A DNA stretch of 64,000 nucleotides from Candidatus Babeliales bacterium (GTDB taxonomy: Bacteria > Babelota > Babeliae > Babelales > JANWKD01): the NCBI GenBank assembly GCA_963762115.1, contig CAVXJH010000006.1:64001-128000 (forward strand), given 5' to 3'. Under the pieces are notes generated by a model. It was not told the DNA's origin. It ran no database searches and worked only from the letters and a program-made list of their open reading frames with translations. The number at the start of each line of letters is the position of its first letter. Position 1 is the stretch's first letter. The translations under genes and the position numbers were made by a program. Positions 1-64,000 of this stretch are shown one piece after another.

Positions 1-1
1 T

Positions 2-1339
2 TTTGATGCCAACCCTCAAAAATTAAACCTCATGAATTTTTTAATAACTAAGGGAATAGATCTTGATAAACTAAAAGATAGTGAAGGAACAGGCTTATTT
101 TTATATGCCGCATCAAAAAAATACAATAATGTAGTTATACTTTTAGCACAAGCAAAAGCAGATATTAATCAAAGTAGTATAATCGAAAAAATACAAATTA
201 ATGCTTTATTCTGTGCCGCATCTGACAATAATACTGAACTAATACGCTATTTACTTGATCATAACATTGACACATCATATTATACAGGGGCAATAAAAAA
301 AGCTCTTGTTAAAAATGCTGCTGAAAGTGCATGCCTCATCCTTAATCACCCACAAGCTATTTTTTGCCAAGACATATTAAACACTTTTTTACCCTACACT
401 CAAGCTCAAGATAATGTTGCTCTCTTAAAGGCTTTAAAATCAAAAGGAGCTGATCTTTTTTCTATCATAGATGAACATAATAACTCTTTATTATGCCTAG
501 CAGCATGTCATGGCCATGAAAAATGTGTTGAATTTCTTCTTAATGAAGGACTACCTATTGATCATCAAGGATTAGAAAATTATTCTCCATTACTATTGGT
601 TGCTAGAAACAATCAAAGCAATGTTTTTGATCTTTTGCTTGAAAGAGGCGCTAATCCTGAAATCCGTTCTTCAAGCGGCGATACAGCAATAATATTAACC
701 AGTTGTTTTGGTACCGAGCAAATGGTGCAAAATTTATTAAGGCATCATGCAGACCCACATACTGCTAATCTAAACGGAATAAATGCATTAATAGGAGCTG
801 CTATGCGAGGAAACACAGAAAATGTAAAATTATTACTGGCTCAAGGTGTTAATCCTAATCATATTACTCCTCAAGGCCAATGTGCTTTGAATCAAGCAGC
901 CAATGCAGGATATGCGAAAGTTATTAAAAGATTAATAAAAGGTGGAGCTGATTGGAATACACAAGGCAATTTTAATCAGACACCATTAATCCTTGCAAGT
1001 TGGAAAAATCATGAAAGAGTTGTCAAAATTTTATTAAAACATCAACCACTTCTTGAAATTAAAGAAGGTCATGGTTTGACTGCATTAGGCATAGCAAGCG
1101 CAGAAGGAAATACCGAAATTGTAAAATGTCTTTTAGCAGCAGGTGCCAATAAAAATACCCAAGATAATGCCGGCGAAACGCCTTTATGGTCAGCAGCAAA
1201 AAATAATCATGTAGCAATTGTTTCATTATTACTTGAGCATGGAGCAGATAGAACTATGCCTGATAATAATGGAATCACGCCATTATCAATAGCTTCTCAA
1301 CGGGGAAACACAGAAATTGAAAAAATGCTCAATAATTAA
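2..1339 (+). CDS. Ankyrin repeat protein, 5'-truncated by the window edge
   Basis: About 10 ankyrin repeats (e.g. GETPLWSAAKNNHVAIVSLLLEHGAD); frame is open from base 2, upstream of the listed ATG at 32. Confidence 0.93.
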   Translation, partial: FDANPQKLNLMNFLITKGIDLDKLKDSEGTGLFLYAASKKYNNVVILLAQAKADINQSSIIEKIQINALFCAASDNNTELIRYLLDHNIDTSYYTGAIKKALVKNAAESACLILNHPQAIFCQDILNTFLPYTQAQDNVALLKALKSKGADLFSIIDEHNNSLLCLAACHGHEKCVEFLLNEGLPIDHQGLENYSPLLLVARNNQSNVFDLLLERGANPEIRSSSGDTAIILTSCFGTEQMVQNLLRHHADPHTANLNGINALIGAAMRGNTENVKLLLAQGVNPNHITPQGQCALNQAANAGYAKVIKRLIKGGADWNTQGNFNQTPLILASWKNHERVVKILLKHQPLLEIKEGHGLTALGIASAEGNTEIVKCLLAAGANKNTQDNAGETPLWSAAKNNHVAIVSLLLEHGADRTMPDNNGITPLSIASQRGNTEIEKMLNN

Positions 1340-1518
1340 AGATAAAACTATGGCACTAGTAACCTCCATTTTGATGAGCTAAAAATTCTCAAAAAAGTGA
1401 ACTTTTTTATGTGTTAATTCGTGTGTTGAATTGACAAAAAAACAACGTATGAAATACTTGAACAGCTTATTTTAAAGCACTTTTGATAATAATTATTTTT
1501 TTTTGAAAGATTTTAGGC

Positions 1519-2805
1519 ATGATTAATTTCAAACAATATACTTTACTTATATGCATACATATTTTTTTTGTTCCTCAATTTTCGAATGCAATGGAACTTA
1601 TCATACCCGAAGAAAAGCCTAATGATACAAAACAAGAAAAACCACAAGAAATTAAACAACCTCTTTCATTAAAACAATGTTGTTTTGATGGACTGCTCAA
1701 AGAAGAAAATAAGGAAAAAGTAGCCCTTCAACTTCAAAAAACTGTTTTGCCAACAGAACTGATGCAAGAATTTACTAGTGAAGTTGGTCAAAAAGGGTCT
1801 GTTGCTTATATTACACATATTGCACCCGCATTGCCTCAAACCGTTTATCCTGATATAGGCTTAGAACTTTTATGTTCACGTGTCGATGACAAAGCGCAGC
1901 GAAAAAACAGTATAGAAGCGTTATTAAAACACACAAATGATAATGAGCCTATTACTTCAATTTTACATGGTATACATGCATGCCTTGATACGATACAGGG
2001 TGAAAGTAGCACAAAAAAAGAATTATTTATGATGGGTGCAAGTCATCCTTTTGTGCATGCAACATTTCTTAATTTCTTATTTTCAAAGGGTATTGCTCCC
2101 GATGAAAATGCTCTTGAAATATATCTTAATGCTCTTGAGATTGAACGTCCAAAAATAATGATAAAGTTTCTAAATAATATAAAAACTAATCAAGATTTTT
2201 TTGATGATATATTACAAAAAGAATTTTTCAAAAAAAGGTTTATGCATCTTTCGTCCGATGATATACAAAGGTCCTTTGCCCTACGTAATTCCTATAATGG
2301 GGCATATAAAAATGTAGAGAAGTTATTACAAGTCGGGCTTCGTCCAAATCCTACAGGGATAAACTTTTGTGTCATAGATTATAATTCTTACTTCGTCGAT
2401 AAGGAGACCGTTTTTAAGCATTTTTTAAATAAATTAACAGCATTGCGGGGCGAGCGTCAATTAAATCTTGAATATTTAACTATGGCTCTTGATGATTTTT
2501 TTGGTTTAGAAATAGACGAAGATACCTTTGCAATTATAGATACCATTCGTAATTTTTACCGAGATAAGCCAGAACATACTAATATTTCCTATCTCAAAAC
2601 AGAACTTAAAGATCACCCATTCGCTCAAAAAATGCCTTTATTTGAGCAAATGATCGTGGAAACCACTGAATTTTATCATGATATACTGCGCCTTCTTATG
2701 CCCTATTGCAAAAACGAACTGCAACAGCATAAAGAAGATCTCGAAGAAGAATTTCAGATGTCATTAGAAGAATTAGAAAAATTGTGTGATGATCAAAAAA
2801 AGTAA
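1519..2805 (+). CDS. Secreted hypothetical protein with BC-box-like motif (putative effector)
   Basis: Signal peptide ending SNA|ME; PLSLKQCC...LPTEL motif; 428-aa ORF. Confidence 0.75.
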   Translation: MINFKQYTLLICIHIFFVPQFSNAMELIIPEEKPNDTKQEKPQEIKQPLSLKQCCFDGLLKEENKEKVALQLQKTVLPTELMQEFTSEVGQKGSVAYITHIAPALPQTVYPDIGLELLCSRVDDKAQRKNSIEALLKHTNDNEPITSILHGIHACLDTIQGESSTKKELFMMGASHPFVHATFLNFLFSKGIAPDENALEIYLNALEIERPKIMIKFLNNIKTNQDFFDDILQKEFFKKRFMHLSSDDIQRSFALRNSYNGAYKNVEKLLQVGLRPNPTGINFCVIDYNSYFVDKETVFKHFLNKLTALRGERQLNLEYLTMALDDFFGLEIDEDTFAIIDTIRNFYRDKPEHTNISYLKTELKDHPFAQKMPLFEQMIVETTEFYHDILRLLMPYCKNELQQHKEDLEEEFQMSLEELEKLCDDQKK

Positions 2806-2824
2806 TTTCAAAGTTATGCGTTTA

Positions 2825-3202
2825 TTAAGAATTCTTCAATGAAGATGCAAGACTATACGATCTCTTTTTTTTAGATGGGTCCGCTACAACAAAAAACTCA
2901 TTTTCCGTCCATTGTTGACATAATGCACGCGCTGTTCTTGGTTGAATATGGAATGCTTTTTCAACATCATGCGCGGTGATAAATTTTTTCTTCTTAAAAA
3001 ATTGAACTGCTTTTCGCTGACGAACATCAAAATAAGGTAACTTCTTAGAAGCATTAGAGAGATCACTTTGCTCAACAATTTTAGCAACTTCTTCTAATGT
3101 TAAACGATTACCTGACATGCGAGTAGAATAATAAATAGATTCGATACGAGCGATTTTTTTTAAGTGCGCAAGCGTGACTGGATCATCGTTATCTTCAAAC
3201 AT
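2825..3202 (-). CDS. Fic-family-derived protein lacking the catalytic core (N-terminal helix plus winged HTH)
   Basis: RIESIYYSTRMSGNRLTLEEV resembles the Fic N-terminal region; C-terminal RQRKAVQFF...ITAHDVEKAF...RTAR...RSYSL is wHTH-like; no HPFxxGNGR motif. Confidence 0.6.
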   Translation of the reverse strand: MFEDNDDPVTLAHLKKIARIESIYYSTRMSGNRLTLEEVAKIVEQSDLSNASKKLPYFDVRQRKAVQFFKKKKFITAHDVEKAFHIQPRTARALCQQWTENEFFVVADPSKKKRSYSLASSLKNS

Positions 3203-3214
3203 TCTTTTTTCCTT

Positions 3215-3255
3215 ATGCCATTAACATGCCATTATTATGCCATTAAATGCCATTA
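3215..3255. repeat. Four direct repeats of ATGCCATTA at 11/11/10-bp period, probable operator
   Basis: Copies start at 3215, 3226, 3237 and 3247, just upstream of the start codon (3202) of the wHTH gene. Confidence 0.85.
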
Positions 3256-3382
3256 AAAATCAAGTATTCTTTTTTTTAAAAAACTATGTATTGATCGAAT
3301 TTAAACCAAAAGATTTTTTTAGAGATCATGAAGTAAAATTTTAGATTGTTTATAAGGCTCATCACCAAAACTATGATAATAA

Positions 3383-4339
3383 TCAACAATAAAGTGGCGG
3401 TAAGATCTTATGCCAAAAAGATGACGGTAGCCGATTTTTTAGCTCTTTTTCTGCCTTTTTCAATTTATAAATTCGCCAAGCCAACTTCATGCGAGCATGA
3501 TTTGTTGGATGTGTCGCAGTAGGATCATAATTATGAGGAGCTATTGTTATAAAATTCTTCTCAGCAAGAGCTCTTGCACACTCAAACGAATCACTACACG
3601 CCCCCAGAATGATGTCAGCTTCAGTTTCTATCGCACGGTTAAACTTATTAAATTCTTTATTATCTTTAGGAAATTTATCAATGTTCAATTGGTCCATTAT
3701 TTCATTTTTAACAAGATATGTTTCTAAGTAATGTTCTGCATAAATATGTTGCTCTTCATGCAGGAGAATACCTTTTCTGGTTAAGCGTTTTTCTTGTTTA
3801 AAAAAATCATCAAGATATAAATGCGATGAAGGCTCGGCTGTTAAGGTTGACTCTGAATTTTTGTCTGAATAATCTGCTACAAAATCTCTTGTAACTCCGG
3901 TAGATTTTGTATGTTTATCTTTCCTAAATTCTACAGAAAAATGAGCAGAGAAGTGATCTTCAACTTCCTTTATTAGCTCAGAAGGGAAATCTTCATGAAT
4001 ATGAACTATGAGGACATGGTCAGATTTTTTAGGTTTAATTTTTTCTATAAATTCTTCAACTTTAGAAATACCTTCTTGAGTGAGATATTTATTATCTTTT
4101 AAAAGCGTTAATGCCTTTTGTTTTTTTTCTTTAACAAGATTCCATGCACATTCACATGCAGAAAGATCATTTTCAAGCAGAAGTTGCGCTAATTTTTTAT
4201 ATTCAGATTCCGGAGCATTGATATCTATCTTTTTTATTCTTCGGCAAAAATGATAAGGCTTTTCTCTTTTTTTCTCCATCGCTTGTAGAGATAAACAAAA
4301 TAGAAAAATATATATAAGAAATATTTTCTTATTTTTCAT
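3383..4339 (-). CDS. Secreted M48-like zinc metallopeptidase
   Basis: Signal peptide LQA|ME; HEEQH (HExxH), ETEAD and THPTNHAR motifs typical of M48. Confidence 0.75.
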   Translation of the reverse strand: MKNKKIFLIYIFLFCLSLQAMEKKREKPYHFCRRIKKIDINAPESEYKKLAQLLLENDLSACECAWNLVKEKKQKALTLLKDNKYLTQEGISKVEEFIEKIKPKKSDHVLIVHIHEDFPSELIKEVEDHFSAHFSVEFRKDKHTKSTGVTRDFVADYSDKNSESTLTAEPSSHLYLDDFFKQEKRLTRKGILLHEEQHIYAEHYLETYLVKNEIMDQLNIDKFPKDNKEFNKFNRAIETEADIILGACSDSFECARALAEKNFITIAPHNYDPTATHPTNHARMKLAWRIYKLKKAEKELKNRLPSSFWHKILPPLYC

Positions 4340-4889
4340 TTGAATCATTAAAGTGTGACTTTAAGTGCCATCCGATTGCGATTCCACCTACTGTTCCCAA
4401 TAAGCCAAGTCCAGCAATAATGCCAAATTTTCTTTTTTGTGCTTTTTCACCTTCTTTTAAAGCCTCAAAAAAGTAATCGCATCCATCAGAAAATTGTTTA
4501 AAGGCCACAGCAGAATCATTTCTGCTTGATCTTTGTATGCCGGTAACATTATCTTCTATAATTAATTCGGCAACAGGCAAAATAGATAAATCATTGAATG
4601 CTTTGATTTCTTTTCTAGCGTTTAAATACATTTCAAAGAATTTATTACGTTGAGCGCTAAAATTTTTTTTTACTTCTTTTAATTCTTGAGCTGTTAAATT
4701 ATTAACTTCTTCTTTTAGTATCGCCGAATTATGAAAATTATTTGTTCTTGTTGTTTGTAACAAATTTTTTGAATTCCGGGTTAATAAATTTAATCCCGCA
4801 CGTTGATTTCTAATGCGTTGCATGCAAATGATTGGAGAAATTGTTGTTGCTAAAATTAATGAAAAAAATAACTTATTTTTTAAGTTCAT
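4329..4889 (-). CDS. Secreted hypothetical protein with presequence-like N-terminus and C-terminal TM helix
   Basis: Signal IIC|MQ; Arg-rich acid-free segment; C-terminal FGIIAGLGLLGTVGGIAIGW. Confidence 0.7.
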   Translation of the reverse strand: MNLKNKLFFSLILATTISPIICMQRIRNQRAGLNLLTRNSKNLLQTTRTNNFHNSAILKEEVNNLTAQELKEVKKNFSAQRNKFFEMYLNARKEIKAFNDLSILPVAELIIEDNVTGIQRSSRNDSAVAFKQFSDGCDYFFEALKEGEKAQKRKFGIIAGLGLLGTVGGIAIGWHLKSHFNDSNEK

Positions 4890-5052
4890 AAAGTGACCCC
4901 TAATGCAGATTTCTTTTAAATATAAACTATGTAATTATACTAAATTTCTCAAAAAAATTAAAGTTTGATTCAATTTTTTTCATACTGTTTTGGCTATTTC
5001 GCACATTCAATTGGCATTATATATTTTATTAAGAACTTCACTAATGATCAAG

Positions 5053-5080
5053 TTGACAAATTTGTGGTTTTTGATATCTT
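5053..5080 (+). promoter_or_regulatory. Sigma70-like promoter
   Basis: TTGACA-16 bp-TATCTT upstream of a GGAGG RBS and ATG at 5129. Confidence 0.4.
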
Positions 5081-5128
5081 ATACAAAGATAACTATTTTT
5101 ATCGTAAAATTATCTTTTGGAGGTCTCA

Positions 5129-5521
5129 ATGAAAACTAAACTTAATCTCTGTATGCTCTTATTATTAGGAGCAACAATAAACGGTGTAAAAGCCATGGAA
5201 ACACAAAAAAAAGCTCAAACAAAAACAACTACTTGTGCAAAATTTCTTTATAGCCATCCTTGGCTTAGCTCTGTAGCTACGAACGTGATAGCATTTGCTG
5301 CAAGCTGGCGCTTTAATAAGCGATTCCATACTTATGCAAATTATGAGCTTAACCTCAAAGAGGGGGCTACTGCTCTTGTTTATCTTCCCTTTGTTACCCT
5401 TCCTGTTTGTGCAACTATTTTTAAGCGATTTGGTCACAACCGCCTGATATCTTCAGGAACGCTACATCACAAGAAAAAAATACATTCAATTTGCAAGCCA
5501 GGATGTAAAGAGCCTTCTTAA
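5129..5521 (+). CDS. Secreted/membrane hypothetical protein
   Basis: GGAGG RBS; signal VKA|ME; two hydrophobic segments. Confidence 0.6.
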   Translation: MKTKLNLCMLLLLGATINGVKAMETQKKAQTKTTTCAKFLYSHPWLSSVATNVIAFAASWRFNKRFHTYANYELNLKEGATALVYLPFVTLPVCATIFKRFGHNRLISSGTLHHKKKIHSICKPGCKEPS

Positions 5522-5679
5522 ACAGTTCTGAATTTAAGGGTCTATTCCTAAATTCGCCAAAATTGATTAAAAAAACTAAAATCTCCCTAATTTCAACTTA
5601 AAAGAAGAAAAAAGGGAGATTTTTTTATATGTACGAGAAAAAAAATGCTATAAAATATGCATTAATAAACAATACTTAT

Positions 5680-6069
5680 TTATGCATCAGCTTTTTTTAT
5701 ATTGTATTTTAATGCAATCTCTGTTTGTTTAATTTTATGCAGATTAAGATCCTTCATCTTTTTCAAAGATTCAGCACGCTCTTCAGGGGTCATCGATTGG
5801 TCAGCATTTAATATTTCAAGCTCTTCAATGTCAGCATTCATTGATTCAATTTTTGCTGCTATTTTTTCTTGTGTTGAAGAAAAACGGTATCGTGCACCTT
5901 GATATATTTTATAACCGCCATATGATACAGTGCCTACGGTAACGGTTCCAAAACCTGCAATAAAAATCGCTGCGCCAGTAAGCATATCGTTAAATAATCC
6001 ACCATGAGCACATGCATTGTTTGCACACAAACTCAACATCAACAGTAATAATATGCTATTTTTTTTCAT
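5680..6069 (-). CDS. Small secreted protein with Gly-rich TM segment and coiled coil
   Basis: MKKNSILLLL...ACA signal; hydrophobic AIFIAGFGTVTVG; charged helical tail. Confidence 0.65.
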   Translation of the reverse strand: MKKNSILLLLMLSLCANNACAHGGLFNDMLTGAAIFIAGFGTVTVGTVSYGGYKIYQGARYRFSSTQEKIAAKIESMNADIEELEILNADQSMTPEERAESLKKMKDLNLHKIKQTEIALKYNIKKADA

Positions 6070-6400
6070 TTTTTCCCTTATAGTTTTGCTTTTCTTCATT
6101 CATAAGTTTCTTAATTTCTAAAAGCAACTGATATTTCATTTCTAAAAGTGTTTTGTCATAAGATTTTTTTTTAGTATGAATTTGGTACGTATTATGCACA
6201 GCACCCGCAATTAAGCCTGCAGTGCCAACATAAAGTATTGCTAAAGCAACTTTTACTTCATCAATCGAGGAAACGACTAGACCCGCAACAGATCCATTTG
6301 CATTGCCGTATAGCGATGCGGTTAGATCAAAAAAAGATGCTTTTGCATTGCCATATAACAATAAAGAAAGCATAACTATTAAAATTTTATCTTTTTTCAT
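6056..6400 (-). CDS. Small secreted protein with TM segment and coiled coil, similar architecture to its neighbour
   Basis: MKKDKILIV...AKA signal; ALAILYVGTAGLIAGAV TM segment. Confidence 0.65.
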   Translation of the reverse strand: MKKDKILIVMLSLLLYGNAKASFFDLTASLYGNANGSVAGLVVSSIDEVKVALAILYVGTAGLIAGAVHNTYQIHTKKKSYDKTLLEMKYQLLLEIKKLMNEEKQNYKGKNEKK

Positions 6401-6415
6401 TGTAGCCTTTTAAAC

Positions 6416-7303
6416 TTACTTCTCTTCACTCATATATTTCTTTAATGTTTCAAGTTGCTCTTCTGTTAATTGATTTTTTGGAATAAATGTTTCAAAAATA
6501 ACACTTCCAGACCCATCTTTGAAATAGCGTGGATTGAGCGATTTTGTATTATTATCAAACAAAATAACAGAATCTAACGCACTAGTTCTTTGTATTTCTG
6601 AAAGTAAATAGATATTTAAAAGAGATGAAGATTGCGCATTAATGATTGAATTTTCAAATTCTTCCTTCTCAAATCCAATTCTTGTTGAAATTTTAACATA
6701 TGAATCTTCCATATAAACGCTCATTCTAAGCGGAGAATTTCTTAGCGATATTTCAAAACTAGAGAACGAGTAGTGTTGGACAGAATAAGAATCTAATACA
6801 TCATTACCAAAAAGAGTATCTAAAATTTTCTTAGTAACTTCATTTTTTTTAGAAGGCTTTTTTAAACGTTTTGTTTTACAATCAATATGCCCCTGACCTG
6901 CCGTATCCTTATAAAACATGCCTTTATAACAAGTAGTATTTTCATCTACGATAAAATTTGTTTTTGAACTTGGAGGACCATAAGCTCTAAAAATTCTAGC
7001 TTTTATTGAATCTTTTTCAGTTTCAAGAAACTTATTTTCATCAATTTCCTCTTTTCTACCATTAAGTTCGGTTTCTATAACATTACTATCCTTATCATAT
7101 TCCATAAACCCAAATGAGGTATAAACTCTACCACAAGAGCCATCTTTTTCTAATTTCTTTCTGTTTCTCTCTTTGTTACATTCTCCAAAATATTGCTCAT
7201 TAATAAGTTCAGAAATCTGATCTAATTCTTGCGCATCATTTTCTGCTTGCATCATGAAATTCATTGACGCCATTACTATCAAAATTAAAAAATAACGTTT
7301 CAT
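6416..7303 (-). CDS. Secreted hypothetical protein
   Basis: 295-aa ORF with signal peptide; AAAGG RBS. Confidence 0.7.
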   Translation of the reverse strand: MKRYFLILIVMASMNFMMQAENDAQELDQISELINEQYFGECNKERNRKKLEKDGSCGRVYTSFGFMEYDKDSNVIETELNGRKEEIDENKFLETEKDSIKARIFRAYGPPSSKTNFIVDENTTCYKGMFYKDTAGQGHIDCKTKRLKKPSKKNEVTKKILDTLFGNDVLDSYSVQHYSFSSFEISLRNSPLRMSVYMEDSYVKISTRIGFEKEEFENSIINAQSSSLLNIYLLSEIQRTSALDSVILFDNNTKSLNPRYFKDGSGSVIFETFIPKNQLTEEQLETLKKYMSEEK

Positions 7304-7484
7304 CTTAACCTTTCAAACAAATCTGTTTTAAATCACCCTATTAATTATATCTCAATGTGAACAAAAGACAACCCGGTAAATCATTATTATTTTTAAAATT
7401 TTTTCTATTATAAATTATAAAAAGGCGCACTAGTTGGAATTTTGAATAATACTACGAAGAAAAGACTCATAATGACCATACAAA

Positions 7485-7513
7485 TTGACAATTTTACTAA
7501 ATATATTTACTAT
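7485..7513 (+). promoter_or_regulatory. Sigma70-like promoter for the ankyrin gene
   Basis: TTGACA-17 bp-TACTAT. Confidence 0.5.
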
Positions 7514-7558
7514 AATTATATATATTATTATTTCAAAATAATTATCAAAAGGAAATAA

Positions 7559-8263
7559 ATGAATTTAATCCGAACAATATTTTTATCATTATCATTTCTA
7601 TCATTAATAATGATGACAACCAGCAATGCTCATCAGTGCTCAACGTATAGCATTTCATATGAAGAAACTTGCAACATCATTCCAAGCTGCCCTCAATGCA
7701 ATAAAGTCATTCTTGGCCACAATTTTTGTTGCAACTTTAATAGATTTTTAAGCCAACACAAAAGAAACTATCAACAAGCATTTCTCGATGCCGCACAACG
7801 TGGTTACACTGAATATTTAGAACTGCTTATCAACTTGGGCGCCGATGTAGATTGCTATGCTACGGTAAACGGTTATAACGATTATGATGGCAAAACTGCC
7901 TTAATGTGCGCAGCACAATATGGTCATGTGGAAACATGCAGGTTGTTGCTCCAGCTTGGCGCTTATGTTAATGCTTGCACCAATTGGGGTTCAACGCCAC
8001 TTATGTGGGCAGCGCAATTTGGACACCTTAATGTGTGTCGATTACTAATCGATGCAGGTGCTCATGTTAATGTTTATACTTATTCTGGCAATCGAACAGC
8101 TTATTCTTATGCAAAAGATTCTGGACATTCATCAGTGTGCACTTTATTGGTTGGTGCCGGCGCTACACCAAACTATGAAAGTTCAGTCTTTAGTTTGCCC
8201 AATTGTTTGGTAACTGGCCTAGCTTGTTATGGTGCTTATCAATTATTTTTTGGTAAAAAATAA
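7559..8263 (+). CDS. Secreted ankyrin repeat protein with Cys-rich N-terminus and hydrophobic tail
   Basis: GKTALMCAAQYGH and GSTPLMWAAQFGH repeats; C-terminal LVTGLACYGAYQLFFGKK. Confidence 0.88.
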   Translation: MNLIRTIFLSLSFLSLIMMTTSNAHQCSTYSISYEETCNIIPSCPQCNKVILGHNFCCNFNRFLSQHKRNYQQAFLDAAQRGYTEYLELLINLGADVDCYATVNGYNDYDGKTALMCAAQYGHVETCRLLLQLGAYVNACTNWGSTPLMWAAQFGHLNVCRLLIDAGAHVNVYTYSGNRTAYSYAKDSGHSSVCTLLVGAGATPNYESSVFSLPNCLVTGLACYGAYQLFFGKK

Positions 8264-8272
8264 AAAAATATC

Positions 8273-8734
8273 TTATATCTTTTTGCACATACTAAAAGTA
8301 ACAAAAATCATACCTTTATGTTTTTTTTCTTGTTGTGCAACAACACAAAAGCCTTTGGCTTCAAAAAATGGTTTGGCTGTAATACTCGCTTCAGTCGTCA
8401 GTTCATGCAAACTTAATTTTTTTGCTTCTTGTTCCAGTTGCTCAAAAATTATTGAACCAACTTTTTTTCCCTGAAAGTCTTTATGCACATAAAGATGATC
8501 AATACAACCCTCTTTGGTCATATCACCAAAACCGGCAATCACACCATCTATTTCAGCAACATAGCAACTATGTTCTTCTAATCTTTTTTCCCAGTAAGAT
8601 TCATCACGATCTTTTGGTGCCCAAGCTTCAAGATGTTCTGGAGAATAATCTTTTGCATTAACGGTGTGAACAGTATCATAAAAAAGCTGGTTAATTTGAG
8701 CAAAATCAGATTTTTGATATTTTCTAATGTTCAT
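8273..8734 (-). CDS. GNAT family N-acetyltransferase (YafP-like)
   Basis: LYVHKDFQGKKVG acetyl-CoA motif; AKPFFEAKGF. Confidence 0.9.
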   Translation of the reverse strand: MNIRKYQKSDFAQINQLFYDTVHTVNAKDYSPEHLEAWAPKDRDESYWEKRLEEHSCYVAEIDGVIAGFGDMTKEGCIDHLYVHKDFQGKKVGSIIFEQLEQEAKKLSLHELTTEASITAKPFFEAKGFCVVAQQEKKHKGMIFVTFSMCKKI

Positions 8735-9190
8735 TTAATGATCCTTTGCATGCGTCCAATTATCTTCAGAATACAAAATTGATTTTGAGATTAATTCAAG
8801 TGCCTTAGCATGACGAGGAATCATATTGTCTGGAAGCTTGTCCAACGGAAACCATTCTAATGCCGCATTCTTGTGCGGTTCTTTATTCTGTATTTCACCT
8901 TGCCACGAACGAATAACAAAAAATAACGCAATGCATGGAGTTTGATCAACGCCATAAAAATGCATAACATGAGCAAATTGTGCATCTTGCTCAGCAATAG
9001 TTATGCCAATTTCTTCAAAAAGTTCTCGCGCAAGAGCTTGTGTTGCTGATTCATCTTGTTCTATTTTTCCACCGAGCAATCCATAATAATTTGAAAACCA
9101 TTCAGTGTTAATGCGGTGCCCCAACAAAACTTCGTTGTTATTATTAACAATTATTGCCAGCACATACGGAAACAACATTTGAAGTAACAT
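8735..9190 (-). CDS. NUDIX hydrolase
   Basis: Nudix box GGKIEQDESATQALARELFEEIG. Confidence 0.9.
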   Translation of the reverse strand: MLLQMLFPYVLAIIVNNNNEVLLGHRINTEWFSNYYGLLGGKIEQDESATQALARELFEEIGITIAEQDAQFAHVMHFYGVDQTPCIALFFVIRSWQGEIQNKEPHKNAALEWFPLDKLPDNMIPRHAKALELISKSILYSEDNWTHAKDH

Positions 9191-9209
9191 AACCCGTAAT
9201 TCTTTCTTT

Positions 9210-9464
9210 CTAATCAGTAATAGCAAGATAACAGCAAAAACATCCAAGACAAGGCGCCATCACACAGATACTTGCCTTCTCTGTCAACCAATAACAATCT
9301 TCATCTCCCCAGCAGTTACCACAATCTTTTTGATGATTCATGGAAACAGTTGAAGGTCTTTGTTTAGGTTGAATCAATTCTTTTTGTTCTTCTTTATTCA
9401 TGCCTGATAATGACATACATAAAGGTGAAATAATCATACAGATTAAAAATAGTTTCTTTTGCAT
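9210..9464 (-). CDS. Small secreted protein with Cys-rich hydrophobic tail
   Basis: Signal LSG|MN; tail ICVMAPCLGCFCCYLAITD; AAAGGA RBS. Confidence 0.6.
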   Translation of the reverse strand: MQKKLFLICMIISPLCMSLSGMNKEEQKELIQPKQRPSTVSMNHQKDCGNCWGDEDCYWLTEKASICVMAPCLGCFCCYLAITD

Positions 9465-9650
9465 AACATTCCTTTTTTTTACTCACCTTAAATCAATGTT
9501 TTTTTTAAGATTCTAGATTAACAAATTGTGTTATGTAATACTATTTTTTCTAGTTTTGCGCAGGGCACACAAGCTTATTGCATTTTTTTATACCGCCAAG
9601 TACAATTGCACAACAATATAAACTTCACATCACACAAGGAATTTTTTGTA

Positions 9651-11123
9651 ATGAAAAAACTACTATTTTTTATATTTTGTTTAACAATGATAGCTCAAAA
9701 AAATCTCCATTCTATGGAGAAATTTACTGAAGAATCCGAAGATAAATCTGTTGAAATGGTAAACTTAGTTGACGTACTACCACATGTTGCTGGCGATGAA
9801 TTTTTAACTCGTATCGTACAATTAGCAACACATTTAAATACACCAATTGAATTTAATAAAGAGAGAACATCATGCTTTCAATTTGGCCCACAGCAAATTC
9901 TCGATAAAGGCTCACATCAAGTTACTTTATATTCTAGAAATGAATGGGCTCCTTCATGCAATTTAAATCCCGCACAAATTGTATTTGTAGACCAAACAGA
10001 TAAAAATCATTGCTCATTTAACGTTTAATGTTGGCACAGAGATGTTACTCAATTTGGCATTGATAGATATGATGAAACTAAATATAGAATCGATGATGAT
10101 GCACAAAAGAAACGCTTTATGGCATCTACCTCGCTTGAAACAAAAACACCTTTTTTTGATGGCCCTAGCGATGATGGCATATTTATTATTGCAGGAAATT
10201 CAAAACATAAAGAGGAGGTAACTAAAGAAAAAGTAGAAGATACCACTGATATAGCAGAAATACCACAAGAACAAGGATGCTTCTCACGTATATTTAGTTC
10301 CAACAAAAAAGAGAACCCTATCCCCATTCTAAGCCGTCAAAAAGTTTATGAATATTATATAGGAAAATTTAATCAGAAAAGTACCAATCTATACAGACAA
10401 AATATTTATGACAATAAAGAAAACAATGAATTTAATGTTACATCGCCTAGAATTATAGGCACTCTTTCAGCTCTTGCGCTTTGCAAAACAAGAAATTGGA
10501 ATCCAAAAGATCCTACCGATAACAAAAATCGTTTTGCACTTGCAGATGATAAGGGAATATCAATCTATGAAATAAAAGAAGCTGTTAAACAATCTAAGCG
10601 TCATAAAAAAAATAAAGCTGTGATGTCTGTACAACGCATTGGGTTTGGAGAATTATTCAAGCAAAATGAAGATATTATTAATTCCACCCGACGAAGAATT
10701 ATGAATAGCGACGCTACCATAATAAAGCTTAGTTTTATAACACCAAAAACTTTGTTGGGGCTTACTCATTCAGGAAAATTATTTAGTTTTGCATTAGATA
10801 CACAATTCAACACCATTACATCTGCACCACACACTATTAAAAATAAAGAAGGACAAGAATTAGTTGTGCATAATTTTGCTCTTAATCCTTGCAAACCTAA
10901 TCAGGTTGTTCTTTGTACAAAAGAAGGCAACATTCTTTATTTGAATCTTAAACATTGTATGAAACCAGCTCAGGGAAAAAAAGCAAAACTTTTGATGAGT
11001 GTAGAAAAACTTCCTGATTCAATGTGGTTTTATGATACAAGACTCTGCTTAGGAAGTTATTTTGCACTTGAAACTGAAAATTATACCTTAGCTGATTTAG
11101 ATTTAAGACTGGAAAAAAAATAA
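9651..11123 (+). pseudogene. Paralog of 11181..12500 interrupted by a single in-frame TAA at 10026-10028
   Basis: GTT TAA TGT aligns with GTT CAA TGT (V-Q-C) in the paralog; the frame continues into the ORF starting at 10119. Confidence 0.8.
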
Positions 11124-11180
11124 AAATATTTTAAAAATTTTGCAAAACGTCTTCAGCATGCTCTAAAGGAATTTCTTGTA

Positions 11181-12500
11181 ATGAAAAAACTACTATTTTT
11201 TATATTTTGTTTAACAATAATAGCTCAAAAAAATCTCCATTCTATGGAAAAATTCATTGAAGAATCCGAAGTTAAACCTTTCGAAATGATAAACTTAGTT
11301 GACGCGCTACCCAATGTCGAAGGCGATGCATTATTAATTCGAGTCATACAATTAGCCACACATTCAGATGCTAAAATCGAATTTAGCAAAGATAAAACAT
11401 CATGCTTTCAATTTGGCCCACAGCAAATCTCTGGTAAAAAATCAAATAGAGTTACCTTATACTCAGATGAAGAATGGACTCCTTCAATCAACTTAAACTC
11501 CACGCAAATCGAACAAGATGAAGAAGACTATTTATTTACTGTTCAATGTTACCACGAAAATGTTACTCAATTTGGCATTATTGGCATTGATAGATATATT
11601 AAAACTAAATATAGAATTGATGATGATGCACAAGAAAAGCGCTTTATGGCTTCAGCATCACTTGAAACAAGAAAACCGTTCTTTGATGGCCCTACCAATG
11701 ACATATTTATTATTGCAGGAAATTCAAAAGAAATTAAAGAATATGAATATTATATAGGAAAATTTAATTCGAAAAGTACCGATCTATACAAACAAGATAT
11801 TAATGACATTTTAAAAGAAAATAATAAGTTTAATGTTACATCGCCTAGAATTATAGGAACTCTTTCAGCACTTGCGCTTTGTAAAACAAGAAATTGGAAT
11901 CCTAATGATCCCACCGATAACAAAAATCGTTTTGCACTTGCAGATGATCGTGGAATATCAATCTATGAAATAGAAGAAGCTGTTGAACAATCTAAGGATA
12001 AAGCTGCTATGTCAGTGCAACAAATTGGTTTTGGCCTATCTATAATAAAGAAAAAAAACATAACAGAAAAAGATACATGTATTGAAGTTCCTGTATTACT
12101 AAAAAAAATTAGCTTTATAACACCAAAAACATTATTAGGGCTTTCAGAGTCAGGCAGATTATTTAGTATCGCCTTAGACAAAAAATGGGGTACAATTACT
12201 TTAGAACCGCAAACAATTAAAAACAATCAAGGAGAAATATTAGATTTTCATACCTTTGCACTCAATCCTTGCAAACCTCATCAAGTTGTTCTGTGCACTA
12301 GGGGATGCCAAATCCTTTATTTAAATCTTAAAAATTGTTTAAACCCTGACGAAAAAAAGGTAAGATTTTTGATGCCAACAAAAAGACTCCCTGATTCAAT
12401 GTGGTTTTATAACACCAGACTTTGCTTAGGGAATTATTCTGCTATTAAAACTGAAAATTATACCTTAGCTGATTTAGATTTAAGACTGGAAAAAGATTAG
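11181..12500 (+). CDS. Secreted hypothetical protein, possibly beta-propeller; tandem paralog
   Basis: Signal LHS|ME; high identity with the upstream copy. Confidence 0.8.
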   Translation: MKKLLFFIFCLTIIAQKNLHSMEKFIEESEVKPFEMINLVDALPNVEGDALLIRVIQLATHSDAKIEFSKDKTSCFQFGPQQISGKKSNRVTLYSDEEWTPSINLNSTQIEQDEEDYLFTVQCYHENVTQFGIIGIDRYIKTKYRIDDDAQEKRFMASASLETRKPFFDGPTNDIFIIAGNSKEIKEYEYYIGKFNSKSTDLYKQDINDILKENNKFNVTSPRIIGTLSALALCKTRNWNPNDPTDNKNRFALADDRGISIYEIEEAVEQSKDKAAMSVQQIGFGLSIIKKKNITEKDTCIEVPVLLKKISFITPKTLLGLSESGRLFSIALDKKWGTITLEPQTIKNNQGEILDFHTFALNPCKPHQVVLCTRGCQILYLNLKNCLNPDEKKVRFLMPTKRLPDSMWFYNTRLCLGNYSAIKTENYTLADLDLRLEKD

Positions 12501-12728
12501 AAGATATCTTTGATATTTTGCCAACTAATAATAGTCCCTTTTTCTCGATGTTGATTATTTTGACCAACATAAATTATATTAGCTTAAATTTAAATTAGTA
12601 TTTTTTACAATCTTTTCGAATAAAAACTTAGCTATTTTTATCGCTTACAGGTTTGACTAATCTTACATCGCTATGTCATATTAGTCAGAATTTTAATTCT
12701 GATTGAAAACAGTCTAAATTCGCAAACG

Positions 12729-12787
12729 CTAAAACTTCCAACACATTTCAATTTCGCCGCCAAGATCACCACGTTCATCGCGAATGC
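12729..12787 (-). repeat. Copy 4 of the tamB 3' end (59 bp, most diverged)
   Basis: Encodes IRDERGDLGGEIEMCWKF*; 7 differences from 17348-17406. Confidence 0.9.
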
Positions 12788-12832
12788 TAGAAATTGTCCT
12801 TTAAAAAAACTCAGGTAAAATGAATAGTAATG

Positions 12833-15421
12833 TTATTTTTTTTCAAAAACAGAAAGACCTGATAAACCTTCTGCGCTAAGATTATGAGGATGGACACGTT
12901 GCGCCGACAAACTATTTATTAAATTATTCATTTTTTCTGTTGTTAACTTTTTTTCTATTTTAACTTGATAATGAGATGGAGAGTCGTCATCAAGAAATAT
13001 ACCTTTTCTAATTCTCATTTTTGTACTCAAAACACTGAGCATTGTTTGTGCTTCATCGATAGCAGGTTTTGTTATTTCCGGCGATAGAATATCTCTATTT
13101 TCTTCTGCTAGTTTCCGCAAACAAACAATTTGATCACCTCCATTGCGAAGAACTTCATGAGTTATAAATTTTTTATGAGCCTTACACGAATCAACTATCG
13201 CCCGTAAAGAATCAATATAAAGACCCGTAGTCTGCTCAATTGCTCTATTGTTTAATTCCTCTTTGGTAGATTTTGCAAACTGCATGCGAGGAAGCCTTGT
13301 TATAAAATCTATTCCTTGTTGAGGGTGATCAAATGAATCTATAATTTTTTTGTTATCTTCAAGCGCCGAAGTTTGATCTAACTGTTCAATTTCTCCTTGC
13401 GAAAATAATTTCATAAGATCGGCAGAGGAATGTATTTCAGCTAAGGCGCCTTTTGCTCTAACAATTTCTCTTACTCTTTGCTTAACTCGTTGTTTAAATT
13501 TTGTTACTTTTTTTTCACCATACATTCTTTCAGCTTCACTATCAATAAGACTAACAAGTTTTCGTGGGCGATTACTGCAAAGATCTTTATTAATGCTTTG
13601 TTTTAAGGCAACAATTGTTGCTTCTACTGAAAGAATGTTGTCCTGATTACTTTCAGATATTCTTAATCTGTGTTCAATATCAGTTTTTTGTATTTTTTTG
13701 AGAGCAACAAGATTCCTGACATTTTTACTTAGCATATGATTAAACGTGTCAATCGGAAAAGAATTATCAATGGTAATCAAATATTTAGTTGCTTCATCAT
13801 TAAATCGACTTACCTGCACATCTAGATCTTTACAATTTGAAACTCGATCGACAAACCAATCCACAAGATTTTTCTTAATAAGATCATGAATTTTTTCTAA
13901 CGTCGACACATCATACCCACTTAAAAAATCATCATTTATAACACTTTCAAAGGGTTCATTTGCATATATAGGTGGTTTTATATGTTTCTCGACAAATGCT
14001 TCAGCAATCACTTCTGGTTTTTCATTTTCAATATAATCTTCAATTCTACAAGTAAGTAATCTTTGCTCGAAAGAAGTAAATGTTGCAAATATCGGATGTG
14101 TTTTCAAAAAGTTCAAATCTGCTTTTCTACCATTTTCTCGAGCAGCTTCCAATGAAAGCTTATAAAGAAGCTGTTCAAACGTAGGTTCAGCAAGAGTATT
14201 AAATTCAGTAAATTTTACGCCATCATCCTTATGAGTATAAAAATCTGAATCAACAAGATGATTATTATCCAAAGATTGACTATAAAGAGTTGGATCAGAC
14301 CGCATATGAAAAATTTTTTTTACTTTTCCATCAAAAGAAACATTATTGAGTGCATTGTTATGGATAACTATGAGCTTATTTCCGGGCGCTATCGCCACTA
14401 CATCGTCATATTGTTTACGCAGTGATTCCTGCTTAACATCAAACAAAAATCCTTCTTTTTCATCTTTTTTTAAAAAAATAAATTTACTGTCCGGTGAAAT
14501 AATACTTTTACTCACGGGCATCTCAACTGCAATTTTTTTTGGCACAAAAAAATCTGCACACCGTGAATCAGGAATATTTTGATCCCATTTATAGACTTCA
14601 CCTTTGCTATTAACTGAAACAAAATATGAACCATTTGGTGCACATGACAGATGAGTTATAGGATCTTTTTCAACTCCTTTCAAGAAAAATTTCTTCCATT
14701 TACCTTTTCTTGCAAAAGGATTATCGTATTCAATAGTTATTCCCTCAATAGAACCATCAGCATAACCAACAAAAAGAACGTTATTATCAGCCGAAAAAGT
14801 AAGAGAATGAAACAAAGCAGCATCAACCTTTCTTCCTGTAATACTGGGAAATAAATGTTGGTTGAGAATAATAAATAGCTGGGTATCACTAGCAACTGCT
14901 ATGCAACTATTATCTTGCGTTGAAGTAATATATTTAATTTTTCCCTGACAAGGATTGTTTCTACAGGTTAGTATTCTCCCATCTAAAATACCAATAGTAT
15001 CAAAAGGCTCATCATACCACATGCAAAGTTTCGCATTATACCATTGAACATCAACATGGCCAGGTACGAATGCTCGACATTTCCATGTTGGCTGCGTATG
15101 AGCTTTCCAATATTGCAATAAGCAATTAGGTGAAATCTTCAGATGTTCTAATTGCTCAAACATTTCTTCAATTACTTGCTTTGACGCAAGAGGATCTTTG
15201 GTATCAATATTATCTTTAACGTTATTTGCTATTGCACCTAAACAAATAGCTCGAAGACTTTTCATAAAACCTGAATTGGGATAAAAATGATGGTAATCTT
15301 TTCTACTATCAAATTTTTCTTGAGGAACCGTTTTTTCAGGTTCAGACATCCCAAAAAGCATGTAAGGAATAATGGCAGCAGTCATCAACAGAATAATTAA
15401 AAAGTGCGAGCATTTTTTCAT
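12833..15421 (-). CDS. Secreted WD40-like beta-propeller protein with BC-box-like motif and helical C-terminus
   Basis: Signal LFG|MS; KSLRAICLGAI; WD-like ITHLSCAPNGSYFVSVNSKGEVYKWD. Confidence 0.75.
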   Translation of the reverse strand: MKKCSHFLIILLMTAAIIPYMLFGMSEPEKTVPQEKFDSRKDYHHFYPNSGFMKSLRAICLGAIANNVKDNIDTKDPLASKQVIEEMFEQLEHLKISPNCLLQYWKAHTQPTWKCRAFVPGHVDVQWYNAKLCMWYDEPFDTIGILDGRILTCRNNPCQGKIKYITSTQDNSCIAVASDTQLFIILNQHLFPSITGRKVDAALFHSLTFSADNNVLFVGYADGSIEGITIEYDNPFARKGKWKKFFLKGVEKDPITHLSCAPNGSYFVSVNSKGEVYKWDQNIPDSRCADFFVPKKIAVEMPVSKSIISPDSKFIFLKKDEKEGFLFDVKQESLRKQYDDVVAIAPGNKLIVIHNNALNNVSFDGKVKKIFHMRSDPTLYSQSLDNNHLVDSDFYTHKDDGVKFTEFNTLAEPTFEQLLYKLSLEAARENGRKADLNFLKTHPIFATFTSFEQRLLTCRIEDYIENEKPEVIAEAFVEKHIKPPIYANEPFESVINDDFLSGYDVSTLEKIHDLIKKNLVDWFVDRVSNCKDLDVQVSRFNDEATKYLITIDNSFPIDTFNHMLSKNVRNLVALKKIQKTDIEHRLRISESNQDNILSVEATIVALKQSINKDLCSNRPRKLVSLIDSEAERMYGEKKVTKFKQRVKQRVREIVRAKGALAEIHSSADLMKLFSQGEIEQLDQTSALEDNKKIIDSFDHPQQGIDFITRLPRMQFAKSTKEELNNRAIEQTTGLYIDSLRAIVDSCKAHKKFITHEVLRNGGDQIVCLRKLAEENRDILSPEITKPAIDEAQTMLSVLSTKMRIRKGIFLDDDSPSHYQVKIEKKLTTEKMNNLINSLSAQRVHPHNLSAEGLSGLSVFEKK

Positions 15422-15564
15422 ATAATAATTTTTTCATTCTTTAAAGATATCTTTAATCAGTTTTTTAATAACAATATGCACACTTGTAATTATGAATAAA
15501 AAGACTAAAAATGCAATCGCGATACTAGAAAATATACCGTTTTAGGGATTTTTTAAGAACAGTG

Positions 15565-15694
15565 CTAAAATTTCCAACGCATTTCAATTTCACCGCCAAG
15601 GTCACCACGTTCATCGCGAATGCCGCGAATGGCAATATCATCAGCAAAGAAATATTCGACCCCCCACATAAATCATTGATATGCTTATTACCTA
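15565..15694 (-). repeat. Copy 3 of the tamB 3' end (96 bp) plus shared arm
   Basis: 6 differences from tamB, all synonymous; flanked by CCACATAAATCATTGATATGCTTATTACCTA. Confidence 0.95.
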
Positions 15695-15748
15695 TTTGAT
15701 ACCATACAAATCAAATAAAAATTCTCTTTAAAAAAAAGGATTTAAAAA

Positions 15749-16408
15749 ATGCAAACTATAGCAAAAAACTTACATACTTTTTTGTTAATAACAATATCTT
15801 TTTTTACGATAAACTACCTACAATCCATGCAACAGGAAGCACTATTAAGAAATGAACTTTCAACACTTGAAAAAAAATTATTCGATCTACAAACAGCTCT
15901 CAACACTTCTATAATACCTTCAACCCCAAAAAAACAGCCGATTCATCTTGTCACTCCAGGAGCATTAAATTTTGAAAATATACCTTACTATGTTTCAGGC
16001 GCAGGATCATTACCAAGCTTTACAAATACTTTTATAAAAAATATTGAAGATGAATTAATAATTTCATTCAAAAAAACATCTAACATAGAAGAAATAGGTT
16101 CATCAAACATAGGATTTTATTTTAGTTCTCTAATTACTTCAAGATTTACTAATTTAATTAAAGGTACTGTAACTAAATTGCAACAAGCAAGAGCTAGTCA
16201 ACCTAATAACATTATTCTTATAATGTTTACCGGAGAAAAAAAATCACTTATTAAAAAATATGAAGATTCAAAAGAGGCTGAAGAGTTAACAAAAACACAT
16301 ATATATCCTTTTATATTTCAGTCGAGTAAAGAAAATATCTTCGATAGAGATTTTAACAAAAAAAAATTAATAAAAGTCATTGAAAGCCTTGAGTTACTCG
16401 GAACATGA
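15749..16408 (+). CDS. Secreted hypothetical protein (cassette cargo)
   Basis: AAAGGA RBS; signal LQS|MQ; N-terminal Leu heptads. Confidence 0.7.
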   Translation: MQTIAKNLHTFLLITISFFTINYLQSMQQEALLRNELSTLEKKLFDLQTALNTSIIPSTPKKQPIHLVTPGALNFENIPYYVSGAGSLPSFTNTFIKNIEDELIISFKKTSNIEEIGSSNIGFYFSSLITSRFTNLIKGTVTKLQQARASQPNNIILIMFTGEKKSLIKKYEDSKEAEELTKTHIYPFIFQSSKENIFDRDFNKKKLIKVIESLELLGT

Positions 16409-16415
16409 TAGTTTT

Positions 16416-16544
16416 CTAAAACTTCCACCGCATTTCAATTTCACCACCAAGATCACCGCGTTCATCGCGAATGCCGCGAATGGCAATATCATCAGCAAAG
16501 AAATATTCAACCTCCACATAAATTATTGATATGCTTATTACCTA
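16416..16544 (-). repeat. Copy 2 of the tamB 3' end (96 bp) plus shared arm
   Basis: 2 differences from tamB, both synonymous; flanked by CCACATAAATTATTGATATGCTTATTACCTA. Confidence 0.95.
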
Positions 16545-16576
16545 AGCAATTAGAAAATGTTATAGCGAAAATCACA

Positions 16577-17005
16577 TCACTCGGAGCATGATCCTTTAAA
16601 ATTAATATTCTCCAACATTCTCAACGTTGCAAAATATTCATAAATTCGAGAACAAGTCTCCTTAGCTGTTTCTTCATTATAATCATGTGTTGTTGCATTT
16701 CTTGCTTCAGAAATATCTAAGAGTTTTTTTGTTTCTTCTTGAGTTATAATATTTAATAAAAAACATTCACGAAAAATTGCTTTTGGTGATGCAAGCTCGA
16801 CGGAATGAAGTTCTTTAATATACTGCTGAAGAAACTTCCAACACATTTCATAGCAAATTTCAAAATGCTTAACCAATGAAGCGACAGCATTTTCTAATTC
16901 ATCTGTTGCGGCATTAGCAGCATATTTACTTGAAAATTTTAAACTCCGTTCCAATGCACTCAATGATTTTAAAAACTTTTGGTGTGCAAAAACTAACTTT
17001 TCCAC
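16577..17005 (-). CDS. HEPN / nucleotidyltransferase substrate-binding protein (HI0074-like toxin)
   Basis: FEICYEMCWK, SPKAIFRE and RNATTH (Rx4H) motifs; overlaps the MNT gene. Confidence 0.9.
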   Translation of the reverse strand: MEKLVFAHQKFLKSLSALERSLKFSSKYAANAATDELENAVASLVKHFEICYEMCWKFLQQYIKELHSVELASPKAIFRECFLLNIITQEETKKLLDISEARNATTHDYNEETAKETCSRIYEYFATLRMLENINFKGSCSE

Positions 17006-17283
17006 AAAATTCCCTCTTTCATAATATTTTCTTTTAATGCAAGAGGAATTCTATTAAAATCAACAACATCAACTTTCTGAGGAATATTAAGGGCATCTAT
17101 CATACTAACTATTTGACCTTTTTGCGTCATTGACATTGGACTTTTTGCATCTATTGCAATATCAATATCAGAAGTCTCTGCATAATCTCCCCGAGCACGA
17201 GACCCAAAAAGATATATTTTTGCTTCTGGAAAAAATATAGTAATAACCTTGATAATTCGTTCTTTTTGCTCTTTATTTGGCAT
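16993..17283 (-). CDS. Minimal nucleotidyltransferase (MNT) antitoxin
   Basis: YLFGSRARGD...SDIDI motif; KVDVVD. Confidence 0.92.
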   Translation of the reverse strand: MPNKEQKERIIKVITIFFPEAKIYLFGSRARGDYAETSDIDIAIDAKSPMSMTQKGQIVSMIDALNIPQKVDVVDFNRIPLALKENIMKEGILWKS

Positions 17284-17347
17284 ATTTTTTTCTAACGTAT
17301 TTGTTAAATTGATATATCATTAGCTCTATAACAATAAAGTAATTTTT

Positions 17348-20086
17348 CTAAAACTTCCACCGCATTTCAATTTCACCACCCAGGTCACCGCGTTCATCGC
17401 GAATGCCGCGAATGGCAATATCATCAGCAAAGAAATATTCAACTTCAAGCTTTATATCTTCGGGCAAACTAAAGTTTCTTTGAATTGTGCCATGCAGTTG
17501 ATCATTCACTTCAATTTCAATCGCGCCACGAAAGCCGCCACGGCCTTGAGGGTCAAAAAATTTCGGCACAAAACGAATGTGCTTCAGAGGACCAAGAAGG
17601 TTTTTGAAATACCGCTCTAGTTTTGAAGATGATTGCTCAGGACCAAAGAGAACATTCTGCATACTTTGCATGATAACTGAAGGTACCACTAAACTTAACG
17701 AACCCTCTTCTGAACCAGCCAATAATAACGTGATTATTTGTTCCTCGGTGAGGGGCGGGGTTGATTCAAAAGAAATATGTGGATTTTGCAAAGAACCATC
17801 ACAACGCATAACAATATGATATTTTCGAATCATGCCTTTTGCTACCAAGTCAACAAGAGGATCAAAAAGTTGATTAGGAAGAAAATAAATTGTCGCATTG
17901 GTGATTGTTAATGGTTTATAAGGAAATGCCAAAACACCTCGCTCTAAGTTTAATGCCCCTGAAACACGTGGGTTTTGTGATGTTCCTTGCACGGCAATGT
18001 TTAATCGCGCATTTGCCTCTAAGAATGATGTTTTTACTTGTAATGAATCTTTAGTTTGCACCGTAAGGTCAATAGCACATTGATGTTGATCATCAGCGAC
18101 TTTTGACCGCGATAAAAATGAAAAGTTTTGTTGTTGCGCTACTAATGAAAAAATATTTTTTTTCATATATGCCTTATCGATGATCACTGAACCTTGCAAA
18201 GCAGGCATACTATTTTTTACGTGCGTCCAAATAATATGCCCTGAGAGCAAGGCAAAAAAATCTTTATCAAGAGCCAATAATGTTTTTTGCAAAGAACAGG
18301 GAAAATACATATAAGAAATAGTTGCATCAGAATCAAATTCAATAATTGCTCGCTTTGTTTCAAGAGCACCGCGATCAAGTTCAAGCCTAGCTTGATGTAT
18401 TACCATTTTCCTTGTTGTAACATCAAAAGTAAGTGAACTTTGTAGCCCACGAATAAGATTATATATTCCTGGAATGCGAATATTACTGTTTTCTGTTGCA
18501 ATCTTTAAGTCTAGCTTTTCAGAGGCTAACTCACCTGAAAATAAAAATTTTCCCTCACCAGGAATCTTATTGGCACATACAAAATCAACACAATTTTGTA
18601 GCAACTGATACTCAATAACTCCTTGAAATTGGTGCCAATCTTCTTTTTTTGTCGTTAATGAAAAGAGATTTTTGGCAGCAGAATCCTGATAATGCATTTG
18701 CAGCAATGTTTGCGTTGGCATCAAATTAATTGCTACATCAAAAGGACTTTCGTTAATCTTACCTGATGCGTTATAATGACAATTCGACCCTTGTAAAATT
18801 CCTTGAGCATCAATCGGCATATTTTTTTCATCATGCTCAGCATGCACAGCAAAAGCAACAGAACATGAACCACTCAAACTAAAATCGGCTTGCAAAGAAA
18901 GACCATGCGGCTCAATTTTATATGATGCCTGAGAAATAAGTAGGGGAGAATTATTGGAAAAATGCACATTTCCTTGCCCTGTTTCAGGATTGATTGACCA
19001 TATGCCCTCAATATTTTTTTGTTCATTACTACCTACACAAAAATCGCCAAACCATTTTTGATTATCAAGCGTAAAACTACTCTGTAATGATCCTAGAATG
19101 TTTCCCACGTAAGGAATATCATTAATTTCTAAATTTCCCTGAATAGCAAGACAATCATTATACGTAATATGCGCTTTCACGTTACCAATACCATCAAGCG
19201 TAGAAGCATCGGGGAGTATATTTTTTTGTAAAAAGCTCAGTGGCGTACTCATAACAAGATCACCGGCAACATTTTTTTTATCAGTTAGTTGTATGTCATT
19301 TACCCCAATAAAAAAAGAATCTTCGTGGTTATGCAACACAAAAGATCCTTGCGTTTCTTGCCAGTTACCCTGATAAGAACAATATTGTTTTGTCACCTCT
19401 AAATCAGGAAAGAGTACATTTCCTTGCACCTGCAGCGTAACACAAGGATCTTCGATATTTTTTACAAAAATTTTTGTAAGAAACGACCAATCTTTGCAAA
19501 ACTTTTTATGTCCTTGTTGTATTGCACCATCAATTGCCGAAAGGTCAATTTTTATATTTTTATTATTCATATAGGTATGTAAATTAAATTGAGTTACATA
19601 ATGAACATCATGCTCATAATCATCTAAGCCAAAATGTCCTTTTGTTACATGCAATTCTTGCAATCCTACAGGAAATCCTTCTGCGCCTCCCATCAAGCGC
19701 AGTAAATGATGAACAATGCCAATATCACAACCTTTTAATCGCGATTGTGCGTTCACTTGCTCTAATACAACGGTTAAATTAAATCCTAATGTCACCAAAA
19801 AATTTAACCAAGAAAAACTAAGATTAAATTTTTTTGCATGCCATTCCCACTCACCCTTTTCATCTGATAGTGTTGAAACATTATGTAACTCAATCTCACC
19901 ACCAAGAATATCAATTTTTGATACCGTACCATTCAAACAACAAGAAAATGTTTCTGCAAAAATAGTTTTCAAATTTTTTTCTAAAAATTTTTTAAACGCA
20001 TCATCATGCTCAAGCAAATAAAAAAATAATTTTATACCAAGAAAAATAATCAAAAACAGCTGCAAAAAAAACCTAATTTTCCTCAT
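17348..20086 (-). CDS. tamB: Translocation and assembly module TamB (DUF490) family protein
   Basis: N-terminal TM anchor; beta-rich body; C-terminal GTSQNPRVSG...FESTPPLTEEQIITLLL...EMRWKF; ATGA overlap with the upstream gene. Confidence 0.8.
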   Translation of the reverse strand: MRKIRFFLQLFLIIFLGIKLFFYLLEHDDAFKKFLEKNLKTIFAETFSCCLNGTVSKIDILGGEIELHNVSTLSDEKGEWEWHAKKFNLSFSWLNFLVTLGFNLTVVLEQVNAQSRLKGCDIGIVHHLLRLMGGAEGFPVGLQELHVTKGHFGLDDYEHDVHYVTQFNLHTYMNNKNIKIDLSAIDGAIQQGHKKFCKDWSFLTKIFVKNIEDPCVTLQVQGNVLFPDLEVTKQYCSYQGNWQETQGSFVLHNHEDSFFIGVNDIQLTDKKNVAGDLVMSTPLSFLQKNILPDASTLDGIGNVKAHITYNDCLAIQGNLEINDIPYVGNILGSLQSSFTLDNQKWFGDFCVGSNEQKNIEGIWSINPETGQGNVHFSNNSPLLISQASYKIEPHGLSLQADFSLSGSCSVAFAVHAEHDEKNMPIDAQGILQGSNCHYNASGKINESPFDVAINLMPTQTLLQMHYQDSAAKNLFSLTTKKEDWHQFQGVIEYQLLQNCVDFVCANKIPGEGKFLFSGELASEKLDLKIATENSNIRIPGIYNLIRGLQSSLTFDVTTRKMVIHQARLELDRGALETKRAIIEFDSDATISYMYFPCSLQKTLLALDKDFFALLSGHIIWTHVKNSMPALQGSVIIDKAYMKKNIFSLVAQQQNFSFLSRSKVADDQHQCAIDLTVQTKDSLQVKTSFLEANARLNIAVQGTSQNPRVSGALNLERGVLAFPYKPLTITNATIYFLPNQLFDPLVDLVAKGMIRKYHIVMRCDGSLQNPHISFESTPPLTEEQIITLLLAGSEEGSLSLVVPSVIMQSMQNVLFGPEQSSSKLERYFKNLLGPLKHIRFVPKFFDPQGRGGFRGAIEIEVNDQLHGTIQRNFSLPEDIKLEVEYFFADDIAIRGIRDERGDLGGEIEMRWKF

Positions 20087-20622
20087 GAAAGACATTTCCA
20101 CACAGAATCATAGCGATATATACGCAGAAAAGAAATATGAGAAATTGGTGATGTTATGGCATACGTCAATTTTTTCTCTGCATCCACCAAATATAAAGTG
20201 CCAGCAGAAATTGAACCATCGGGTGAAAATACCACCGTATTATTTTTGAAGGTGATACCCTTATTGATACGTGTTTGTGGATGTGATGGCGGACCATAAC
20301 AGTTTGGCACAGAGCCAAATTGTATACCAAAAGGTAATGTTTGTTTATAGTTGTCAGAAAAATAGCTTGATGTCCGTTCATCAAAGGTCAATTTTTGCTC
20401 AGTTTGCATGACACATGCTCGCTGTTGAAAATAACGAAACAGCACCGCCAATTTTTCAACTTCAGCATGCATGAGCTGCTTTCGCAGTAGATTGCTATGA
20501 GATAATGATAAGGTAATTATAAGCACTAACAATGCTAATACTATACCAATTTGTATCAGTAAAAATCCTTCAACGTGGTTTTGCTTATAATTCTTCTTGC
20601 TCACCCTCAATCGTTGCAACAC
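20083..20622 (-). CDS. Prepilin-like minor pseudopilin (GspH/FimT-like)
   Basis: G|FLLIQ followed by a hydrophobic helix; VVFSPDGSISAGTLYL. Confidence 0.7.
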   Translation of the reverse strand: MLQRLRVSKKNYKQNHVEGFLLIQIGIVLALLVLIITLSLSHSNLLRKQLMHAEVEKLAVLFRYFQQRACVMQTEQKLTFDERTSSYFSDNYKQTLPFGIQFGSVPNCYGPPSHPQTRINKGITFKNNTVVFSPDGSISAGTLYLVDAEKKLTYAITSPISHISFLRIYRYDSVWKCLS

Positions 20623-22297
20623 GGAGCACCTCTTCCGGCGTTGTTATTCCCTCTTTAATTTTTCTCACACCATCTTGCACTAATAAGGTCATACCTTCTG
20701 ATACAGCTTGTTTACGAATAACAGCCATATCAGCCTTTGCAATAGTTAATTTTGCAATCTCATTAGACATTTCCATGATTTCAAAAATTGCCACACGACC
20801 TTTATAACCACCAACACATTCGTCACAACCAACAGCTTTATAAAAAATAATGGAAGCGGCTTGTAATTTAGGTATGCCAAGTAATTTAAGCACATCATCA
20901 TCAGGCTTATAAGGCTGCTTTGATTTATCACATAATTTACGCACAAGTCGTTGCGCTAATACTGAGACAATCGAAGAAGCAATCAAAAATGGCTCAATGC
21001 CCATATCAATCAAACGCGTAATTGTTGCCGGAGCATTATTAGTGTGAATGGTACTTAATACTAAGTGACCTGTTAATGCCGCTTGAATTGCAATTTGCGC
21101 TGTTTCTTGGTCACGCGTTTCACCAATCATCACAATATCAGGATCTTGTCGCAATATAGCTCGTAATGCGGCAGCAAAGGTGAGACCAACTTTTGCGTTC
21201 ACGGCAACTTGAGCTACACCAGCCATTTGATACTCAACGGGATCTTCAACGGTGATAAGATTAACTTCAGGTCGATTCAACTTACTTACAATTGAATACA
21301 GCGTTGAGGTTTTACCAGAACCCGTTGGACCAGAAACTAAAATAATGCCATTTGAACGGGCAGTGCTTTTCATAATAACGTCAAAATCACGCGGGCTAAA
21401 ACCTAAATCCTGCAGTTTCCCAAATGTTTTTGATTTATCAAGTAAACGCATTACAATTCGTTCGCCAAAATTTACCGGTAAAACGTTTACACGAATATCA
21501 ATTGTTTTGTCAGCAACTTTTATTTGAATTCTACCATCTTGCGGCAATCTTTTTTCAGCAATGTTCATGTGTGCCATAATTTTTATACGAGAAACCAAAG
21601 CACCTTGCACCCGTTTTGGCGGCGTGAACGCTGGGTACATGATACCATCAACACGATAACGAACTCGTACTTCTTTTTCATACGGTTCAATATGAATATC
21701 CGAAGCACCACGCTTTACCGCCTGCACAAAAATATGATTCACCAACTTAATAATTGGTGCCTCACCGGCCATAGCTAAAATATCTTTTTCCCCAATCTCC
21801 TCAAATTCCATCGTTTCGGGACCACCACCTTTTTCCTCTTCAAGCTCTTCAATCATTTGCTTGGTTCCTTCAAGAGGATAATAACGATTAATACCGTCAA
21901 TAATTGTTTGCGGTGTAGCAAGGGCAATAGTGGCTGTACCACCTAACAACATATTTAATTCATCAAGAGGTTGATAATAATTAGGATTAGCCGTTAACAG
22001 GGTGATTGTTGTATCAAGCATTATTGGCATAACAATATTTTGACGCAAAAACTTTAAAGGAATTTTGGCCAATAAAGCAGGGTCGGCCATTTTCTCAGTA
22101 ACTTTATCAATAATTTGATAACCTGTTTGCTCTGAATATGCTCGAGCAATATCTTCTGCCGTAACATACTGTTGTCCAATTAAACAATCAGTAAACGGAA
22201 GACCTGTTTCACTCACACGAAGATGACACTCCTTGAGCTGCTCATCGTTTACTATTCCCTTATTGAGTAGAATTTCTTCTATAGTTTTTTTTGCCAT
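20585..22297 (-). CDS. gspE: Type II secretion/type IV pilus assembly ATPase (GspE/PilB)
   Basis: ASDIHIEP, LPQDGR, GPTGSGKT, LRQDPD, GHLVLSTIHTN and GYKGR motifs. Confidence 0.9.
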   Translation of the reverse strand: MAKKTIEEILLNKGIVNDEQLKECHLRVSETGLPFTDCLIGQQYVTAEDIARAYSEQTGYQIIDKVTEKMADPALLAKIPLKFLRQNIVMPIMLDTTITLLTANPNYYQPLDELNMLLGGTATIALATPQTIIDGINRYYPLEGTKQMIEELEEEKGGGPETMEFEEIGEKDILAMAGEAPIIKLVNHIFVQAVKRGASDIHIEPYEKEVRVRYRVDGIMYPAFTPPKRVQGALVSRIKIMAHMNIAEKRLPQDGRIQIKVADKTIDIRVNVLPVNFGERIVMRLLDKSKTFGKLQDLGFSPRDFDVIMKSTARSNGIILVSGPTGSGKTSTLYSIVSKLNRPEVNLITVEDPVEYQMAGVAQVAVNAKVGLTFAAALRAILRQDPDIVMIGETRDQETAQIAIQAALTGHLVLSTIHTNNAPATITRLIDMGIEPFLIASSIVSVLAQRLVRKLCDKSKQPYKPDDDVLKLLGIPKLQAASIIFYKAVGCDECVGGYKGRVAIFEIMEMSNEIAKLTIAKADMAVIRKQAVSEGMTLLVQDGVRKIKEGITTPEEVLRVATIEGEQEEL

Positions 22298-22478
22298 ACA
22301 ATTGCTCCAAAATAGCCAAAATTACTCGATATCGATAATTCTATTTTATTGTTCAAGAGAATATCTTGATCTCTAAGATACCAGATTTTTTTCAATTCTT
22401 GCTAGTCTTATGTGCTTGCCCCCTCTCGCGAGCTGTGTTAGGCTGAGTAAGTATATGTAAAAATTATCAACAATCACC

Positions 22479-23375
22479 ATGAGTAAAAATAAGAGTATGA
22501 TACCAGTACAATTGCTTTCTCTCTGCTTAATAAGCCTCATAATTTTCGTTTTTTCAGGCTGCACTCATCGTAGTACTTTACAACAAGAAGCAAAAAAAAA
22601 TGAACGGATGCCCCAAAGAGTCGTCACACAAGAGGAAAAACCAGTTCCTCCTATCGAACTTAAAAAAAACATTAAAACAATGACCCTTGAAGAATTACAA
22701 AAAGCCAAAGAATATTACCTTGCTATAAATAATAAAACAAATGCCATAACCTATCTTGAACAAATCATTACTATTTCATCCGATCAACAACTCTTAAAAG
22801 ATTTTAGACTTGAACTTGCTGATCTTTATTTTGATCAAGGCACCATTGGTAAAGCAAATAAAATGTACACCTCATATTTGGCATTATATCCAGGCAGCGA
22901 ACATCGCGCATATGCTCATTATCGCGCAATTTTATGTCGATTTTATGAAACATTCTCACCAGACCGAGATCAAACACGAACAGAAGAAACATTAATTTTA
23001 ACGCAAGAATATCTCAATCGCTCGATAACCGATAAAGAATTTTACACTGCTTATGTTACTGATGTTGAAAACATTCAAAAACAATGCTGTAAAAAATTAT
23101 TTGAACATGATAGGGACATTTTCAGATTTTATTATAAAAAAGGTAATTATAAAGCAGCCGATGTTCATTTGGCATACATGAAAAAAAACTATTCAAAATT
23201 ATATAAAGAATCAGAACCAGAATTATTAACACTCGAATGTTCTGTTGCAGAACAAAAGCATGATACAACCCTGTTACTAGCAAAACAAACTGAATTAAAA
23301 CAAAAATTTCCTGCTTATCATGCAACAATGCTAGCGCAACAACAACCTAAGAAAAGTTATGGAAATCGCTTCTAA
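22479..23375 (+). CDS. bamD: Outer membrane assembly lipoprotein BamD
   Basis: Lipobox FSG|C; TPR helices; YPGS...AHY and DRDQTRT motifs. Confidence 0.8.
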   Translation: MSKNKSMIPVQLLSLCLISLIIFVFSGCTHRSTLQQEAKKNERMPQRVVTQEEKPVPPIELKKNIKTMTLEELQKAKEYYLAINNKTNAITYLEQIITISSDQQLLKDFRLELADLYFDQGTIGKANKMYTSYLALYPGSEHRAYAHYRAILCRFYETFSPDRDQTRTEETLILTQEYLNRSITDKEFYTAYVTDVENIQKQCCKKLFEHDRDIFRFYYKKGNYKAADVHLAYMKKNYSKLYKESEPELLTLECSVAEQKHDTTLLLAKQTELKQKFPAYHATMLAQQQPKKSYGNRF

Positions 23376-23757
23376 AAAAACAACCTCACCTTTGACCATA
23401 TTTGGCAATCAAGGTGAGGCATTCACGGTAGAATGGCTTAAAAAAAATCAGTATACGATTCTTGCCTGCAATTATCGTACCAAATATGGTGAAATTGATA
23501 TTATCGCACAACAAAAAGATGTCATTGCCTTTATAGAAGTAAAATTACGCTCATGCAATTATTTTAATCTTTCAGAAGTTATTACCTACTCAAAACAAAA
23601 AAAGATTATTGCAACCGCACAACATTATTATTTACATTATCTACAAGACAAAGGTCCTTTAATTTTGCGCTTCGATGTTGCCTTATTGCACACACAAAAC
23701 GATGCGTTTTCTTTGGAATATATACCCAACGCTTTTACCAAACGAAGTAACTGGTAA
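23359..23757 (+). CDS. yraN: YraN/UPF0102 family endonuclease
   Basis: GEIDIIA...FIEVK and RFDV motifs. Confidence 0.92.
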   Translation: MEIASKKTTSPLTIFGNQGEAFTVEWLKKNQYTILACNYRTKYGEIDIIAQQKDVIAFIEVKLRSCNYFNLSEVITYSKQKKIIATAQHYYLHYLQDKGPLILRFDVALLHTQNDAFSLEYIPNAFTKRSNW

Positions 23758-23762
23758 CACAC

Positions 23763-24428
23763 ATGAAACTATTAAAATATGAATTGGTACAACGCAGCAT
23801 TACAGCATTGGTGCTCAGTTTTTTTGGCATCTATATTTTCTTTTTTCTTCCTGCTTGGTGCTTTTCACTGCTCATTTTCCTAGCAGGTCTCTACACAGTT
23901 CTTAATGAAATGCCCCGCTTAATTCCCTACAAAGGCATATTGTTTTGGCTCATAGCGTTTTTCTATCCCATTATTCCATTTCTCATGGTCATAGCCCTTA
24001 ACCAACAATCTGACTATCGCATGCTCGTTTTTGTTGCAATTCTTGCTGTTTGCGCAAATGATATCGGCGCTTATTGTTCAGGAAAAATGTGGGGAAAACA
24101 CAAAATATATCCTGCAATAAGCCCCAAAAAAACGTGGGAAGGATTTATCGGCGGATTTTTTTTCACCGTAAGCACACTCATATGTTTTGCCTTCATTACT
24201 CATAAAAAAGTTGATTTCGGCACCCTTATCATACTAAGTTTTCTCTTTTCGTTCATTGGAACAAGTGGCGATTTCTTTGAATCTTGGTTAAAGCGCAAAG
24301 CAAAAGTTAAAGATAGCGGAACGCTTCTGCCTGGGCATGGCGGATTGCTTGATCGTTTTGATAGTCTTTTATTTGTCATTATTTTTGTATTTTTTTGTAA
24401 GGAATTGTTAGTAAAAAAACTTTTATAA
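23763..24428 (+). CDS. cdsA: Phosphatidate cytidylyltransferase
   Basis: ISPKKTWEG and KDSGTLLPGHGGLLDRFDS motifs. Confidence 0.95.
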   Translation: MKLLKYELVQRSITALVLSFFGIYIFFFLPAWCFSLLIFLAGLYTVLNEMPRLIPYKGILFWLIAFFYPIIPFLMVIALNQQSDYRMLVFVAILAVCANDIGAYCSGKMWGKHKIYPAISPKKTWEGFIGGFFFTVSTLICFAFITHKKVDFGTLIILSFLFSFIGTSGDFFESWLKRKAKVKDSGTLLPGHGGLLDRFDSLLFVIIFVFFCKELLVKKLL

Positions 24429-24438
24429 GAGGCAAAAA

Positions 24439-25206
24439 ATGAAATTTCTAGTTTATATTTTCTATGCATTCTTGTTCTTACCAGTCTTTCTCATACAAAC
24501 CATGGAAAAAGAAATTGAGATTTTTCAACCAAAATCATTACAAGAACTATGCATAAAATCATTTTATGCAAATTATCCCCAAGGTAAGAAAAAAAACAAT
24601 AACAATAAAGGGGCTGATAAAACTTTTTCTTCAGAAAATATTAATAATCTCAATAAAAAACTTCCCCTCGAACTGTACCCAAACATCGCATATCATGTTT
24701 TAAAAACCAAAAAAATTGCCATGCATCGCAAATATGCAATCATTTGTTTCTTGAGAGATCATCCAGCTAAACTGAATGAACAATCAAAAAAAATACTACA
24801 GTTTTTTGCTCGCTTTATTGATGGTAGGAATTATTATTGCAGTCGATTATTATCAGTTGCTCTTAAAAACACGGTTGAACCATACATATTTAACTATCTA
24901 TTACAAAGTGGTGAAAAGCCTGACAATCTCATCGTTTGGCACCTTATTGGTGATGAACAACATCATCCAAATATCCATAATTATATGATCGAAAAATTAG
25001 CTTTTTTGCTTAAAGAAAATCCGCCCCTTGAACCTAAAAATCAAAATTCAGAAATAATGCCTCTAGAATATGCACAAGATATGCTCAAGCGTTGGAGCGA
25101 TAAAAAGGGCACAAGTTCATTTGAAGAACAAGAAATTGAAAAATATAAAGATTTTTATACCCAAGTTGTCGCTTTATTCAATACATACTCACAAAAAGTA
25201 GAATAG
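24439..25206 (+). CDS. Secreted hypothetical protein with BC-box/cullin-box-like motif
   Basis: Signal IQT|ME; PKSLQELCIKSF...LPLEL. Confidence 0.72.
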   Translation: MKFLVYIFYAFLFLPVFLIQTMEKEIEIFQPKSLQELCIKSFYANYPQGKKKNNNNKGADKTFSSENINNLNKKLPLELYPNIAYHVLKTKKIAMHRKYAIICFLRDHPAKLNEQSKKILQFFARFIDGRNYYCSRLLSVALKNTVEPYIFNYLLQSGEKPDNLIVWHLIGDEQHHPNIHNYMIEKLAFLLKENPPLEPKNQNSEIMPLEYAQDMLKRWSDKKGTSSFEEQEIEKYKDFYTQVVALFNTYSQKVE

Positions 25207-25312
25207 ATCGTTCTATTAGATTGTTTTATTTTCTATATTTGTTACCATTATTCCTAGTTTTTTACATAACTATTTATTTTTTTTATTATTTTCTTTAAGA
25301 AAGACAACTTTT

Positions 25313-25507
25313 ATGAATTTATTTTCTGTTATAATTTTTGTGTTCTTATTTTTACCCATTCATCTTCACGCAATGGATTATCCTGGTGTATCTAACATAA
25401 AACAACAAATCCATTTTTCTCCATCTCGTCCAACAATTACTTCTTCGCATCAAATAAAACAAACACCTAACAAAGCAACACCGATGAACAAGAAAAAAAT
25501 CAACTAA
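25313..25507 (+). CDS. Small secreted protein or gene remnant
   Basis: Signal LHA|MD; 64 aa. Confidence 0.5.
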   Translation: MNLFSVIIFVFLFLPIHLHAMDYPGVSNIKQQIHFSPSRPTITSSHQIKQTPNKATPMNKKKIN

Positions 25508-25535
25508 TTTTGATTCTCTTTTTTTCATAGCATAT

Positions 25536-25925
25536 CTATTTTCTTAAGAGTACAAATAAAAGCAAAAAATTAATGACATACAACGCTGTGCACAAAATGC
25601 ACAGTGATTTAATTCTAAAATAAAGCAAATAAGCAAGAAAACACGACATAACACAACCACCAAGAACAATAACCATAAGAAATGGTTTGAGCTGCAACAT
25701 CCCCAAAATAAAAATCAAAGCATAAAATATAAGTGCAAGCAATGCATTCGAAACATAAAAAAGTGACGCATAAAAACTTTTCATTGGCTTTGTACACGAA
25801 ATTTTATCAGAAATATCACACATTGGTTTATAGTGTGGCATTTTTTTTACTTTTTGCTCGAGTAAATAAGTATATAATGAAATTCCAAAACCGAGCACAG
25901 AAAGAATCATAACGTCAATCATCAT
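25536..25925 (-). CDS. Vitamin K epoxide reductase (VKOR) family protein
   Basis: CDISDKISC loop cysteines; CILC active site; 4 TM segments. Confidence 0.88.
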   Translation of the reverse strand: MMIDVMILSVLGFGISLYTYLLEQKVKKMPHYKPMCDISDKISCTKPMKSFYASLFYVSNALLALIFYALIFILGMLQLKPFLMVIVLGGCVMSCFLAYLLYFRIKSLCILCTALYVINFLLLFVLLRK

Positions 25926-26051
25926 ATTTTTATCCTTTTTTTAAATACTGATCTTTTTTGTTGTACCATAAATACACCATGCAAACCAAGCTTTTAAAAA
26001 ATTAATTTTTCAACATGAACTCAATAGATAAAAGCATCTGATCAAATTAAT

Positions 26052-26229
26052 CGAAATGTCATTGCGAGCCAACGTTGTTGGCGTGGCAACCCAGATTATA
26101 ATGTTCTAATAAATAAAATTCCTAAAATCAAAAATTTATTGAATCAATAAATCAAACCAATAAGAAAAAATAAAAAGAATTTTATAATCTGGGTTCCCAC
26201 GGCACAATGTGCCTCGGAATGACATTTCG
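26052..26229. repeat. REP/RPE-like palindromic element
   Basis: Paired arms CGAAATGTCATTGCGAG / CTCGGAATGACATTTCG and GTGGCAACCCAGATTATAA / TTATAATCTGGGTTCCCAC, plus two side hairpins. Confidence 0.85.
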
Positions 26230-26301
26230 GTACATTGTTAGTTACATTTGATTATTAAGCACTCTAAATTTTTCGTCTGATTCATGTTATTCAATAATAT
26301 C

Positions 26302-27726
26302 TTAATGCAAACTTTTTAGTATTTCAGCTTCATTAAAGTATATTTTTTGGTCAAACACAATTTGATAATGATCGGGACCCTTACCCAGAAGGACAATGAT
26401 ACTTTTTTCATGAGAAAGTGAATATGCTTTTTTTATTGCATTGGCACGATCAAGCTCAATACTAATTTTATACATGAGTGATTGATCAACTCCTTCAATC
26501 ATTTCCTGCACAATTTGAGCAGGATCTTCTGAACGAGGATTATCGGTGGTGAATATAACCTCATCAGCATAGTGAGCTGCTAAAGCACCCATAACAGGAC
26601 GTTTAGCCTTATCTCGATCGCCACCTGCACCACACACAACAATCATATGTTCAGAAAGCTCTCGAAGTGTCTTTAATACTGAAGAATAAGAAAATGGATT
26701 ATAAGCATAATCAATAAATGCACCTGCACCATTAGGCATAGAAATCAATTCTAATCTTCCTGGAACAAAATCAAAACTCGTTAACGCACAGATAGAAGCC
26801 TCAAACGAATTACCTAAAGTATGGCATACTGCCAAGGCACCAAGAATATTATATACATTAAATCGTCCAATAAGCACTGATGAAAAAGAAAATCTTTGAT
26901 CAGAGTGATGAATAACACCTTGTGTTCCTTCCAAGGAACATGAAACAGCCGAAACACAATATGAAGCCTGTTGATCACGACAACTAATACTCAAAAAATC
27001 AGAATTTTTTGTTAATAAAGGAGCACACCATTGATCATCAGCATTAATAACAACGGATGCATGATTCTTACGATGCTCAAAGAGCGAACATTTAGCATGA
27101 AAATATTCTTCCATCGAAGTATAAAACTCTCCATGTTCATGATTGAAGTTAGTAAAAAGAATAACATCAAATTCTATACTATGCACACGATTAAGCGAAA
27201 GCGCTTGTGCAGCGACTTCCATGATAACGTAATCGATGTTTTCTAAAACACATTGTTGCAAAAAAACATGTAAATAATCTGGCTGTTGTGTGGTTAATTG
27301 TGTTGAAAAAATTGTCTCAAGAATTTTATTATGAACAGAACTTAACAAAGCAGTTCTATAACCCAATGTTCGCAAGAGATGCTCAACAAGAAAAGACGAT
27401 GTCGTTTTACCAACTGTTCCGGTAATTGCAATAATTTTTAATTTTTTTGCCGGATAATCAAGAGCTTGTGCACTCAATTCTGCCAAAGCCTTACGCGTTT
27501 CTTCAACATACACAAGAGTCGCCTTGTTATGAGCAATCATCATCAATAGTTCATGGGGCAATTGAGTGTCTTGCTGAACGACAATAGTTTTTGCACCACG
27601 TTCCAGCGCTAATGGAATAAATTGCACACCGTTTTGCTTCATGCCTTGTATGGCAACAAATGTTGAACCAACGCCAACATAATCGGTATGGCAGGTAACG
27701 GGAAATTGTGAAGGTAATGTTGTCAT
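26302..27726 (-). CDS. murE: UDP-MurNAc-tripeptide synthetase (MurE family)
   Basis: ITGTVGKTT, VPGRLE, GAGGDRD, DNPRSED and GKG motifs. Confidence 0.88.
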   Translation of the reverse strand: MTTLPSQFPVTCHTDYVGVGSTFVAIQGMKQNGVQFIPLALERGAKTIVVQQDTQLPHELLMMIAHNKATLVYVEETRKALAELSAQALDYPAKKLKIIAITGTVGKTTSSFLVEHLLRTLGYRTALLSSVHNKILETIFSTQLTTQQPDYLHVFLQQCVLENIDYVIMEVAAQALSLNRVHSIEFDVILFTNFNHEHGEFYTSMEEYFHAKCSLFEHRKNHASVVINADDQWCAPLLTKNSDFLSISCRDQQASYCVSAVSCSLEGTQGVIHHSDQRFSFSSVLIGRFNVYNILGALAVCHTLGNSFEASICALTSFDFVPGRLELISMPNGAGAFIDYAYNPFSYSSVLKTLRELSEHMIVVCGAGGDRDKAKRPVMGALAAHYADEVIFTTDNPRSEDPAQIVQEMIEGVDQSLMYKISIELDRANAIKKAYSLSHEKSIIVLLGKGPDHYQIVFDQKIYFNEAEILKSLH

Positions 27727-27738
27727 TGCATCACGTAA

Positions 27739-29082
27739 TTATTTACTACGTTGAATATACTCTGCCAATCCTTTTTTGAGATACGGCAATAAACATAAAA
27801 TTGCAAAAATATTAATAATAAGAAGAAACGCACTAATAATATCTGCCAAGTTCCACACCAAATCAACTTTTACTAATGCACCAAGAAAGGTTAAAAAACA
27901 AAATATTAAATTACCAACAATGAGATACTTGCCTTTGGTCAAAAACAGCCAACAGTTACGAGCAATATACGCATACGTAACCAAAACGCCTAAACCAAAG
28001 CTCACTGATAAAAAGGTAACAATCCAACCACCAAAGGCACCGAAAACCGTTTCATAGGCAGAAATAGTGAGATCAAGACTTGTTTTTCCATTATTCCAAA
28101 CACCACTTGCAACAAGCATGAGAGCAATTGAAAAACAAACTAAATTGGCACTAATAAAAGTACCAAGCATTGACATGATGCCATCCTTAGCCGGTTCAGT
28201 GCTTCCTGAACCACCAAAAATTACAGCAGCTGTTCCTAAGCCTGCTTCAGTTGCATTAAGAGTGCGAGAAGTTCCAAATCTAATTGCTTGTTGCACTGAA
28301 TAACCAAAAGCACCACCCGCAATCGCTCCTGGCGTTAATCCCGCTTTTAAAATTAATATGAGCGCAGGAATTAAAGCAGCATAATGATATGCTAAGATAA
28401 TAAGTGCTGAAAGAAAAAATACACCCACTTTCACCGGAACAATTGCATCAGAAACTTTAACGATGCGCTTTGCCCCACCAAAAATCACATATAACATAAA
28501 AAGCAATAAACAAATTGCAATAATGAGTGGCTGTACACCAAAAATATGCACAAATCCCAGTTGAATAGTGTTTGCTTGCATGGCATTACCCGTAATAAGA
28601 GCATAAGCAAAACAAAATGCAGCATACACATACGGAAGAAATTTTTTACCAGGAATTTTACTCAAATAGACCATCGGCCCACCAACCAATCCACCGCCAA
28701 TATGTTGCACCCCAAAAGCAGTACTAAGGTACACTTCACAATAACGAATTGCCATACTGAACAATCCGAACACAAACATCCAAACTGCTGCGCCAGGTCC
28801 GCCAGAATATACAGCAGTTGCCATACCACCAATGCTGCCATTTCCTAAACTTGCACTAAGAGCATTAACAAAAGCCTGAAAAGGAGTCATATCTCCTTGA
28901 GCTCCTTCCTTAACAGCCCCAGGAACTAACAATAACTTCCAAGCCTTGCAAAAATAACGAATTTGTACACCTTTAAGAGCAATAGTAATAATAGAGGCAG
29001 CAAGAAAAAAGAGAATAATAAGTGGCCAATTCCATAAAAAATCATTAATCGCCATGGCATATATATTGAGGGTATCCAACAT
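27739..29082 (-). CDS. Alanine/glycine:cation symporter (AGCS family)
   Basis: GGPGAAVWM, GGPMVYL and EAGLGTA motifs; multiple TM segments. Confidence 0.92.
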   Translation of the reverse strand: MLDTLNIYAMAINDFLWNWPLIILFFLAASIITIALKGVQIRYFCKAWKLLLVPGAVKEGAQGDMTPFQAFVNALSASLGNGSIGGMATAVYSGGPGAAVWMFVFGLFSMAIRYCEVYLSTAFGVQHIGGGLVGGPMVYLSKIPGKKFLPYVYAAFCFAYALITGNAMQANTIQLGFVHIFGVQPLIIAICLLLFMLYVIFGGAKRIVKVSDAIVPVKVGVFFLSALIILAYHYAALIPALILILKAGLTPGAIAGGAFGYSVQQAIRFGTSRTLNATEAGLGTAAVIFGGSGSTEPAKDGIMSMLGTFISANLVCFSIALMLVASGVWNNGKTSLDLTISAYETVFGAFGGWIVTFLSVSFGLGVLVTYAYIARNCWLFLTKGKYLIVGNLIFCFLTFLGALVKVDLVWNLADIISAFLLIINIFAILCLLPYLKKGLAEYIQRSK

Positions 29083-29227
29083 TATCAAAATCCTTTCATC
29101 TAAAAAAAATTCACCAACTAACATGGTGTCTTTTTAATACTTTTTATTCAATATGAAAGAGTATACAATAAAATACAATTGAATTATATACAAAGCTCTT
29201 AAACACTCTTGTTGAAAGACAAAATAC

Positions 29228-29659
29228 ATGAAATTTTTAGCCTTGGATCTTGGAGATCAATGGGTCGGATCAGCACTTTCAGATTCTCTTGGTTTTTTTG
29301 CAAGACCATTTAAAACAGTAAAAGCTCATGAACTAGAACAATTTCTTATTGATCTTTTTGCACAAGAAGAAATTCCAACGATAATTTTAGGATATCCTAA
29401 AACAATGAAGGGCACTGAGAGTGAACAAACAAAAAAAATAATAGAAACAAAAAAAACACTTGAAGAGAAATTTTCTGAAAAAAAATGGCTTTTATGGGAT
29501 GAGCGACTAAGCAGTAAAAGAGCAAGTTCATTAAAAAAAGCGGTATCAAAAGAAGAAAAAATAAAAGCACATTCAATTGCAGCGGCATTTATTTTAGAAT
29601 CTTATCTAACTTTTTTACATTACTCTGATAAAAGTACAAAAGAAAAAGGAGAGGAATAA
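29228..29659 (+). CDS. yqgF: YqgF/RuvX pre-16S rRNA nuclease
   Basis: LALDLG, GYP, WDERLSS and AAAFIL motifs. Confidence 0.93.
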   Translation: MKFLALDLGDQWVGSALSDSLGFFARPFKTVKAHELEQFLIDLFAQEEIPTIILGYPKTMKGTESEQTKKIIETKKTLEEKFSEKKWLLWDERLSSKRASSLKKAVSKEEKIKAHSIAAAFILESYLTFLHYSDKSTKEKGEE

Positions 29660-29673
29660 AATATTCCTCTCCT
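29647..29673. terminator. Hairpin between convergent genes
   Basis: AGGAGAGGAATA-AAA-TATTCCTCTCCT with A-rich flanks. Confidence 0.75.
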
Positions 29674-29686
29674 AAAAAAACTCAGA

Positions 29687-31999
29687 TTAAAACGCGAGAT
29701 TAGAACCTACTGCAACTCCAGCTCCTGGTGGTTGCACTTGCCCAGTAGCAGGAAGATAGCTTCCTATAGTATTTCCCGTTGCTAGATTATAAAATATATC
29801 TCCAGCAGGATTACAATTAAAACCATATGCTCCATTAAATTCTGCAATAGAATACTGAATATTAGCAATTTCAGAAGCCGGATTAGTAAAGAACCCTGAA
29901 TTTACATTTCCACTTGCTTTGCAATAGGTTGCAATACCTTGTTGACCGGCTCCTCCAAGAAAGGCAATTCCTGAACCACCATTGTCAAAAGCATTACATA
30001 AGTCAAGAAATATACCTGCTCCATTTACTCGAATTCCATCGTTAAAATTGTTAAAAGCCTGACACCTAAGAAGAGAAGCATTAGCTCCTGTAACCCCAAT
30101 GCCTATTTCTGTGCAATTTTGCGCTCTACAATCAGTCAAAGAAGCATCACTGCTCGCAATAATAAAACCACCTGAAGTACTTCCGGCAAGAGATGCTATA
30201 CAAGTAGCACTACAATTGGTGAGTGCATTACTTACTGATATAACTTCAAAACCGACACCAATGCCACCAGATGAATTTACATTATTTACCTGACAATCAA
30301 GATATTCTGAACAAGCAGATAAGAAACCTGAAATAAAAGCAATTGCTTGCAAAGGTCCCGTTATATTATTAACAAAACAACCTTTGTAAAAACTATTAGG
30401 TGAAGAAACATTAAAAGCATTTACTGTCGTAGCACTTGATAAATTTACTGCTGAACACTTAGTGAAAATACTATCGCCACCCGTTACAGAGAAGCCAATT
30501 AATGCTGTTGTTGTTCCTGCTTTTGTTAATCCATTCACCACACACTTATAAAATTCATTATTTGCCGCTGACGCTTGGAACCCAGATACATTCTGTGTTG
30601 CTCCAGCACCAGAAAGATTCATTACAACACAATCTGAGAATATATTACTGCCAGGAGTTGTTCCACCACTGAATATTCCTGTAACACCGCTCGTAGCGGT
30701 GATATTTTTTATAACACATGATTTAAACGTGTTATAAAAACCAGCAACTTGATTTATTCCTATACAAGATGTTCCTGTTGCGTTATTAACCATACATGAA
30801 TCAAGGAGAGAATTTTGTAAATTAGCAAATCTAAAACCTGAAATTAACGCACTCATATTGGTACATGCTACATGATCAAAGACGCAGTCAAGAGCTACTC
30901 CCACAACATCGACGCCCACTCCTACACATTGATCAATAGCTACCTTTGATAGTGTAGTTGCAGATGGCGTTGTTAACGATATCCCAAAGCCAGCGCCATT
31001 TTGAATTGATATGTTGCTCAAAGTTCCCTGAACGTCATTAGTGAGCACAATACCAACACCAACTGAATTTTCAACAATTAGATGATCAATTGAAAGAGTT
31101 GTATCATTGGTATTCGAAACAGCGTTTAAGCAATTTTGTACATACACATTACGTATTGAAGTGCCAATGCTTCCAGTTGAACTAATAGCGCTTACTGCTG
31201 GGGAATTGGTAAACGAAACATTATTAATTGCAGTATTATTATTTGATGTCAATATAACACCAAGGGCACTCGTGATATAACCATTTCTAATAGTACGATT
31301 CGTACCAGCCAAAACAGAAATACTTCCTGTTGAAACAGCATGACCGTTAAGATCTAACACAACATCATCTGCCACAATAATAAACGATCCACTCACATCA
31401 TTGGCAAGACAGTAAGAACCTGGTTGTGTGATAATAGTTCCCACTGTTAATGATGTTGAAAAACAGGCAGCAATAGCATCAATAGTGGTGATCGTTGCAA
31501 CAAAATCAGCATTCAAGATACTGAATGTCGCTTGAAATTCTAGATTAATAGTAGTACAACATGCAAATAATTGAGCCTCTAAGGAATTTAATAGCTGACT
31601 AATACTTGTTAAATCGCATGCTCCAGGACCAACTATCGGTTTACCTATAGCTTCACGAGGAGCTTTTGTTAATTCTTGCAACAACTCGCTGTATCCTTCA
31701 AGCAATAGTGGATATGCTTCCAACAAATCATTCACATACAATGAACCATTGTTTTCTTCCAATTGTCCACAACAACGAATTAATGCCCGTAATGCCCCAT
31801 GAGCTGATTGTATGTCACTTTCATTCTTAATTTTTTTATTAACAAGATCTACCATAAATGACTGTATTACTTCGTCAACGGCGATCTTTTCTTGCTCACG
31901 ATCAAGAGAAACAGCTGATTTTTCACTATCAACCGGCACAATCTGGCTAAAACTACCGACTAGAAAAAATAATAACAAAAATTTTGATACGTTCTTCAT
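29687..31999 (-). CDS. Secreted Cys-rich parallel beta-helix protein (paralog B)
   Basis: Signal peptide; ITQPGSYCLANDV...VVLDLNGH start of beta-helix; regular repeats. Confidence 0.8.
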   Translation of the reverse strand: MKNVSKFLLLFFLVGSFSQIVPVDSEKSAVSLDREQEKIAVDEVIQSFMVDLVNKKIKNESDIQSAHGALRALIRCCGQLEENNGSLYVNDLLEAYPLLLEGYSELLQELTKAPREAIGKPIVGPGACDLTSISQLLNSLEAQLFACCTTINLEFQATFSILNADFVATITTIDAIAACFSTSLTVGTIITQPGSYCLANDVSGSFIIVADDVVLDLNGHAVSTGSISVLAGTNRTIRNGYITSALGVILTSNNNTAINNVSFTNSPAVSAISSTGSIGTSIRNVYVQNCLNAVSNTNDTTLSIDHLIVENSVGVGIVLTNDVQGTLSNISIQNGAGFGISLTTPSATTLSKVAIDQCVGVGVDVVGVALDCVFDHVACTNMSALISGFRFANLQNSLLDSCMVNNATGTSCIGINQVAGFYNTFKSCVIKNITATSGVTGIFSGGTTPGSNIFSDCVVMNLSGAGATQNVSGFQASAANNEFYKCVVNGLTKAGTTTALIGFSVTGGDSIFTKCSAVNLSSATTVNAFNVSSPNSFYKGCFVNNITGPLQAIAFISGFLSACSEYLDCQVNNVNSSGGIGVGFEVISVSNALTNCSATCIASLAGSTSGGFIIASSDASLTDCRAQNCTEIGIGVTGANASLLRCQAFNNFNDGIRVNGAGIFLDLCNAFDNGGSGIAFLGGAGQQGIATYCKASGNVNSGFFTNPASEIANIQYSIAEFNGAYGFNCNPAGDIFYNLATGNTIGSYLPATGQVQPPGAGVAVGSNLAF

Positions 32000-32220
32000 A
32001 TGTATGCGCTCTCTCTTTTTTAATTTTTTAATCTATCAAAACTATCTTTTTTATTGTACGTACATGATCAATACTCCTTTCTCACTTTCACGACCATTAA
32101 CAATTGTATAAAATACATGAATTTTTTATATAATTGCAAGAAAAATAATAAAAAAAACGGGTAGGAGGGAGCATTTTACTGATCCCGTCCTCCCATAAAT
32201 ATTATTTCTTAAACAAGCCC

Positions 32221-34821
32221 TTAATTACTCAAATTAGAACCTACAGCAACCGTTGCGCCTACAATTTGAACATTTCCAATACCACCATTATAATTTCCGC
32301 CTGCATTTCTTACTGCATAATTATAAAGGATTGCAGCAGCACTATTCAGATCAAAGCCAACACCGCCATTATATTCTGCAATACAATATGCTGCATTAAC
32401 AACTTCTGTACCAACGCTACACAAAAATCCTTGATCTGTATTTCTATTTGCTTTGCAATAGTTTAAATCAGCTGTTGTACTAGCCCCTCCTGAGAAATTA
32501 AATCCTATATCATTATTAAAAGAATTACATCTATCTAATGATAGTTCTGAACTTAAAGAACTAAAACCAGCACTTCCAGCAGCCCCTGTTGTACAAATAA
32601 CACTACAATTGGTGCATGAATTATTTGTCGCTACAATTTCAAAGCCAGCACTAATGCCACCAGATGAATTTACATTATTTACGTGACAATCAAAATATTC
32701 TGCGCAAGTAGAGTCAATAAACGAAAGAAAAGCGATTGCTTGTGAAGGTCCCGTTATATTATTAACAAAACAACCTCTGCAGACACTATTAGCTGAAGAA
32801 ATATTGAACCCATCTACTATCGTGGTACCGGATAAATTTACTGCTGAACAATTAGTTAAAATAGTATCGCCACCAGCTATAAGGAAGCCAACTAATGATG
32901 TCGATGCTCCTGCTTTTGTTAATCCATTCACCACACAATTATAAAATTCATTATTTGCCGCGTTCGCTTGGAACCCAACAGTATTCAACGTTGATCCAGC
33001 ACCAGAAAGATTCATTACAACACAATCTGAGAATATATTGCTGCCAGGAGTTGTTCCGTCACTGAATATTCCTGTAACACCACTCGTAGCGGTGATATTT
33101 TTTATAACGCATGATTTAAACGTGTTATAAAAACCAGCAAGGTGATTTATGCCTATAGAAGCGAATCCTGTTGCGTTATTAACCACACATGAATCAAGGA
33201 GAGAATTTTGTAAATTAGCAAATCTAAAACCTGAATTTAACAAACTCATATTGGTGCATGCTACATGATCAAAGACACATTCAAGAGCTGTTCCCACAAC
33301 ATCAACGCCCACTCCTACACATTGATTAATAGTTGACGCTGATACTTTAGTCGCAACAGGGCTTGTTAACGATATACCATATGATGAGCCATTGTTAATG
33401 ATAACATCACTTAATATTCCTTGATTACAACTGGTTAAGGTAATACCAACATGAAGTGAATTTTCAATGGTCAAATTGTTAATTAAAAGGCTAATATCAT
33501 TAGTGTTTGAAACACCACGCAAACAATTTTGTACATACACATTAAGTATTGCAGTACCAATACTTGACGTTGCCGTAATAGCGCTTACTGCAGGACAATT
33601 AGTAAATGAAATGTTATTAATTTCAGTATTAGTATTTGAGGTTAACACAATACCATTATTAGAGTTGTTGATATTACCATTTTTAATAGTACGATTCGTA
33701 CCTGTTAACACAAAAATACCACCGGTTGAAACGGCATGAGAATTAAGATCTAAAACAACATTATTTGCTGTTATGGTAAATGATCCAACAATATCATTAC
33801 TAAGACAATAATAACCCGGTTGAGTAATATTCGTACCAGCAGTTAACGGTGTTACAACGCATGCTGAAGCAAGTGCATTAATTGCAGTAAATGTTCCATT
33901 AAAACCAGCAAGAATCGTCCATGTTTGTTGAAATTCATTCGTTATATTGGTACAACATGCATTAAGTGCAGTAAATGTTCCATTAAAACCATTCGTTATA
34001 ATCGTTGTGGTACTATTATTACTAATTGCCGTGGTAATGGTTGTGCTTAAACTAGCAAGAATTGTCCATGTCGCTTGAAAATCATTTGAAATATTAGTAC
34101 AGCATGCATTGAGTGCAGTAAATGTTCCTTGCTGGCTTATTACTATTTCACTTACAAGAGCCGTCAACGTTGATACGGTTGACTCTAATAATGAAACAGT
34201 TGCTACAATTGAAGTTGCACTTTGAACTAAAGCATTCACAACCACTGTCAATGTATTGGTTGCTTCTTCAATTAAAATAGCAGCTGTATTAATCGTTGAG
34301 AGACTTTGATTAATATCAAAAAGTATTGAAAATGTTTGCGCAAAATCAGCTTGTATTTGTGCACAGCAAGTAGTTAATTGCGTACTTAAAGCATTTAATA
34401 AAGCTCTAATGCCTGATAAATCACAGGTTGCAGGACCCGCTACACCATTGTGTGGATTGCCTTGACGAGGTGCCTTAGTTGATTCTCCTAAAAGCTCATT
34501 ATATCCTTCCACCAATAAAGGATATGCTTCCAATAAATCATTGACACATAATAAATCTTTTTTTTCTTCCAATCGATCGCAACAACGGATTAATGCCTGC
34601 AATGAAATGTCATCTGGATTTACTGTTACTTCATTTTTAATTTTTTTCTCAACAAGACCGACAATAAATGCTTGTACTACTTCATCAACCACAATCTCTT
34701 CTTGCCCATCAACAAGAATAATAGCGGGACATTCATTTACTTCTTTATAATCCGTACACGCTGATTGATTAAAAAAACCAACAACAAAAAATAACAACAA
34801 AATTTTTGATACTTGCTTCAT
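32221..34821 (-). CDS. Secreted Cys-rich parallel beta-helix protein with coiled-coil stalk repeats (paralog A)
   Basis: Same architecture as paralog B; repeated ACCTNI..DFQ.TWTIL and GTFTAL units. Confidence 0.8.
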   Translation of the reverse strand: MKQVSKILLLFFVVGFFNQSACTDYKEVNECPAIILVDGQEEIVVDEVVQAFIVGLVEKKIKNEVTVNPDDISLQALIRCCDRLEEKKDLLCVNDLLEAYPLLVEGYNELLGESTKAPRQGNPHNGVAGPATCDLSGIRALLNALSTQLTTCCAQIQADFAQTFSILFDINQSLSTINTAAILIEEATNTLTVVVNALVQSATSIVATVSLLESTVSTLTALVSEIVISQQGTFTALNACCTNISNDFQATWTILASLSTTITTAISNNSTTTIITNGFNGTFTALNACCTNITNEFQQTWTILAGFNGTFTAINALASACVVTPLTAGTNITQPGYYCLSNDIVGSFTITANNVVLDLNSHAVSTGGIFVLTGTNRTIKNGNINNSNNGIVLTSNTNTEINNISFTNCPAVSAITATSSIGTAILNVYVQNCLRGVSNTNDISLLINNLTIENSLHVGITLTSCNQGILSDVIINNGSSYGISLTSPVATKVSASTINQCVGVGVDVVGTALECVFDHVACTNMSLLNSGFRFANLQNSLLDSCVVNNATGFASIGINHLAGFYNTFKSCVIKNITATSGVTGIFSDGTTPGSNIFSDCVVMNLSGAGSTLNTVGFQANAANNEFYNCVVNGLTKAGASTSLVGFLIAGGDTILTNCSAVNLSGTTIVDGFNISSANSVCRGCFVNNITGPSQAIAFLSFIDSTCAEYFDCHVNNVNSSGGISAGFEIVATNNSCTNCSVICTTGAAGSAGFSSLSSELSLDRCNSFNNDIGFNFSGGASTTADLNYCKANRNTDQGFLCSVGTEVVNAAYCIAEYNGGVGFDLNSAAAILYNYAVRNAGGNYNGGIGNVQIVGATVAVGSNLSN

Positions 34822-34963
34822 TCTTCTTTCTTTCTTTTTTTAATTTTTTTACATTACTCTAAACTCTTTTTTTTAAATTTTTTCCTCTTTCTTGTTTTAA
34901 AGATATAAACAACTCTACAAAAAATACATCAACTATCCCTACCTTTTCAAGAAAAATAATAAA

Positions 34964-35004
34964 AAAAAAGGTGAGAACAATTCGAAAATCGTTCTCACCT
35001 TTTT
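34964..35004 (-). terminator. Rho-independent terminator after the RRM gene
   Basis: AAAAGGTGAGAAC...GTTCTCACCTTTT. Confidence 0.8.
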
Positions 35005-35025
35005 AATTCTAAAAAATGATCTTAA

Positions 35026-35379
35026 TTAAAATCTATTTCTTGGAGGTCTTGGAGAGCCCCAACCACTACCGCCACCGGTACGGTTGCCGCCTCTATCGCC
35101 ACCAAAACGATCGCCTCCAGTTCTAGGACCACGAGCTTCAGGTGCGCGTGCTTCATTAACTCTGAGGGCTTGTCTTTCTAATTCGTAACCATTTAATTCG
35201 GCTATTGCTTGCTGAGCTTCAGCTGTAATAGGCATATCAACAAATGCAAATCCACGGGTATCACCGGTAAATTTGTCTTTGATGATCTTAACTGACGAAA
35301 CTTCGCCTTTTCCAGCAAATAATTGTCTTAACATGTCTTCTGTCACAGAACGTGCAACATTGCCAACGTATATGTTCAT
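35026..35379 (-). CDS. RRM RNA-binding protein with Gly/Arg-rich tail
   Basis: IYVGNV (RNP2), RGFAFV (RNP1) and LRVNEAR. Confidence 0.95.
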   Translation of the reverse strand: MNIYVGNVARSVTEDMLRQLFAGKGEVSSVKIIKDKFTGDTRGFAFVDMPITAEAQQAIAELNGYELERQALRVNEARAPEARGPRTGGDRFGGDRGGNRTGGGSGWGSPRPPRNRF

Positions 35380-35772
35380 AGGTATATAAACTCACAAAAA
35401 AAAATTAAAAAATGAAACTCAACAAATAATATTAACCTTACTGAAAAACCAGCCTTTCGTCAAGAATTAATATGATATACTATATTAATAACACTAATCC
35501 TAGCTAATAAATGATAAAAAGTCCAATTTAAAACTCATAAATGATTTTCAAAACACCTAATATTGCATATTGTGAAATATTTTTTTTAATTTAGTCAATA
35601 AAAGAAGTTTTGACCTGCAAATTGAGTAACTTTTTAATTTTGATATACTTTAAAAAAATCTCTTGTCTAGTCTCTTGCCAAAGGAATACTATACCTGCTT
35701 TACTAGATAATGTACCTTTTAAAAAATTTAATATATTCAAGCAATATACCTAATAGCCTTGGAGATTACCAA

Positions 35773-38307
35773 ATGATTGCACAAATTTTAGCAAAAATTA
35801 TGGGTACAGCAAATGTACGCCAATTAAAAAAGCTAAGGCCTATAGTCGAAAAAATAAACAATTTAGAAAAAACTATAAGCAGCCTCACCAATGAACAATT
35901 AACAGCCAAAACTAATGAATTTCGAGAAAAATTAAGTCAGGGCAAAACACTTGATGATATTTTGCCAGAAGCATTTGCTGTTGTTCGTGAAACAGCCAAG
36001 CGTGAATTAGGGCAACGCCATTTCGATGTTCAGCTTATTGGCGGCATCGTACTCCATCAAGGTAAAATTGCCGAAATGAAAACAGGTGAAGGCAAAACAT
36101 TAACAGCCACACTACCCCTCTATTTGAACGCATTAACCGGTAAGGGTGCTCATTTAATCACGGTGAATGATTATCTGGCACGCCGAGATGGCACATGGAT
36201 GACTCCTATTTTTAATCGTTTAGGCCTTACGGTTGGCATTTTACAAAATCAAATGAGCGATCAAGAGCGTAAAGCTGTTTATAACGCTGATATTGTCTAC
36301 GCCACCAACAATGAACTTGGCTTCGATTACCTGCGCGATAACATGAAATTCAGATTAGAAGATTATGTACAACGAGAGTTACACTATGGCATTGTCGATG
36401 AAGTTGACTCAATTTTAATCGATGAAGCACGAACACCCCTTATTATTTCAGGTTCATCAGATAAAAGCAGTCAATTATATGCACAAGCAAATTCAGTGAT
36501 ACCACGCCTCAAACAAGGTGAAGATTTTGAAGTTGACGAAAAAGCCCGCTCGGTACAATTAACAGAGTCAGGTGTTGATAAGGTTGAAGCAGCATTTCAT
36601 ATCGATAATCTCTATGCCATTGAACATTTGACGCTTTTACATCATATTAACCAGGCATTACGCGCGCACATACTCTTCAAAAAAGACGTTGACTATGTGG
36701 TAAAAGATGACGAAGTACTTATTGTTGATGAATTCACCGGCCGCATCTTACAGGGACGCCGCTATAGTGACGGTTTACACCAGGCAATTGAAGCAAAAGA
36801 AGGCGTTACCATTGAACGCGAAAGTCAAACATTAGCATCAATAACCCTACAAAACTTTTTCAGACTCTATAGTCGATTAGGTGGTATGACAGGAACTGCT
36901 TTAACAGAGGCCGAAGAATTTCATAAAATCTATAAACTCGATGTTGTTTCAATTCCCACCAATCAACCAATGATTCGTCTTGATAAACCTGATCTCATTT
37001 TTTTAACAAAAGATGCAAAATACAATATTATTGCCCAAGATGTTAAAGAACGTTATGAAAAAGGCCAACCTGTCTTAATTGGTACTATTGCCATTGAAAC
37101 ATCTGAATATTTAAGCAATATTCTTAAAGCTCATGGCATTCCCCATGAAGTTCTTAATGCAAAACAGCATCAAAGAGAAGCTGAAATCATTGCAAATGCC
37201 GGAAAATCTGGTCATGTTACTATTGCAACCAATATGGCTGGACGGGGAACCGATATAAAATTAACCCCTGATTCAATCAATGCTGGCGGATTATATATTT
37301 TAGGCACCGAACGACATGAAAGTCGTCGTATTGACAATCAATTACGCGGTCGCTCTGGACGCCAAGGCGATCCTGGAGAATCACGTTTCTATATTGCTTT
37401 GAACGATGAATTAATCAGAGTTTTTTCTGGCGATCTTATTGAAAAGAATATGCGCCGCGTCGGCATGAAAGAAGATGAAACAATCGAATCACGATTTATT
37501 TCAAAAACAATTGAAAATTCACAAGAAAAGGTTGAAAAACGCAATTTTGATATTCGTAAGCATTTACTTGAATATGATGATGTCTTAAATCAACAGCGCA
37601 TTGTCGTGTATGGGTATCGTCGATCAATTTTAGAAGGCAACCAAGAAATTTATGATCTTGTACGTGACTTAATAAGCCAATCAGTACATGACATGATCAT
37701 TGAATTTTGTTCTGCAAAAAATGTTTCAGTTGAATGCTTCAACAACATGCTTAAACCTTTGAGCGTGATGACAGGATTCTCAATTGAAGATCTACAAAAA
37801 GAAGGCTTTAATACTAAAAATTCAGAAACTCTTGAGACTGATATCACCAATTTCTTACTCATGAAATATGAACTTTACCGCAATCAGCAAAAAGGCGAAA
37901 TGATCCAAGAAGCTGAACGTTGGCTTATGCTTGAAACATTGGATAATGCTTGGAAACAACACATGCTCAATTTAGGCCACCTCAAAGAAGGTATTGAACT
38001 GCGCAGTTGGGGTCAAAAGAATCCTTTAATTGAATATAAGCGCGAAGCATTTGCCATGTTCCAAGAAACAATGCAACAAGTAAGATGGGATATTGTGCAT
38101 CACATTTTCCATTTGAATCTTGAACGCTTTAATCAAACTGAACTCGAAACCAAACGCCGACGTGAACTTGATGAACTTAATTTGATCTCTTCAAATATGG
38201 GTGATAATGAAAGCCCAAAAACGGTGGAACGTAAAGAAGATAAAGTTGGCAGAAATGATCCATGCTCATGTGGGTCTGGTAAAAAGTATAAAAAATGTCA
38301 CGGATAA
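35773..38307 (+). CDS. secA: Preprotein translocase subunit SecA
   Basis: MKTGEGKT, DEVDSILIDEARTPLII, QLRGRSGRQGD and SEC-C motif; GGAG RBS before 35773. Confidence 0.99.
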   Translation: MIAQILAKIMGTANVRQLKKLRPIVEKINNLEKTISSLTNEQLTAKTNEFREKLSQGKTLDDILPEAFAVVRETAKRELGQRHFDVQLIGGIVLHQGKIAEMKTGEGKTLTATLPLYLNALTGKGAHLITVNDYLARRDGTWMTPIFNRLGLTVGILQNQMSDQERKAVYNADIVYATNNELGFDYLRDNMKFRLEDYVQRELHYGIVDEVDSILIDEARTPLIISGSSDKSSQLYAQANSVIPRLKQGEDFEVDEKARSVQLTESGVDKVEAAFHIDNLYAIEHLTLLHHINQALRAHILFKKDVDYVVKDDEVLIVDEFTGRILQGRRYSDGLHQAIEAKEGVTIERESQTLASITLQNFFRLYSRLGGMTGTALTEAEEFHKIYKLDVVSIPTNQPMIRLDKPDLIFLTKDAKYNIIAQDVKERYEKGQPVLIGTIAIETSEYLSNILKAHGIPHEVLNAKQHQREAEIIANAGKSGHVTIATNMAGRGTDIKLTPDSINAGGLYILGTERHESRRIDNQLRGRSGRQGDPGESRFYIALNDELIRVFSGDLIEKNMRRVGMKEDETIESRFISKTIENSQEKVEKRNFDIRKHLLEYDDVLNQQRIVVYGYRRSILEGNQEIYDLVRDLISQSVHDMIIEFCSAKNVSVECFNNMLKPLSVMTGFSIEDLQKEGFNTKNSETLETDITNFLLMKYELYRNQQKGEMIQEAERWLMLETLDNAWKQHMLNLGHLKEGIELRSWGQKNPLIEYKREAFAMFQETMQQVRWDIVHHIFHLNLERFNQTELETKRRRELDELNLISSNMGDNESPKTVERKEDKVGRNDPCSCGSGKKYKKCHG

Positions 38308-38711
38308 AAAATAGTTTTCTTTTTTTACTGTTTTTTTGTTTTTATACATCTTTAGAAAGTATGGAGCGATTTAAAAAGTCGCTCCCTTTGATCTCTAAAA
38401 AAGCCACTTCAAATAATTCAACCAACGATCTTGATCATACTCTAGCTTTAGCGCGCAAAAATCATGATTTCAGCATCATTGCACAATTACCTTGTATCAT
38501 TAAAAACGGTTCACCACAAAAGATAAAAAAAACAAATAAAGCAATTCGACGCCATTTTCTAAAAAGAATCGACAAAGCTACATCACAAGAAAAATTAATG
38601 GCTTTGCATAGAGAAATCTTAGAAAAAATAGATTTTATTGAAAATACCCATGAATATGAATTACTTGGCCAAAGCCTTTATAACAAATGGCATGAGATTT
38701 ATAAAAGATAG
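38295..38711 (+). CDS. Secreted hypothetical protein
   Basis: Signal LES|ME; overlaps the secA stop. Confidence 0.65.
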   Translation: MSRIKNSFLFLLFFCFYTSLESMERFKKSLPLISKKATSNNSTNDLDHTLALARKNHDFSIIAQLPCIIKNGSPQKIKKTNKAIRRHFLKRIDKATSQEKLMALHREILEKIDFIENTHEYELLGQSLYNKWHEIYKR

Positions 38712-38829
38712 TTATCATTTATTTTTTTATAAATCTCATAAAATGAAGTATCAGATTTACATAGCGCTTAGTAGTTGATTTACATAAAAAACAGATAAAA
38801 ATCCTGAAAAAATGAAGGGATAATCTTAA

Positions 38830-39360
38830 CTAAACTTTAATGCATTGTTCATCAATAGCTATTTTATAACTAGCGAGCCATAGTTGTTTACAAGTATCAA
38901 TTTTATCCAACTGACTTATCAGTTTTTCATAAAAAACAAAATCTTCATTATTCGTTGTTCTATTGAGAACCTGATTATAACATTGAACATAGTTGCGCAA
39001 TTGCCATTCAAATTCATCTAATAATTGAATATCACGAACAAGTGTTTGATCTTCTAGGGCACAATTCAACTCACCGTCATATTGCGCAAAATAATGTTGT
39101 ACAAAATTATGAATACGCCGTTTCTTTTCTGACAACGGTTCCATTTCTGACAACAATACCGGCGTTTCAGAACAATACCTTTGTTGTATATTTTTCATAA
39201 AATTGTCACTTTGTTCAATACTGTTTTCAGCTTCTTTTCGCCATCCTTCTGCTGTTTTCATTCTGCATTCATCATTATTGTAATAATTTGCCGTCTCGGT
39301 AATCTGAAAAACTAAACATAACACCAGGCAAAGTGTTGTTTTAATATTATTTTCTGTCAT
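38830..39360 (-). CDS. Secreted hypothetical protein
   Basis: 176-aa ORF with signal-like N-terminus. Confidence 0.65.
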   Translation of the reverse strand: MTENNIKTTLCLVLCLVFQITETANYYNNDECRMKTAEGWRKEAENSIEQSDNFMKNIQQRYCSETPVLLSEMEPLSEKKRRIHNFVQHYFAQYDGELNCALEDQTLVRDIQLLDEFEWQLRNYVQCYNQVLNRTTNNEDFVFYEKLISQLDKIDTCKQLWLASYKIAIDEQCIKV

Positions 39361-39449
39361 TTTTATTTACTTTCAATAATTTGATAATAAAAATATATAT
39401 CATATTTTACATAAAAAAATAAAATTTATATATAAAAATTATGCTATAA

Positions 39450-39734
39450 TTATTGTTTTAAAGGCTTTATTAAAGAAGGGTTATTATAATTAATTTTGTT
39501 TCTAAGCCACATTTGATTATTTTTTGCTTTTTCAGAAGCTCTTTGATCTTCACTTTTTAACTTCTTTGAAAGATTTTTATTTTGATGATGTTTAGCTTTT
39601 TCCAAAACACGTAACAAAATAGTATTTTCTGCACTATTTTTACTTCTAATATATTCTAAATCTTTAGATTGTTGCATACAAAAACTTGAAACAACAAATA
39701 ATCCTGCAAAAAAACTTAGTGCCGTCTTTTTCAT
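39450..39734 (-). CDS. Small basic secreted protein
   Basis: Signal SFC|MQ. Confidence 0.6.
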   Translation of the reverse strand: MKKTALSFFAGLFVVSSFCMQQSKDLEYIRSKNSAENTILLRVLEKAKHHQNKNLSKKLKSEDQRASEKAKNNQMWLRNKINYNNPSLIKPLKQ

Positions 39735-39823
39735 AAATTTCTCATATAATTTTTGTGATTGTTTAACTAAACAATGAAATGATATATTTTTTTAAAAATC
39801 TTGTAAAACATAAAGAAGGAGAA

Positions 39824-40276
39824 TTATAAAGATTTTTGATAGGTTTCTAGCGCTAATTTTTGTATGTCACGCACGTGTATTGATGGCCTTTTTAAGGCAA
39901 TAAATTCTAAGGCTTCCTCTATCGATTTTCCTTGTTTGATAAAATATGCTGCAACAAGTGTTGGCGCCCGACTATGACCATTTTGACAATGTACATAAAT
40001 TTTTTTCTTCATTTTTACAAATTTTTCAAGAGAATAAACCCCAAAATTCAACTGTTCTTGGGTAGGCGCTAAATCATTTTTTACAGGAAGCCAAACATAA
40101 AAATTAACACCAAAGGGTTCATCTACGCTCTCACCTTCGACGGATATATCAACTTCGATATTTTGAGATAGTAACAATGCAGCAAAATGTTCTTTGCAAC
40201 ATTTATTTGTACCAATATATATTCCATCAGAGATGTAATTATATTCTAATATTTTAATTGGGCTATGTTGATCCAT
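39824..40276 (-). CDS. Dual-specificity protein phosphatase
   Basis: [12 protein letters not shown] (CX5R) motif. Confidence 0.9.
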
Positions 40277-41237
40277 ATTTAATTCCTTTATCTGCAGGCA
40301 TTACTTCATAATTTTTTATTGTTGTATACCATTCTAAAGTTCTTCGTATGCCATCTTGCAAAGAAATTTTTGCTTGCCAACCTAAAGCATGAAGTTTATC
40401 AACATTAAGTAATTTTTGTGGTGTTCCATCAGGTTTTGTTGTATCAAAAACAAGCTTTCCCTTAAAACCAACAATTTCTTTAATCAGATAAGCAAGATCA
40501 GCGATTGAAATATCTTGACCAACACCAATATTAATTGGTTCAGAGGATGAATACTGTTGCATAAGAAATACAGCAGCGTCAGCCAAATCATCAACAAACA
40601 GAAATTCACGTAATGCTTTGCCCGTTCCCCAAATAGTTACTTGCTCGGCATCCGTACTCCATGCATGATGCATTTTTGCCAGTAAAGCAGGAAGAACGTG
40701 TGAAGTTTCCAAATCAAAATTATCACCAGGTCCATATAAATTTGTTGGCATGCAAGAAATAAAATCGGTGCCATATTGCTTGTTATATGACTGACATAAA
40801 TTAATACCGGCAATCTTTGCAATTGCATAGGGTTCATTTGTTTTTTCCAAAGAACCGGTTAATAAATACTCTTCACAAATCGGTTGTAAACAATTACGAG
40901 GGTAAATGCACGAAGAACCTAAAAAAAGTAATTTTTTTACACCAAAACGATAAGCCGCGTGAATGATATTAGCGCTAATCATAAGATTTTCATAAATAAA
41001 TTGTGCAGGAAAATCACTATTTGCTTTTATACCACCAACTTTTGCCGCTGCCAAAAAAACATATTCAGGACGATGCTCAGAAAAAAAAGTTTGTACTGCA
41101 TTTTGATCGCACAAATTAAGTTCATCAACAGTTTTATAGAGTAAATTATGATACCCATCTGTTTGCAACTTTCTCATTAATGCTGAACCAACAAGCCCAG
41201 TATGCCCAGCGATATATATTCTCGCATTTTTATTCAT
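40263..41237 (-). CDS. fcl: GDP-L-fucose synthase
   Basis: [26 protein letters not shown] and YAIAK motifs. Confidence 0.97.
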
Positions 41238-42346
41238 AAATATTCCCATTGATATTGGTGAGATTGATGTAAAGGTGCATTTGATACTTTTCCCGATGCT
41301 CGTAATTCTGCTGCAACAAGCTCACAATCATGATCAACCATTAAAGCAACCAATCCATCAAAATCCATTTTAGGTTGCCAACCTAATTGTTGAAAAGCTT
41401 TGCTTGCATCACCAATTAAAAGATCAACTTCTGTCGGTCTAAAATAATGTTCATCAATCACCACAATTTCTTTTTTTGTTGCACTATCAATGCCACGTTC
41501 ATGAACACCGGTACCTTGCCAGATCACCTTAATACCAACACGCGCAAAAGCTTTTTGAACAAACTCTCGAACCGTATACGTTTTACCCGTTGCAATAACA
41601 AAATCTTCCGCCTTATCTTGTTGCAACATCAGCCACATCGCTTCAACATAATCTTTTGCATAACCCCAATCACGTTTTGCATCTAAATTACCCAAATATA
41701 CAGTATCTTGAATCCCATATTTTATACGAGCAACAGCACGAGTAACTTTTCTGGTGACAAATGTTTCACCGCGCATTGGTGATTCATGATTAAAAAGAAT
41801 CCCATTGCAAGCATACATATCATATGCTTCACGATAATTTACGGTGATCCAATAGGCATATAATTTTGCAACGCCGTAGGGCGAACGAGGATAAAAGGGG
41901 GTTTTTTCAGTTTGAGGAATTTCATTACTATTGCCATAAAGTTCACTCGTGGAAGCTTGATAGAATCGTGTTTTTACCGTTAATCCGAGTAATCGAATTG
42001 CTTCTAAAATACGCAAAGTTCCTAAAGCATCAGCATTTGCTGTGTATTCTGGCGTTTCAAATGAAACACGAACATGACTTTGTGCCGCTAGATTATAAAT
42101 TTCATCAGGTTGAATTTCTTGAATGATTCTGATCAAGTTGGTTGAATCGGTTACATCACCATAATGTAAAATAAAATTATGATTATCATACTCATGTGAA
42201 TCTTGGTAAATATGATCAATACGTGAAGTATTAAACGAAGAAGATCGTCGCTTTAAACCATGAACTTGATAACCCTTATGCAATAAAAATTCAGATAAAT
42301 AAGCGCCATCTTGACCGGTAACACCGGTTATTAATGCTTTCTTCAT
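41234..42346 (-). CDS. gmd: GDP-mannose 4,6-dehydratase
   Basis: [20 protein letters not shown] and PRSPYGVAK motifs. Confidence 0.98.
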
Positions 42347-42363
42347 AACTCTCTTTCCAATTT

Positions 42364-43401
42364 TTAAAGATACTGATCAAGATTTTTTTTCTTTAGCTCT
42401 TGTACTATTAATTTAACTTTTTCTGCTTCAGATCGTTTCACAATTAAGAGTGCATCAGGTGTTTCAACAACACATACATCATCAACACCAAGTAATGCAA
42501 CCATTTTTCCCGATGAAGATGAAATCAAATTGTTGTGTGCATCAATCTCAATAACATTTCCCCGTGCATTTTTTGATTGTGCTTCTTGTTGTAATGCCAA
42601 AAATATTTCTAAATTACCAACGTCAGACCATTCAAAATCAACAGGAACAACATAAATTTTATCGCTTTTTTCCATAAGAGCATGATCAATCGAAATTGAT
42701 GGCAATGACAGGTAATCATTTTTATCGCCCGAAAGAATATAGTTTTGCATGCCGGCATAAAGCTCTGGTGCATATTTTTGGTACTCACGCAAAAAAACAG
42801 AAACACGGCCACAAAAAATGCCGATATTCCAAAGCATTGATTGCATCGAACAATAGATTTGTGCAACTTCAAGAGATGGTTTTTCATGAAATTTTAAAAC
42901 TGCTCCAACATGAGCATCTTGAATATCTTTTTTATATTCAATATAACCATAACCTGTTGCAGGATAACGCGGCTTAACGCCCAATAACGTAATTACATCA
43001 TGCTTTGCGTTATATTCTAATGCAGCTGAAATACCTGCAACAAATTTTTTTGTTTCAGGTATATAAGGATCGGCAGGAAGAAATACAACAACAGCATTGG
43101 GGTTTTTTTGTGCAAGCAACAGGCAACTCAAAAGAATTGCCGGTGCTGTGTTGCGAGAAGCAGGCTCAATAAATAAAGAATGTATATGATTGCCAACAAG
43201 AGCTATAATTGCTTTCTCTTGCTGCTTGTTAGTAACTATAAAACGATTATGCCGCTCAATCAAACCATCAAGACGATCAAGCGAATTTTCCAACAAAGAA
43301 CGATTATTCACAAAAGGTAACAATTGCTTTGGTTTGCTTTCGCGACTCAGCGGCCAAAGACGTTCACCCTTACCTCCTGCCAAAATAACTGCATAGGTCA
43401 T
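42364..43401 (-). CDS. manC: Mannose-1-phosphate guanylyltransferase
   Basis: [24 protein letters not shown] and WSDVG motifs. Confidence 0.95.
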
Positions 43402-44132
43402 GATTTTTTTAACTTTTTATTTTGTTCGCAAAATAAACGATCATACAATAAAATAAAATACATTTTTGCTGTTTCACGCATTATTTTTGTCGATAATTTT
43501 GATTCACCTCTATCACGATTACGCGCTTCAATGGGTACTTCGTATACTGTTGCACCACGTTGTAAAAAACGATACAAAGATTCTAAATTAAAACAAAAAC
43601 CTTGTGACTTGAGATTTTTTATAGATGATTCACTAAGAATGGCAACATTATAAAGCCGGAAAGCACCCATACAATCGTAAGGCATACCAAGGCCATTTTT
43701 AATCATATTATGCCAAAAATTAGTAAAAAATAATCTAAATTTTCCCCAACCATGCATAACACCTTTTCCTGCCCAGCGCGAACCGATAATGATGTCATAT
43801 TTATCCTTCTTTTCAAGCATTAAAGGTATATATTTCGGATCATGCGTGCCATCAGCATCCATGGTTATAAGATAATTATAATGATTTTTATGCGCATATT
43901 TAAATGCTTCTAAGTGGGCAGTACCCAACCCAAGTTTGCCAGGACGATGCATAACCTTGACTGTTTGATCATGACGAGCTAATTCATCAAGAATTTTCCC
44001 GGTATCATCGGGTGAATTATCATCACAAAACAATATATCAAACGGAATCCCAAGGTTTTTCAGTTGAATATACAAACGATCTACATTTGCACGTTCATTA
44101 TAGGTTGGAACAAAAACTAAAATCTTATTCAT
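43398..44132 (-). CDS. GT2 polyprenol-phosphate mannose synthase-like glycosyltransferase
   Basis: PTYNE, DDNSPD, MDADGTH and GESKL motifs. Confidence 0.9.
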   Translation of the reverse strand: MNKILVFVPTYNERANVDRLYIQLKNLGIPFDILFCDDNSPDDTGKILDELARHDQTVKVMHRPGKLGLGTAHLEAFKYAHKNHYNYLITMDADGTHDPKYIPLMLEKKDKYDIIIGSRWAGKGVMHGWGKFRLFFTNFWHNMIKNGLGMPYDCMGAFRLYNVAILSESSIKNLKSQGFCFNLESLYRFLQRGATVYEVPIEARNRDRGESKLSTKIMRETAKMYFILLYDRLFCEQNKKLKKS

Positions 44133-44232
44133 AGTACATTTCTTTCAGCTTAATGCATTATTGAATCTACGGTGATTTGTACAATAAAATAGACTAACAG
44201 TTCTTGCTTTTTTTCCTAGCCCATCATGAATA

Positions 44233-46407
44233 TTAAAGTTCCTGAACGCCACCACCTTTGCATGCTAACTGATCAATGATTAACGTTAGTTCAGCAACTG
44301 TTGCTAATCGTTCTCTTGTTATTGGCATTAACATTGAAGAATCTTTTAAGGAGCCAAAAAATTGATTCAATAAATATTCATGACCTTTATCAGCCGTTGT
44401 TACTTTTTCATTAAATGATGCTGGTAATCCATGCCCTTGCAACGTCAAATAATCATCCATCACAATTGCTTTGCTATCAAAATAAAGTTCCATTCGCTCT
44501 TTACCAAGACCGGCATGACCAAGCGATGTATATAATAACGTACACACAGAACCATCTGAGAAACTAATTTGAGCACTTATATTATCACTTGAAAGTATAT
44601 TTTCACTGTTTGGATTTAATGATTCAACAGAAACTGAAACCGGTGTTGCATCAGTTAAAAAACAAAACAGATCAAAAATATGGCATGCTTCACCAATAAT
44701 TCGGCCTGCACCAACATCAGTTTGAACCCAATGTTCTTTTGAAATATAACCAGCATTCATGCGATAATGCACCATCAAAGGAGAATTCCTTGGGATAATT
44801 GCGTCTTTTATTTTTCGCATAAATGGTGCAAATGAACGGTTGTAATCAACGCATAAAGGCATTGATGGATTTAAAGTTAAAAAATTATTCAATTTTTCCA
44901 ATTGCGCAAAATCAGTAACCATCGGCTTTTCAACAAAAACAGCTTTGCCATGAGTAAGAGCGGTTAAAATCTGATCACAATGATATTTATGCGGTGAAGC
45001 AATCACCACAACATCCACAAGATCCTTATCAAATAATTCAGTGTCATTCACTAATGATGTTGCACAACCATATAATCGTGAAACATTAATTGAATTTGAA
45101 ACATCTGAATCAACGATTGCATGAATTTTAGCGTTTTTTATTTTTGCAACGATAGGCATTAATTTTACTTTTGCAAAACCACCCGCACCAACAAAACCAA
45201 CGCGCAATTGAGCTGCTGTTGCTGGTTTAAAAGCAAGATTCTTTTGTTCTGATTTTTTTTGCGCATCTTCTTGTGCTGCCACAACGACCAGATCATCTTT
45301 TGGCACATATGCCAAAATAATTCCCAATCCTTGTCTATTTTTGAGTTGCTCATAAGCATCTGCTGCTTGTTCAACAGGAAGAGCTTGTGAAACAAGTGAA
45401 TTAATATCAATTTGATTTTTTTCAATCAACTCAAGAAATGCTTGCATATTTCTATTTTCTGTCCAACGCACATACGCAAATGGATAATCATGACCTTGTT
45501 GCTCATAAGAGCTATCATAACGACCAGGACCATATGAACATGAAATCAGAAAATCAATTTCTTTTTGATAAAAAGGGGCACGTTCAAGACCTAATCCAAC
45601 ATCACCGACAAGGACAACTTTACCTTTTTTACGCGTGATTTCCATAGCTTGTTGCACGAGTGAATCACTCTTTGATGCAGCAGTAATAAGCGTGCAATCA
45701 ACGCCATAATGCTTGGTAAAAAAGGCACAATCTTTTATAAGAGTTGGTGATGTTGCATTGAATACAGCATCAGCACCTAATTTTTGTGCTTGTGCAAGAC
45801 GCTCATCAACAACATCAATACCAATAACTTTGCAACCTGCTCGTTTTGCTAATTGCACGGTAATTTGTCCAAGCAATCCCAGACCCTGAACGCAAACTGT
45901 TTCACCAAGTTGCAGTTGTGCACGGCGTATTCCTTGCAAGGCAATTGCACCAATGGTGGTGATACTTGCCTGTTTTAAGTAGGCTGCATCTGAAACTTTC
46001 ACTATTAAATTTTCTGGCACGCACACATAATCAGCATGGCTTGCATAACCTGCGCCAGCACAGGCAACAAAATCTCCCGCTCGAAAATTTTTCACCTTTT
46101 TACCAACGGCAATAACTTGCCCGGAACAAGAATAACCCAGCGCTTGCACAGTACCACTCAAGCGACCTTTTATCAGTGCTTTGGTTCCTTCAATGCCATT
46201 CATAGCAATTGATTCTAAAACTTTTGTTATTTTTTGAGGAATATTGGTCAAAAAAACATTTTTTGATGCATTTGATAACGTTGCAGATTCTGTACCAGAA
46301 CTTATAAAAGAATAATGTACAGAAACTAATACTAAATCATCATCCAAAAGAGGTTCACAAACATCTTTAATTGCAACGGTATTTTTTTCTAAAAAAAGTT
46401 GACGCAT
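44233..46407 (-). CDS. Bi-domain oxidoreductase (Zn-ADH-like plus Gfo/Idh/MocA)
   Basis: ISSGTE, SCSYGPGRYD, VRWTENRNM, GAGGFA, EKP and GEACH motifs. Confidence 0.9.
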   Translation of the reverse strand: MRQLFLEKNTVAIKDVCEPLLDDDLVLVSVHYSFISSGTESATLSNASKNVFLTNIPQKITKVLESIAMNGIEGTKALIKGRLSGTVQALGYSCSGQVIAVGKKVKNFRAGDFVACAGAGYASHADYVCVPENLIVKVSDAAYLKQASITTIGAIALQGIRRAQLQLGETVCVQGLGLLGQITVQLAKRAGCKVIGIDVVDERLAQAQKLGADAVFNATSPTLIKDCAFFTKHYGVDCTLITAASKSDSLVQQAMEITRKKGKVVLVGDVGLGLERAPFYQKEIDFLISCSYGPGRYDSSYEQQGHDYPFAYVRWTENRNMQAFLELIEKNQIDINSLVSQALPVEQAADAYEQLKNRQGLGIILAYVPKDDLVVVAAQEDAQKKSEQKNLAFKPATAAQLRVGFVGAGGFAKVKLMPIVAKIKNAKIHAIVDSDVSNSINVSRLYGCATSLVNDTELFDKDLVDVVVIASPHKYHCDQILTALTHGKAVFVEKPMVTDFAQLEKLNNFLTLNPSMPLCVDYNRSFAPFMRKIKDAIIPRNSPLMVHYRMNAGYISKEHWVQTDVGAGRIIGEACHIFDLFCFLTDATPVSVSVESLNPNSENILSSDNISAQISFSDGSVCTLLYTSLGHAGLGKERMELYFDSKAIVMDDYLTLQGHGLPASFNEKVTTADKGHEYLLNQFFGSLKDSSMLMPITRERLATVAELTLIIDQLACKGGGVQEL

Positions 46408-47762
46408 TAAAAGAACTCCTTATCAAAAATTGTTTTATGAACTGATCCTGCTTTATATGGCTCAAATGGTGTCATACTTTGCAAACTATTTGCAGGCCAG
46501 AATAATGCTTCTTGTTCAGTTGTTTCTGCATGTGGTTTATACGTCAATCCACAAAAATCAAGAATTTTTTTGCTTCGTGTTGCACTATGATCAATATCTT
46601 TAAATTGCTTATGGGGAACAAGACAAATAATAATATCAGCACAATCAATTCCCTCTTGCAAAGAAACTACCGCATCATTAAATAACGATTCAAGCGTTGT
46701 TTGTGCAACATTCGGTTCAGTCACCAACAAATTAATATCAGAATATTTTTGTAATTTTTGTGCAATCGCTAAAGCAGGTGATTCGCGCATATCATCAACA
46801 TCAGCCTTGTAGGTTAACCCTAACACTAACACGGTAGGAATACCTTCATTACGCTCTTGCCACTCATGAATCCATGAACGAGTCAACGAAACAACTTGTA
46901 ATGGCTTGGCATCGTTTACCGCACGTGCTGTTTGTAATAATGATGATTGCTCAGGAAATGTTTCAACAAGGAACCAAGGGTCAACGGCAATACAATGACC
47001 ACCAACACCGCATGAGGGATTGAGAATATTCACACGAGGATGTTTATTTGCTAATGCAATCACTTCAAATGGATCTAAGCGAGTCGCATATGCCATTGCA
47101 GCAACTTGATTTGCAAAAGCAATAGCAACATCTCGTGAACTATTTTCGACAAGTTTAACCATTTCAGCAGTAGTTGCATTGGTTAAATACAATTGTCCTT
47201 TTACGAATTGCTTATAAAATAACTTTGCACGGCTTACCGATTCAGGATTTATGCCACCAATAATGCGCGGATTATGCACCAATTCGTAGAAAATTTTTCC
47301 TGGCAAAACACGCTCTGGACAATGGGCAACAAAAAAATCTTCTCCAGCTTTCAAGCCCGTTCTTGCCTCAAGAATTACTGCACACTCATTGGTTAACCCA
47401 ACAGGAACGGTAGATTCAACAATTACGACATCATCTTTTTTTAATACGTGCGCAATCGCCTCTGTTGCTGCCATCACATAAGAAATATCTGCTTTTTTTT
47501 CTTCTTTAAACGGTGTTGGAACCGCAATCAAAAAACAATCTGCTTGCTCAAGAAGCGTTGTTGCACGAAAAGCACCTGAAGCAATTAATGGTTGAAGGCG
47601 TTCAATACTTTCAGGCTCCTGAATCACCGGATCATAATTATTAATACGTTCAACACGTTGTGTATCAATATCATAACCAACAACCTCAAATCCATTTTCA
47701 GCAGCTACAATTGCCGTTGGAAGACCTATATAGCCAAGTCCCATTATGCATATTTTTTGCAT
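46407..47762 (-). CDS. wecC: UDP-N-acetyl-D-mannosamine dehydrogenase
   Basis: GLGYIGLPTA, HCPERVLPG and GVGGHCIAVDP motifs. Confidence 0.93.
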   Translation of the reverse strand: MQKICIMGLGYIGLPTAIVAAENGFEVVGYDIDTQRVERINNYDPVIQEPESIERLQPLIASGAFRATTLLEQADCFLIAVPTPFKEEKKADISYVMAATEAIAHVLKKDDVVIVESTVPVGLTNECAVILEARTGLKAGEDFFVAHCPERVLPGKIFYELVHNPRIIGGINPESVSRAKLFYKQFVKGQLYLTNATTAEMVKLVENSSRDVAIAFANQVAAMAYATRLDPFEVIALANKHPRVNILNPSCGVGGHCIAVDPWFLVETFPEQSSLLQTARAVNDAKPLQVVSLTRSWIHEWQERNEGIPTVLVLGLTYKADVDDMRESPALAIAQKLQKYSDINLLVTEPNVAQTTLESLFNDAVVSLQEGIDCADIIICLVPHKQFKDIDHSATRSKKILDFCGLTYKPHAETTEQEALFWPANSLQSMTPFEPYKAGSVHKTIFDKEFF

Positions 47763-47791
47763 CGTACATTTCCTTTTTTAAAAAAATAAGC

Positions 47792-48970
47792 TCATCTATT
47801 TGCTGTATAAAATTTCTGAACAGCATCATAGTGAGGAGCATAATTGCGCTTTGTTTGAACAATGTGGGCAATCATATCGGCAGCATAACCAGTGCCATAA
47901 ATTGAAGAAGCTTTAGCTTGGATAAGCGGAACATCATTCATTAATTTGTACATTTCTTTTTGAATTGCTTCTTGATTGGTGCCAACTAAGGTGGCCAAAC
48001 CAGTCCATAAACCTTCAACACGCTCTGTTTTATCACGTAATACCAAAACGGGTTTACCCAAACTGATTGCTTCTTCTTGAATGCCCCCTGAATCAGTTGC
48101 AATCCAATCAGCATTCAATAAAAGATAAACAAGTTCTTTATAAAGTAACGGTCTTGATAGAAATAAATTAGGAATTTTAGCGACACCAACTTTATCAACA
48201 GCTTCAAGAACGTGAGGATTTGGATGATAAGGATAAAAGAAAAAAATGTCAGGATTAGCAAGTGCAAATTCTTTAATCGCCGTTAAGATGCGCACAATGC
48301 CGCCATTAAATGATTCACGACGATGCACCGTTAAGAGCACTATTTTTTTACCCTGCATCTTACATTCTTGCACTTTTTGAGTAATTTCTTCATCAATTAT
48401 TACTTCTTTTAAGGCAATTTTTTCTTTAATGATGCGTAAAGTATCAACGACCGTATTACCCGTACAATAAATAGATTCTCTATCAACACCTTCAGCAAGC
48501 AAATTGCCAACATTAAGAGGAGTTGGTGCAAAATGATAATTGGCTACCATTGAAATAAATCGACGATTCATCTCTTCCGGGAATGGACTTTTGATATCAT
48601 TTGTTCGGAGGCCCGCTTCAACGTGACCGATGGGAATATCCAAATAAAAAGCAGCCATTGCAGCCGCCATACTTGAGGTTGTATCACCTTGAACTAATAC
48701 CAAACAGGGATTAACTTTATTATAAAATGCTTTTAATTTTTGCAAGGCACTTTCAGTAATATGAAAAAGATCCTGATTAGGTTGCATAATATCAAGTTGA
48801 TAATCAGGAATAATACCAAATAAATCATACACTTCTTGTAACAAATATGAGTGTTGATCAGTTGAACAAAGTACAATCGAAATCTGCATTTTTTTGAATG
48901 CAAGATACAGAGGAATCATCTTGATCCCTTCTGGTCGTGTACCAACAATGAGAACAATAGGACTTGTCAT
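47792..48970 (-). CDS. wecB: UDP-N-acetylglucosamine 2-epimerase
   Basis: GTRPE, VQGDT, HVEAGLR, PFPEEMNR and DSGGIQEE motifs. Confidence 0.96.
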   Translation of the reverse strand: MTSPIVLIVGTRPEGIKMIPLYLAFKKMQISIVLCSTDQHSYLLQEVYDLFGIIPDYQLDIMQPNQDLFHITESALQKLKAFYNKVNPCLVLVQGDTTSSMAAAMAAFYLDIPIGHVEAGLRTNDIKSPFPEEMNRRFISMVANYHFAPTPLNVGNLLAEGVDRESIYCTGNTVVDTLRIIKEKIALKEVIIDEEITQKVQECKMQGKKIVLLTVHRRESFNGGIVRILTAIKEFALANPDIFFFYPYHPNPHVLEAVDKVGVAKIPNLFLSRPLLYKELVYLLLNADWIATDSGGIQEEAISLGKPVLVLRDKTERVEGLWTGLATLVGTNQEAIQKEMYKLMNDVPLIQAKASSIYGTGYAADMIAHIVQTKRNYAPHYDAVQKFYTANR

Positions 48971-49105
48971 AACACTCTCTCCGTATCATAGGAACAAATT
49001 TTCTATCCTGGTGCACAAGATAGCACAGTGAGCATAATTGACAAGAGGGAAAATGGTAATAAATTACAACTATCATCTTTAATGATTCGATTAAATCTAA
49101 TAAAA

Positions 49106-49954
49106 CTACTTTTTTTCTTTTCGTGCAGCTTCAAGACGATTTTTCAGGTATTTTCGCAGCTTTACTTGTGTTTCATGCAGAGTATCCAGAATTTCTTTGC
49201 TATATTTTTTTATCCAAGCTTTTCTTCCCGTTTTTTTTGCAAGATCTTGCAACGCTTTATTGGGATAATAAAAAGCATTTTCAATATCTTTAACTAATTG
49301 ATTAAAATTGATAAAGATTTGAGATATAACACCCGGTTGATCAACAACATCAAGAAATTGTATATTAAATTTTAAAGCATTAGCAAGGCGCGATAGAGTT
49401 AACACCGTCGGTTCATTTTGAAATTTTATAAATTGATTGCGAGCATTGGTCACTGATTGATCAAATAACGTCTGTTGAAATTCACGATTTTTTTGATTAA
49501 TATAGGGCTCTATAAGTTCTTTTTGGTCTTTAAATGTCATATAAACTGTTTCATGAAATTCTTCTTGTATTGATGAATTAACACCACGATTTTTCATATT
49601 TTGATTAATACGAACTATTTTTTCATCAATATCAGAAAGCATATTTCTGAGCTTTCGTAATTTTTGTAAATCTAAATCTTCTAAATTTTCAAAAAGCAAT
49701 TCATGAAAAATCATTTCTATAAGTTGATCTAACCTATCTTCCGAAGGAATTTTGGAAAAATCATCAAGCAATCTTGAAAAAGATGCCAACTGTTGAAAAA
49801 TATCAAAACTAGGAATTTGTTTAGTTTTTTTTAAAGCATTTTCAAGATCTTGTAACTGTTGATCAAGTTGCATCAAAGTTGATGAAAGTTCTTGCTGTTT
49901 TTGCATCCCAAAAGCAGTAGATACAAAAAAAGTAACGATAAGTATTCTCTTCAT
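49106..49954 (-). CDS. Secreted helical hypothetical protein
   Basis: AAAGGG RBS; signal AFG|MQ; Leu heptad segment. Confidence 0.7.
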   Translation of the reverse strand: MKRILIVTFFVSTAFGMQKQQELSSTLMQLDQQLQDLENALKKTKQIPSFDIFQQLASFSRLLDDFSKIPSEDRLDQLIEMIFHELLFENLEDLDLQKLRKLRNMLSDIDEKIVRINQNMKNRGVNSSIQEEFHETVYMTFKDQKELIEPYINQKNREFQQTLFDQSVTNARNQFIKFQNEPTVLTLSRLANALKFNIQFLDVVDQPGVISQIFINFNQLVKDIENAFYYPNKALQDLAKKTGRKAWIKKYSKEILDTLHETQVKLRKYLKNRLEAARKEKK

Positions 49955-50010
49955 TTTTCCCTTTCGTAGTAGGTATGATACTACTCAAATGAGAAGAAAT
50001 TCTGCAAGAG

Positions 50011-51624
50011 CTAAAATAATTCTTTGATTGCAACATCAACTTGTTGCGCAGTAAGCGTCGTTGACATTGCGCGATAAAAGTTTTCATCATATTCACGCGT
50101 CTGCACAACAACAGGCATAGCAACTGCATGACCAAGCAATAATGCTTGTTTTTTGGTATCAAGTGATGCAAGAATAGTACGTAAATTAGCAGCGTTATTA
50201 ACGCCAGTCAACACCGCTGCAATATCTTTTTCATCATTTAATTGCGCAACAATTTTGGTGCCAATTTGAGAAATGATTTCTTGATCAATGCCTGAAGGTC
50301 GTTGATCAACAACGAGTAATGAAACATAATATTTACGCATTTCACGCGCAATAATACCAAATATTGTTTGCCGAGCGGCAGTTGGATTCAAAAATTTATG
50401 TGCCTCTTCAATACAAATCATCAACTTTATTGGTTCATCTTCAGATCGTTGCGAACCCAAAAATTTTTCAGTTTTATCAACATATTCCTGATGAATGCGT
50501 CGCGTGATAATATTAGCAACTAACAAATAACAAAAGGTGGAAGTAAAATTACCAAATTCAACAATAACAGAAGTGCCTTTGCTGATATATTCCATCATCT
50601 GATCGATAACTGAATAATCTTTATAAGCACCTTGAGCAATTGGCTTGAAAAAGGGTAATCGTTCAATGCGTTTGAGTTTGCGATATAATGCTGCAATTGA
50701 TTCAGGGTGCGCACCCAATTCTTGTGCAAACTCTTTCAGTGAATCGCCTTGAGAAAGTAACACCTGCAACCAATCTTTTTTATATTTAGCCGCAATAAGA
50801 TACGCACATTCAAGCGCTGTTGAATGAAGATTAAGCTCATCTTGCAATGAAAGAATATCATCAACTTGTACTGCTTGATAGGGCAAAGTGATTTCAACAT
50901 CGGGCATACCGCCACGTCGTCTGGTTGAATCTGGATCTAATGAAAAAATTGCAACTTTACCAGGAAAAAGTGTTTTAAGTCCTTTTACAAATGCTTGTGA
51001 TTTTCCTTCAGTGCGTGATTGCAAACCATATTCACTGTGCATATCAAAAATAATATTCACCGCTTTTTCATTTTTAATTAATCCAGCAAGAACCAATCTC
51101 GTTAAAAAAGTCTTTCCCGTACCCGTTTTACCAAATATGCCATTACTGCGTTCTGTTAATTTATCAAGATCTAAGCACACAGGTGTGTTCATATCAAGTG
51201 GGCAACCAATATTAAAATATCTGAGCGAAACATCATCTTCATTGCCAAAAATTGCTGCAACATCTTTACTATCAGCTTCATAGACAGTTGAAAAATGGGC
51301 AGGAATTGTTTTTACCGGCATTTTTTGATTTTGCTTATTCAACATCAACATTGGCTTTAATTGCGCCGTTGCATAAATATCTTTTTTGCGCAACATGGCA
51401 TTAAGAAATGTTTCTTGCGGTGTTGGTGGAAATAATAAAATATCCGGATGACTCACGGCTAACGTTAAATCAGTAATAAGTGAAAAAAAGGCGTAATCAG
51501 CACCCACAATTGATACAAACTTACCCGTTTTTATTTCTTCCAAATTTGTATCATAATGAATGCGCATTAACAATCCTTCAGTTAATGATCCTGAAAGAAT
51601 GTGCCCCAGTACTTTTTTCATCAC
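50011..51624 (-). CDS. herA: HerA-like ATPase (HAS barrel plus FtsK/HerA domain)
   Basis: GKTGTGKT, IIFDMHSEY, IEEAH, REMRKY and DQRPS motifs. Confidence 0.85.
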   Translation of the reverse strand: MMKKVLGHILSGSLTEGLLMRIHYDTNLEEIKTGKFVSIVGADYAFFSLITDLTLAVSHPDILLFPPTPQETFLNAMLRKKDIYATAQLKPMLMLNKQNQKMPVKTIPAHFSTVYEADSKDVAAIFGNEDDVSLRYFNIGCPLDMNTPVCLDLDKLTERSNGIFGKTGTGKTFLTRLVLAGLIKNEKAVNIIFDMHSEYGLQSRTEGKSQAFVKGLKTLFPGKVAIFSLDPDSTRRRGGMPDVEITLPYQAVQVDDILSLQDELNLHSTALECAYLIAAKYKKDWLQVLLSQGDSLKEFAQELGAHPESIAALYRKLKRIERLPFFKPIAQGAYKDYSVIDQMMEYISKGTSVIVEFGNFTSTFCYLLVANIITRRIHQEYVDKTEKFLGSQRSEDEPIKLMICIEEAHKFLNPTAARQTIFGIIAREMRKYYVSLLVVDQRPSGIDQEIISQIGTKIVAQLNDEKDIAAVLTGVNNAANLRTILASLDTKKQALLLGHAVAMPVVVQTREYDENFYRAMSTTLTAQQVDVAIKELF

Positions 51625-51625
51625 A

Positions 51626-54229
51626 TTACTGCTGTTGCGTCAAAAGCCATTTTTTTAAATCTGCTTCAAAATGAGAGCCAACAACAGGGCCGCCACCTTG
51701 CAACGTTTGTCCTTTACCACCACAACGCAATCCTGCATGACTTTTCAGCCATTGCGATAAATTTTGCATTGAAACAGTTGACACAAATTCTGGCGAAAGA
51801 TGTGCATATAAAGAGCTTGTTTGTGCATCACTGTTTATTAAAAAATAAAAACCGGGTTTTTTTTGTGATAATGATGTTGCCAACTCTTTGAGTTCTTCAT
51901 TGGTTTGATCATGAAAACTATCAAAAAGAAAGGGAATTTTGCCAACGAGCTCGACTTTGTTTAACAAAGATGGCATTTCAGTTTTCATAAGCGCAGATTT
52001 CAATTTTTTAATTTCTGATTGTGCACTTTTGAGGTGCTCTCGTTGCTTTGTCAACGATTCAACAAGTTCATCTGAGCGTACCTTATATTCTTGCGTCAAA
52101 TTCTTAACAAGAGAAAAACTTTGTTGAAATACTTCAACTGCCTTTGGTCCTGTCACGGCAACTAAACGTCGCTGACCAGCCGAAAGTGCAGTAACTTCAG
52201 TAATTTTAAAACAACCAATGTCACCGGTAGCAACAACATGCGTTCCCCCACATAATTCAGCAGAAAATCCTGGAATCGCGACAACACGCACATTGTCTGG
52301 ATTATATTTATCACCAAAAAAAGCGATAACGCCTTCGTTTACGGCATCTTTATAGGTAGTAGTTTTAATGTTAAGGGGAATATTTTCTTGAATTTTTTTA
52401 TTCACGACATCTTCAACATGCTTAATTTGTTCTGCTGTTAAATTTTCGTGATAGGTAAAATCAAAGCGCAAATAATCGGGAACCACCAATGAACCAGCTT
52501 GTTTAACTTGCTTGCCAAGCAAGCTAATAAGAGCTGCTTGCAAAAGATGTGTTGCTGTATGATTTTTCATGGTATTCAAACGCGCTTCTTTATTCACCAC
52601 TTGTTTTATTTCATCACCAACAGAAATTGAAATAGGAGTTTCAATTTCTATGGCAATTGCATGATCAATTTTCTTTAATCCATCAATTGATACTGAATGC
52701 TGTTTGCCAAAAATAACTTTTCCCTGATCGCTTATTTGTCCGCCACATTCAACATAAAAAGGTGATTCAGAAGCAATAATCAAACATTTTTGCCCCGCTG
52801 GTGCTGATTTCACGAGTTGATCATTATGAATTATTGCTAAAATATGTGAAGCATTTTCTAATTCTTGGTACCCAGTAAACGTTGTTTTAACTGATAAAGG
52901 TAACGAAATTTTTTGTTCTTCATGAACAACTTTTTTACCCGATTGTTCACGTTGTTTTGTCATATGTTTTTCAAATGAAATAGTATCAACAGCAAATCCT
53001 TTTTCTTGTGCAATCAATTGCGTTAATTCAAGAGGAAAACCATACGTGTCATATAATTTAAATGCTTGCTCACCGGAAACAATTTTTTTTGTATCTTGTG
53101 CAAAATAATCTTCAAGAATCTGTTGACCATGCACGAGATTGATCGCAAATTTTTCCATTTCACTTTTGAGCAGACTGATGATTGCTGCTCGATTCACTTT
53201 TAGTTCAGGATATATTTCTGCCATTTCATCAACCACAACATTGGCAAGCTCGGGAAAAATAGTTTCTGAGGTTAATTTTTTTGAAAATAAAGCAGCGCGA
53301 CGAATAATTTTGCGCAACACATACCCACGACCTTCATTAGAAGGTGAACAACCATCAGCAATCAAAAAACATGAAGCGCGAATATGATCAGCAAGCACAT
53401 GAAATGCTGCTTTTAGCTCATTAGATTGATCTTTATACGATAAACCCGTTAATCGTTCAATTCCTGCCAAAATTGGCGCAAAAAGATCAATTTCAAAAAC
53501 GGAATCTTTATCTTGTTTAATCACACACAGTCGCTCAAGCCCCATGCCGGTGTCAACACCAACACGTTTTAGTGGCTTATCAGTGCCATCATTCTGACGA
53601 TCAAACTGCATAAAAACTAAATTCCATACTTCAAGAAATCTGTCGCAAGAACAACCTGGTGCGCAAGATGCTTCTTGGCATCCTTTATCAGCACCACGAT
53701 CAACTAATAATTCTGAACAAGGGCCACAAGGGCCTGTATCACCCATTTGCCAAAAGTTATCAGCTTCGCCTAAACGATGGATTTGTAATTCTGGCAATCC
53801 AATATGTTTGTGCCATAAGTCATAAGCTTCATCATCTTTTTTATAGACTGTTGCATGTAACGTTTCTTTGTTAAAACCCATTTCTCCAATGAGAAAATCC
53901 CAAGCAAATTGAATTGCTTCTTTCTTGAAATAATCACCAAAAGAGAAATTTCCCATCATTTCAAAAAAGGTTAAATGACGTTTGGTGAAACCAACATTAT
54001 CAAGATCATTATGTTTCCCACCCGCTCGCATACATTTTTGAATACTCACCGCACGATTATAACTGCGTGCTTCTTTGCCCAAAAAAAGATCCTTAAATTG
54101 GTTCATGCCGGCATTGGTGAATAAAATTGTTGGGTCTTGTGCAGGAATAAGTGAAGAACTTGGCACACGAGAATGACCATGTTTTTCAAAGAATTCAAAA
54201 AACTTTTTGCGAATTTGAGTGGAATTCAT
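51626..54229 (-). CDS. alaS: Alanine--tRNA ligase
   Basis: FTNAGMNQFK, TFFEMMGNFSFGDYFK, HTATHLL and ELCGGTH motifs. Confidence 0.99.
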   Translation of the reverse strand: MNSTQIRKKFFEFFEKHGHSRVPSSSLIPAQDPTILFTNAGMNQFKDLFLGKEARSYNRAVSIQKCMRAGGKHNDLDNVGFTKRHLTFFEMMGNFSFGDYFKKEAIQFAWDFLIGEMGFNKETLHATVYKKDDEAYDLWHKHIGLPELQIHRLGEADNFWQMGDTGPCGPCSELLVDRGADKGCQEASCAPGCSCDRFLEVWNLVFMQFDRQNDGTDKPLKRVGVDTGMGLERLCVIKQDKDSVFEIDLFAPILAGIERLTGLSYKDQSNELKAAFHVLADHIRASCFLIADGCSPSNEGRGYVLRKIIRRAALFSKKLTSETIFPELANVVVDEMAEIYPELKVNRAAIISLLKSEMEKFAINLVHGQQILEDYFAQDTKKIVSGEQAFKLYDTYGFPLELTQLIAQEKGFAVDTISFEKHMTKQREQSGKKVVHEEQKISLPLSVKTTFTGYQELENASHILAIIHNDQLVKSAPAGQKCLIIASESPFYVECGGQISDQGKVIFGKQHSVSIDGLKKIDHAIAIEIETPISISVGDEIKQVVNKEARLNTMKNHTATHLLQAALISLLGKQVKQAGSLVVPDYLRFDFTYHENLTAEQIKHVEDVVNKKIQENIPLNIKTTTYKDAVNEGVIAFFGDKYNPDNVRVVAIPGFSAELCGGTHVVATGDIGCFKITEVTALSAGQRRLVAVTGPKAVEVFQQSFSLVKNLTQEYKVRSDELVESLTKQREHLKSAQSEIKKLKSALMKTEMPSLLNKVELVGKIPFLFDSFHDQTNEELKELATSLSQKKPGFYFLINSDAQTSSLYAHLSPEFVSTVSMQNLSQWLKSHAGLRCGGKGQTLQGGGPVVGSHFEADLKKWLLTQQQ

Positions 54230-54637
54230 ATAATCTTTCTAACGTTTTATTATTGCAATATATATTCAAATTATATTTTTATTTATAAATTAATTTTTGC
54301 TTATCCAATATTCTTACCTGCTAAGATTATTATATCTTACATCAAATTTACGTCACAATTAATCTTGTCACTTATACTAACTTTGAAAGAGTATATCAAA
54401 GGAATTATTGATAACAAATTTTCTTTAAATATTTAAAACAACATATCAAACAATACTTATTAATAGTTATTTTTTAATTTTTTTTACTCTTTGGCCCGTT
54501 AATTATTTTCATCTTCTATTTTTAAGTCTGTTTTTCTTCTGTTCTTTTCTTAGAAAAAAATTCCTAAGTTGTTTTCCAGAAGGAATAAATATGGGTAAAG
54601 ACTGCTCGTTATCATTTTCTCGTTCTCCATTTCTTTA

Positions 54638-56998
54638 CTACGAATTCTCTTTAATATTGGGCTCTGCAATACTTTTCTCAGAATCATTAGTTTCATCATC
54701 AACTTCAAACTTCATCATCTCTTTAAGCTTAACATGAATAGATCCCATAATACTGCTCCTCGGCTCATTCGATTCCTCAACCATTCTATGCTCCTCCCTA
54801 ACTCCATTTCTCTCTTGAATTTTTATAATCTCATTCGTTTCATTATCAACTCTATAACCTATTTCCTCTATACCAAGCCAATCACGCTGTATCGACTCTC
54901 TAATCCTCTCAGTAAAAGGTGCATAGCCAACTCTATGATCTATCTTTACACCAGTCATCTTTGCCCTACGCTCATCTATCGCTTCATCCAAAGATCGAAA
55001 AATACAAACACTATCATTCATTTCATCATCAATATCATTTTGCTCTTTTTTTTCTCCCTGCAAATCGTCTGTACCTTCAAAATCATATCCCTTATTTACA
55101 ATTTCATCCTCGAAATAAGATTTTCTTTTTACAATATTTTTTTCAGATAAACTTTGCTCAACAACTAAATCAATATCTGTTTCATCTATCGACGCATGAC
55201 TTTCTTGAGAATCGCTCAAAGCATCAAATTCAGCAGCTAAACTATGTTCATCATGCTTTTGAACTCTATTTTTTCTTTGTAGCATTCTTTTTAAATAATT
55301 TATTTTTTCTTTAGTTTTTGTTTTGATCTTTTTAAAACTGGAATCGGTTTCTTTTCCTTCAATCGGTGCATTACTATGATGCATTTTTGCTTTAGGATTG
55401 GTTGTATCTTTTGGAGTACTATCTTTTTCTGCCTCTTTTTCACCATCACTTTCATCATCTGACGAATATTTTAAATCAGGCATTGCATCAAAAGTTTCTT
55501 GAACTATATTTTCAAAAAGTTCTTCATTGGCTACTTCATTAGGCATATTTTCTTCATTAGAATCAGATTTTTTATTCTTTTGATCCATAGCTTTTCTTTT
55601 CAAAAATTTTATAACTTCATGATGGCCTTTTGAAATTGCTTGCAATAAAGGTGAATCTTTTCCCAATTTGCTATCAATTTGAGCGCCACTTTTTACCAAT
55701 TTTTTAACAAGTGATAAATATCCTTTTCCTGCAGCATAAAAAAGAGCGTCGTAATCTTGCTTATCTTTTATGGTAATATCAGCTCCAAGATCAATAAGAA
55801 GTGCGGCTATTTTAGGGTTTCTGAAGTTAATGGCTTTAATCAGCGGCGTTGAACCTTGGTCATCTTGCTCATCAATATTAGCACCATGTTCAATTAATAG
55901 TCTCACAATCTTAAAGCATGTCTTTAAAATTTGATTGTGAGCAGCACTTTGTTCAATCGCATAAGCTTGATTCCTTTGAAGGATAATGCGCGATTCATCG
56001 TCTAAGGGAATATTATTGTCGATATTCTTTTCAATATTATAAGCCGCAATCATTAACTGCATTTTGTTCTGTGGAATAATATATTCAATACTTGAAGTAG
56101 CAATCATTAAGGGTGTTGTGCCATTTGTAAGAGGTAGATCAATAAAAATTTCTTTATGATTTGCCAATTTTTCTACGATTCCAAAATTACGATTTTGACA
56201 AGCTGTTGCAAGCGCCGTCCAACCATCCACCTCTTGTGCATTAACGTCAATAGTTTCATTCTCTAACAATCGTGTTACTTCTGCTAAATCATTCTCGCAA
56301 ACGGCGAGTATTAATGGAGGACAACTTGAAATAATTTGTGGTTTTTTTGTTGAAAACCCAAGATCGGCTTCTTTTTTTCGGTAAATTGCCTGAATTTTTC
56401 TTTGAATTTCTACAGAAATTTTACGTTTATCAAGAAGATATTTTACCGTATTTATACTTGCTTGAACTTTTTTCTTAAATTTCCCCTCTTTCTTTGTCTT
56501 CTTAGCTTTTTTAGGTTTTTTTGTATGAGCGGTTGCTTTTTTTGTGGGGTTATTAATAGGCTTTTGAGTTTTACTCATTTTTTCAGAAGCTAATAATCGA
56601 TCAACAATATAATCAAAATGATATGTGCGAGCACAAGAAAGAGCCGTTTCTCCTTTTTCATCTGAAATATCACCACGAGCTCCATGATCAATGAGATCTT
56701 CAGTGATTTTAAAATTACCTAATCTAATAGCTTCCAATAATGCCGTTGAGCCATCAAAAGCTTGTGCATTAATGTCAGCCCCGAATGCAATAAGTTTATG
56801 AACAAGTTCAGCATCTTTTGTTTGAACAGCAAAAATTAATGGCGTAATATCACCAATATTTTCATTGAGATTACCACCTTCATGCATCAATCTTTCAATT
56901 TTTTCTCGTAGATCCTGATTATCCATTTCCATGCCGAAAATGGGTAATGAAGTAGCAATAGATAGAAAAATGGTTAAGAAAATAATATGTTTCTTCAC
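54638..56998 (-). CDS. Secreted ankyrin repeat protein with Lys-rich insert and acidic disordered tail
   Basis: AGGAG RBS with GTG start; signal IFG|ME; multiple TPL/TAL ankyrin repeats. Confidence 0.9.
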   Translation of the reverse strand: MKKHIIFLTIFLSIATSLPIFGMEMDNQDLREKIERLMHEGGNLNENIGDITPLIFAVQTKDAELVHKLIAFGADINAQAFDGSTALLEAIRLGNFKITEDLIDHGARGDISDEKGETALSCARTYHFDYIVDRLLASEKMSKTQKPINNPTKKATAHTKKPKKAKKTKKEGKFKKKVQASINTVKYLLDKRKISVEIQRKIQAIYRKKEADLGFSTKKPQIISSCPPLILAVCENDLAEVTRLLENETIDVNAQEVDGWTALATACQNRNFGIVEKLANHKEIFIDLPLTNGTTPLMIATSSIEYIIPQNKMQLMIAAYNIEKNIDNNIPLDDESRIILQRNQAYAIEQSAAHNQILKTCFKIVRLLIEHGANIDEQDDQGSTPLIKAINFRNPKIAALLIDLGADITIKDKQDYDALFYAAGKGYLSLVKKLVKSGAQIDSKLGKDSPLLQAISKGHHEVIKFLKRKAMDQKNKKSDSNEENMPNEVANEELFENIVQETFDAMPDLKYSSDDESDGEKEAEKDSTPKDTTNPKAKMHHSNAPIEGKETDSSFKKIKTKTKEKINYLKRMLQRKNRVQKHDEHSLAAEFDALSDSQESHASIDETDIDLVVEQSLSEKNIVKRKSYFEDEIVNKGYDFEGTDDLQGEKKEQNDIDDEMNDSVCIFRSLDEAIDERRAKMTGVKIDHRVGYAPFTERIRESIQRDWLGIEEIGYRVDNETNEIIKIQERNGVREEHRMVEESNEPRSSIMGSIHVKLKEMMKFEVDDETNDSEKSIAEPNIKENS

Positions 56999-57204
56999 GT
57001 GGGTTCTCCTTTATTTTGAACCTGTAAAATAGTAAAAAATATCAATTTGAATATAATTTAATAGTAGCATATATAAAACAATTAGCAAGTGGCTAATTTT
57101 CCAATTGAAATAAAATCAATTTTAATAAAAACAGGCAAAACAAAAAACTTAATCTTTTTGTTTTGCCTAAAATGCCAAAAATTACATCATATCATAAATA
57201 ATTT

Positions 57205-57702
57205 TTACCATTTCTCCATTTTTTTTAAAAATATTGTTCGCGCATCATTAAATATTTCTGCTGTTTCTTTTTTCATTGATTCTATTCTATCTATATTTTT
57301 TATACACTCTAGTAGAAGATTTTCTGGGGTTGTATCTGCTTTTTTAAAAATTAATTGTGTAAATTTTTTTAAATATTTTTCAGTGGTTTCATTCTTAAAC
57401 GTAGGAGTGTTGTTTTCTATAGAAGAAGACCAAGCTTGAAATATTTTTTTCTCTACCGCTGTTAATGGGAGAGTCTCATTACGTAACATATAAGGGTAGA
57501 CTTTTTTAAAAAATTCTTTGTTAGCCTGTGCAAGATCAAAAAAAATATAGAAAAAATTTACACCAGACAAAATACTCATCTGCTCTTCTACTTCTTGCTT
57601 TTCAAATTTTTTTAACCATTCTTCTTTTGTTAAAAAAGATTCATTGGCACAAACAAACGCAAAATTTAAAGAAAAAAGAAAAAGTGATATTTTTTTTAAC
57701 AT
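57205..57702 (-). CDS. Secreted hypothetical protein
   Basis: Signal-like N-terminus; directly follows trxA. Confidence 0.6.
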   Translation of the reverse strand: MLKKISLFLFSLNFAFVCANESFLTKEEWLKKFEKQEVEEQMSILSGVNFFYIFFDLAQANKEFFKKVYPYMLRNETLPLTAVEKKIFQAWSSSIENNTPTFKNETTEKYLKKFTQLIFKKADTTPENLLLECIKNIDRIESMKKETAEIFNDARTIFLKKMEKW

Positions 57703-57708
57703 GTTATT

Positions 57709-58029
57709 TTATCCCAATAATTCTTTAATTTTGCCAAGCAAATCTTCTTTGCTCATATACCCTGTTTCTTTACCAAGCACATTCCCATTTTTTATAAAAA
57801 CAAAAGTAGGAATTGAAGTAACGCCGTATTGAATGGCCAATTCACGTGATTCATCAACATTCAACTTTAAGAATTTATACTTATTACCTTGTTCTTTTGC
57901 TAATTCTTCAACAATAGGCATCATTTGCAAACAAGGTCCACACCATGTTGCATAAACATCCAAAACAATTGGCAACGTTGATTTAACTACTTCTTGTTCA
58001 TAATTTTCTTTAGTCAATGGAATAGGCAT
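57709..58029 (-). CDS. trxA: Thioredoxin
   Basis: WCGPC active site; SIPT. Confidence 0.97.
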   Translation of the reverse strand: MPIPLTKENYEQEVVKSTLPIVLDVYATWCGPCLQMMPIVEELAKEQGNKYKFLKLNVDESRELAIQYGVTSIPTFVFIKNGNVLGKETGYMSKEDLLGKIKELLG

Positions 58030-58091
58030 AGTGTTTCCCTTATATAAAACTAATGTAATGGTATTTCATAATTTTATCGCACTTTACTCTG

Positions 58092-58796
58092 CTATGCAAA
58101 CCAACTTTTTAAGGTATTTTTTAATTCCTCAATAACATGCATTAACTGTGTTTGTATAGCTGCTTCTTTTGGATCTTCTTTTGAAATTTGTTTGGTGGTA
58201 TCTTCCAATTGATTAATAAGCGCTTTTGTCTTTGTTATAACCACATCGGTCACCACATGCTTATCTGATTCAAGGTATCTTTTACCTTCACACATAACTT
58301 CTTCTCGAGGACGTGCTTTTTTTATTTCTAAGCTTTTTACCGCTAAAAAAGACAACTCTTTTTCAATGGGGCCAGCTTCATTTATTTCATCGCATTGAAC
58401 TCTTTTAGTGCGATCAACAATATAATTATTTTTTGTTTTTTTTGAATCATTCGAAATAACTTCGATTTCAATGTAATCTCTATTATTAAATTTCAACACG
58501 GTTGGCGAAACTAAGCGAATTTCACTCACTTCACGCAAATCAATTTTTGTTGTATTAATATCAGGGTTTATTTCAGGACTTTTTGGTTTTTGATACACCG
58601 GAATATCTGCATAACGGCCAGAAATAGTAATGTTTTCAACAGAATAGGATTGATCGCTACTATCAGTTAATGTCCCCGAAACATTAATTGCTGGCTTTTC
58701 TGATGCCGATGTCGATGAATTCTGCCCACTAAACTGTGCAAAAAGCACAAAGGCTACGCTACAAAAAAAAATATTTACCAACATAGTACGCTTCAT
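58092..58796 (-). CDS. Exported hypothetical protein
   Basis: AAGGAG RBS; signal/TM N-terminus; 234 aa. Confidence 0.7.
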   Translation of the reverse strand: MKRTMLVNIFFCSVAFVLFAQFSGQNSSTSASEKPAINVSGTLTDSSDQSYSVENITISGRYADIPVYQKPKSPEINPDINTTKIDLREVSEIRLVSPTVLKFNNRDYIEIEVISNDSKKTKNNYIVDRTKRVQCDEINEAGPIEKELSFLAVKSLEIKKARPREEVMCEGKRYLESDKHVVTDVVITKTKALINQLEDTTKQISKEDPKEAAIQTQLMHVIEELKNTLKSWFA

Positions 58797-58976
58797 CAGA
58801 GCTCCTTTTTTTAAATACCAACTATTTTATTCTGTTTGTTTAGATTTACTACAAGAGCTCTCGTGAGTGCAAGTGGTTAAAAAATTTACTCATATAAATC
58901 ATTGCTATTAATCACAAAAAAAACTTATTATTGAAATAGATAAAATATATAATTGCATTATAGGAGGGAAATAAAC

Positions 58977-59672
58977 ATGCAAGAAACAACACGCTCTTAC
59001 TCTTTTGAATCAGTTAATTCAATGCTCTATAAAGTTTTTGGTTGGATGATGGTAGCATTATTCTTGAGTGCAGGAACAGCATATTATATCGCTTCTCAAC
59101 CAGCAATCTTTGAAACACTCTTTAAAAGTCCATTTCTTTTGTTTTTTATTTTTTTGGCACAGTTAGTGCTTGTTGTTGTTTTATCAGCTTTTATTATGAA
59201 AATAAATTTTGCTACTGCATTGATTTGTTTTATTGCCTATGCATTATTAACAGGATTAACCTTATCAGCAGTGCTCATGGTATACACTCAACAATCGATT
59301 TTTACCACTTTTTTAGTGACGGCAGGGATGTTTGGCACCATGGCTCTATATGGCTATTTTACCAGAGCTGATCTCAGCGCATTTGGCAGTATCGCTATAA
59401 TGGGTTTATTTGGGATCATTATAGGCTTTATTGTGAACTATTTCTTAAAAAGTGGCACCTTTGATTATATTCTTTCTTTAATTGGCATCGCTGTATTTGT
59501 TGTCTTAACAGCCTATGACATGCAAAAAATCAAACAAATGATAGGCGCAATGGCAAATCAAGGGGAATTAATAAATAAGATCGCCATCGTTGGAGCACTT
59601 ACTTTATATCTTGATTTTATTAACTTATTTTTAATGCTTTTGCGTGTTTTTGGCAGAAGGAATAACGACTAG
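58977..59672 (+). CDS. Bax inhibitor-1/YccA (YbhL-like) membrane protein
   Basis: AGGAGG RBS; TAYDMQKIK and ALTLYLDFINLFL motifs. Confidence 0.93.
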   Translation: MQETTRSYSFESVNSMLYKVFGWMMVALFLSAGTAYYIASQPAIFETLFKSPFLLFFIFLAQLVLVVVLSAFIMKINFATALICFIAYALLTGLTLSAVLMVYTQQSIFTTFLVTAGMFGTMALYGYFTRADLSAFGSIAIMGLFGIIIGFIVNYFLKSGTFDYILSLIGIAVFVVLTAYDMQKIKQMIGAMANQGELINKIAIVGALTLYLDFINLFLMLLRVFGRRNND

Positions 59673-60371
59673 AGATTTTAAGTGAGCAACTTCTCGTGAT
59701 ATCAAGTGTCGCCACAAGCCAACAGGTAATCCTTTTTTTGATAATCCTGCATAAACAATACGATCAAGTTTTAAAACATGATAACCAATATGCATGAACA
59801 AACGGCGCACCACGCGATTTTGCCCACTATGCAATTCAATTTTTATGCGTGTTCTACCCTTATTAAGAACAACTAATGAATCAACAGTAACTTTGCCATC
59901 CTTCAACGTGATGCCTGCTCTTAACTGCTGTTCACGATCAATATTCAGGGGGGCATCCAAAGTAACTTGATAGATTTTGCTTACTTCATAGCTTGGATGG
60001 GATAAATGTTGCGCTGTCATGCCATCATTAGTTAATAAAATAAGGCCCGTTGTATCTTGATCAAGACGACCAACAGGATACAAGCGTTCCTTAATTTTTG
60101 GCTTTAAAAGATCCATCACCGTATTTCTGTTCTGATCATCTTCGGTGGTGGTGATAAAACCTTTGGGTTTATTTAACAAAATATAGGTATTTCTTTGCAA
60201 AGTAATTATCTTGCTATGAACACGTACAATGTCATCTTCTTGTAAGACATGCCCGGGTTCTTTGATAACAGTGTTATTTACCGATACTTTACCCTCTTTA
60301 ATAAAAAGCACGGCATTTCGGCGAGAGCAAACTCCTGCATGAGCAAGATATTTATTAAGCTGCATTGACAT
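59631..60371 (-). CDS. rRNA pseudouridine synthase (RsuA/RluB family)
   Basis: S4 domain LNKYLAHAGVCSRR; VGRLD and LLTNDG motifs. Confidence 0.93.
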   Translation of the reverse strand: MSMQLNKYLAHAGVCSRRNAVLFIKEGKVSVNNTVIKEPGHVLQEDDIVRVHSKIITLQRNTYILLNKPKGFITTTEDDQNRNTVMDLLKPKIKERLYPVGRLDQDTTGLILLTNDGMTAQHLSHPSYEVSKIYQVTLDAPLNIDREQQLRAGITLKDGKVTVDSLVVLNKGRTRIKIELHSGQNRVVRRLFMHIGYHVLKLDRIVYAGLSKKGLPVGLWRHLISREVAHLKSLVVIPSAKNTQKH

Positions 60372-60401
60372 AAAAAAGGTCCCTAAGAAAAGAGTAAAAA
60401 T

Positions 60402-60980
60402 TTATTGCAAATCTGATTCAGAAATAAAAAAGTGTTTTCGATAGTATTTTAACTCTTCAATTGACTCCCGAATATCGGTAAGCGCTCGATGAGTATCCTG
60501 TTTTTTAAACTCAATTAAAGGATTTTTGGGGTACCATCGCAAAACAACCTCTTTTATTGAGCTTACATCAATGATTTTATAATGCAAAAGGTGATCTAAT
60601 TTTGGCATATATTTCTGAATAAAAGCCTTGTCCTGCCACACTGAATTGCCACAAATGACCCCTTGCCCTTCAGAAATATACGGTTTTAAAAAATCTATGA
60701 GCCGCTGCTCAGCATCTTCGAGGGTAATAGTTGAATCCTTAACCCTTTGAGTCAATCCTGATAAACCGTGTTGTTTTATACACCATTCATTCATTTTTTC
60801 CAAAACTTCATCAGGTTGATGAATCACCAAGGCAGGACCTTCGGCAAGAATGTGCAATTGATTATTAGTAATAATTACCGCAACCTCTAAAATAACATCT
60901 TTTGGCAGATCTAATCCGCTCATTTCTAAGTCAATCCAAATAAGATAATCTCTATGCCGTGTTATTTTATTTTTTGTCAT
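60402..60980 (-). CDS. orn: Oligoribonuclease
   Basis: WIDLEMSGLD, CGNSV, DVSSIKE and HRALTDIRESI motifs. Confidence 0.96.
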   Translation of the reverse strand: MTKNKITRHRDYLIWIDLEMSGLDLPKDVILEVAVIITNNQLHILAEGPALVIHQPDEVLEKMNEWCIKQHGLSGLTQRVKDSTITLEDAEQRLIDFLKPYISEGQGVICGNSVWQDKAFIQKYMPKLDHLLHYKIIDVSSIKEVVLRWYPKNPLIEFKKQDTHRALTDIRESIEELKYYRKHFFISESDLQ

Positions 60981-60983
60981 TAT

Positions 60984-61487
60984 TTATAATTCCATATCAA
61001 ATATATCATCAGAATCTCCATCATCACTATCAGGGATCATGTGCATTATAGCATCACTGCTCTGACTCATTCTACTTCTTATCCTTGATTTCTTTTGATT
61101 GTTATCAGTATTTTTAGAAGATACTATAGGATTATTTCTAACAGGGCTGCTACTTTCAGGCGAATTTTTCTTTACGGTAAATAAACCTGTTGTACCTTTA
61201 ATTAAAAGAATTATTTCATCCTCGGGTAATGATGATATCAAAGTATGTCCATATTCATTAATTCCAGGTATGTTCTTTAGCCTCTCACGAAGATCGTTCA
61301 TTACTTCAAAATGTGGAAAAAATGGGCAGTCTTCTAAATCACCTTTTTCAAATGATTGTTTTGCAATTTTCATTACATCAATTGCTTTGCCTTTTTCTTC
61401 CATACAATTAAGCAAAGTCATTGAATTTATTACTACCAAAAACATTAAAACAGATCTTTTTTGTGCCATCATTAAAATCTTTCCCAA
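60984..61487 (-). CDS. Secreted hypothetical protein with Ser/Asp-rich tail
   Basis: Signal LNC|ME; tail DSDDGDSDDIFDMEL. Confidence 0.6.
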   Translation of the reverse strand: MGKILMMAQKRSVLMFLVVINSMTLLNCMEEKGKAIDVMKIAKQSFEKGDLEDCPFFPHFEVMNDLRERLKNIPGINEYGHTLISSLPEDEIILLIKGTTGLFTVKKNSPESSSPVRNNPIVSSKNTDNNQKKSRIRSRMSQSSDAIMHMIPDSDDGDSDDIFDMEL

Positions 61488-61788
61488 AAATTGTTACGGT
61501 ATTATACAACAAACTTGTGAATAGTATTACTACTTTCATAATAAGTATCACTAGAATACTAAAATTTTATAGCACACACGAGTTTTTTATCAAATCCATT
61601 CTATAAAACTCCTATTTTAAGGTTAAAATACCCTTTATTCGACAATTTTTACTCAAAATCACCCGAAAACACATTTTTTAAGCAAATTATCGCCTAACTT
61701 TATTTATATTAGAAATATTTACAAATTTAAATATTAATATATAATTAATAGTATGAATACTAAAAACACCTTAAAAAAGAGGATTCCA

Positions 61789-63627
61789 ATGAAGAAATCA
61801 ATCAAAAAAACTGCCTTTTTGGCAGTAATTTCACTTTTTACCCTGAATTTCTTTGCTTTAGGGCTCTATGCCATGGAGCAAAAAACTTCACAACCTGCAA
61901 TAAGACAACCCTTATCATTGACTCAATTAGCTGCGAATGCCTATATCAAAAATGTGCAAAAAGACAGCAAAAACAGTAAGGAATCTGCTCTTGCTATAAA
62001 AGAAGAATTAGAAACAAAATGTCCTCTTATTACCCAAGAAATTGAACAAATTCTTAATCAACGACTCAGTCAAAATAATGATATGTTTATTGAACAAGAA
62101 TTATCAGGGAAAGTTATTGCCATATTACCCGAATCAAATCAAATAGTAACAGAAGAAAATCTAGGCGATGATAACAACAGCATTAGCTTTTGGAAACTCT
62201 ATTCACATGACAGCAACAATTCAAACGGATTACTTTCAGGAGTTGCTGCTTCTATGCCAGGGGCAACACAAGCTTTAGCTGCAAAATCTGTTATTGATGA
62301 TGGTAAATGGGTCAGAGCATATACTCTAGAATTACCAGAATATTTCAAAACAATGTTTGTAAATGAGAATATGGTGGTTTGTGGTATTGCAACTGAATCT
62401 GAAAATGATGATCAACTTTTTGAGCAAAGAAAAGTTGCCTTGTTTATCAGAAGCAAAAATGCATTTGAACTGAAAGAAATTATAGAAATGGAACATTCTA
62501 TTGTTGATTGTGCATTTTCAGCGCAAGATAATTCTCTTGCTTTCGCTTTAGATAATAATACTGTTGTATTCTGGCGTTATAATAAACAAGCTGAAGAATG
62601 GCAAGCAGGTGAGATAATTGTTAATGCAGCACCAACACAACATATAATAACAAATATTGCTTTTTTGCATCAATCCTATGAAGAAACGCCACTGTTTTTA
62701 ATTCATTATATGCCATATATACCATTCGATGAAATTATTGATGAAAATACAAATATTAAACCTTCAGCAGTGACAATATGGCAAGCTAAAGATGCAAAGT
62801 GGTGTTTATTAAAAGAACTACTAAAAGCAAATTATATTGCAATGCATAAATCTGCCAACTCAAAATCTATTACACTTCATGCAACACACTATAATGAACA
62901 AAATCAGACAAGCCATAAAACAATTTTCTTGCAAGAAAATACAGATCGAACATCATCATATACAAGCAAAGAATTCGCAGACCACAGACAATTTTCACCC
63001 GATGGAACACTTTCTATTTATAAAAAAGAAGATGCAACTATAATACCATTCAAAACATCATTTAAAATAGTCGATGTTGCTACAGAAGATATTCTTAAAA
63101 CCATTGGAAAAAACTATTTTTATTCACCGATTTTTATCAATAATGACAATCTTGCAATACAATGGAGCAATTGCACCAAAATAGTATCATTAAACTGTTC
63201 AACAAATTTTGCTTTGTGTAATCAACTATTACAAAAAGCAAAAGAACAAGAAAACGTAAATCTCGATGATTTACTACAATCATCACTTGTTACACAACTT
63301 CAACCAGATGAAAAAAAATCTGTTATTGATAAAGCACAAAAACTAAAATCTGAACAATCATTAAAGGGAAAAATACAACAATTTAGAACTAAGTGTAGAT
63401 CATGGTCTTATAGAAATCCGGACACATACGGTATAATGATGCTTGGTACTTGGCTTGGCATAAGCTTAACTACGGTTTGCATTCATAATAAAATTGATCC
63501 AAAATTTTCTTATTTTCCAAATATATTAAATGACCCCATAAACAAAGGAATTTTGATTGGAACAGTTCATAGTGCTTTTGGTTTCGCGCTAACAAGGCGA
63601 ATTAGTAAATTTTTCTTTGGATCATAA
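61789..63627 (+). CDS. Secreted WD40-like beta-propeller protein with BC-box-like motif and C-terminal TM segments
   Basis: GAGG RBS; signal LYA|ME; PLSLTQLA; IVDCAFSAQDNSLAFALDNNTVVFW; two C-terminal hydrophobic helices. Confidence 0.75.
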   Translation: MKKSIKKTAFLAVISLFTLNFFALGLYAMEQKTSQPAIRQPLSLTQLAANAYIKNVQKDSKNSKESALAIKEELETKCPLITQEIEQILNQRLSQNNDMFIEQELSGKVIAILPESNQIVTEENLGDDNNSISFWKLYSHDSNNSNGLLSGVAASMPGATQALAAKSVIDDGKWVRAYTLELPEYFKTMFVNENMVVCGIATESENDDQLFEQRKVALFIRSKNAFELKEIIEMEHSIVDCAFSAQDNSLAFALDNNTVVFWRYNKQAEEWQAGEIIVNAAPTQHIITNIAFLHQSYEETPLFLIHYMPYIPFDEIIDENTNIKPSAVTIWQAKDAKWCLLKELLKANYIAMHKSANSKSITLHATHYNEQNQTSHKTIFLQENTDRTSSYTSKEFADHRQFSPDGTLSIYKKEDATIIPFKTSFKIVDVATEDILKTIGKNYFYSPIFINNDNLAIQWSNCTKIVSLNCSTNFALCNQLLQKAKEQENVNLDDLLQSSLVTQLQPDEKKSVIDKAQKLKSEQSLKGKIQQFRTKCRSWSYRNPDTYGIMMLGTWLGISLTTVCIHNKIDPKFSYFPNILNDPINKGILIGTVHSAFGFALTRRISKFFFGS

Positions 63628-63657
63628 ACACTAAGAAACACATTCAAAACAATTTAA

Positions 63658-63700
63658 AAAAATAACCTGAGTTTTTCAGAAATAAAACTCAGGTTATTTT
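63658..63700. terminator. Bidirectional terminator hairpin
   Basis: AAAATAACCTGAGTTT...AAACTCAGGTTATTTT between convergent genes. Confidence 0.85.
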
Positions 63701-63705
63701 AACTA

Positions 63706-63981
63706 TTACTCTTCAGACTGACATGATCGTTCAAACATAAGATCTTCACTTGATGAAATATACACATGATCATCTTTTTTATAAGACTTTACTGTTGTAT
63801 CAATTTGTTTTTTGTCTTTAAACATTCGTTTTACTGATAAAAATGTATGGATGTTATCAATAATGTTATGCAAGAATGTATCATATTCTATTTCTGTCAC
63901 TAATTCCATCGACAAACTAGAACAAAAACATAAAAATGCGCATATCGTAACAGGCAAAAAAAACCTTTTATTCATACACAA
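63706..63981 (-). CDS. Short secreted hypothetical protein, possibly truncated
   Basis: Signal SLS|ME; 91 aa. Confidence 0.5.
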   Translation of the reverse strand: MCMNKRFFLPVTICAFLCFCSSLSMELVTEIEYDTFLHNIIDNIHTFLSVKRMFKDKKQIDTTVKSYKKDDHVYISSSEDLMFERSCQSEE

Positions 63982-64000
63982 TTCCTGAAATTTTTAATAG

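Follow-up and report, generated by a model that had tools for sequence, protein, structure and literature searches.

Many secreted proteins of a Babelota genome carry a methionine directly behind the predicted signal peptidase I (SPI) cleavage site; this Met does not serve as a start codon, and an acidic or amide residue mostly comes next. The motif is biased towards host-type proteins and recurs in much of Babelota, though not in the whole phylum, and no earlier description of it was found in the literature searched. Judging from the sequences, there is about an even chance that the host-like Met-[EQND] N-terminus that cleavage would leave shields host-bound proteins from the N-degron pathway, probably in acetylated form.

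Signal peptides are found on up to 44% of Babelota proteins (PMC6561590). Since no injection system has been reported in the phylum, the motif bears on the question of which proteins reach the host and survive there. Export through Sec removes an effector's start Met and leaves it to solve the host N-end rule.

The junction in the window and in the whole genome

By "window" we mean the whole stretch of 64,000 nucleotides that was analysed. A preliminary description had listed 18 junctions of signal peptide and Met in it, and all 18 open reading frames indeed carry them, in frame and terminated by a stop codon (Table 1). The signal peptides are 16-28 residues long, the residue at -1 is always small, as had been stated (A, G, S, C or T), the Met codon is always an in-frame ATG, and +2 is E in 11 proteins, Q in four, and N, D or S in one each. 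BamD (22479) and both beta-helix proteins of the window lack the motif, again as described, and it is also absent from some other secreted proteins there (the ankyrin protein at 7559; also 5680, 6056, 6416 and 57205). The genome is that of a member of Ca. Babelota (Dependentiae) that parasitises protists. The paralogue of 11181 that begins at 9651 extends to 11123, beyond an in-frame stop (one tblastn HSP in a single frame, 61% identity).

Table 1. Open reading frames of the window with a signal peptide/Met junction (positions in the window; the slash marks the predicted cleavage site)
Position	Strand	Junction	Met codon	Remarks
1519..2805	+	SNA/MEL	1591	24-aa signal peptide; ORFan; BC-box-like stretch by eye; no Pfam match
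3383..4348	-	LQA/MEK	4277-4279	no Pfam match
4329..4889	-	IIC/MQR	4821-4823	
5129..5521	+	VKA/MET	5195	
9210..9464	-	LSG/MNK	9399-9401	small Cys-rich protein
9651..10028	+	LHS/MEK		5' part of 11181 paralogue
11181..12500	+	LHS/MEK	11244	no Pfam match
12833..15421	-	LFG/MSE		beta-propeller protein with BC-box-like motif
15749..16408	+	LQS/MQQ	15827	
24439..25206	+	IQT/MEK		BC-box-like motif (SLQELC)
25313..25507	+	LHA/MDY		64-aa ORF
38295..38711	+	LES/MER		next after secA
39450..39734	-	SFC/MQQ		
49106..49954	-	AFG/MQK		16-aa signal peptide; no Pfam match
54638..56998	-	IFG/MEM		ankyrin-repeat protein
60984..61487	-	LNC/MEE		
61789..63627	+	LYA/MEQ		BC-box-like motif; no Pfam match
63706..63981	-	SLS/MEL		

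Genome-wide, cleavage sites are predictions of a home-made -3/-1 rule rather than of SignalP, scored blindly, i.e. Met at +1 is never rewarded (and the count of Met at -1 is zero by construction). By this score 139 of 475 SPI-like proteins have Met at +1, compared with 7-27 Met per position elsewhere from -6 to +8 and with Gln at +1 in 26. The comparison with other phyla that had been suggested shows the motif to be well above chance, the same pipeline giving 1/60 in non-Babelota control loci (at least 8 kb; the 16S locus and two Babelota loci excluded). A first, looser filter gave 167/607 against a background of 1.8%, and a Met-aware count gave 229/525, a figure that includes false positives, as the same rule also yields 156 sites with Leu and 108 with Ser; the real figure probably lies at 140-190. 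The predicted sites have the usual Sec/SPI features by the home-made rule: a basic n-region, a hydrophobic h-region, L/I/S/A/V/T at -3, A/G/S/T/C at -1 and a length of 16-30 residues. Position +2 is D, E, N or Q in 118 of the 139 blind-site proteins (85%), compared with 36% at +3 to +8, while aminopeptidase-cleavable residues (4% vs. 30% downstream) and hydrophobic ones (4% vs. 19%) are scarce there, a bias towards residues that escape both eukaryotic routes set out in the excerpt of PMC8037982. Carriers are otherwise mostly unrelated, as first suggested, with the 229 Met-aware proteins falling into 161 unrelated clusters.

Since the Met is an in-frame ATG at every site of the window, one may consider a second, internal translation start that would yield a cytoplasmic isoform. 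We reject this barely credible explanation: a Shine-Dalgarno match of at least 4 nt precedes only one of the 139 internal Mets, but 64 of the 139 upstream starts (46%), control codons behave like the internal Mets (6/261), and positions -1 and -3 follow the signal-peptidase rule. Moreover, Met-Glu is found at 5 of 230 of the genome's own Shine-Dalgarno-led starts versus 83 of the 139 motif sites. This last contrast also speaks against a neutral relic, in which signal-peptide cassettes were fused before whole genes whose old start Met was retained. Such an origin would suit two DnaJ proteins, whose J domain starts a few residues past the Met, but we regard it as very improbable in general: bacterial-type enzymes with signal-like leaders mostly lack the Met (3/46 have it), and paralogue pairs below 45% identity keep the same motif state in 91 of 103 cases, so that conservation under divergence is largely seen. 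A shared signal cassette was likewise rejected, as only 10 of 116 pairs with similar leader DNA join unrelated proteins.

Protein classes and phyletic spread

Of the 521 signal-peptide candidates, 311 were compared with Pfam (the remainder being 195 of the lowest rank, most of them short, and 15 HMM-typed ankyrins), and classes were assigned by hand. The motif was found in all 13 WD40 proteins, all three DnaJ proteins and, by eye, about 23 of 34 ankyrin proteins, as opposed to 5 of 41 envelope proteins, 3 of 46 ordinary bacterial-type enzymes and none of eight beta-helix proteins. Met at +1 is thus not equally common in envelope proteins, and the "effector barcode" proposed earlier stands as a class bias; as a strictly exclusive mark it does not, because BamA has the motif and likely effectors lack it (a MavL-like protein, an HDAC, two PLA2 and about 11 of the 34 ankyrins). 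BamA, a protein of the periplasm and outer membrane, is a real exception: it has LFA/MQ in this genome, about 4 of the 19 orthologues that could be read have Met at +1, and the motif also occurs in BamA of family f2. The motif may be present as well in an amidase and in a beta-lactamase-like protein. BC-box motifs would act in the host cytosol. A BC-box-like motif follows the cap in 10 of 229 proteins vs. 2 of 261 non-Met proteins (shuffle mean 1.1), by a pattern composed after viewing examples from the window. The two-residue rule, which picks out all 13 WD40 proteins and some two thirds of the ankyrins, is a usable, if leaky, predictor, giving more than 100 ORFan effector candidates per genome.

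One may also ask whether a signal peptidase that prefers Met at P1', possibly one of two lepB copies, drives the pattern. In the genome (G000) two lepB genes do lie in tandem, each with catalytic motifs of the Ser/Lys type (two PF10502 matches); yet motif-rich G079 and G090 have one lepB match each and motif-poor G041 has two, and both the class bias and the +2 rule would be left unaccounted for. The motif does not go with the number of lepB copies, a dedicated signal peptidase was rejected, and a P1' preference is very unlikely.

Elsewhere in the phylum, the motif was observed at 23 of 203 sites in random Babelota tiles and 13 of 59 in Babelota metagenome loci, and in 18 of 24 ankyrin proteins of G079 and 19 of 28 of G090. 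In G041 (family f11), four tiles contain 66 ankyrin proteins, yet Met is found at only 5 of 49 blind sites, mostly inside the signal. As to convergence in other phyla, Alphaproteobacteria with an ATP/ADP translocase (6-kb tiles, 20 of 51 genomes) gave 2 of 28 blind sites, too few for any decision, and three sites by eye (G469 VQG/MD, G528 IDA/MS, G273 SFS/MN). A leader atlas look-up, plasmid tblastn, a WD40 homologue search and Rfam returned nothing useful.

An alternative to protection in the host is a linear sorting tag: the Met-[EQND] terminus, whether or not it is acetylated, would be read in the periplasm and direct the protein into another export step, by type II secretion or vesicles, much as Phe at +1 does in diatom plastid targeting. 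Type II systems usually recognise their substrates in the folded state, which does not favour a linear tag, and BamA has the tag while many likely exported proteins, among them many signal-peptide ankyrin proteins of f11, do not. Conversely, the class bias fits such a tag, the 161 unrelated folds have only this feature in common, and type II is the only secretion system reported in the phylum (PMC4378268), where two gspD have been described (PMC4776705); the genome studied here has two secretins. On balance we regard a sorting tag as rather unlikely.

A proposed maturation route and its candidate enzyme

The protective reading would proceed in four steps. Signal peptidase I would cut just before the Met, and the type II system would probably carry the protein into the cytosol of the host. 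There, methionine aminopeptidase would spare a Met that precedes an acidic or amide residue, and such a Met would not form a Met-hydrophobic degron (excerpt of PMC8037982); a bare Glu, Asp, Gln or Asn left by signal peptidase would undergo arginylation and degradation. Finally, N-terminal acetylation would seal the cap, a step that is the weakest of the four and that, taken on its own, we put forward tentatively. Met-D/E/N/Q N-termini are substrates of NatB, which acts mainly co-translationally, so that acetylation by host NatB is doubtful and an anchored acetyltransferase of the bacterium is the better candidate.

The analysis names one testable enzyme, P0042, a single-copy RimI-like acetyltransferase (G000:C6:47313-47891, some 16 kb to the left of the window). 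It follows truA in a cluster of housekeeping genes (20 loci), not near secretion genes, and anchored enzymes of this type are present in 123 of 151 genomes and in none of five alphaproteobacterial genomes with an ATP/ADP translocase. An N-terminal membrane helix was found in 139 of 146 homologues, predicted N-in in 114 and the reverse in 7; P0042 would thus not be a soluble cytoplasmic protein as RimI is, and the anchor predicts an active site facing the periplasm. The acetyl-CoA motifs are intact and LxTRxxN aligns with LEVRASN of RimI. In a PDB profile search, 11 of the top 15 matches are labelled N-terminal acetyltransferase or RimI but cover the acetyl-CoA half only, and fold matches include Naa30, RimI and Ard1, with polyamine acetyltransferases scoring equally. 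Against TIGR01575 P0042 reaches 55.2 bits, below the cut-off of 86.4; no RimI exceeded this cut-off in any of 61 genomes, and a replacement of canonical RimI in one clade was accordingly not demonstrable.

Met-[DENQ] is more frequent in enzyme-positive genomes (57/295) than in enzyme-negative ones (5/157), the enzyme being missing from families largely without the motif, a single phylogenetic contrast from tiles biased to ankyrin islands; in the enzyme-positive families f4, f5 and f15 the motif occurs at 1 of 37 sites. A search of G000 for an acetyl-CoA transporter of the AT-1/AmpG type, which could account for an acetyl donor in the periplasm, found none, and this counts against the acetylation step. 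Excerpts of the literature on bacterial N-terminal proteoforms do not mention a periplasm-facing N-terminal acetyltransferase.

Such an enzyme might also act without regard to destination, acetylating any SPI product with Met-[EQND] against the bacterium's own or the host's aminopeptidases, with the effector bias secondary. BamA and two to four other envelope proteins with the motif would fit, as would a core anchored acetyltransferase and the precedent of a periplasm-facing glutaminyl cyclase (excerpt of PMC5837995). However, the Q-rule of that excerpt reaches at least 48% in every compartment, whereas here all 13 WD40 proteins but only 5 of 41 envelope proteins follow the motif, and we consider this option unlikely. 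Returning to host protection, a broader proposal, which we rate as somewhat improbable, is that most Babelota have their own eukaryote-style periplasmic maturation, combining signal-peptide cleavage, acetylation by a relocated RimI-like enzyme and Ac-Met-Glu as host-stability mimicry, possibly doubling as an export tag for hundreds of unrelated effectors.

Comparison with known systems

By analogy, the closest counterpart is the Q-rule of Bacteroidetes, which likewise puts one fixed residue, specific to the lineage, immediately after the SPI site and has a periplasm-facing membrane-bound glutaminyl cyclase where Babelota have a candidate anchored acetyltransferase (excerpt of PMC5837995). It differs in fixing Gln instead of Met with a +2 rule, and in covering about 70% of substrates (same excerpt) instead of 29-44%. 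The Babelota motif is biased to host-type proteins and patchy within the phylum, whereas the Q-rule as excerpted is compartment-blind. P0042 itself resembles RimI, Naa30 and archaeal Ard1 in its GNAT fold and intact acetyl-CoA motifs, and differs in its N-terminal membrane anchor, predicted periplasmic domain and sub-cut-off TIGR01575 score; the YY hairpin typical of RimI does not appear in its alignment.

With NatB/N-degron substrates, as excerpted in PMC8037982, the motif has in common the Met-D/E/N/Q start and the avoidance of small and hydrophobic second residues, but the Babelota Met is internal, and its exposure would depend on a signal peptidase of the bacterium rather than on translation initiation at host ribosomes. 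A model for the sorting-tag alternative is the ASA/FAP plastid targeting of diatoms and related algae, where, in the excerpted account, the +1 residue after signal cleavage is a sorting signal, although the route is eukaryotic, from ER to plastid, and the residue is Phe, not Met. In the PEXEL export of Plasmodium the second residue is xE/Q/D, comparable to the acidic or amide residue seen here. In that system an N-terminus made by cleavage is acetylated before arrival in the host (excerpt of PMC4382842), as is proposed for Babelota. PEXEL, however, relies on an RxL site and plasmepsin V, whereas the Babelota junctions show an ordinary -3/-1 site with an invariant Met and no RxL. If the broader proposal holds, Babelota would possess a bacterial counterpart of PEXEL processing.

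Methionine behind predicted signal peptides

The source genome G000 (1.53 Mb, 95% complete) is placed in Ca. Babelota (Dependentiae), a group of intracellular parasites of protists, because among the records listed the SecA of the window best matches a Ca. Babeliales record, at 87% over the best segment, followed by a TM6 record at 67%. The preliminary description had quoted 18 junctions in the window at which Met directly follows a signal peptide, and all 18 were confirmed. With 1428 genes called, and cleavage sites set by a home-made -3/-1 rule in which +1 is not scored (the blind rule), Met occupies +1 in 139 of 475 SPI-like proteins, and the other positions from -6 to +8 in 7-27 of them, leaving aside -1, where the rule excludes it by construction. 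The same rule finds it in 1 of 60 proteins from non-Babelota loci, bearing out the proposed enrichment against other phyla, and in a residue-by-residue control the ratio was 10.0 for Met and 3.97 for the runner-up. A Met-aware rule yields 229/525, with a high false floor (156 Leu and 108 Ser sites by an equal rule). The +1/+2 rule on these Sec substrates is real and strongly non-random.

The Met might have been the true translation start, but an internal start is ruled out by SD sequences of at least 4 nt, which precede 64/139 upstream starts vs 1/139 internal Mets (130/261 and 6/261 for upstream starts and internal codons of non-Met proteins). That it is a relic of an old start is argued against by the residue at +2, which is Glu, Gln, Asn or Asp in 118 of the 139 (Glu in 83) vs 36% at +3 to +8, whereas native SD-led starts are MK-rich and read ME in 5 of 230. 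As had been claimed, proteins with this "cap" are mostly unrelated: the 229 of the Met-aware set form 161 clusters, and 10 of 116 pairs with similar leader DNA link different clusters. Paralogue pairs with less than 45% identity, ankyrins excluded, number 103: the cap is in both members of 26, in neither member of 65 and in one member of 12.

Capped proteins and the residue at +2

Classes were assigned by hand from a Pfam scan (311/521 candidates), ankyrins being typed with our own HMM. The cap is present in 13/13 WD40, 3/3 DnaJ and, with sites judged by eye, 20/31 ankyrin proteins (plus 3/3 found through Pfam), in 3/46 bacterial-type enzymes and 0/8 beta-helix proteins. Envelope proteins do not carry it equally often (5/41 vs 13/13 for WD40; lipoproteins and anchored proteins make up many of the 41, and the sites of two of the five look mis-set). 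The suggested effector barcode survives as a bias to host-type proteins, but not in its strict form, since BamA is capped (LFA↓MQ) and MavL-like, histone-deacetylase-family and two PLA2 proteins are uncapped. Of 19 readable BamA orthologues, about 4 have Met at +1: those of G001, G003 and G004, and probably that of G042.

A BC-box-like motif, scanned with a consensus-based pattern composed after the window examples were seen, lies behind the cap in 10/229 proteins vs 2/261 non-Met proteins (shuffle mean 1.1, maximum 6); its bearers are candidate Elongin BC/cullin adaptors. Many normally cytoplasmic enzymes genome-wide have signal-peptide-like N-termini (DNA polymerase I, glutamine synthetase, glucokinase, MutS-like proteins, HADs, methyltransferases, GNATs), some of which may be wrong start calls.

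According to PMC8037982, Met is excised only ahead of small residues, Met-hydrophobic starts can act as degrons, a Glu that signal peptidase has laid bare becomes arginylated on reaching the cytosol, and acetylation blocks Met removal ahead of Asn or Gln. The +2 spectrum of capped proteins (4% small, 4% hydrophobic, 85% acidic or amide) would fit escape from both Met removal and the Met-hydrophobic degron, and we give an even chance to the cap being a host-like protective terminus. Sec export, too, is favoured by acidic residues early in the mature protein; as a rival cause of the +2 bias this is countered by acidic/amide residues being more than 2-fold commoner at +2 than at +3 to +8. That the cap is a sorting tag, read for a second export step, seems rather unlikely, and the remaining explanations, compartment-blind maturation (see below) aside, are together unlikely.

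Distribution and a candidate acetyltransferase

In 40 random tiles from 35 genomes, Met was at +1 at 23/203 blind sites, and at metagenome loci in 13/59. Ankyrin islands gave 18/24 (Met-aware) and 15/23 (blind) in genome G079, 19/28 and 10/27 in G090, 5/49 blind in G041, mostly Met within the signal, and five sites in G040 where cleavage probably comes later, with the Met at -3. The rule is therefore widespread, not universal. Outside the phylum, a small sample of alphaproteobacterial genomes with an ATP/ADP translocase gave 2/28 blind sites; three proteins from such genomes hint at possible convergence in other protist symbionts.

Signal peptidase copy number was rejected as a driver, as lepB copies do not follow the motif. 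LepB open frames are ~400 aa in families f11, f12, f13, f16 and f17 and ~300 aa in most others, roughly paralleling the presence/absence split of the anchored acetyltransferase P0042.

P0042, a RimI-like GNAT among the signal-bearing Pfam matches, is a lead, not a result, as the enzyme behind the cap. Its gene follows truA among housekeeping genes. Homologues, nearly always single copy, occur in 123/151 genomes: 54/55 in f3, every genome of f1, f2, f4-f6, f8, f9, f14, f15 and f18, and 0/27 in f7, f10-f13, f16 and f17; a 20-sequence profile found one partial generic match in five negative genomes. Of 146 homologues, 139 begin with an N-terminal helix; basic residues precede this helix in 114 and follow it in 7, so that a periplasmic domain is predicted. 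The model (pLDDT 86) has similar fold scores to PaiA-like, Naa30, RimI, Ard1 and SpeG structures; 11 of the top 15 PDB matches of the sequence profile, covering the acetyl-CoA half only, are labelled N-terminal acetyltransferase or RimI, and P0042 scores under the RimI cut-off. The 24 enzyme-positive genomes sampled have Met-[DENQ] in 57/295 signal proteins, spread over 15 genomes, and the 11 enzyme-negative ones in 5/157, spread over 3, a single clade contrast; f4, f5 and f15 possess the enzyme, yet show 1/37. An AT-1-type acetyl-CoA transporter was looked for in the source genome and none was found. Compartment-blind maturation, a Q-rule-like acetylation of any capped product, is distinctly unlikely to be what the cap reflects. 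Whatever its link to the motif, P0042 is of interest as a single-copy, N-in anchored RimI-like enzyme core to one large Babelota clade.

Features and their coordinates (bare numbers count within the window, G000:C6:64001-128000; L, locus handles)
Feature	Location	Remarks
P0042 gene	G000:C6:47313-47891 (L125:9049-9630)	~16 kb left of window
P0080		674 aa, signal-bearing, carries the same acetyltransferase domain twice
Broken paralogue	9651-11123	61% identity to 11181-12500; in-frame stop at 10026-10028
GspE/PilB-type ATPase and pseudopilin-like gene	20083-22297	Type II/type IV pilus machinery; motifs by eye
Nucleotidyltransferase-like ORF adjoining HEPN-like ORF	16577-17283	MNT-HEPN toxin-antitoxin arrangement, by eye
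BC-box-like motifs soon after cap	1519, 12833, 24439, 61789	Also at other loci; some in ankyrin/beta-propeller proteins
Tandem signal peptidase I genes	L106:16435-18203 (G000:C3:458081-459687)	
MavL-like ADP-ribosylhydrolase	L115:13786-15258	Signal-bearing, no cap
Histone-deacetylase-family protein	L114:6003-7088	Signal-bearing, no cap
Two PLA2_B phospholipases	L127:16896-18878, L104:1842-3881	Signal-bearing, no cap
Cytoplasmic-type enzymes, examples	L135:15394-17793, L130:9617-11005, L132:8249-9316, L158:12928-15135	Signal-like N-terminus
Alphaproteobacterial proteins	L302:2844, L319:2273, L307:4541	Signal peptide, then Met

Relation to described systems

We found no published description of the cap motif in the accessible literature; supplements of Babelota genome papers and subscription papers could mention the pattern. 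The accessible text of PMC4378268 gives signal peptides for 79/126 ankyrins and secretion by a type II system only, and does not contain the term "methionine"; that of PMC6561590 gives signal peptides on 44% of CDS, with "methionine" and "motif" both absent. Further work bearing on the subject comprises PMC4776705, PMC5837995, PMC4382842, PMC13515050, PMC5911502 and 10.64898/2026.03.27.714854. Such a +1/+2 rule, which most Babelota apply to Sec substrates with a bias to host-type proteins, is apparently undescribed. The cap is similar in form to the Q-rule and in content to a NatB terminus, but is a member of neither.

Follow-up and report, generated by a model that had tools for sequence, protein, structure and literature searches.

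Displaced tamB ends form a polar array without a recombinase in a Babeliales genome that carries similar scars behind other genes

The Babeliales are bacteria with small genomes and a presumed life within protists. In one of these bacteria, three blocks of accessory genes lie 3′ of tamB, and each is followed by a leftover copy of the last 20-33 codons of tamB. We were interested in how such blocks came to lie behind a gene that is still intact, and whether the process belongs to tamB. The locus is part of a window of 64,000 nucleotides (Candidatus Babeliales bacterium, GCA_963762115.1 CAVXJH010000006.1:64001-128000), which is the whole stretch that was analysed; positions without a contig name count from its first letter. 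The genome holding the window is called G000, a sister species G001, a related metagenome contig L061 and two sequencing runs X1 and X2.

The array behind tamB

The features of the locus are listed in Table 1. The units are spaced at 932, 851 and 2836 bp, and the coordinates and spacings of the displaced tails agreed with those of a first-pass annotation of the same DNA. The outward rise in divergence that it reported was recomputed with the same values. In BLAST, copies 1-3 matched the tamB tail with E values of 1e-44 to 6e-15, and no further match was found beyond the array in the whole 1.53-Mb G000 genome. Over the 59 bp common to all copies, copies 1, 2 and 3 differ from tamB at 2, 5 and 7 positions, respectively.

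Table 1. Features of the tamB locus, with positions in the window
Feature	Position	Strand	Evidence or remark
tamB, intact, 917 aa	17348..20101	-	PF04357, E 1.5e-18; working tail today is its final 96-99 bp
MNT nucleotidyltransferase, 96 aa, cargo of unit 1	16993..17283	-	PF18765/PF01909
HEPN/HI0074-type protein, 142 aa, RNATTHDY motif, cargo of unit 1	16577..17005	-	PF08780
33-bp block common to units 1 and 2 only	16512..16544	-	inherited junction or att-like arm; first codon may be tail
Displaced tamB tail, copy 1, 2/96 differences	16416..16511	-	BLAST
Orphan protein, 219 aa, hydrophobic N-terminus, cargo of unit 2	15749..16408	+	antisense to tamB
Second copy of shared block, 34 bp	15661..15694	-	sequence comparison
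Displaced tamB tail, copy 2, 6/96 differences	15565..15660	-	in run X2, tamB sequence leads into its downstream flank
Beta-propeller-containing protein, 862 aa, cargo of unit 3	12833..15421	-	PF23414/WD40, under cut-off
Displaced tamB tail, copy 3, 59 bp, 7 differences, without shared block	12729..12787	-	BLAST
Two paralogous accessory genes, one split into two ORFs, same variable slot	9528..12500	+	absent from L061
84-aa ORF and NUDIX gene	8735..9464	-	similarity to empty-site contig L061 resumes here

The first-pass annotation had described 14 of 15 tail differences as third-position synonymous changes and the other as R to C in the distal copy. These counts were correct, but the 15 differences collapse to only 9 variable sites, 8 of which are synonymous (P=2.6e-5 against 21% synonymous sites). 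The synonymous excess, found in the comparison of copies that the annotation had proposed, supports its view that each copy was once a working tamB end. The site patterns among the tails are mosaic, as expected for alleles of a recombining population. Homology was said to halt at the stop codon, which is generally so, except that copy 1 runs 4 bp further. At its other end, copy 1 probably starts one codon earlier, giving 99 bp with GAA changed to GAG. Two features had been overlooked: copies 1 and 2 have 33-34 further upstream bases in common that are not tamB sequence, and the variable region behind tamB extends to about 9470. No tail was detected behind the paralogous genes at 9528..12500, and the best local scores for a fourth tail near 9470 were only 24-31.

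The cargo had been named as an MNT-HEPN pair, a secreted orphan and a secreted beta-propeller. Pfam supported the classes, the beta-propeller under the cut-off, whereas "secreted" rests on N-termini read by eye. The MNT-HEPN family scores lay under their cut-offs, just so for MntA (59.3 against 60) and HI0074 (55.1 against 55.8), with HepT at 26.6 against 60. The patterns GS-x10-DxD and R-x4-H-x-Y are visible in the two proteins and are what we take to be the motifs of MntA/HepT (type VII) toxin-antitoxin pairs. For the orphan protein the search returned only the protein itself, with no homolog and no atlas match. A Pfam scan found no recombinase in the array, as the annotation had held. Directly upstream of tamB, genes for a PilB/GspE ATPase and a ComGD-like pilin were observed (20083-22297), a possible uptake or secretion pilus. 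A Fic-like gene fragment lies at 2825-3202, and its full-length relative sits directly behind tamB in G001.

The tamB locus in relatives and sequencing runs

When the tail was sought across the Babelota, the last 40 residues of TamB had a match in 204 relatives among 261 genomes of the phylum, and this match was single in 202. No tail copy was present behind tamB in 20/20 relatives (3-20 kb each), whose tamB is at most 51% identical. G078, from another family, has a displaced tamB tail of 173 bp, interrupted by a premature stop, 2.6 kb downstream and behind two antisense genes (C2:204371-207074, L185/L187); no integrase-like ORF was read by eye between tamB and this tail, which arose independently. 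G131 has two 91%-identical tamB ends, and this double match is not interpretable because the ends lie on separate contigs.

The sole metagenome match, L061, is 79% identical over 7.7 kb and comes from a relative, not the same species. In L061, tamB is followed by what remains of the 84-aa ORF and by the NUDIX gene (here 9464-8735), with no direct repeat. By this gene order L061 is an empty tamB site, relative to which the window carries about 7.9 kb more, including the two paralogous genes beyond copy 3. From X2, which represents a sediment strain, a 204-bp contig aligned to 15500-15657, from which it departs at 10 letters and by one gap; its loose end, 17 letters long, matched only tamB 17441-17457. 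An 883-bp tamB contig of X2, with 39 differences and similar depth, overlaps the position of the loose end. The five tail differences listed for the X2 contig are third-position and synonymous by reading. The loose end and the overlapping contig together indicate that tamB sequence runs into the flank of copy 2 in this strain. X2 may carry an intermediate allele without the two inner units; a longer displaced tail would also fit so short a contig. Five X1 contigs, covering the orphan gene, the block-HEPN junction and tamB, are identical to the window; none spans a tail, and the run is perhaps not independent of the G000 assembly. The run contigs were compared with 15500-20200, i.e. with the two inner units and tamB. 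No circle or joint was found among these assembled, low-depth contigs.

Three natural tamB alleles were thus distinguished, namely empty (L061), apparently intermediate (X2) and three-deep (G000), in agreement with the earlier claim that units were added beside tamB, and relatives vary in content. In most of the distant relatives listed (L034-L038, L043), tamB is followed by a conserved block of an unknown, an RluA-like and an MgtE-like gene. This block sits on contig C5 in G000, and the tamB end is therefore also a rearrangement breakpoint in the genus.

The gene order in G001 is tamB, a Fic-like gene and then MNT-HEPN, without tail or shared block. The MNT protein of unit 1 is 84% identical to the product of the gene two places behind tamB, and the HEPN protein 76% to that of the gene three places behind. 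The units had been described as arranged newest first. This holds for the order of insertion and does not date the cargo, because the MNT-HEPN pair already stands behind tamB in G001 without a tail copy.

Gene-tail scars, cargo and recombination genes across the genome

In G000, gene ends were scanned for displaced copies, and an unbiased census took in direct repeats 25-260 bp long whose copies lie no more than 12 kb apart. It excluded the final 12 kb of C5, ORFs shorter than 100 aa and colinear paralogs. The end of C5 (165000-177811) appears plastid-like, with accD-, cysA-, ycf3- and minD-like ORFs and inverted repeats, and is probably contamination. The census gave 107 repeats, of which 47 were coding-coding or mixed, 34 intergenic, and 26 had one coding and one non-coding copy. 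The last class comprised 15 tails with a downstream copy (12 genes), 1 tail with an upstream copy, 5 heads with an upstream copy and 5 mid-gene repeats, three of which end 13-22 bp before a stop. Counted by gene, downstream tails exceed upstream tails by 12 to 1 (P=0.002). Six hand additions (the three near-stop mid-gene cases, tamB copy 1 and two cases caught by the filters) brought the set to 21 displaced tails of 29-196 bp behind 17 genes. Relative to the stop codon, 8/21 end exactly, 14/21 within 6 bp and 19/21 within 15 bp. Judged from their proteins, the host genes presumably include priA, rsmG, maf, truA, aspS, murB, rodA, holA, gpsA and sbcD. Apart from tamB copies 1 and 2, the 5′ junction flanks of the 21 copies had no common motif above background. 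A replication-strand bias of the scars was considered and rejected (11/16 host genes leading against 679/1236 overall, P=0.32).

Pooled over all tails, 84 synonymous and 73 non-synonymous differences and 9 indels were counted. The resulting pN/pS was 0.22, or 0.26 without tamB, values that may be biased downward by local alignment, which trims decayed ends. This suggests that the tails diverged largely as working alleles. The synonymous excess rejects a pN/pS of 0.5 (P=1e-4) and does not reject 0.35 (P=0.06). Outside tamB, the copies may have been born identical and the working copy refreshed by allele exchange.

The same census over 1.2 of 1.34 Mb of G001 found 7 downstream tails, two of them doubtful, among 17 such repeats, at other genes than in G000. 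Three distant relatives, G003, G037 and G022, each had 1 strict downstream tail in the 400 kb sampled per genome. Strict scars thus occur at about 10 per Mb in G000, 6 in G001 and 2.5 in the three distant samples. A mirror-image scar was noticed in G022, where the 5′ head of a glycyl-tRNA-synthetase-like gene has a displaced copy 7.5 kb upstream, 193 bp long and 98% identical (C1:79008-79200 and 86485-86677).

Thirteen of the 17 host genes have a match in G001. For 7/13, the next gene in G001 is one that G000 has beyond the scar; for 5/13, including tamB, G001 has the cargo ortholog 1-3 genes downstream of the matching host gene, with no scar listed. The G001 ortholog of the beta-propeller (36%) sits behind sbcD and not tamB, indicating that cargo can also change slot. 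At the maf locus (G000 C3:145468-148581), two 86%-identical antisense genes belong to units that each open with a maf tail, and three tails are present. Similar stacked units of tail and cargo, again at 86% identity, lie at C7:81308-82202. Because the maf unit is stacked twice, stacking makes paralogs. Elsewhere in G000, at C6:349246-361607, about 12 paralogous predicted secreted proteins are encoded in an array with conserved stop-to-start junctions.

G000 has two tyrosine recombinase matches (PF00589, frames of 299 and 319 aa) among core genes, which were read as XerC/D. Two large serine recombinases adjoin tRNA genes (C3:125844-127379 and C5:162729-164261; Gln, Glu) and were rejected as the tamB enzyme for that reason. 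A look for tyrosine or serine recombinases elsewhere in the genome, as the first-pass annotation had proposed, gave these matches. The C5 serine recombinase stands at the head of an island that has repeated blocks and, in decayed form, the start of a second recombinase. A XerCD/dif origin of the 33-bp block was rejected, since its sequence differs from the likely dif sites (G000 C3:241006; G001 C1:721026, near the GC-skew maximum). The dif pattern used was loose and gave about 100 matches. Three further ideas were dropped: the block as promoter or terminator (counts at chance level), a reverse transcriptase route (RVT_1 had no match, at a genome completeness of 95%) and a tRNA or tmRNA target (none within the window).

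G000 encodes ComEC, DprA, RecA, Ku and LigD polymerase, and a 523-aa frame of the ChlI family was labelled ComM from its size. From the presence of these genes we infer natural competence. Ku was found in 17/61 genomes and DprA in 55/61. Ku is not sufficient for scars, because three Ku-positive distant genomes have 1 strict tail per 400 kb.

Origin of the array

The array is real, chronologically ordered and not specific to tamB. The first-pass annotation had proposed a capture system anchored on tamB; against this stand the scar at 16 other genes, the variable tail length at tamB and the single tail match in 202/204 relatives. The genome-wide scar makes ordinary recombination with DNA of related strains likely, rather than a dedicated tamB capture machine. 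With a probability of about 0.6, we consider that the array consists of fragments of a gene end plus cargo, captured from related strains by host recombination without an integrase and then reshuffled through the repeats. A donor fragment would comprise the tamB end and that strain's downstream genes, and would probably enter by natural transformation. Its homology would reach only to the stop codon, because the sequence beyond is strain-specific. In one route, the donor would be closed into a circle by Ku/LigD or a ligase and integrated by a single crossover in the tail; in the other, it would be anchored in tamB and then joined illegitimately back inside the resident tail. By either route the gene would stay whole, the new block would adjoin it, and the old tail with its cargo would be pushed outward. 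The tail repeats would then permit RecA-type stacking, loss and cargo exchange.

Host recombination is favoured by the polarity and synonymous bias of the scars, by the other alleles seen in relatives and by the genes for uptake, recombination and end joining that the genome encodes. Against it, copies 1 and 2 have a common start and the 33-bp block but unrelated cargo, as att sites would. Cargo exchange between tail repeats would explain how both inherited one junction, so that this reading needs a cargo swap that was not observed. Moreover, a symmetric process predicts equal numbers of heads and tails, whereas the census gave 15 tails and 5 heads (P=0.02). The tails are below the length of an efficient crossover substrate, and it must therefore be assumed that short tails are the survivors. 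We only tentatively extend the reading to a genome-wide, integrase-free capture, in which any conserved gene end would serve as a landing site, sister strains would supply tail plus cargo as end-joined circles that stack newest-first, and the stacking of diverged alleles would be a main source of this lineage's tandem arrays of host-directed secreted proteins.

Several described systems resemble parts of this picture. Insertion with long target duplication, as covered in the cited portions of Furuta et al. 2010 (PMC2853133), involves a variable duplication of >30 bp, an insert of <20 kb without mobility genes and a single-copy empty allele. It was found mostly in naturally competent species; restriction-modification cargo was a criterion, DNA breakage the explanation, and the mechanism was left unresolved. 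Here the duplications are 59-99 bp at tamB and 29-196 bp genome-wide, the tamB units are 0.75-2.8 kb without mobility genes in the Pfam scan, and an empty single-copy allele is given by L061 and, for the two inner units, by X2. By contrast, the cargo here is a putative MNT-HEPN toxin-antitoxin pair, an orphan and a beta-propeller, the last two predicted secreted (that of other loci was read by eye), and the duplications are allelic coding tails ending at stops, up to three deep, at 17 loci.

In Escherichia coli, according to the part of PMC3240628 used here, 56/60 recombinants of one-anchor DNA had duplications of 109-950 bp that arose by recircularisation and a single crossover, in an engineered conjugation assay and at about 4e-9. 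The same part states that classical one-anchor recombination yields deletions, not duplications, which counts against host recombination here. Common to both cases is a partial duplication, of variable length, of the homologous end around foreign DNA, made in E. coli by host enzymes only. Natural arrays are found here, whereas that part of the paper demonstrates none. Sequential displacement of T6SS effector-immunity modules in Vibrio cholerae, and displacement of rhs C-termini, have been attributed to homology-facilitated illegitimate recombination, followed by spread through homologous recombination (PMC5361080, as excerpted). Those arrays are likewise integrase-less and integron-like, with the newest module at the anchor. 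There, the excerpts describe a variable anchor end that is replaced while immunity genes are kept; here, the end of a conserved housekeeping gene is duplicated. Homology-facilitated illegitimate recombination would find competence and RecA genes in G000, by gene presence only, but is expected to delete recipient DNA, whereas a duplication was seen. Integrons are also polar, chronologically ordered series of gene cassettes; here, no IntI-like gene was found and the repeats are tamB coding sequence.

It is unlikely that site-specific integrative elements accreted in tandem at the tamB 3′ end, each with a replacement tail, and decayed to CIME-like remnants, the 33-bp block being an attR arm and the integrase lost or acting in trans. 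Tandem accretion of CIMEs, IMEs and ICEs occurs at the 3′ ends of rpsI, rpmG, fda and rplL, with decay most advanced in the elements at the greatest distance from the target, in the sections of PMC7563491 drawn on here. The polarity of the array fits, as do its tandem units at a coding 3′ end, the oldest outermost, and integrase-less members. Purifying selection would be expected on replacement tails too, and the main support comes from the identical boundary and upstream block of copies 1 and 2. Such accretion, however, depends on a cognate integrase, on att arms and on a crossover point that is fixed. The only candidate arm here is the 33-bp block, beside copies 1 and 2 only; it occurred in none of 260 relatives at up to 3 mismatches, nor in viral contigs or a species-genome collection, and no tamB tail was present on viral contigs. 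The 17 target genes are unrelated and have no common motif. The crossover point is not fixed, with tails of 96-99 and 59 bp (G000) and 173 bp (G078) at tamB and of 54 and 76 bp at rodA, although later erosion could blur it. Neither the locus nor the rest of the genome nor the relatives examined yielded a cognate integrase, the genome's own recombinases being XerC/D-like or tRNA-adjoining, and MNT-HEPN stands behind tamB in G001 without tail or block.

A dedicated, sequence-independent process of the lineage, by which some unrecognised recombinase, transposase or break-repair route would place DNA at stop codons while copying the 30-200 bp upstream of them, seems quite improbable. The tight stop-codon ends, the strong 3′ polarity, the scar densities in G000 and G001 against the distant samples, and the five IS110 copies of G000 would suit it. 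A fresh duplication, however, gives identical copies that decay neutrally, yet synonymous differences separate the displaced tamB copies from one another; the cargo is often a relative's allele at the same slot, and no candidate enzyme accompanies the scars. Tandem duplication of tail and downstream gene within the genome, with one cargo copy then replaced or decayed, is very improbable and for tamB largely refuted. The repeating units at maf and on C7 and the many tandem paralogs of this genome speak for it, but the cargo of the tamB units is unrelated, homology breaks off at the stop codon even where the tails are 94-98% identical, and the displaced copies show synonymous bias. That the assembly joined several strain haplotypes at the conserved tail is hardly credible: strain alleles with different content behind tamB and the two G131 ends exist, and G000 has 3% contamination, but the copies are truncated and decayed (R to C, an extra G, indels at other loci) with unique flanks, the X1 contigs match with 0 differences, though bridging no tail, and G078 has the same anatomy independently.

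No earlier report of the tail-scar pattern in this lineage was found in the mostly open-access literature that was searched, and the excerpted text of a TM6 genome review (PMC4776705) has no mention of competence, recombination or tandem. The 21 datable scars and three natural alleles of one locus bear on the mechanism of integrase-less long target duplication, and link it directly to the formation of paralogs. Displaced tails with synonymous bias offer a simple scan by which recently gained effector and defence genes can be located and ordered. The scars also give a testable role to the competence and end-joining genes of these bacteria.
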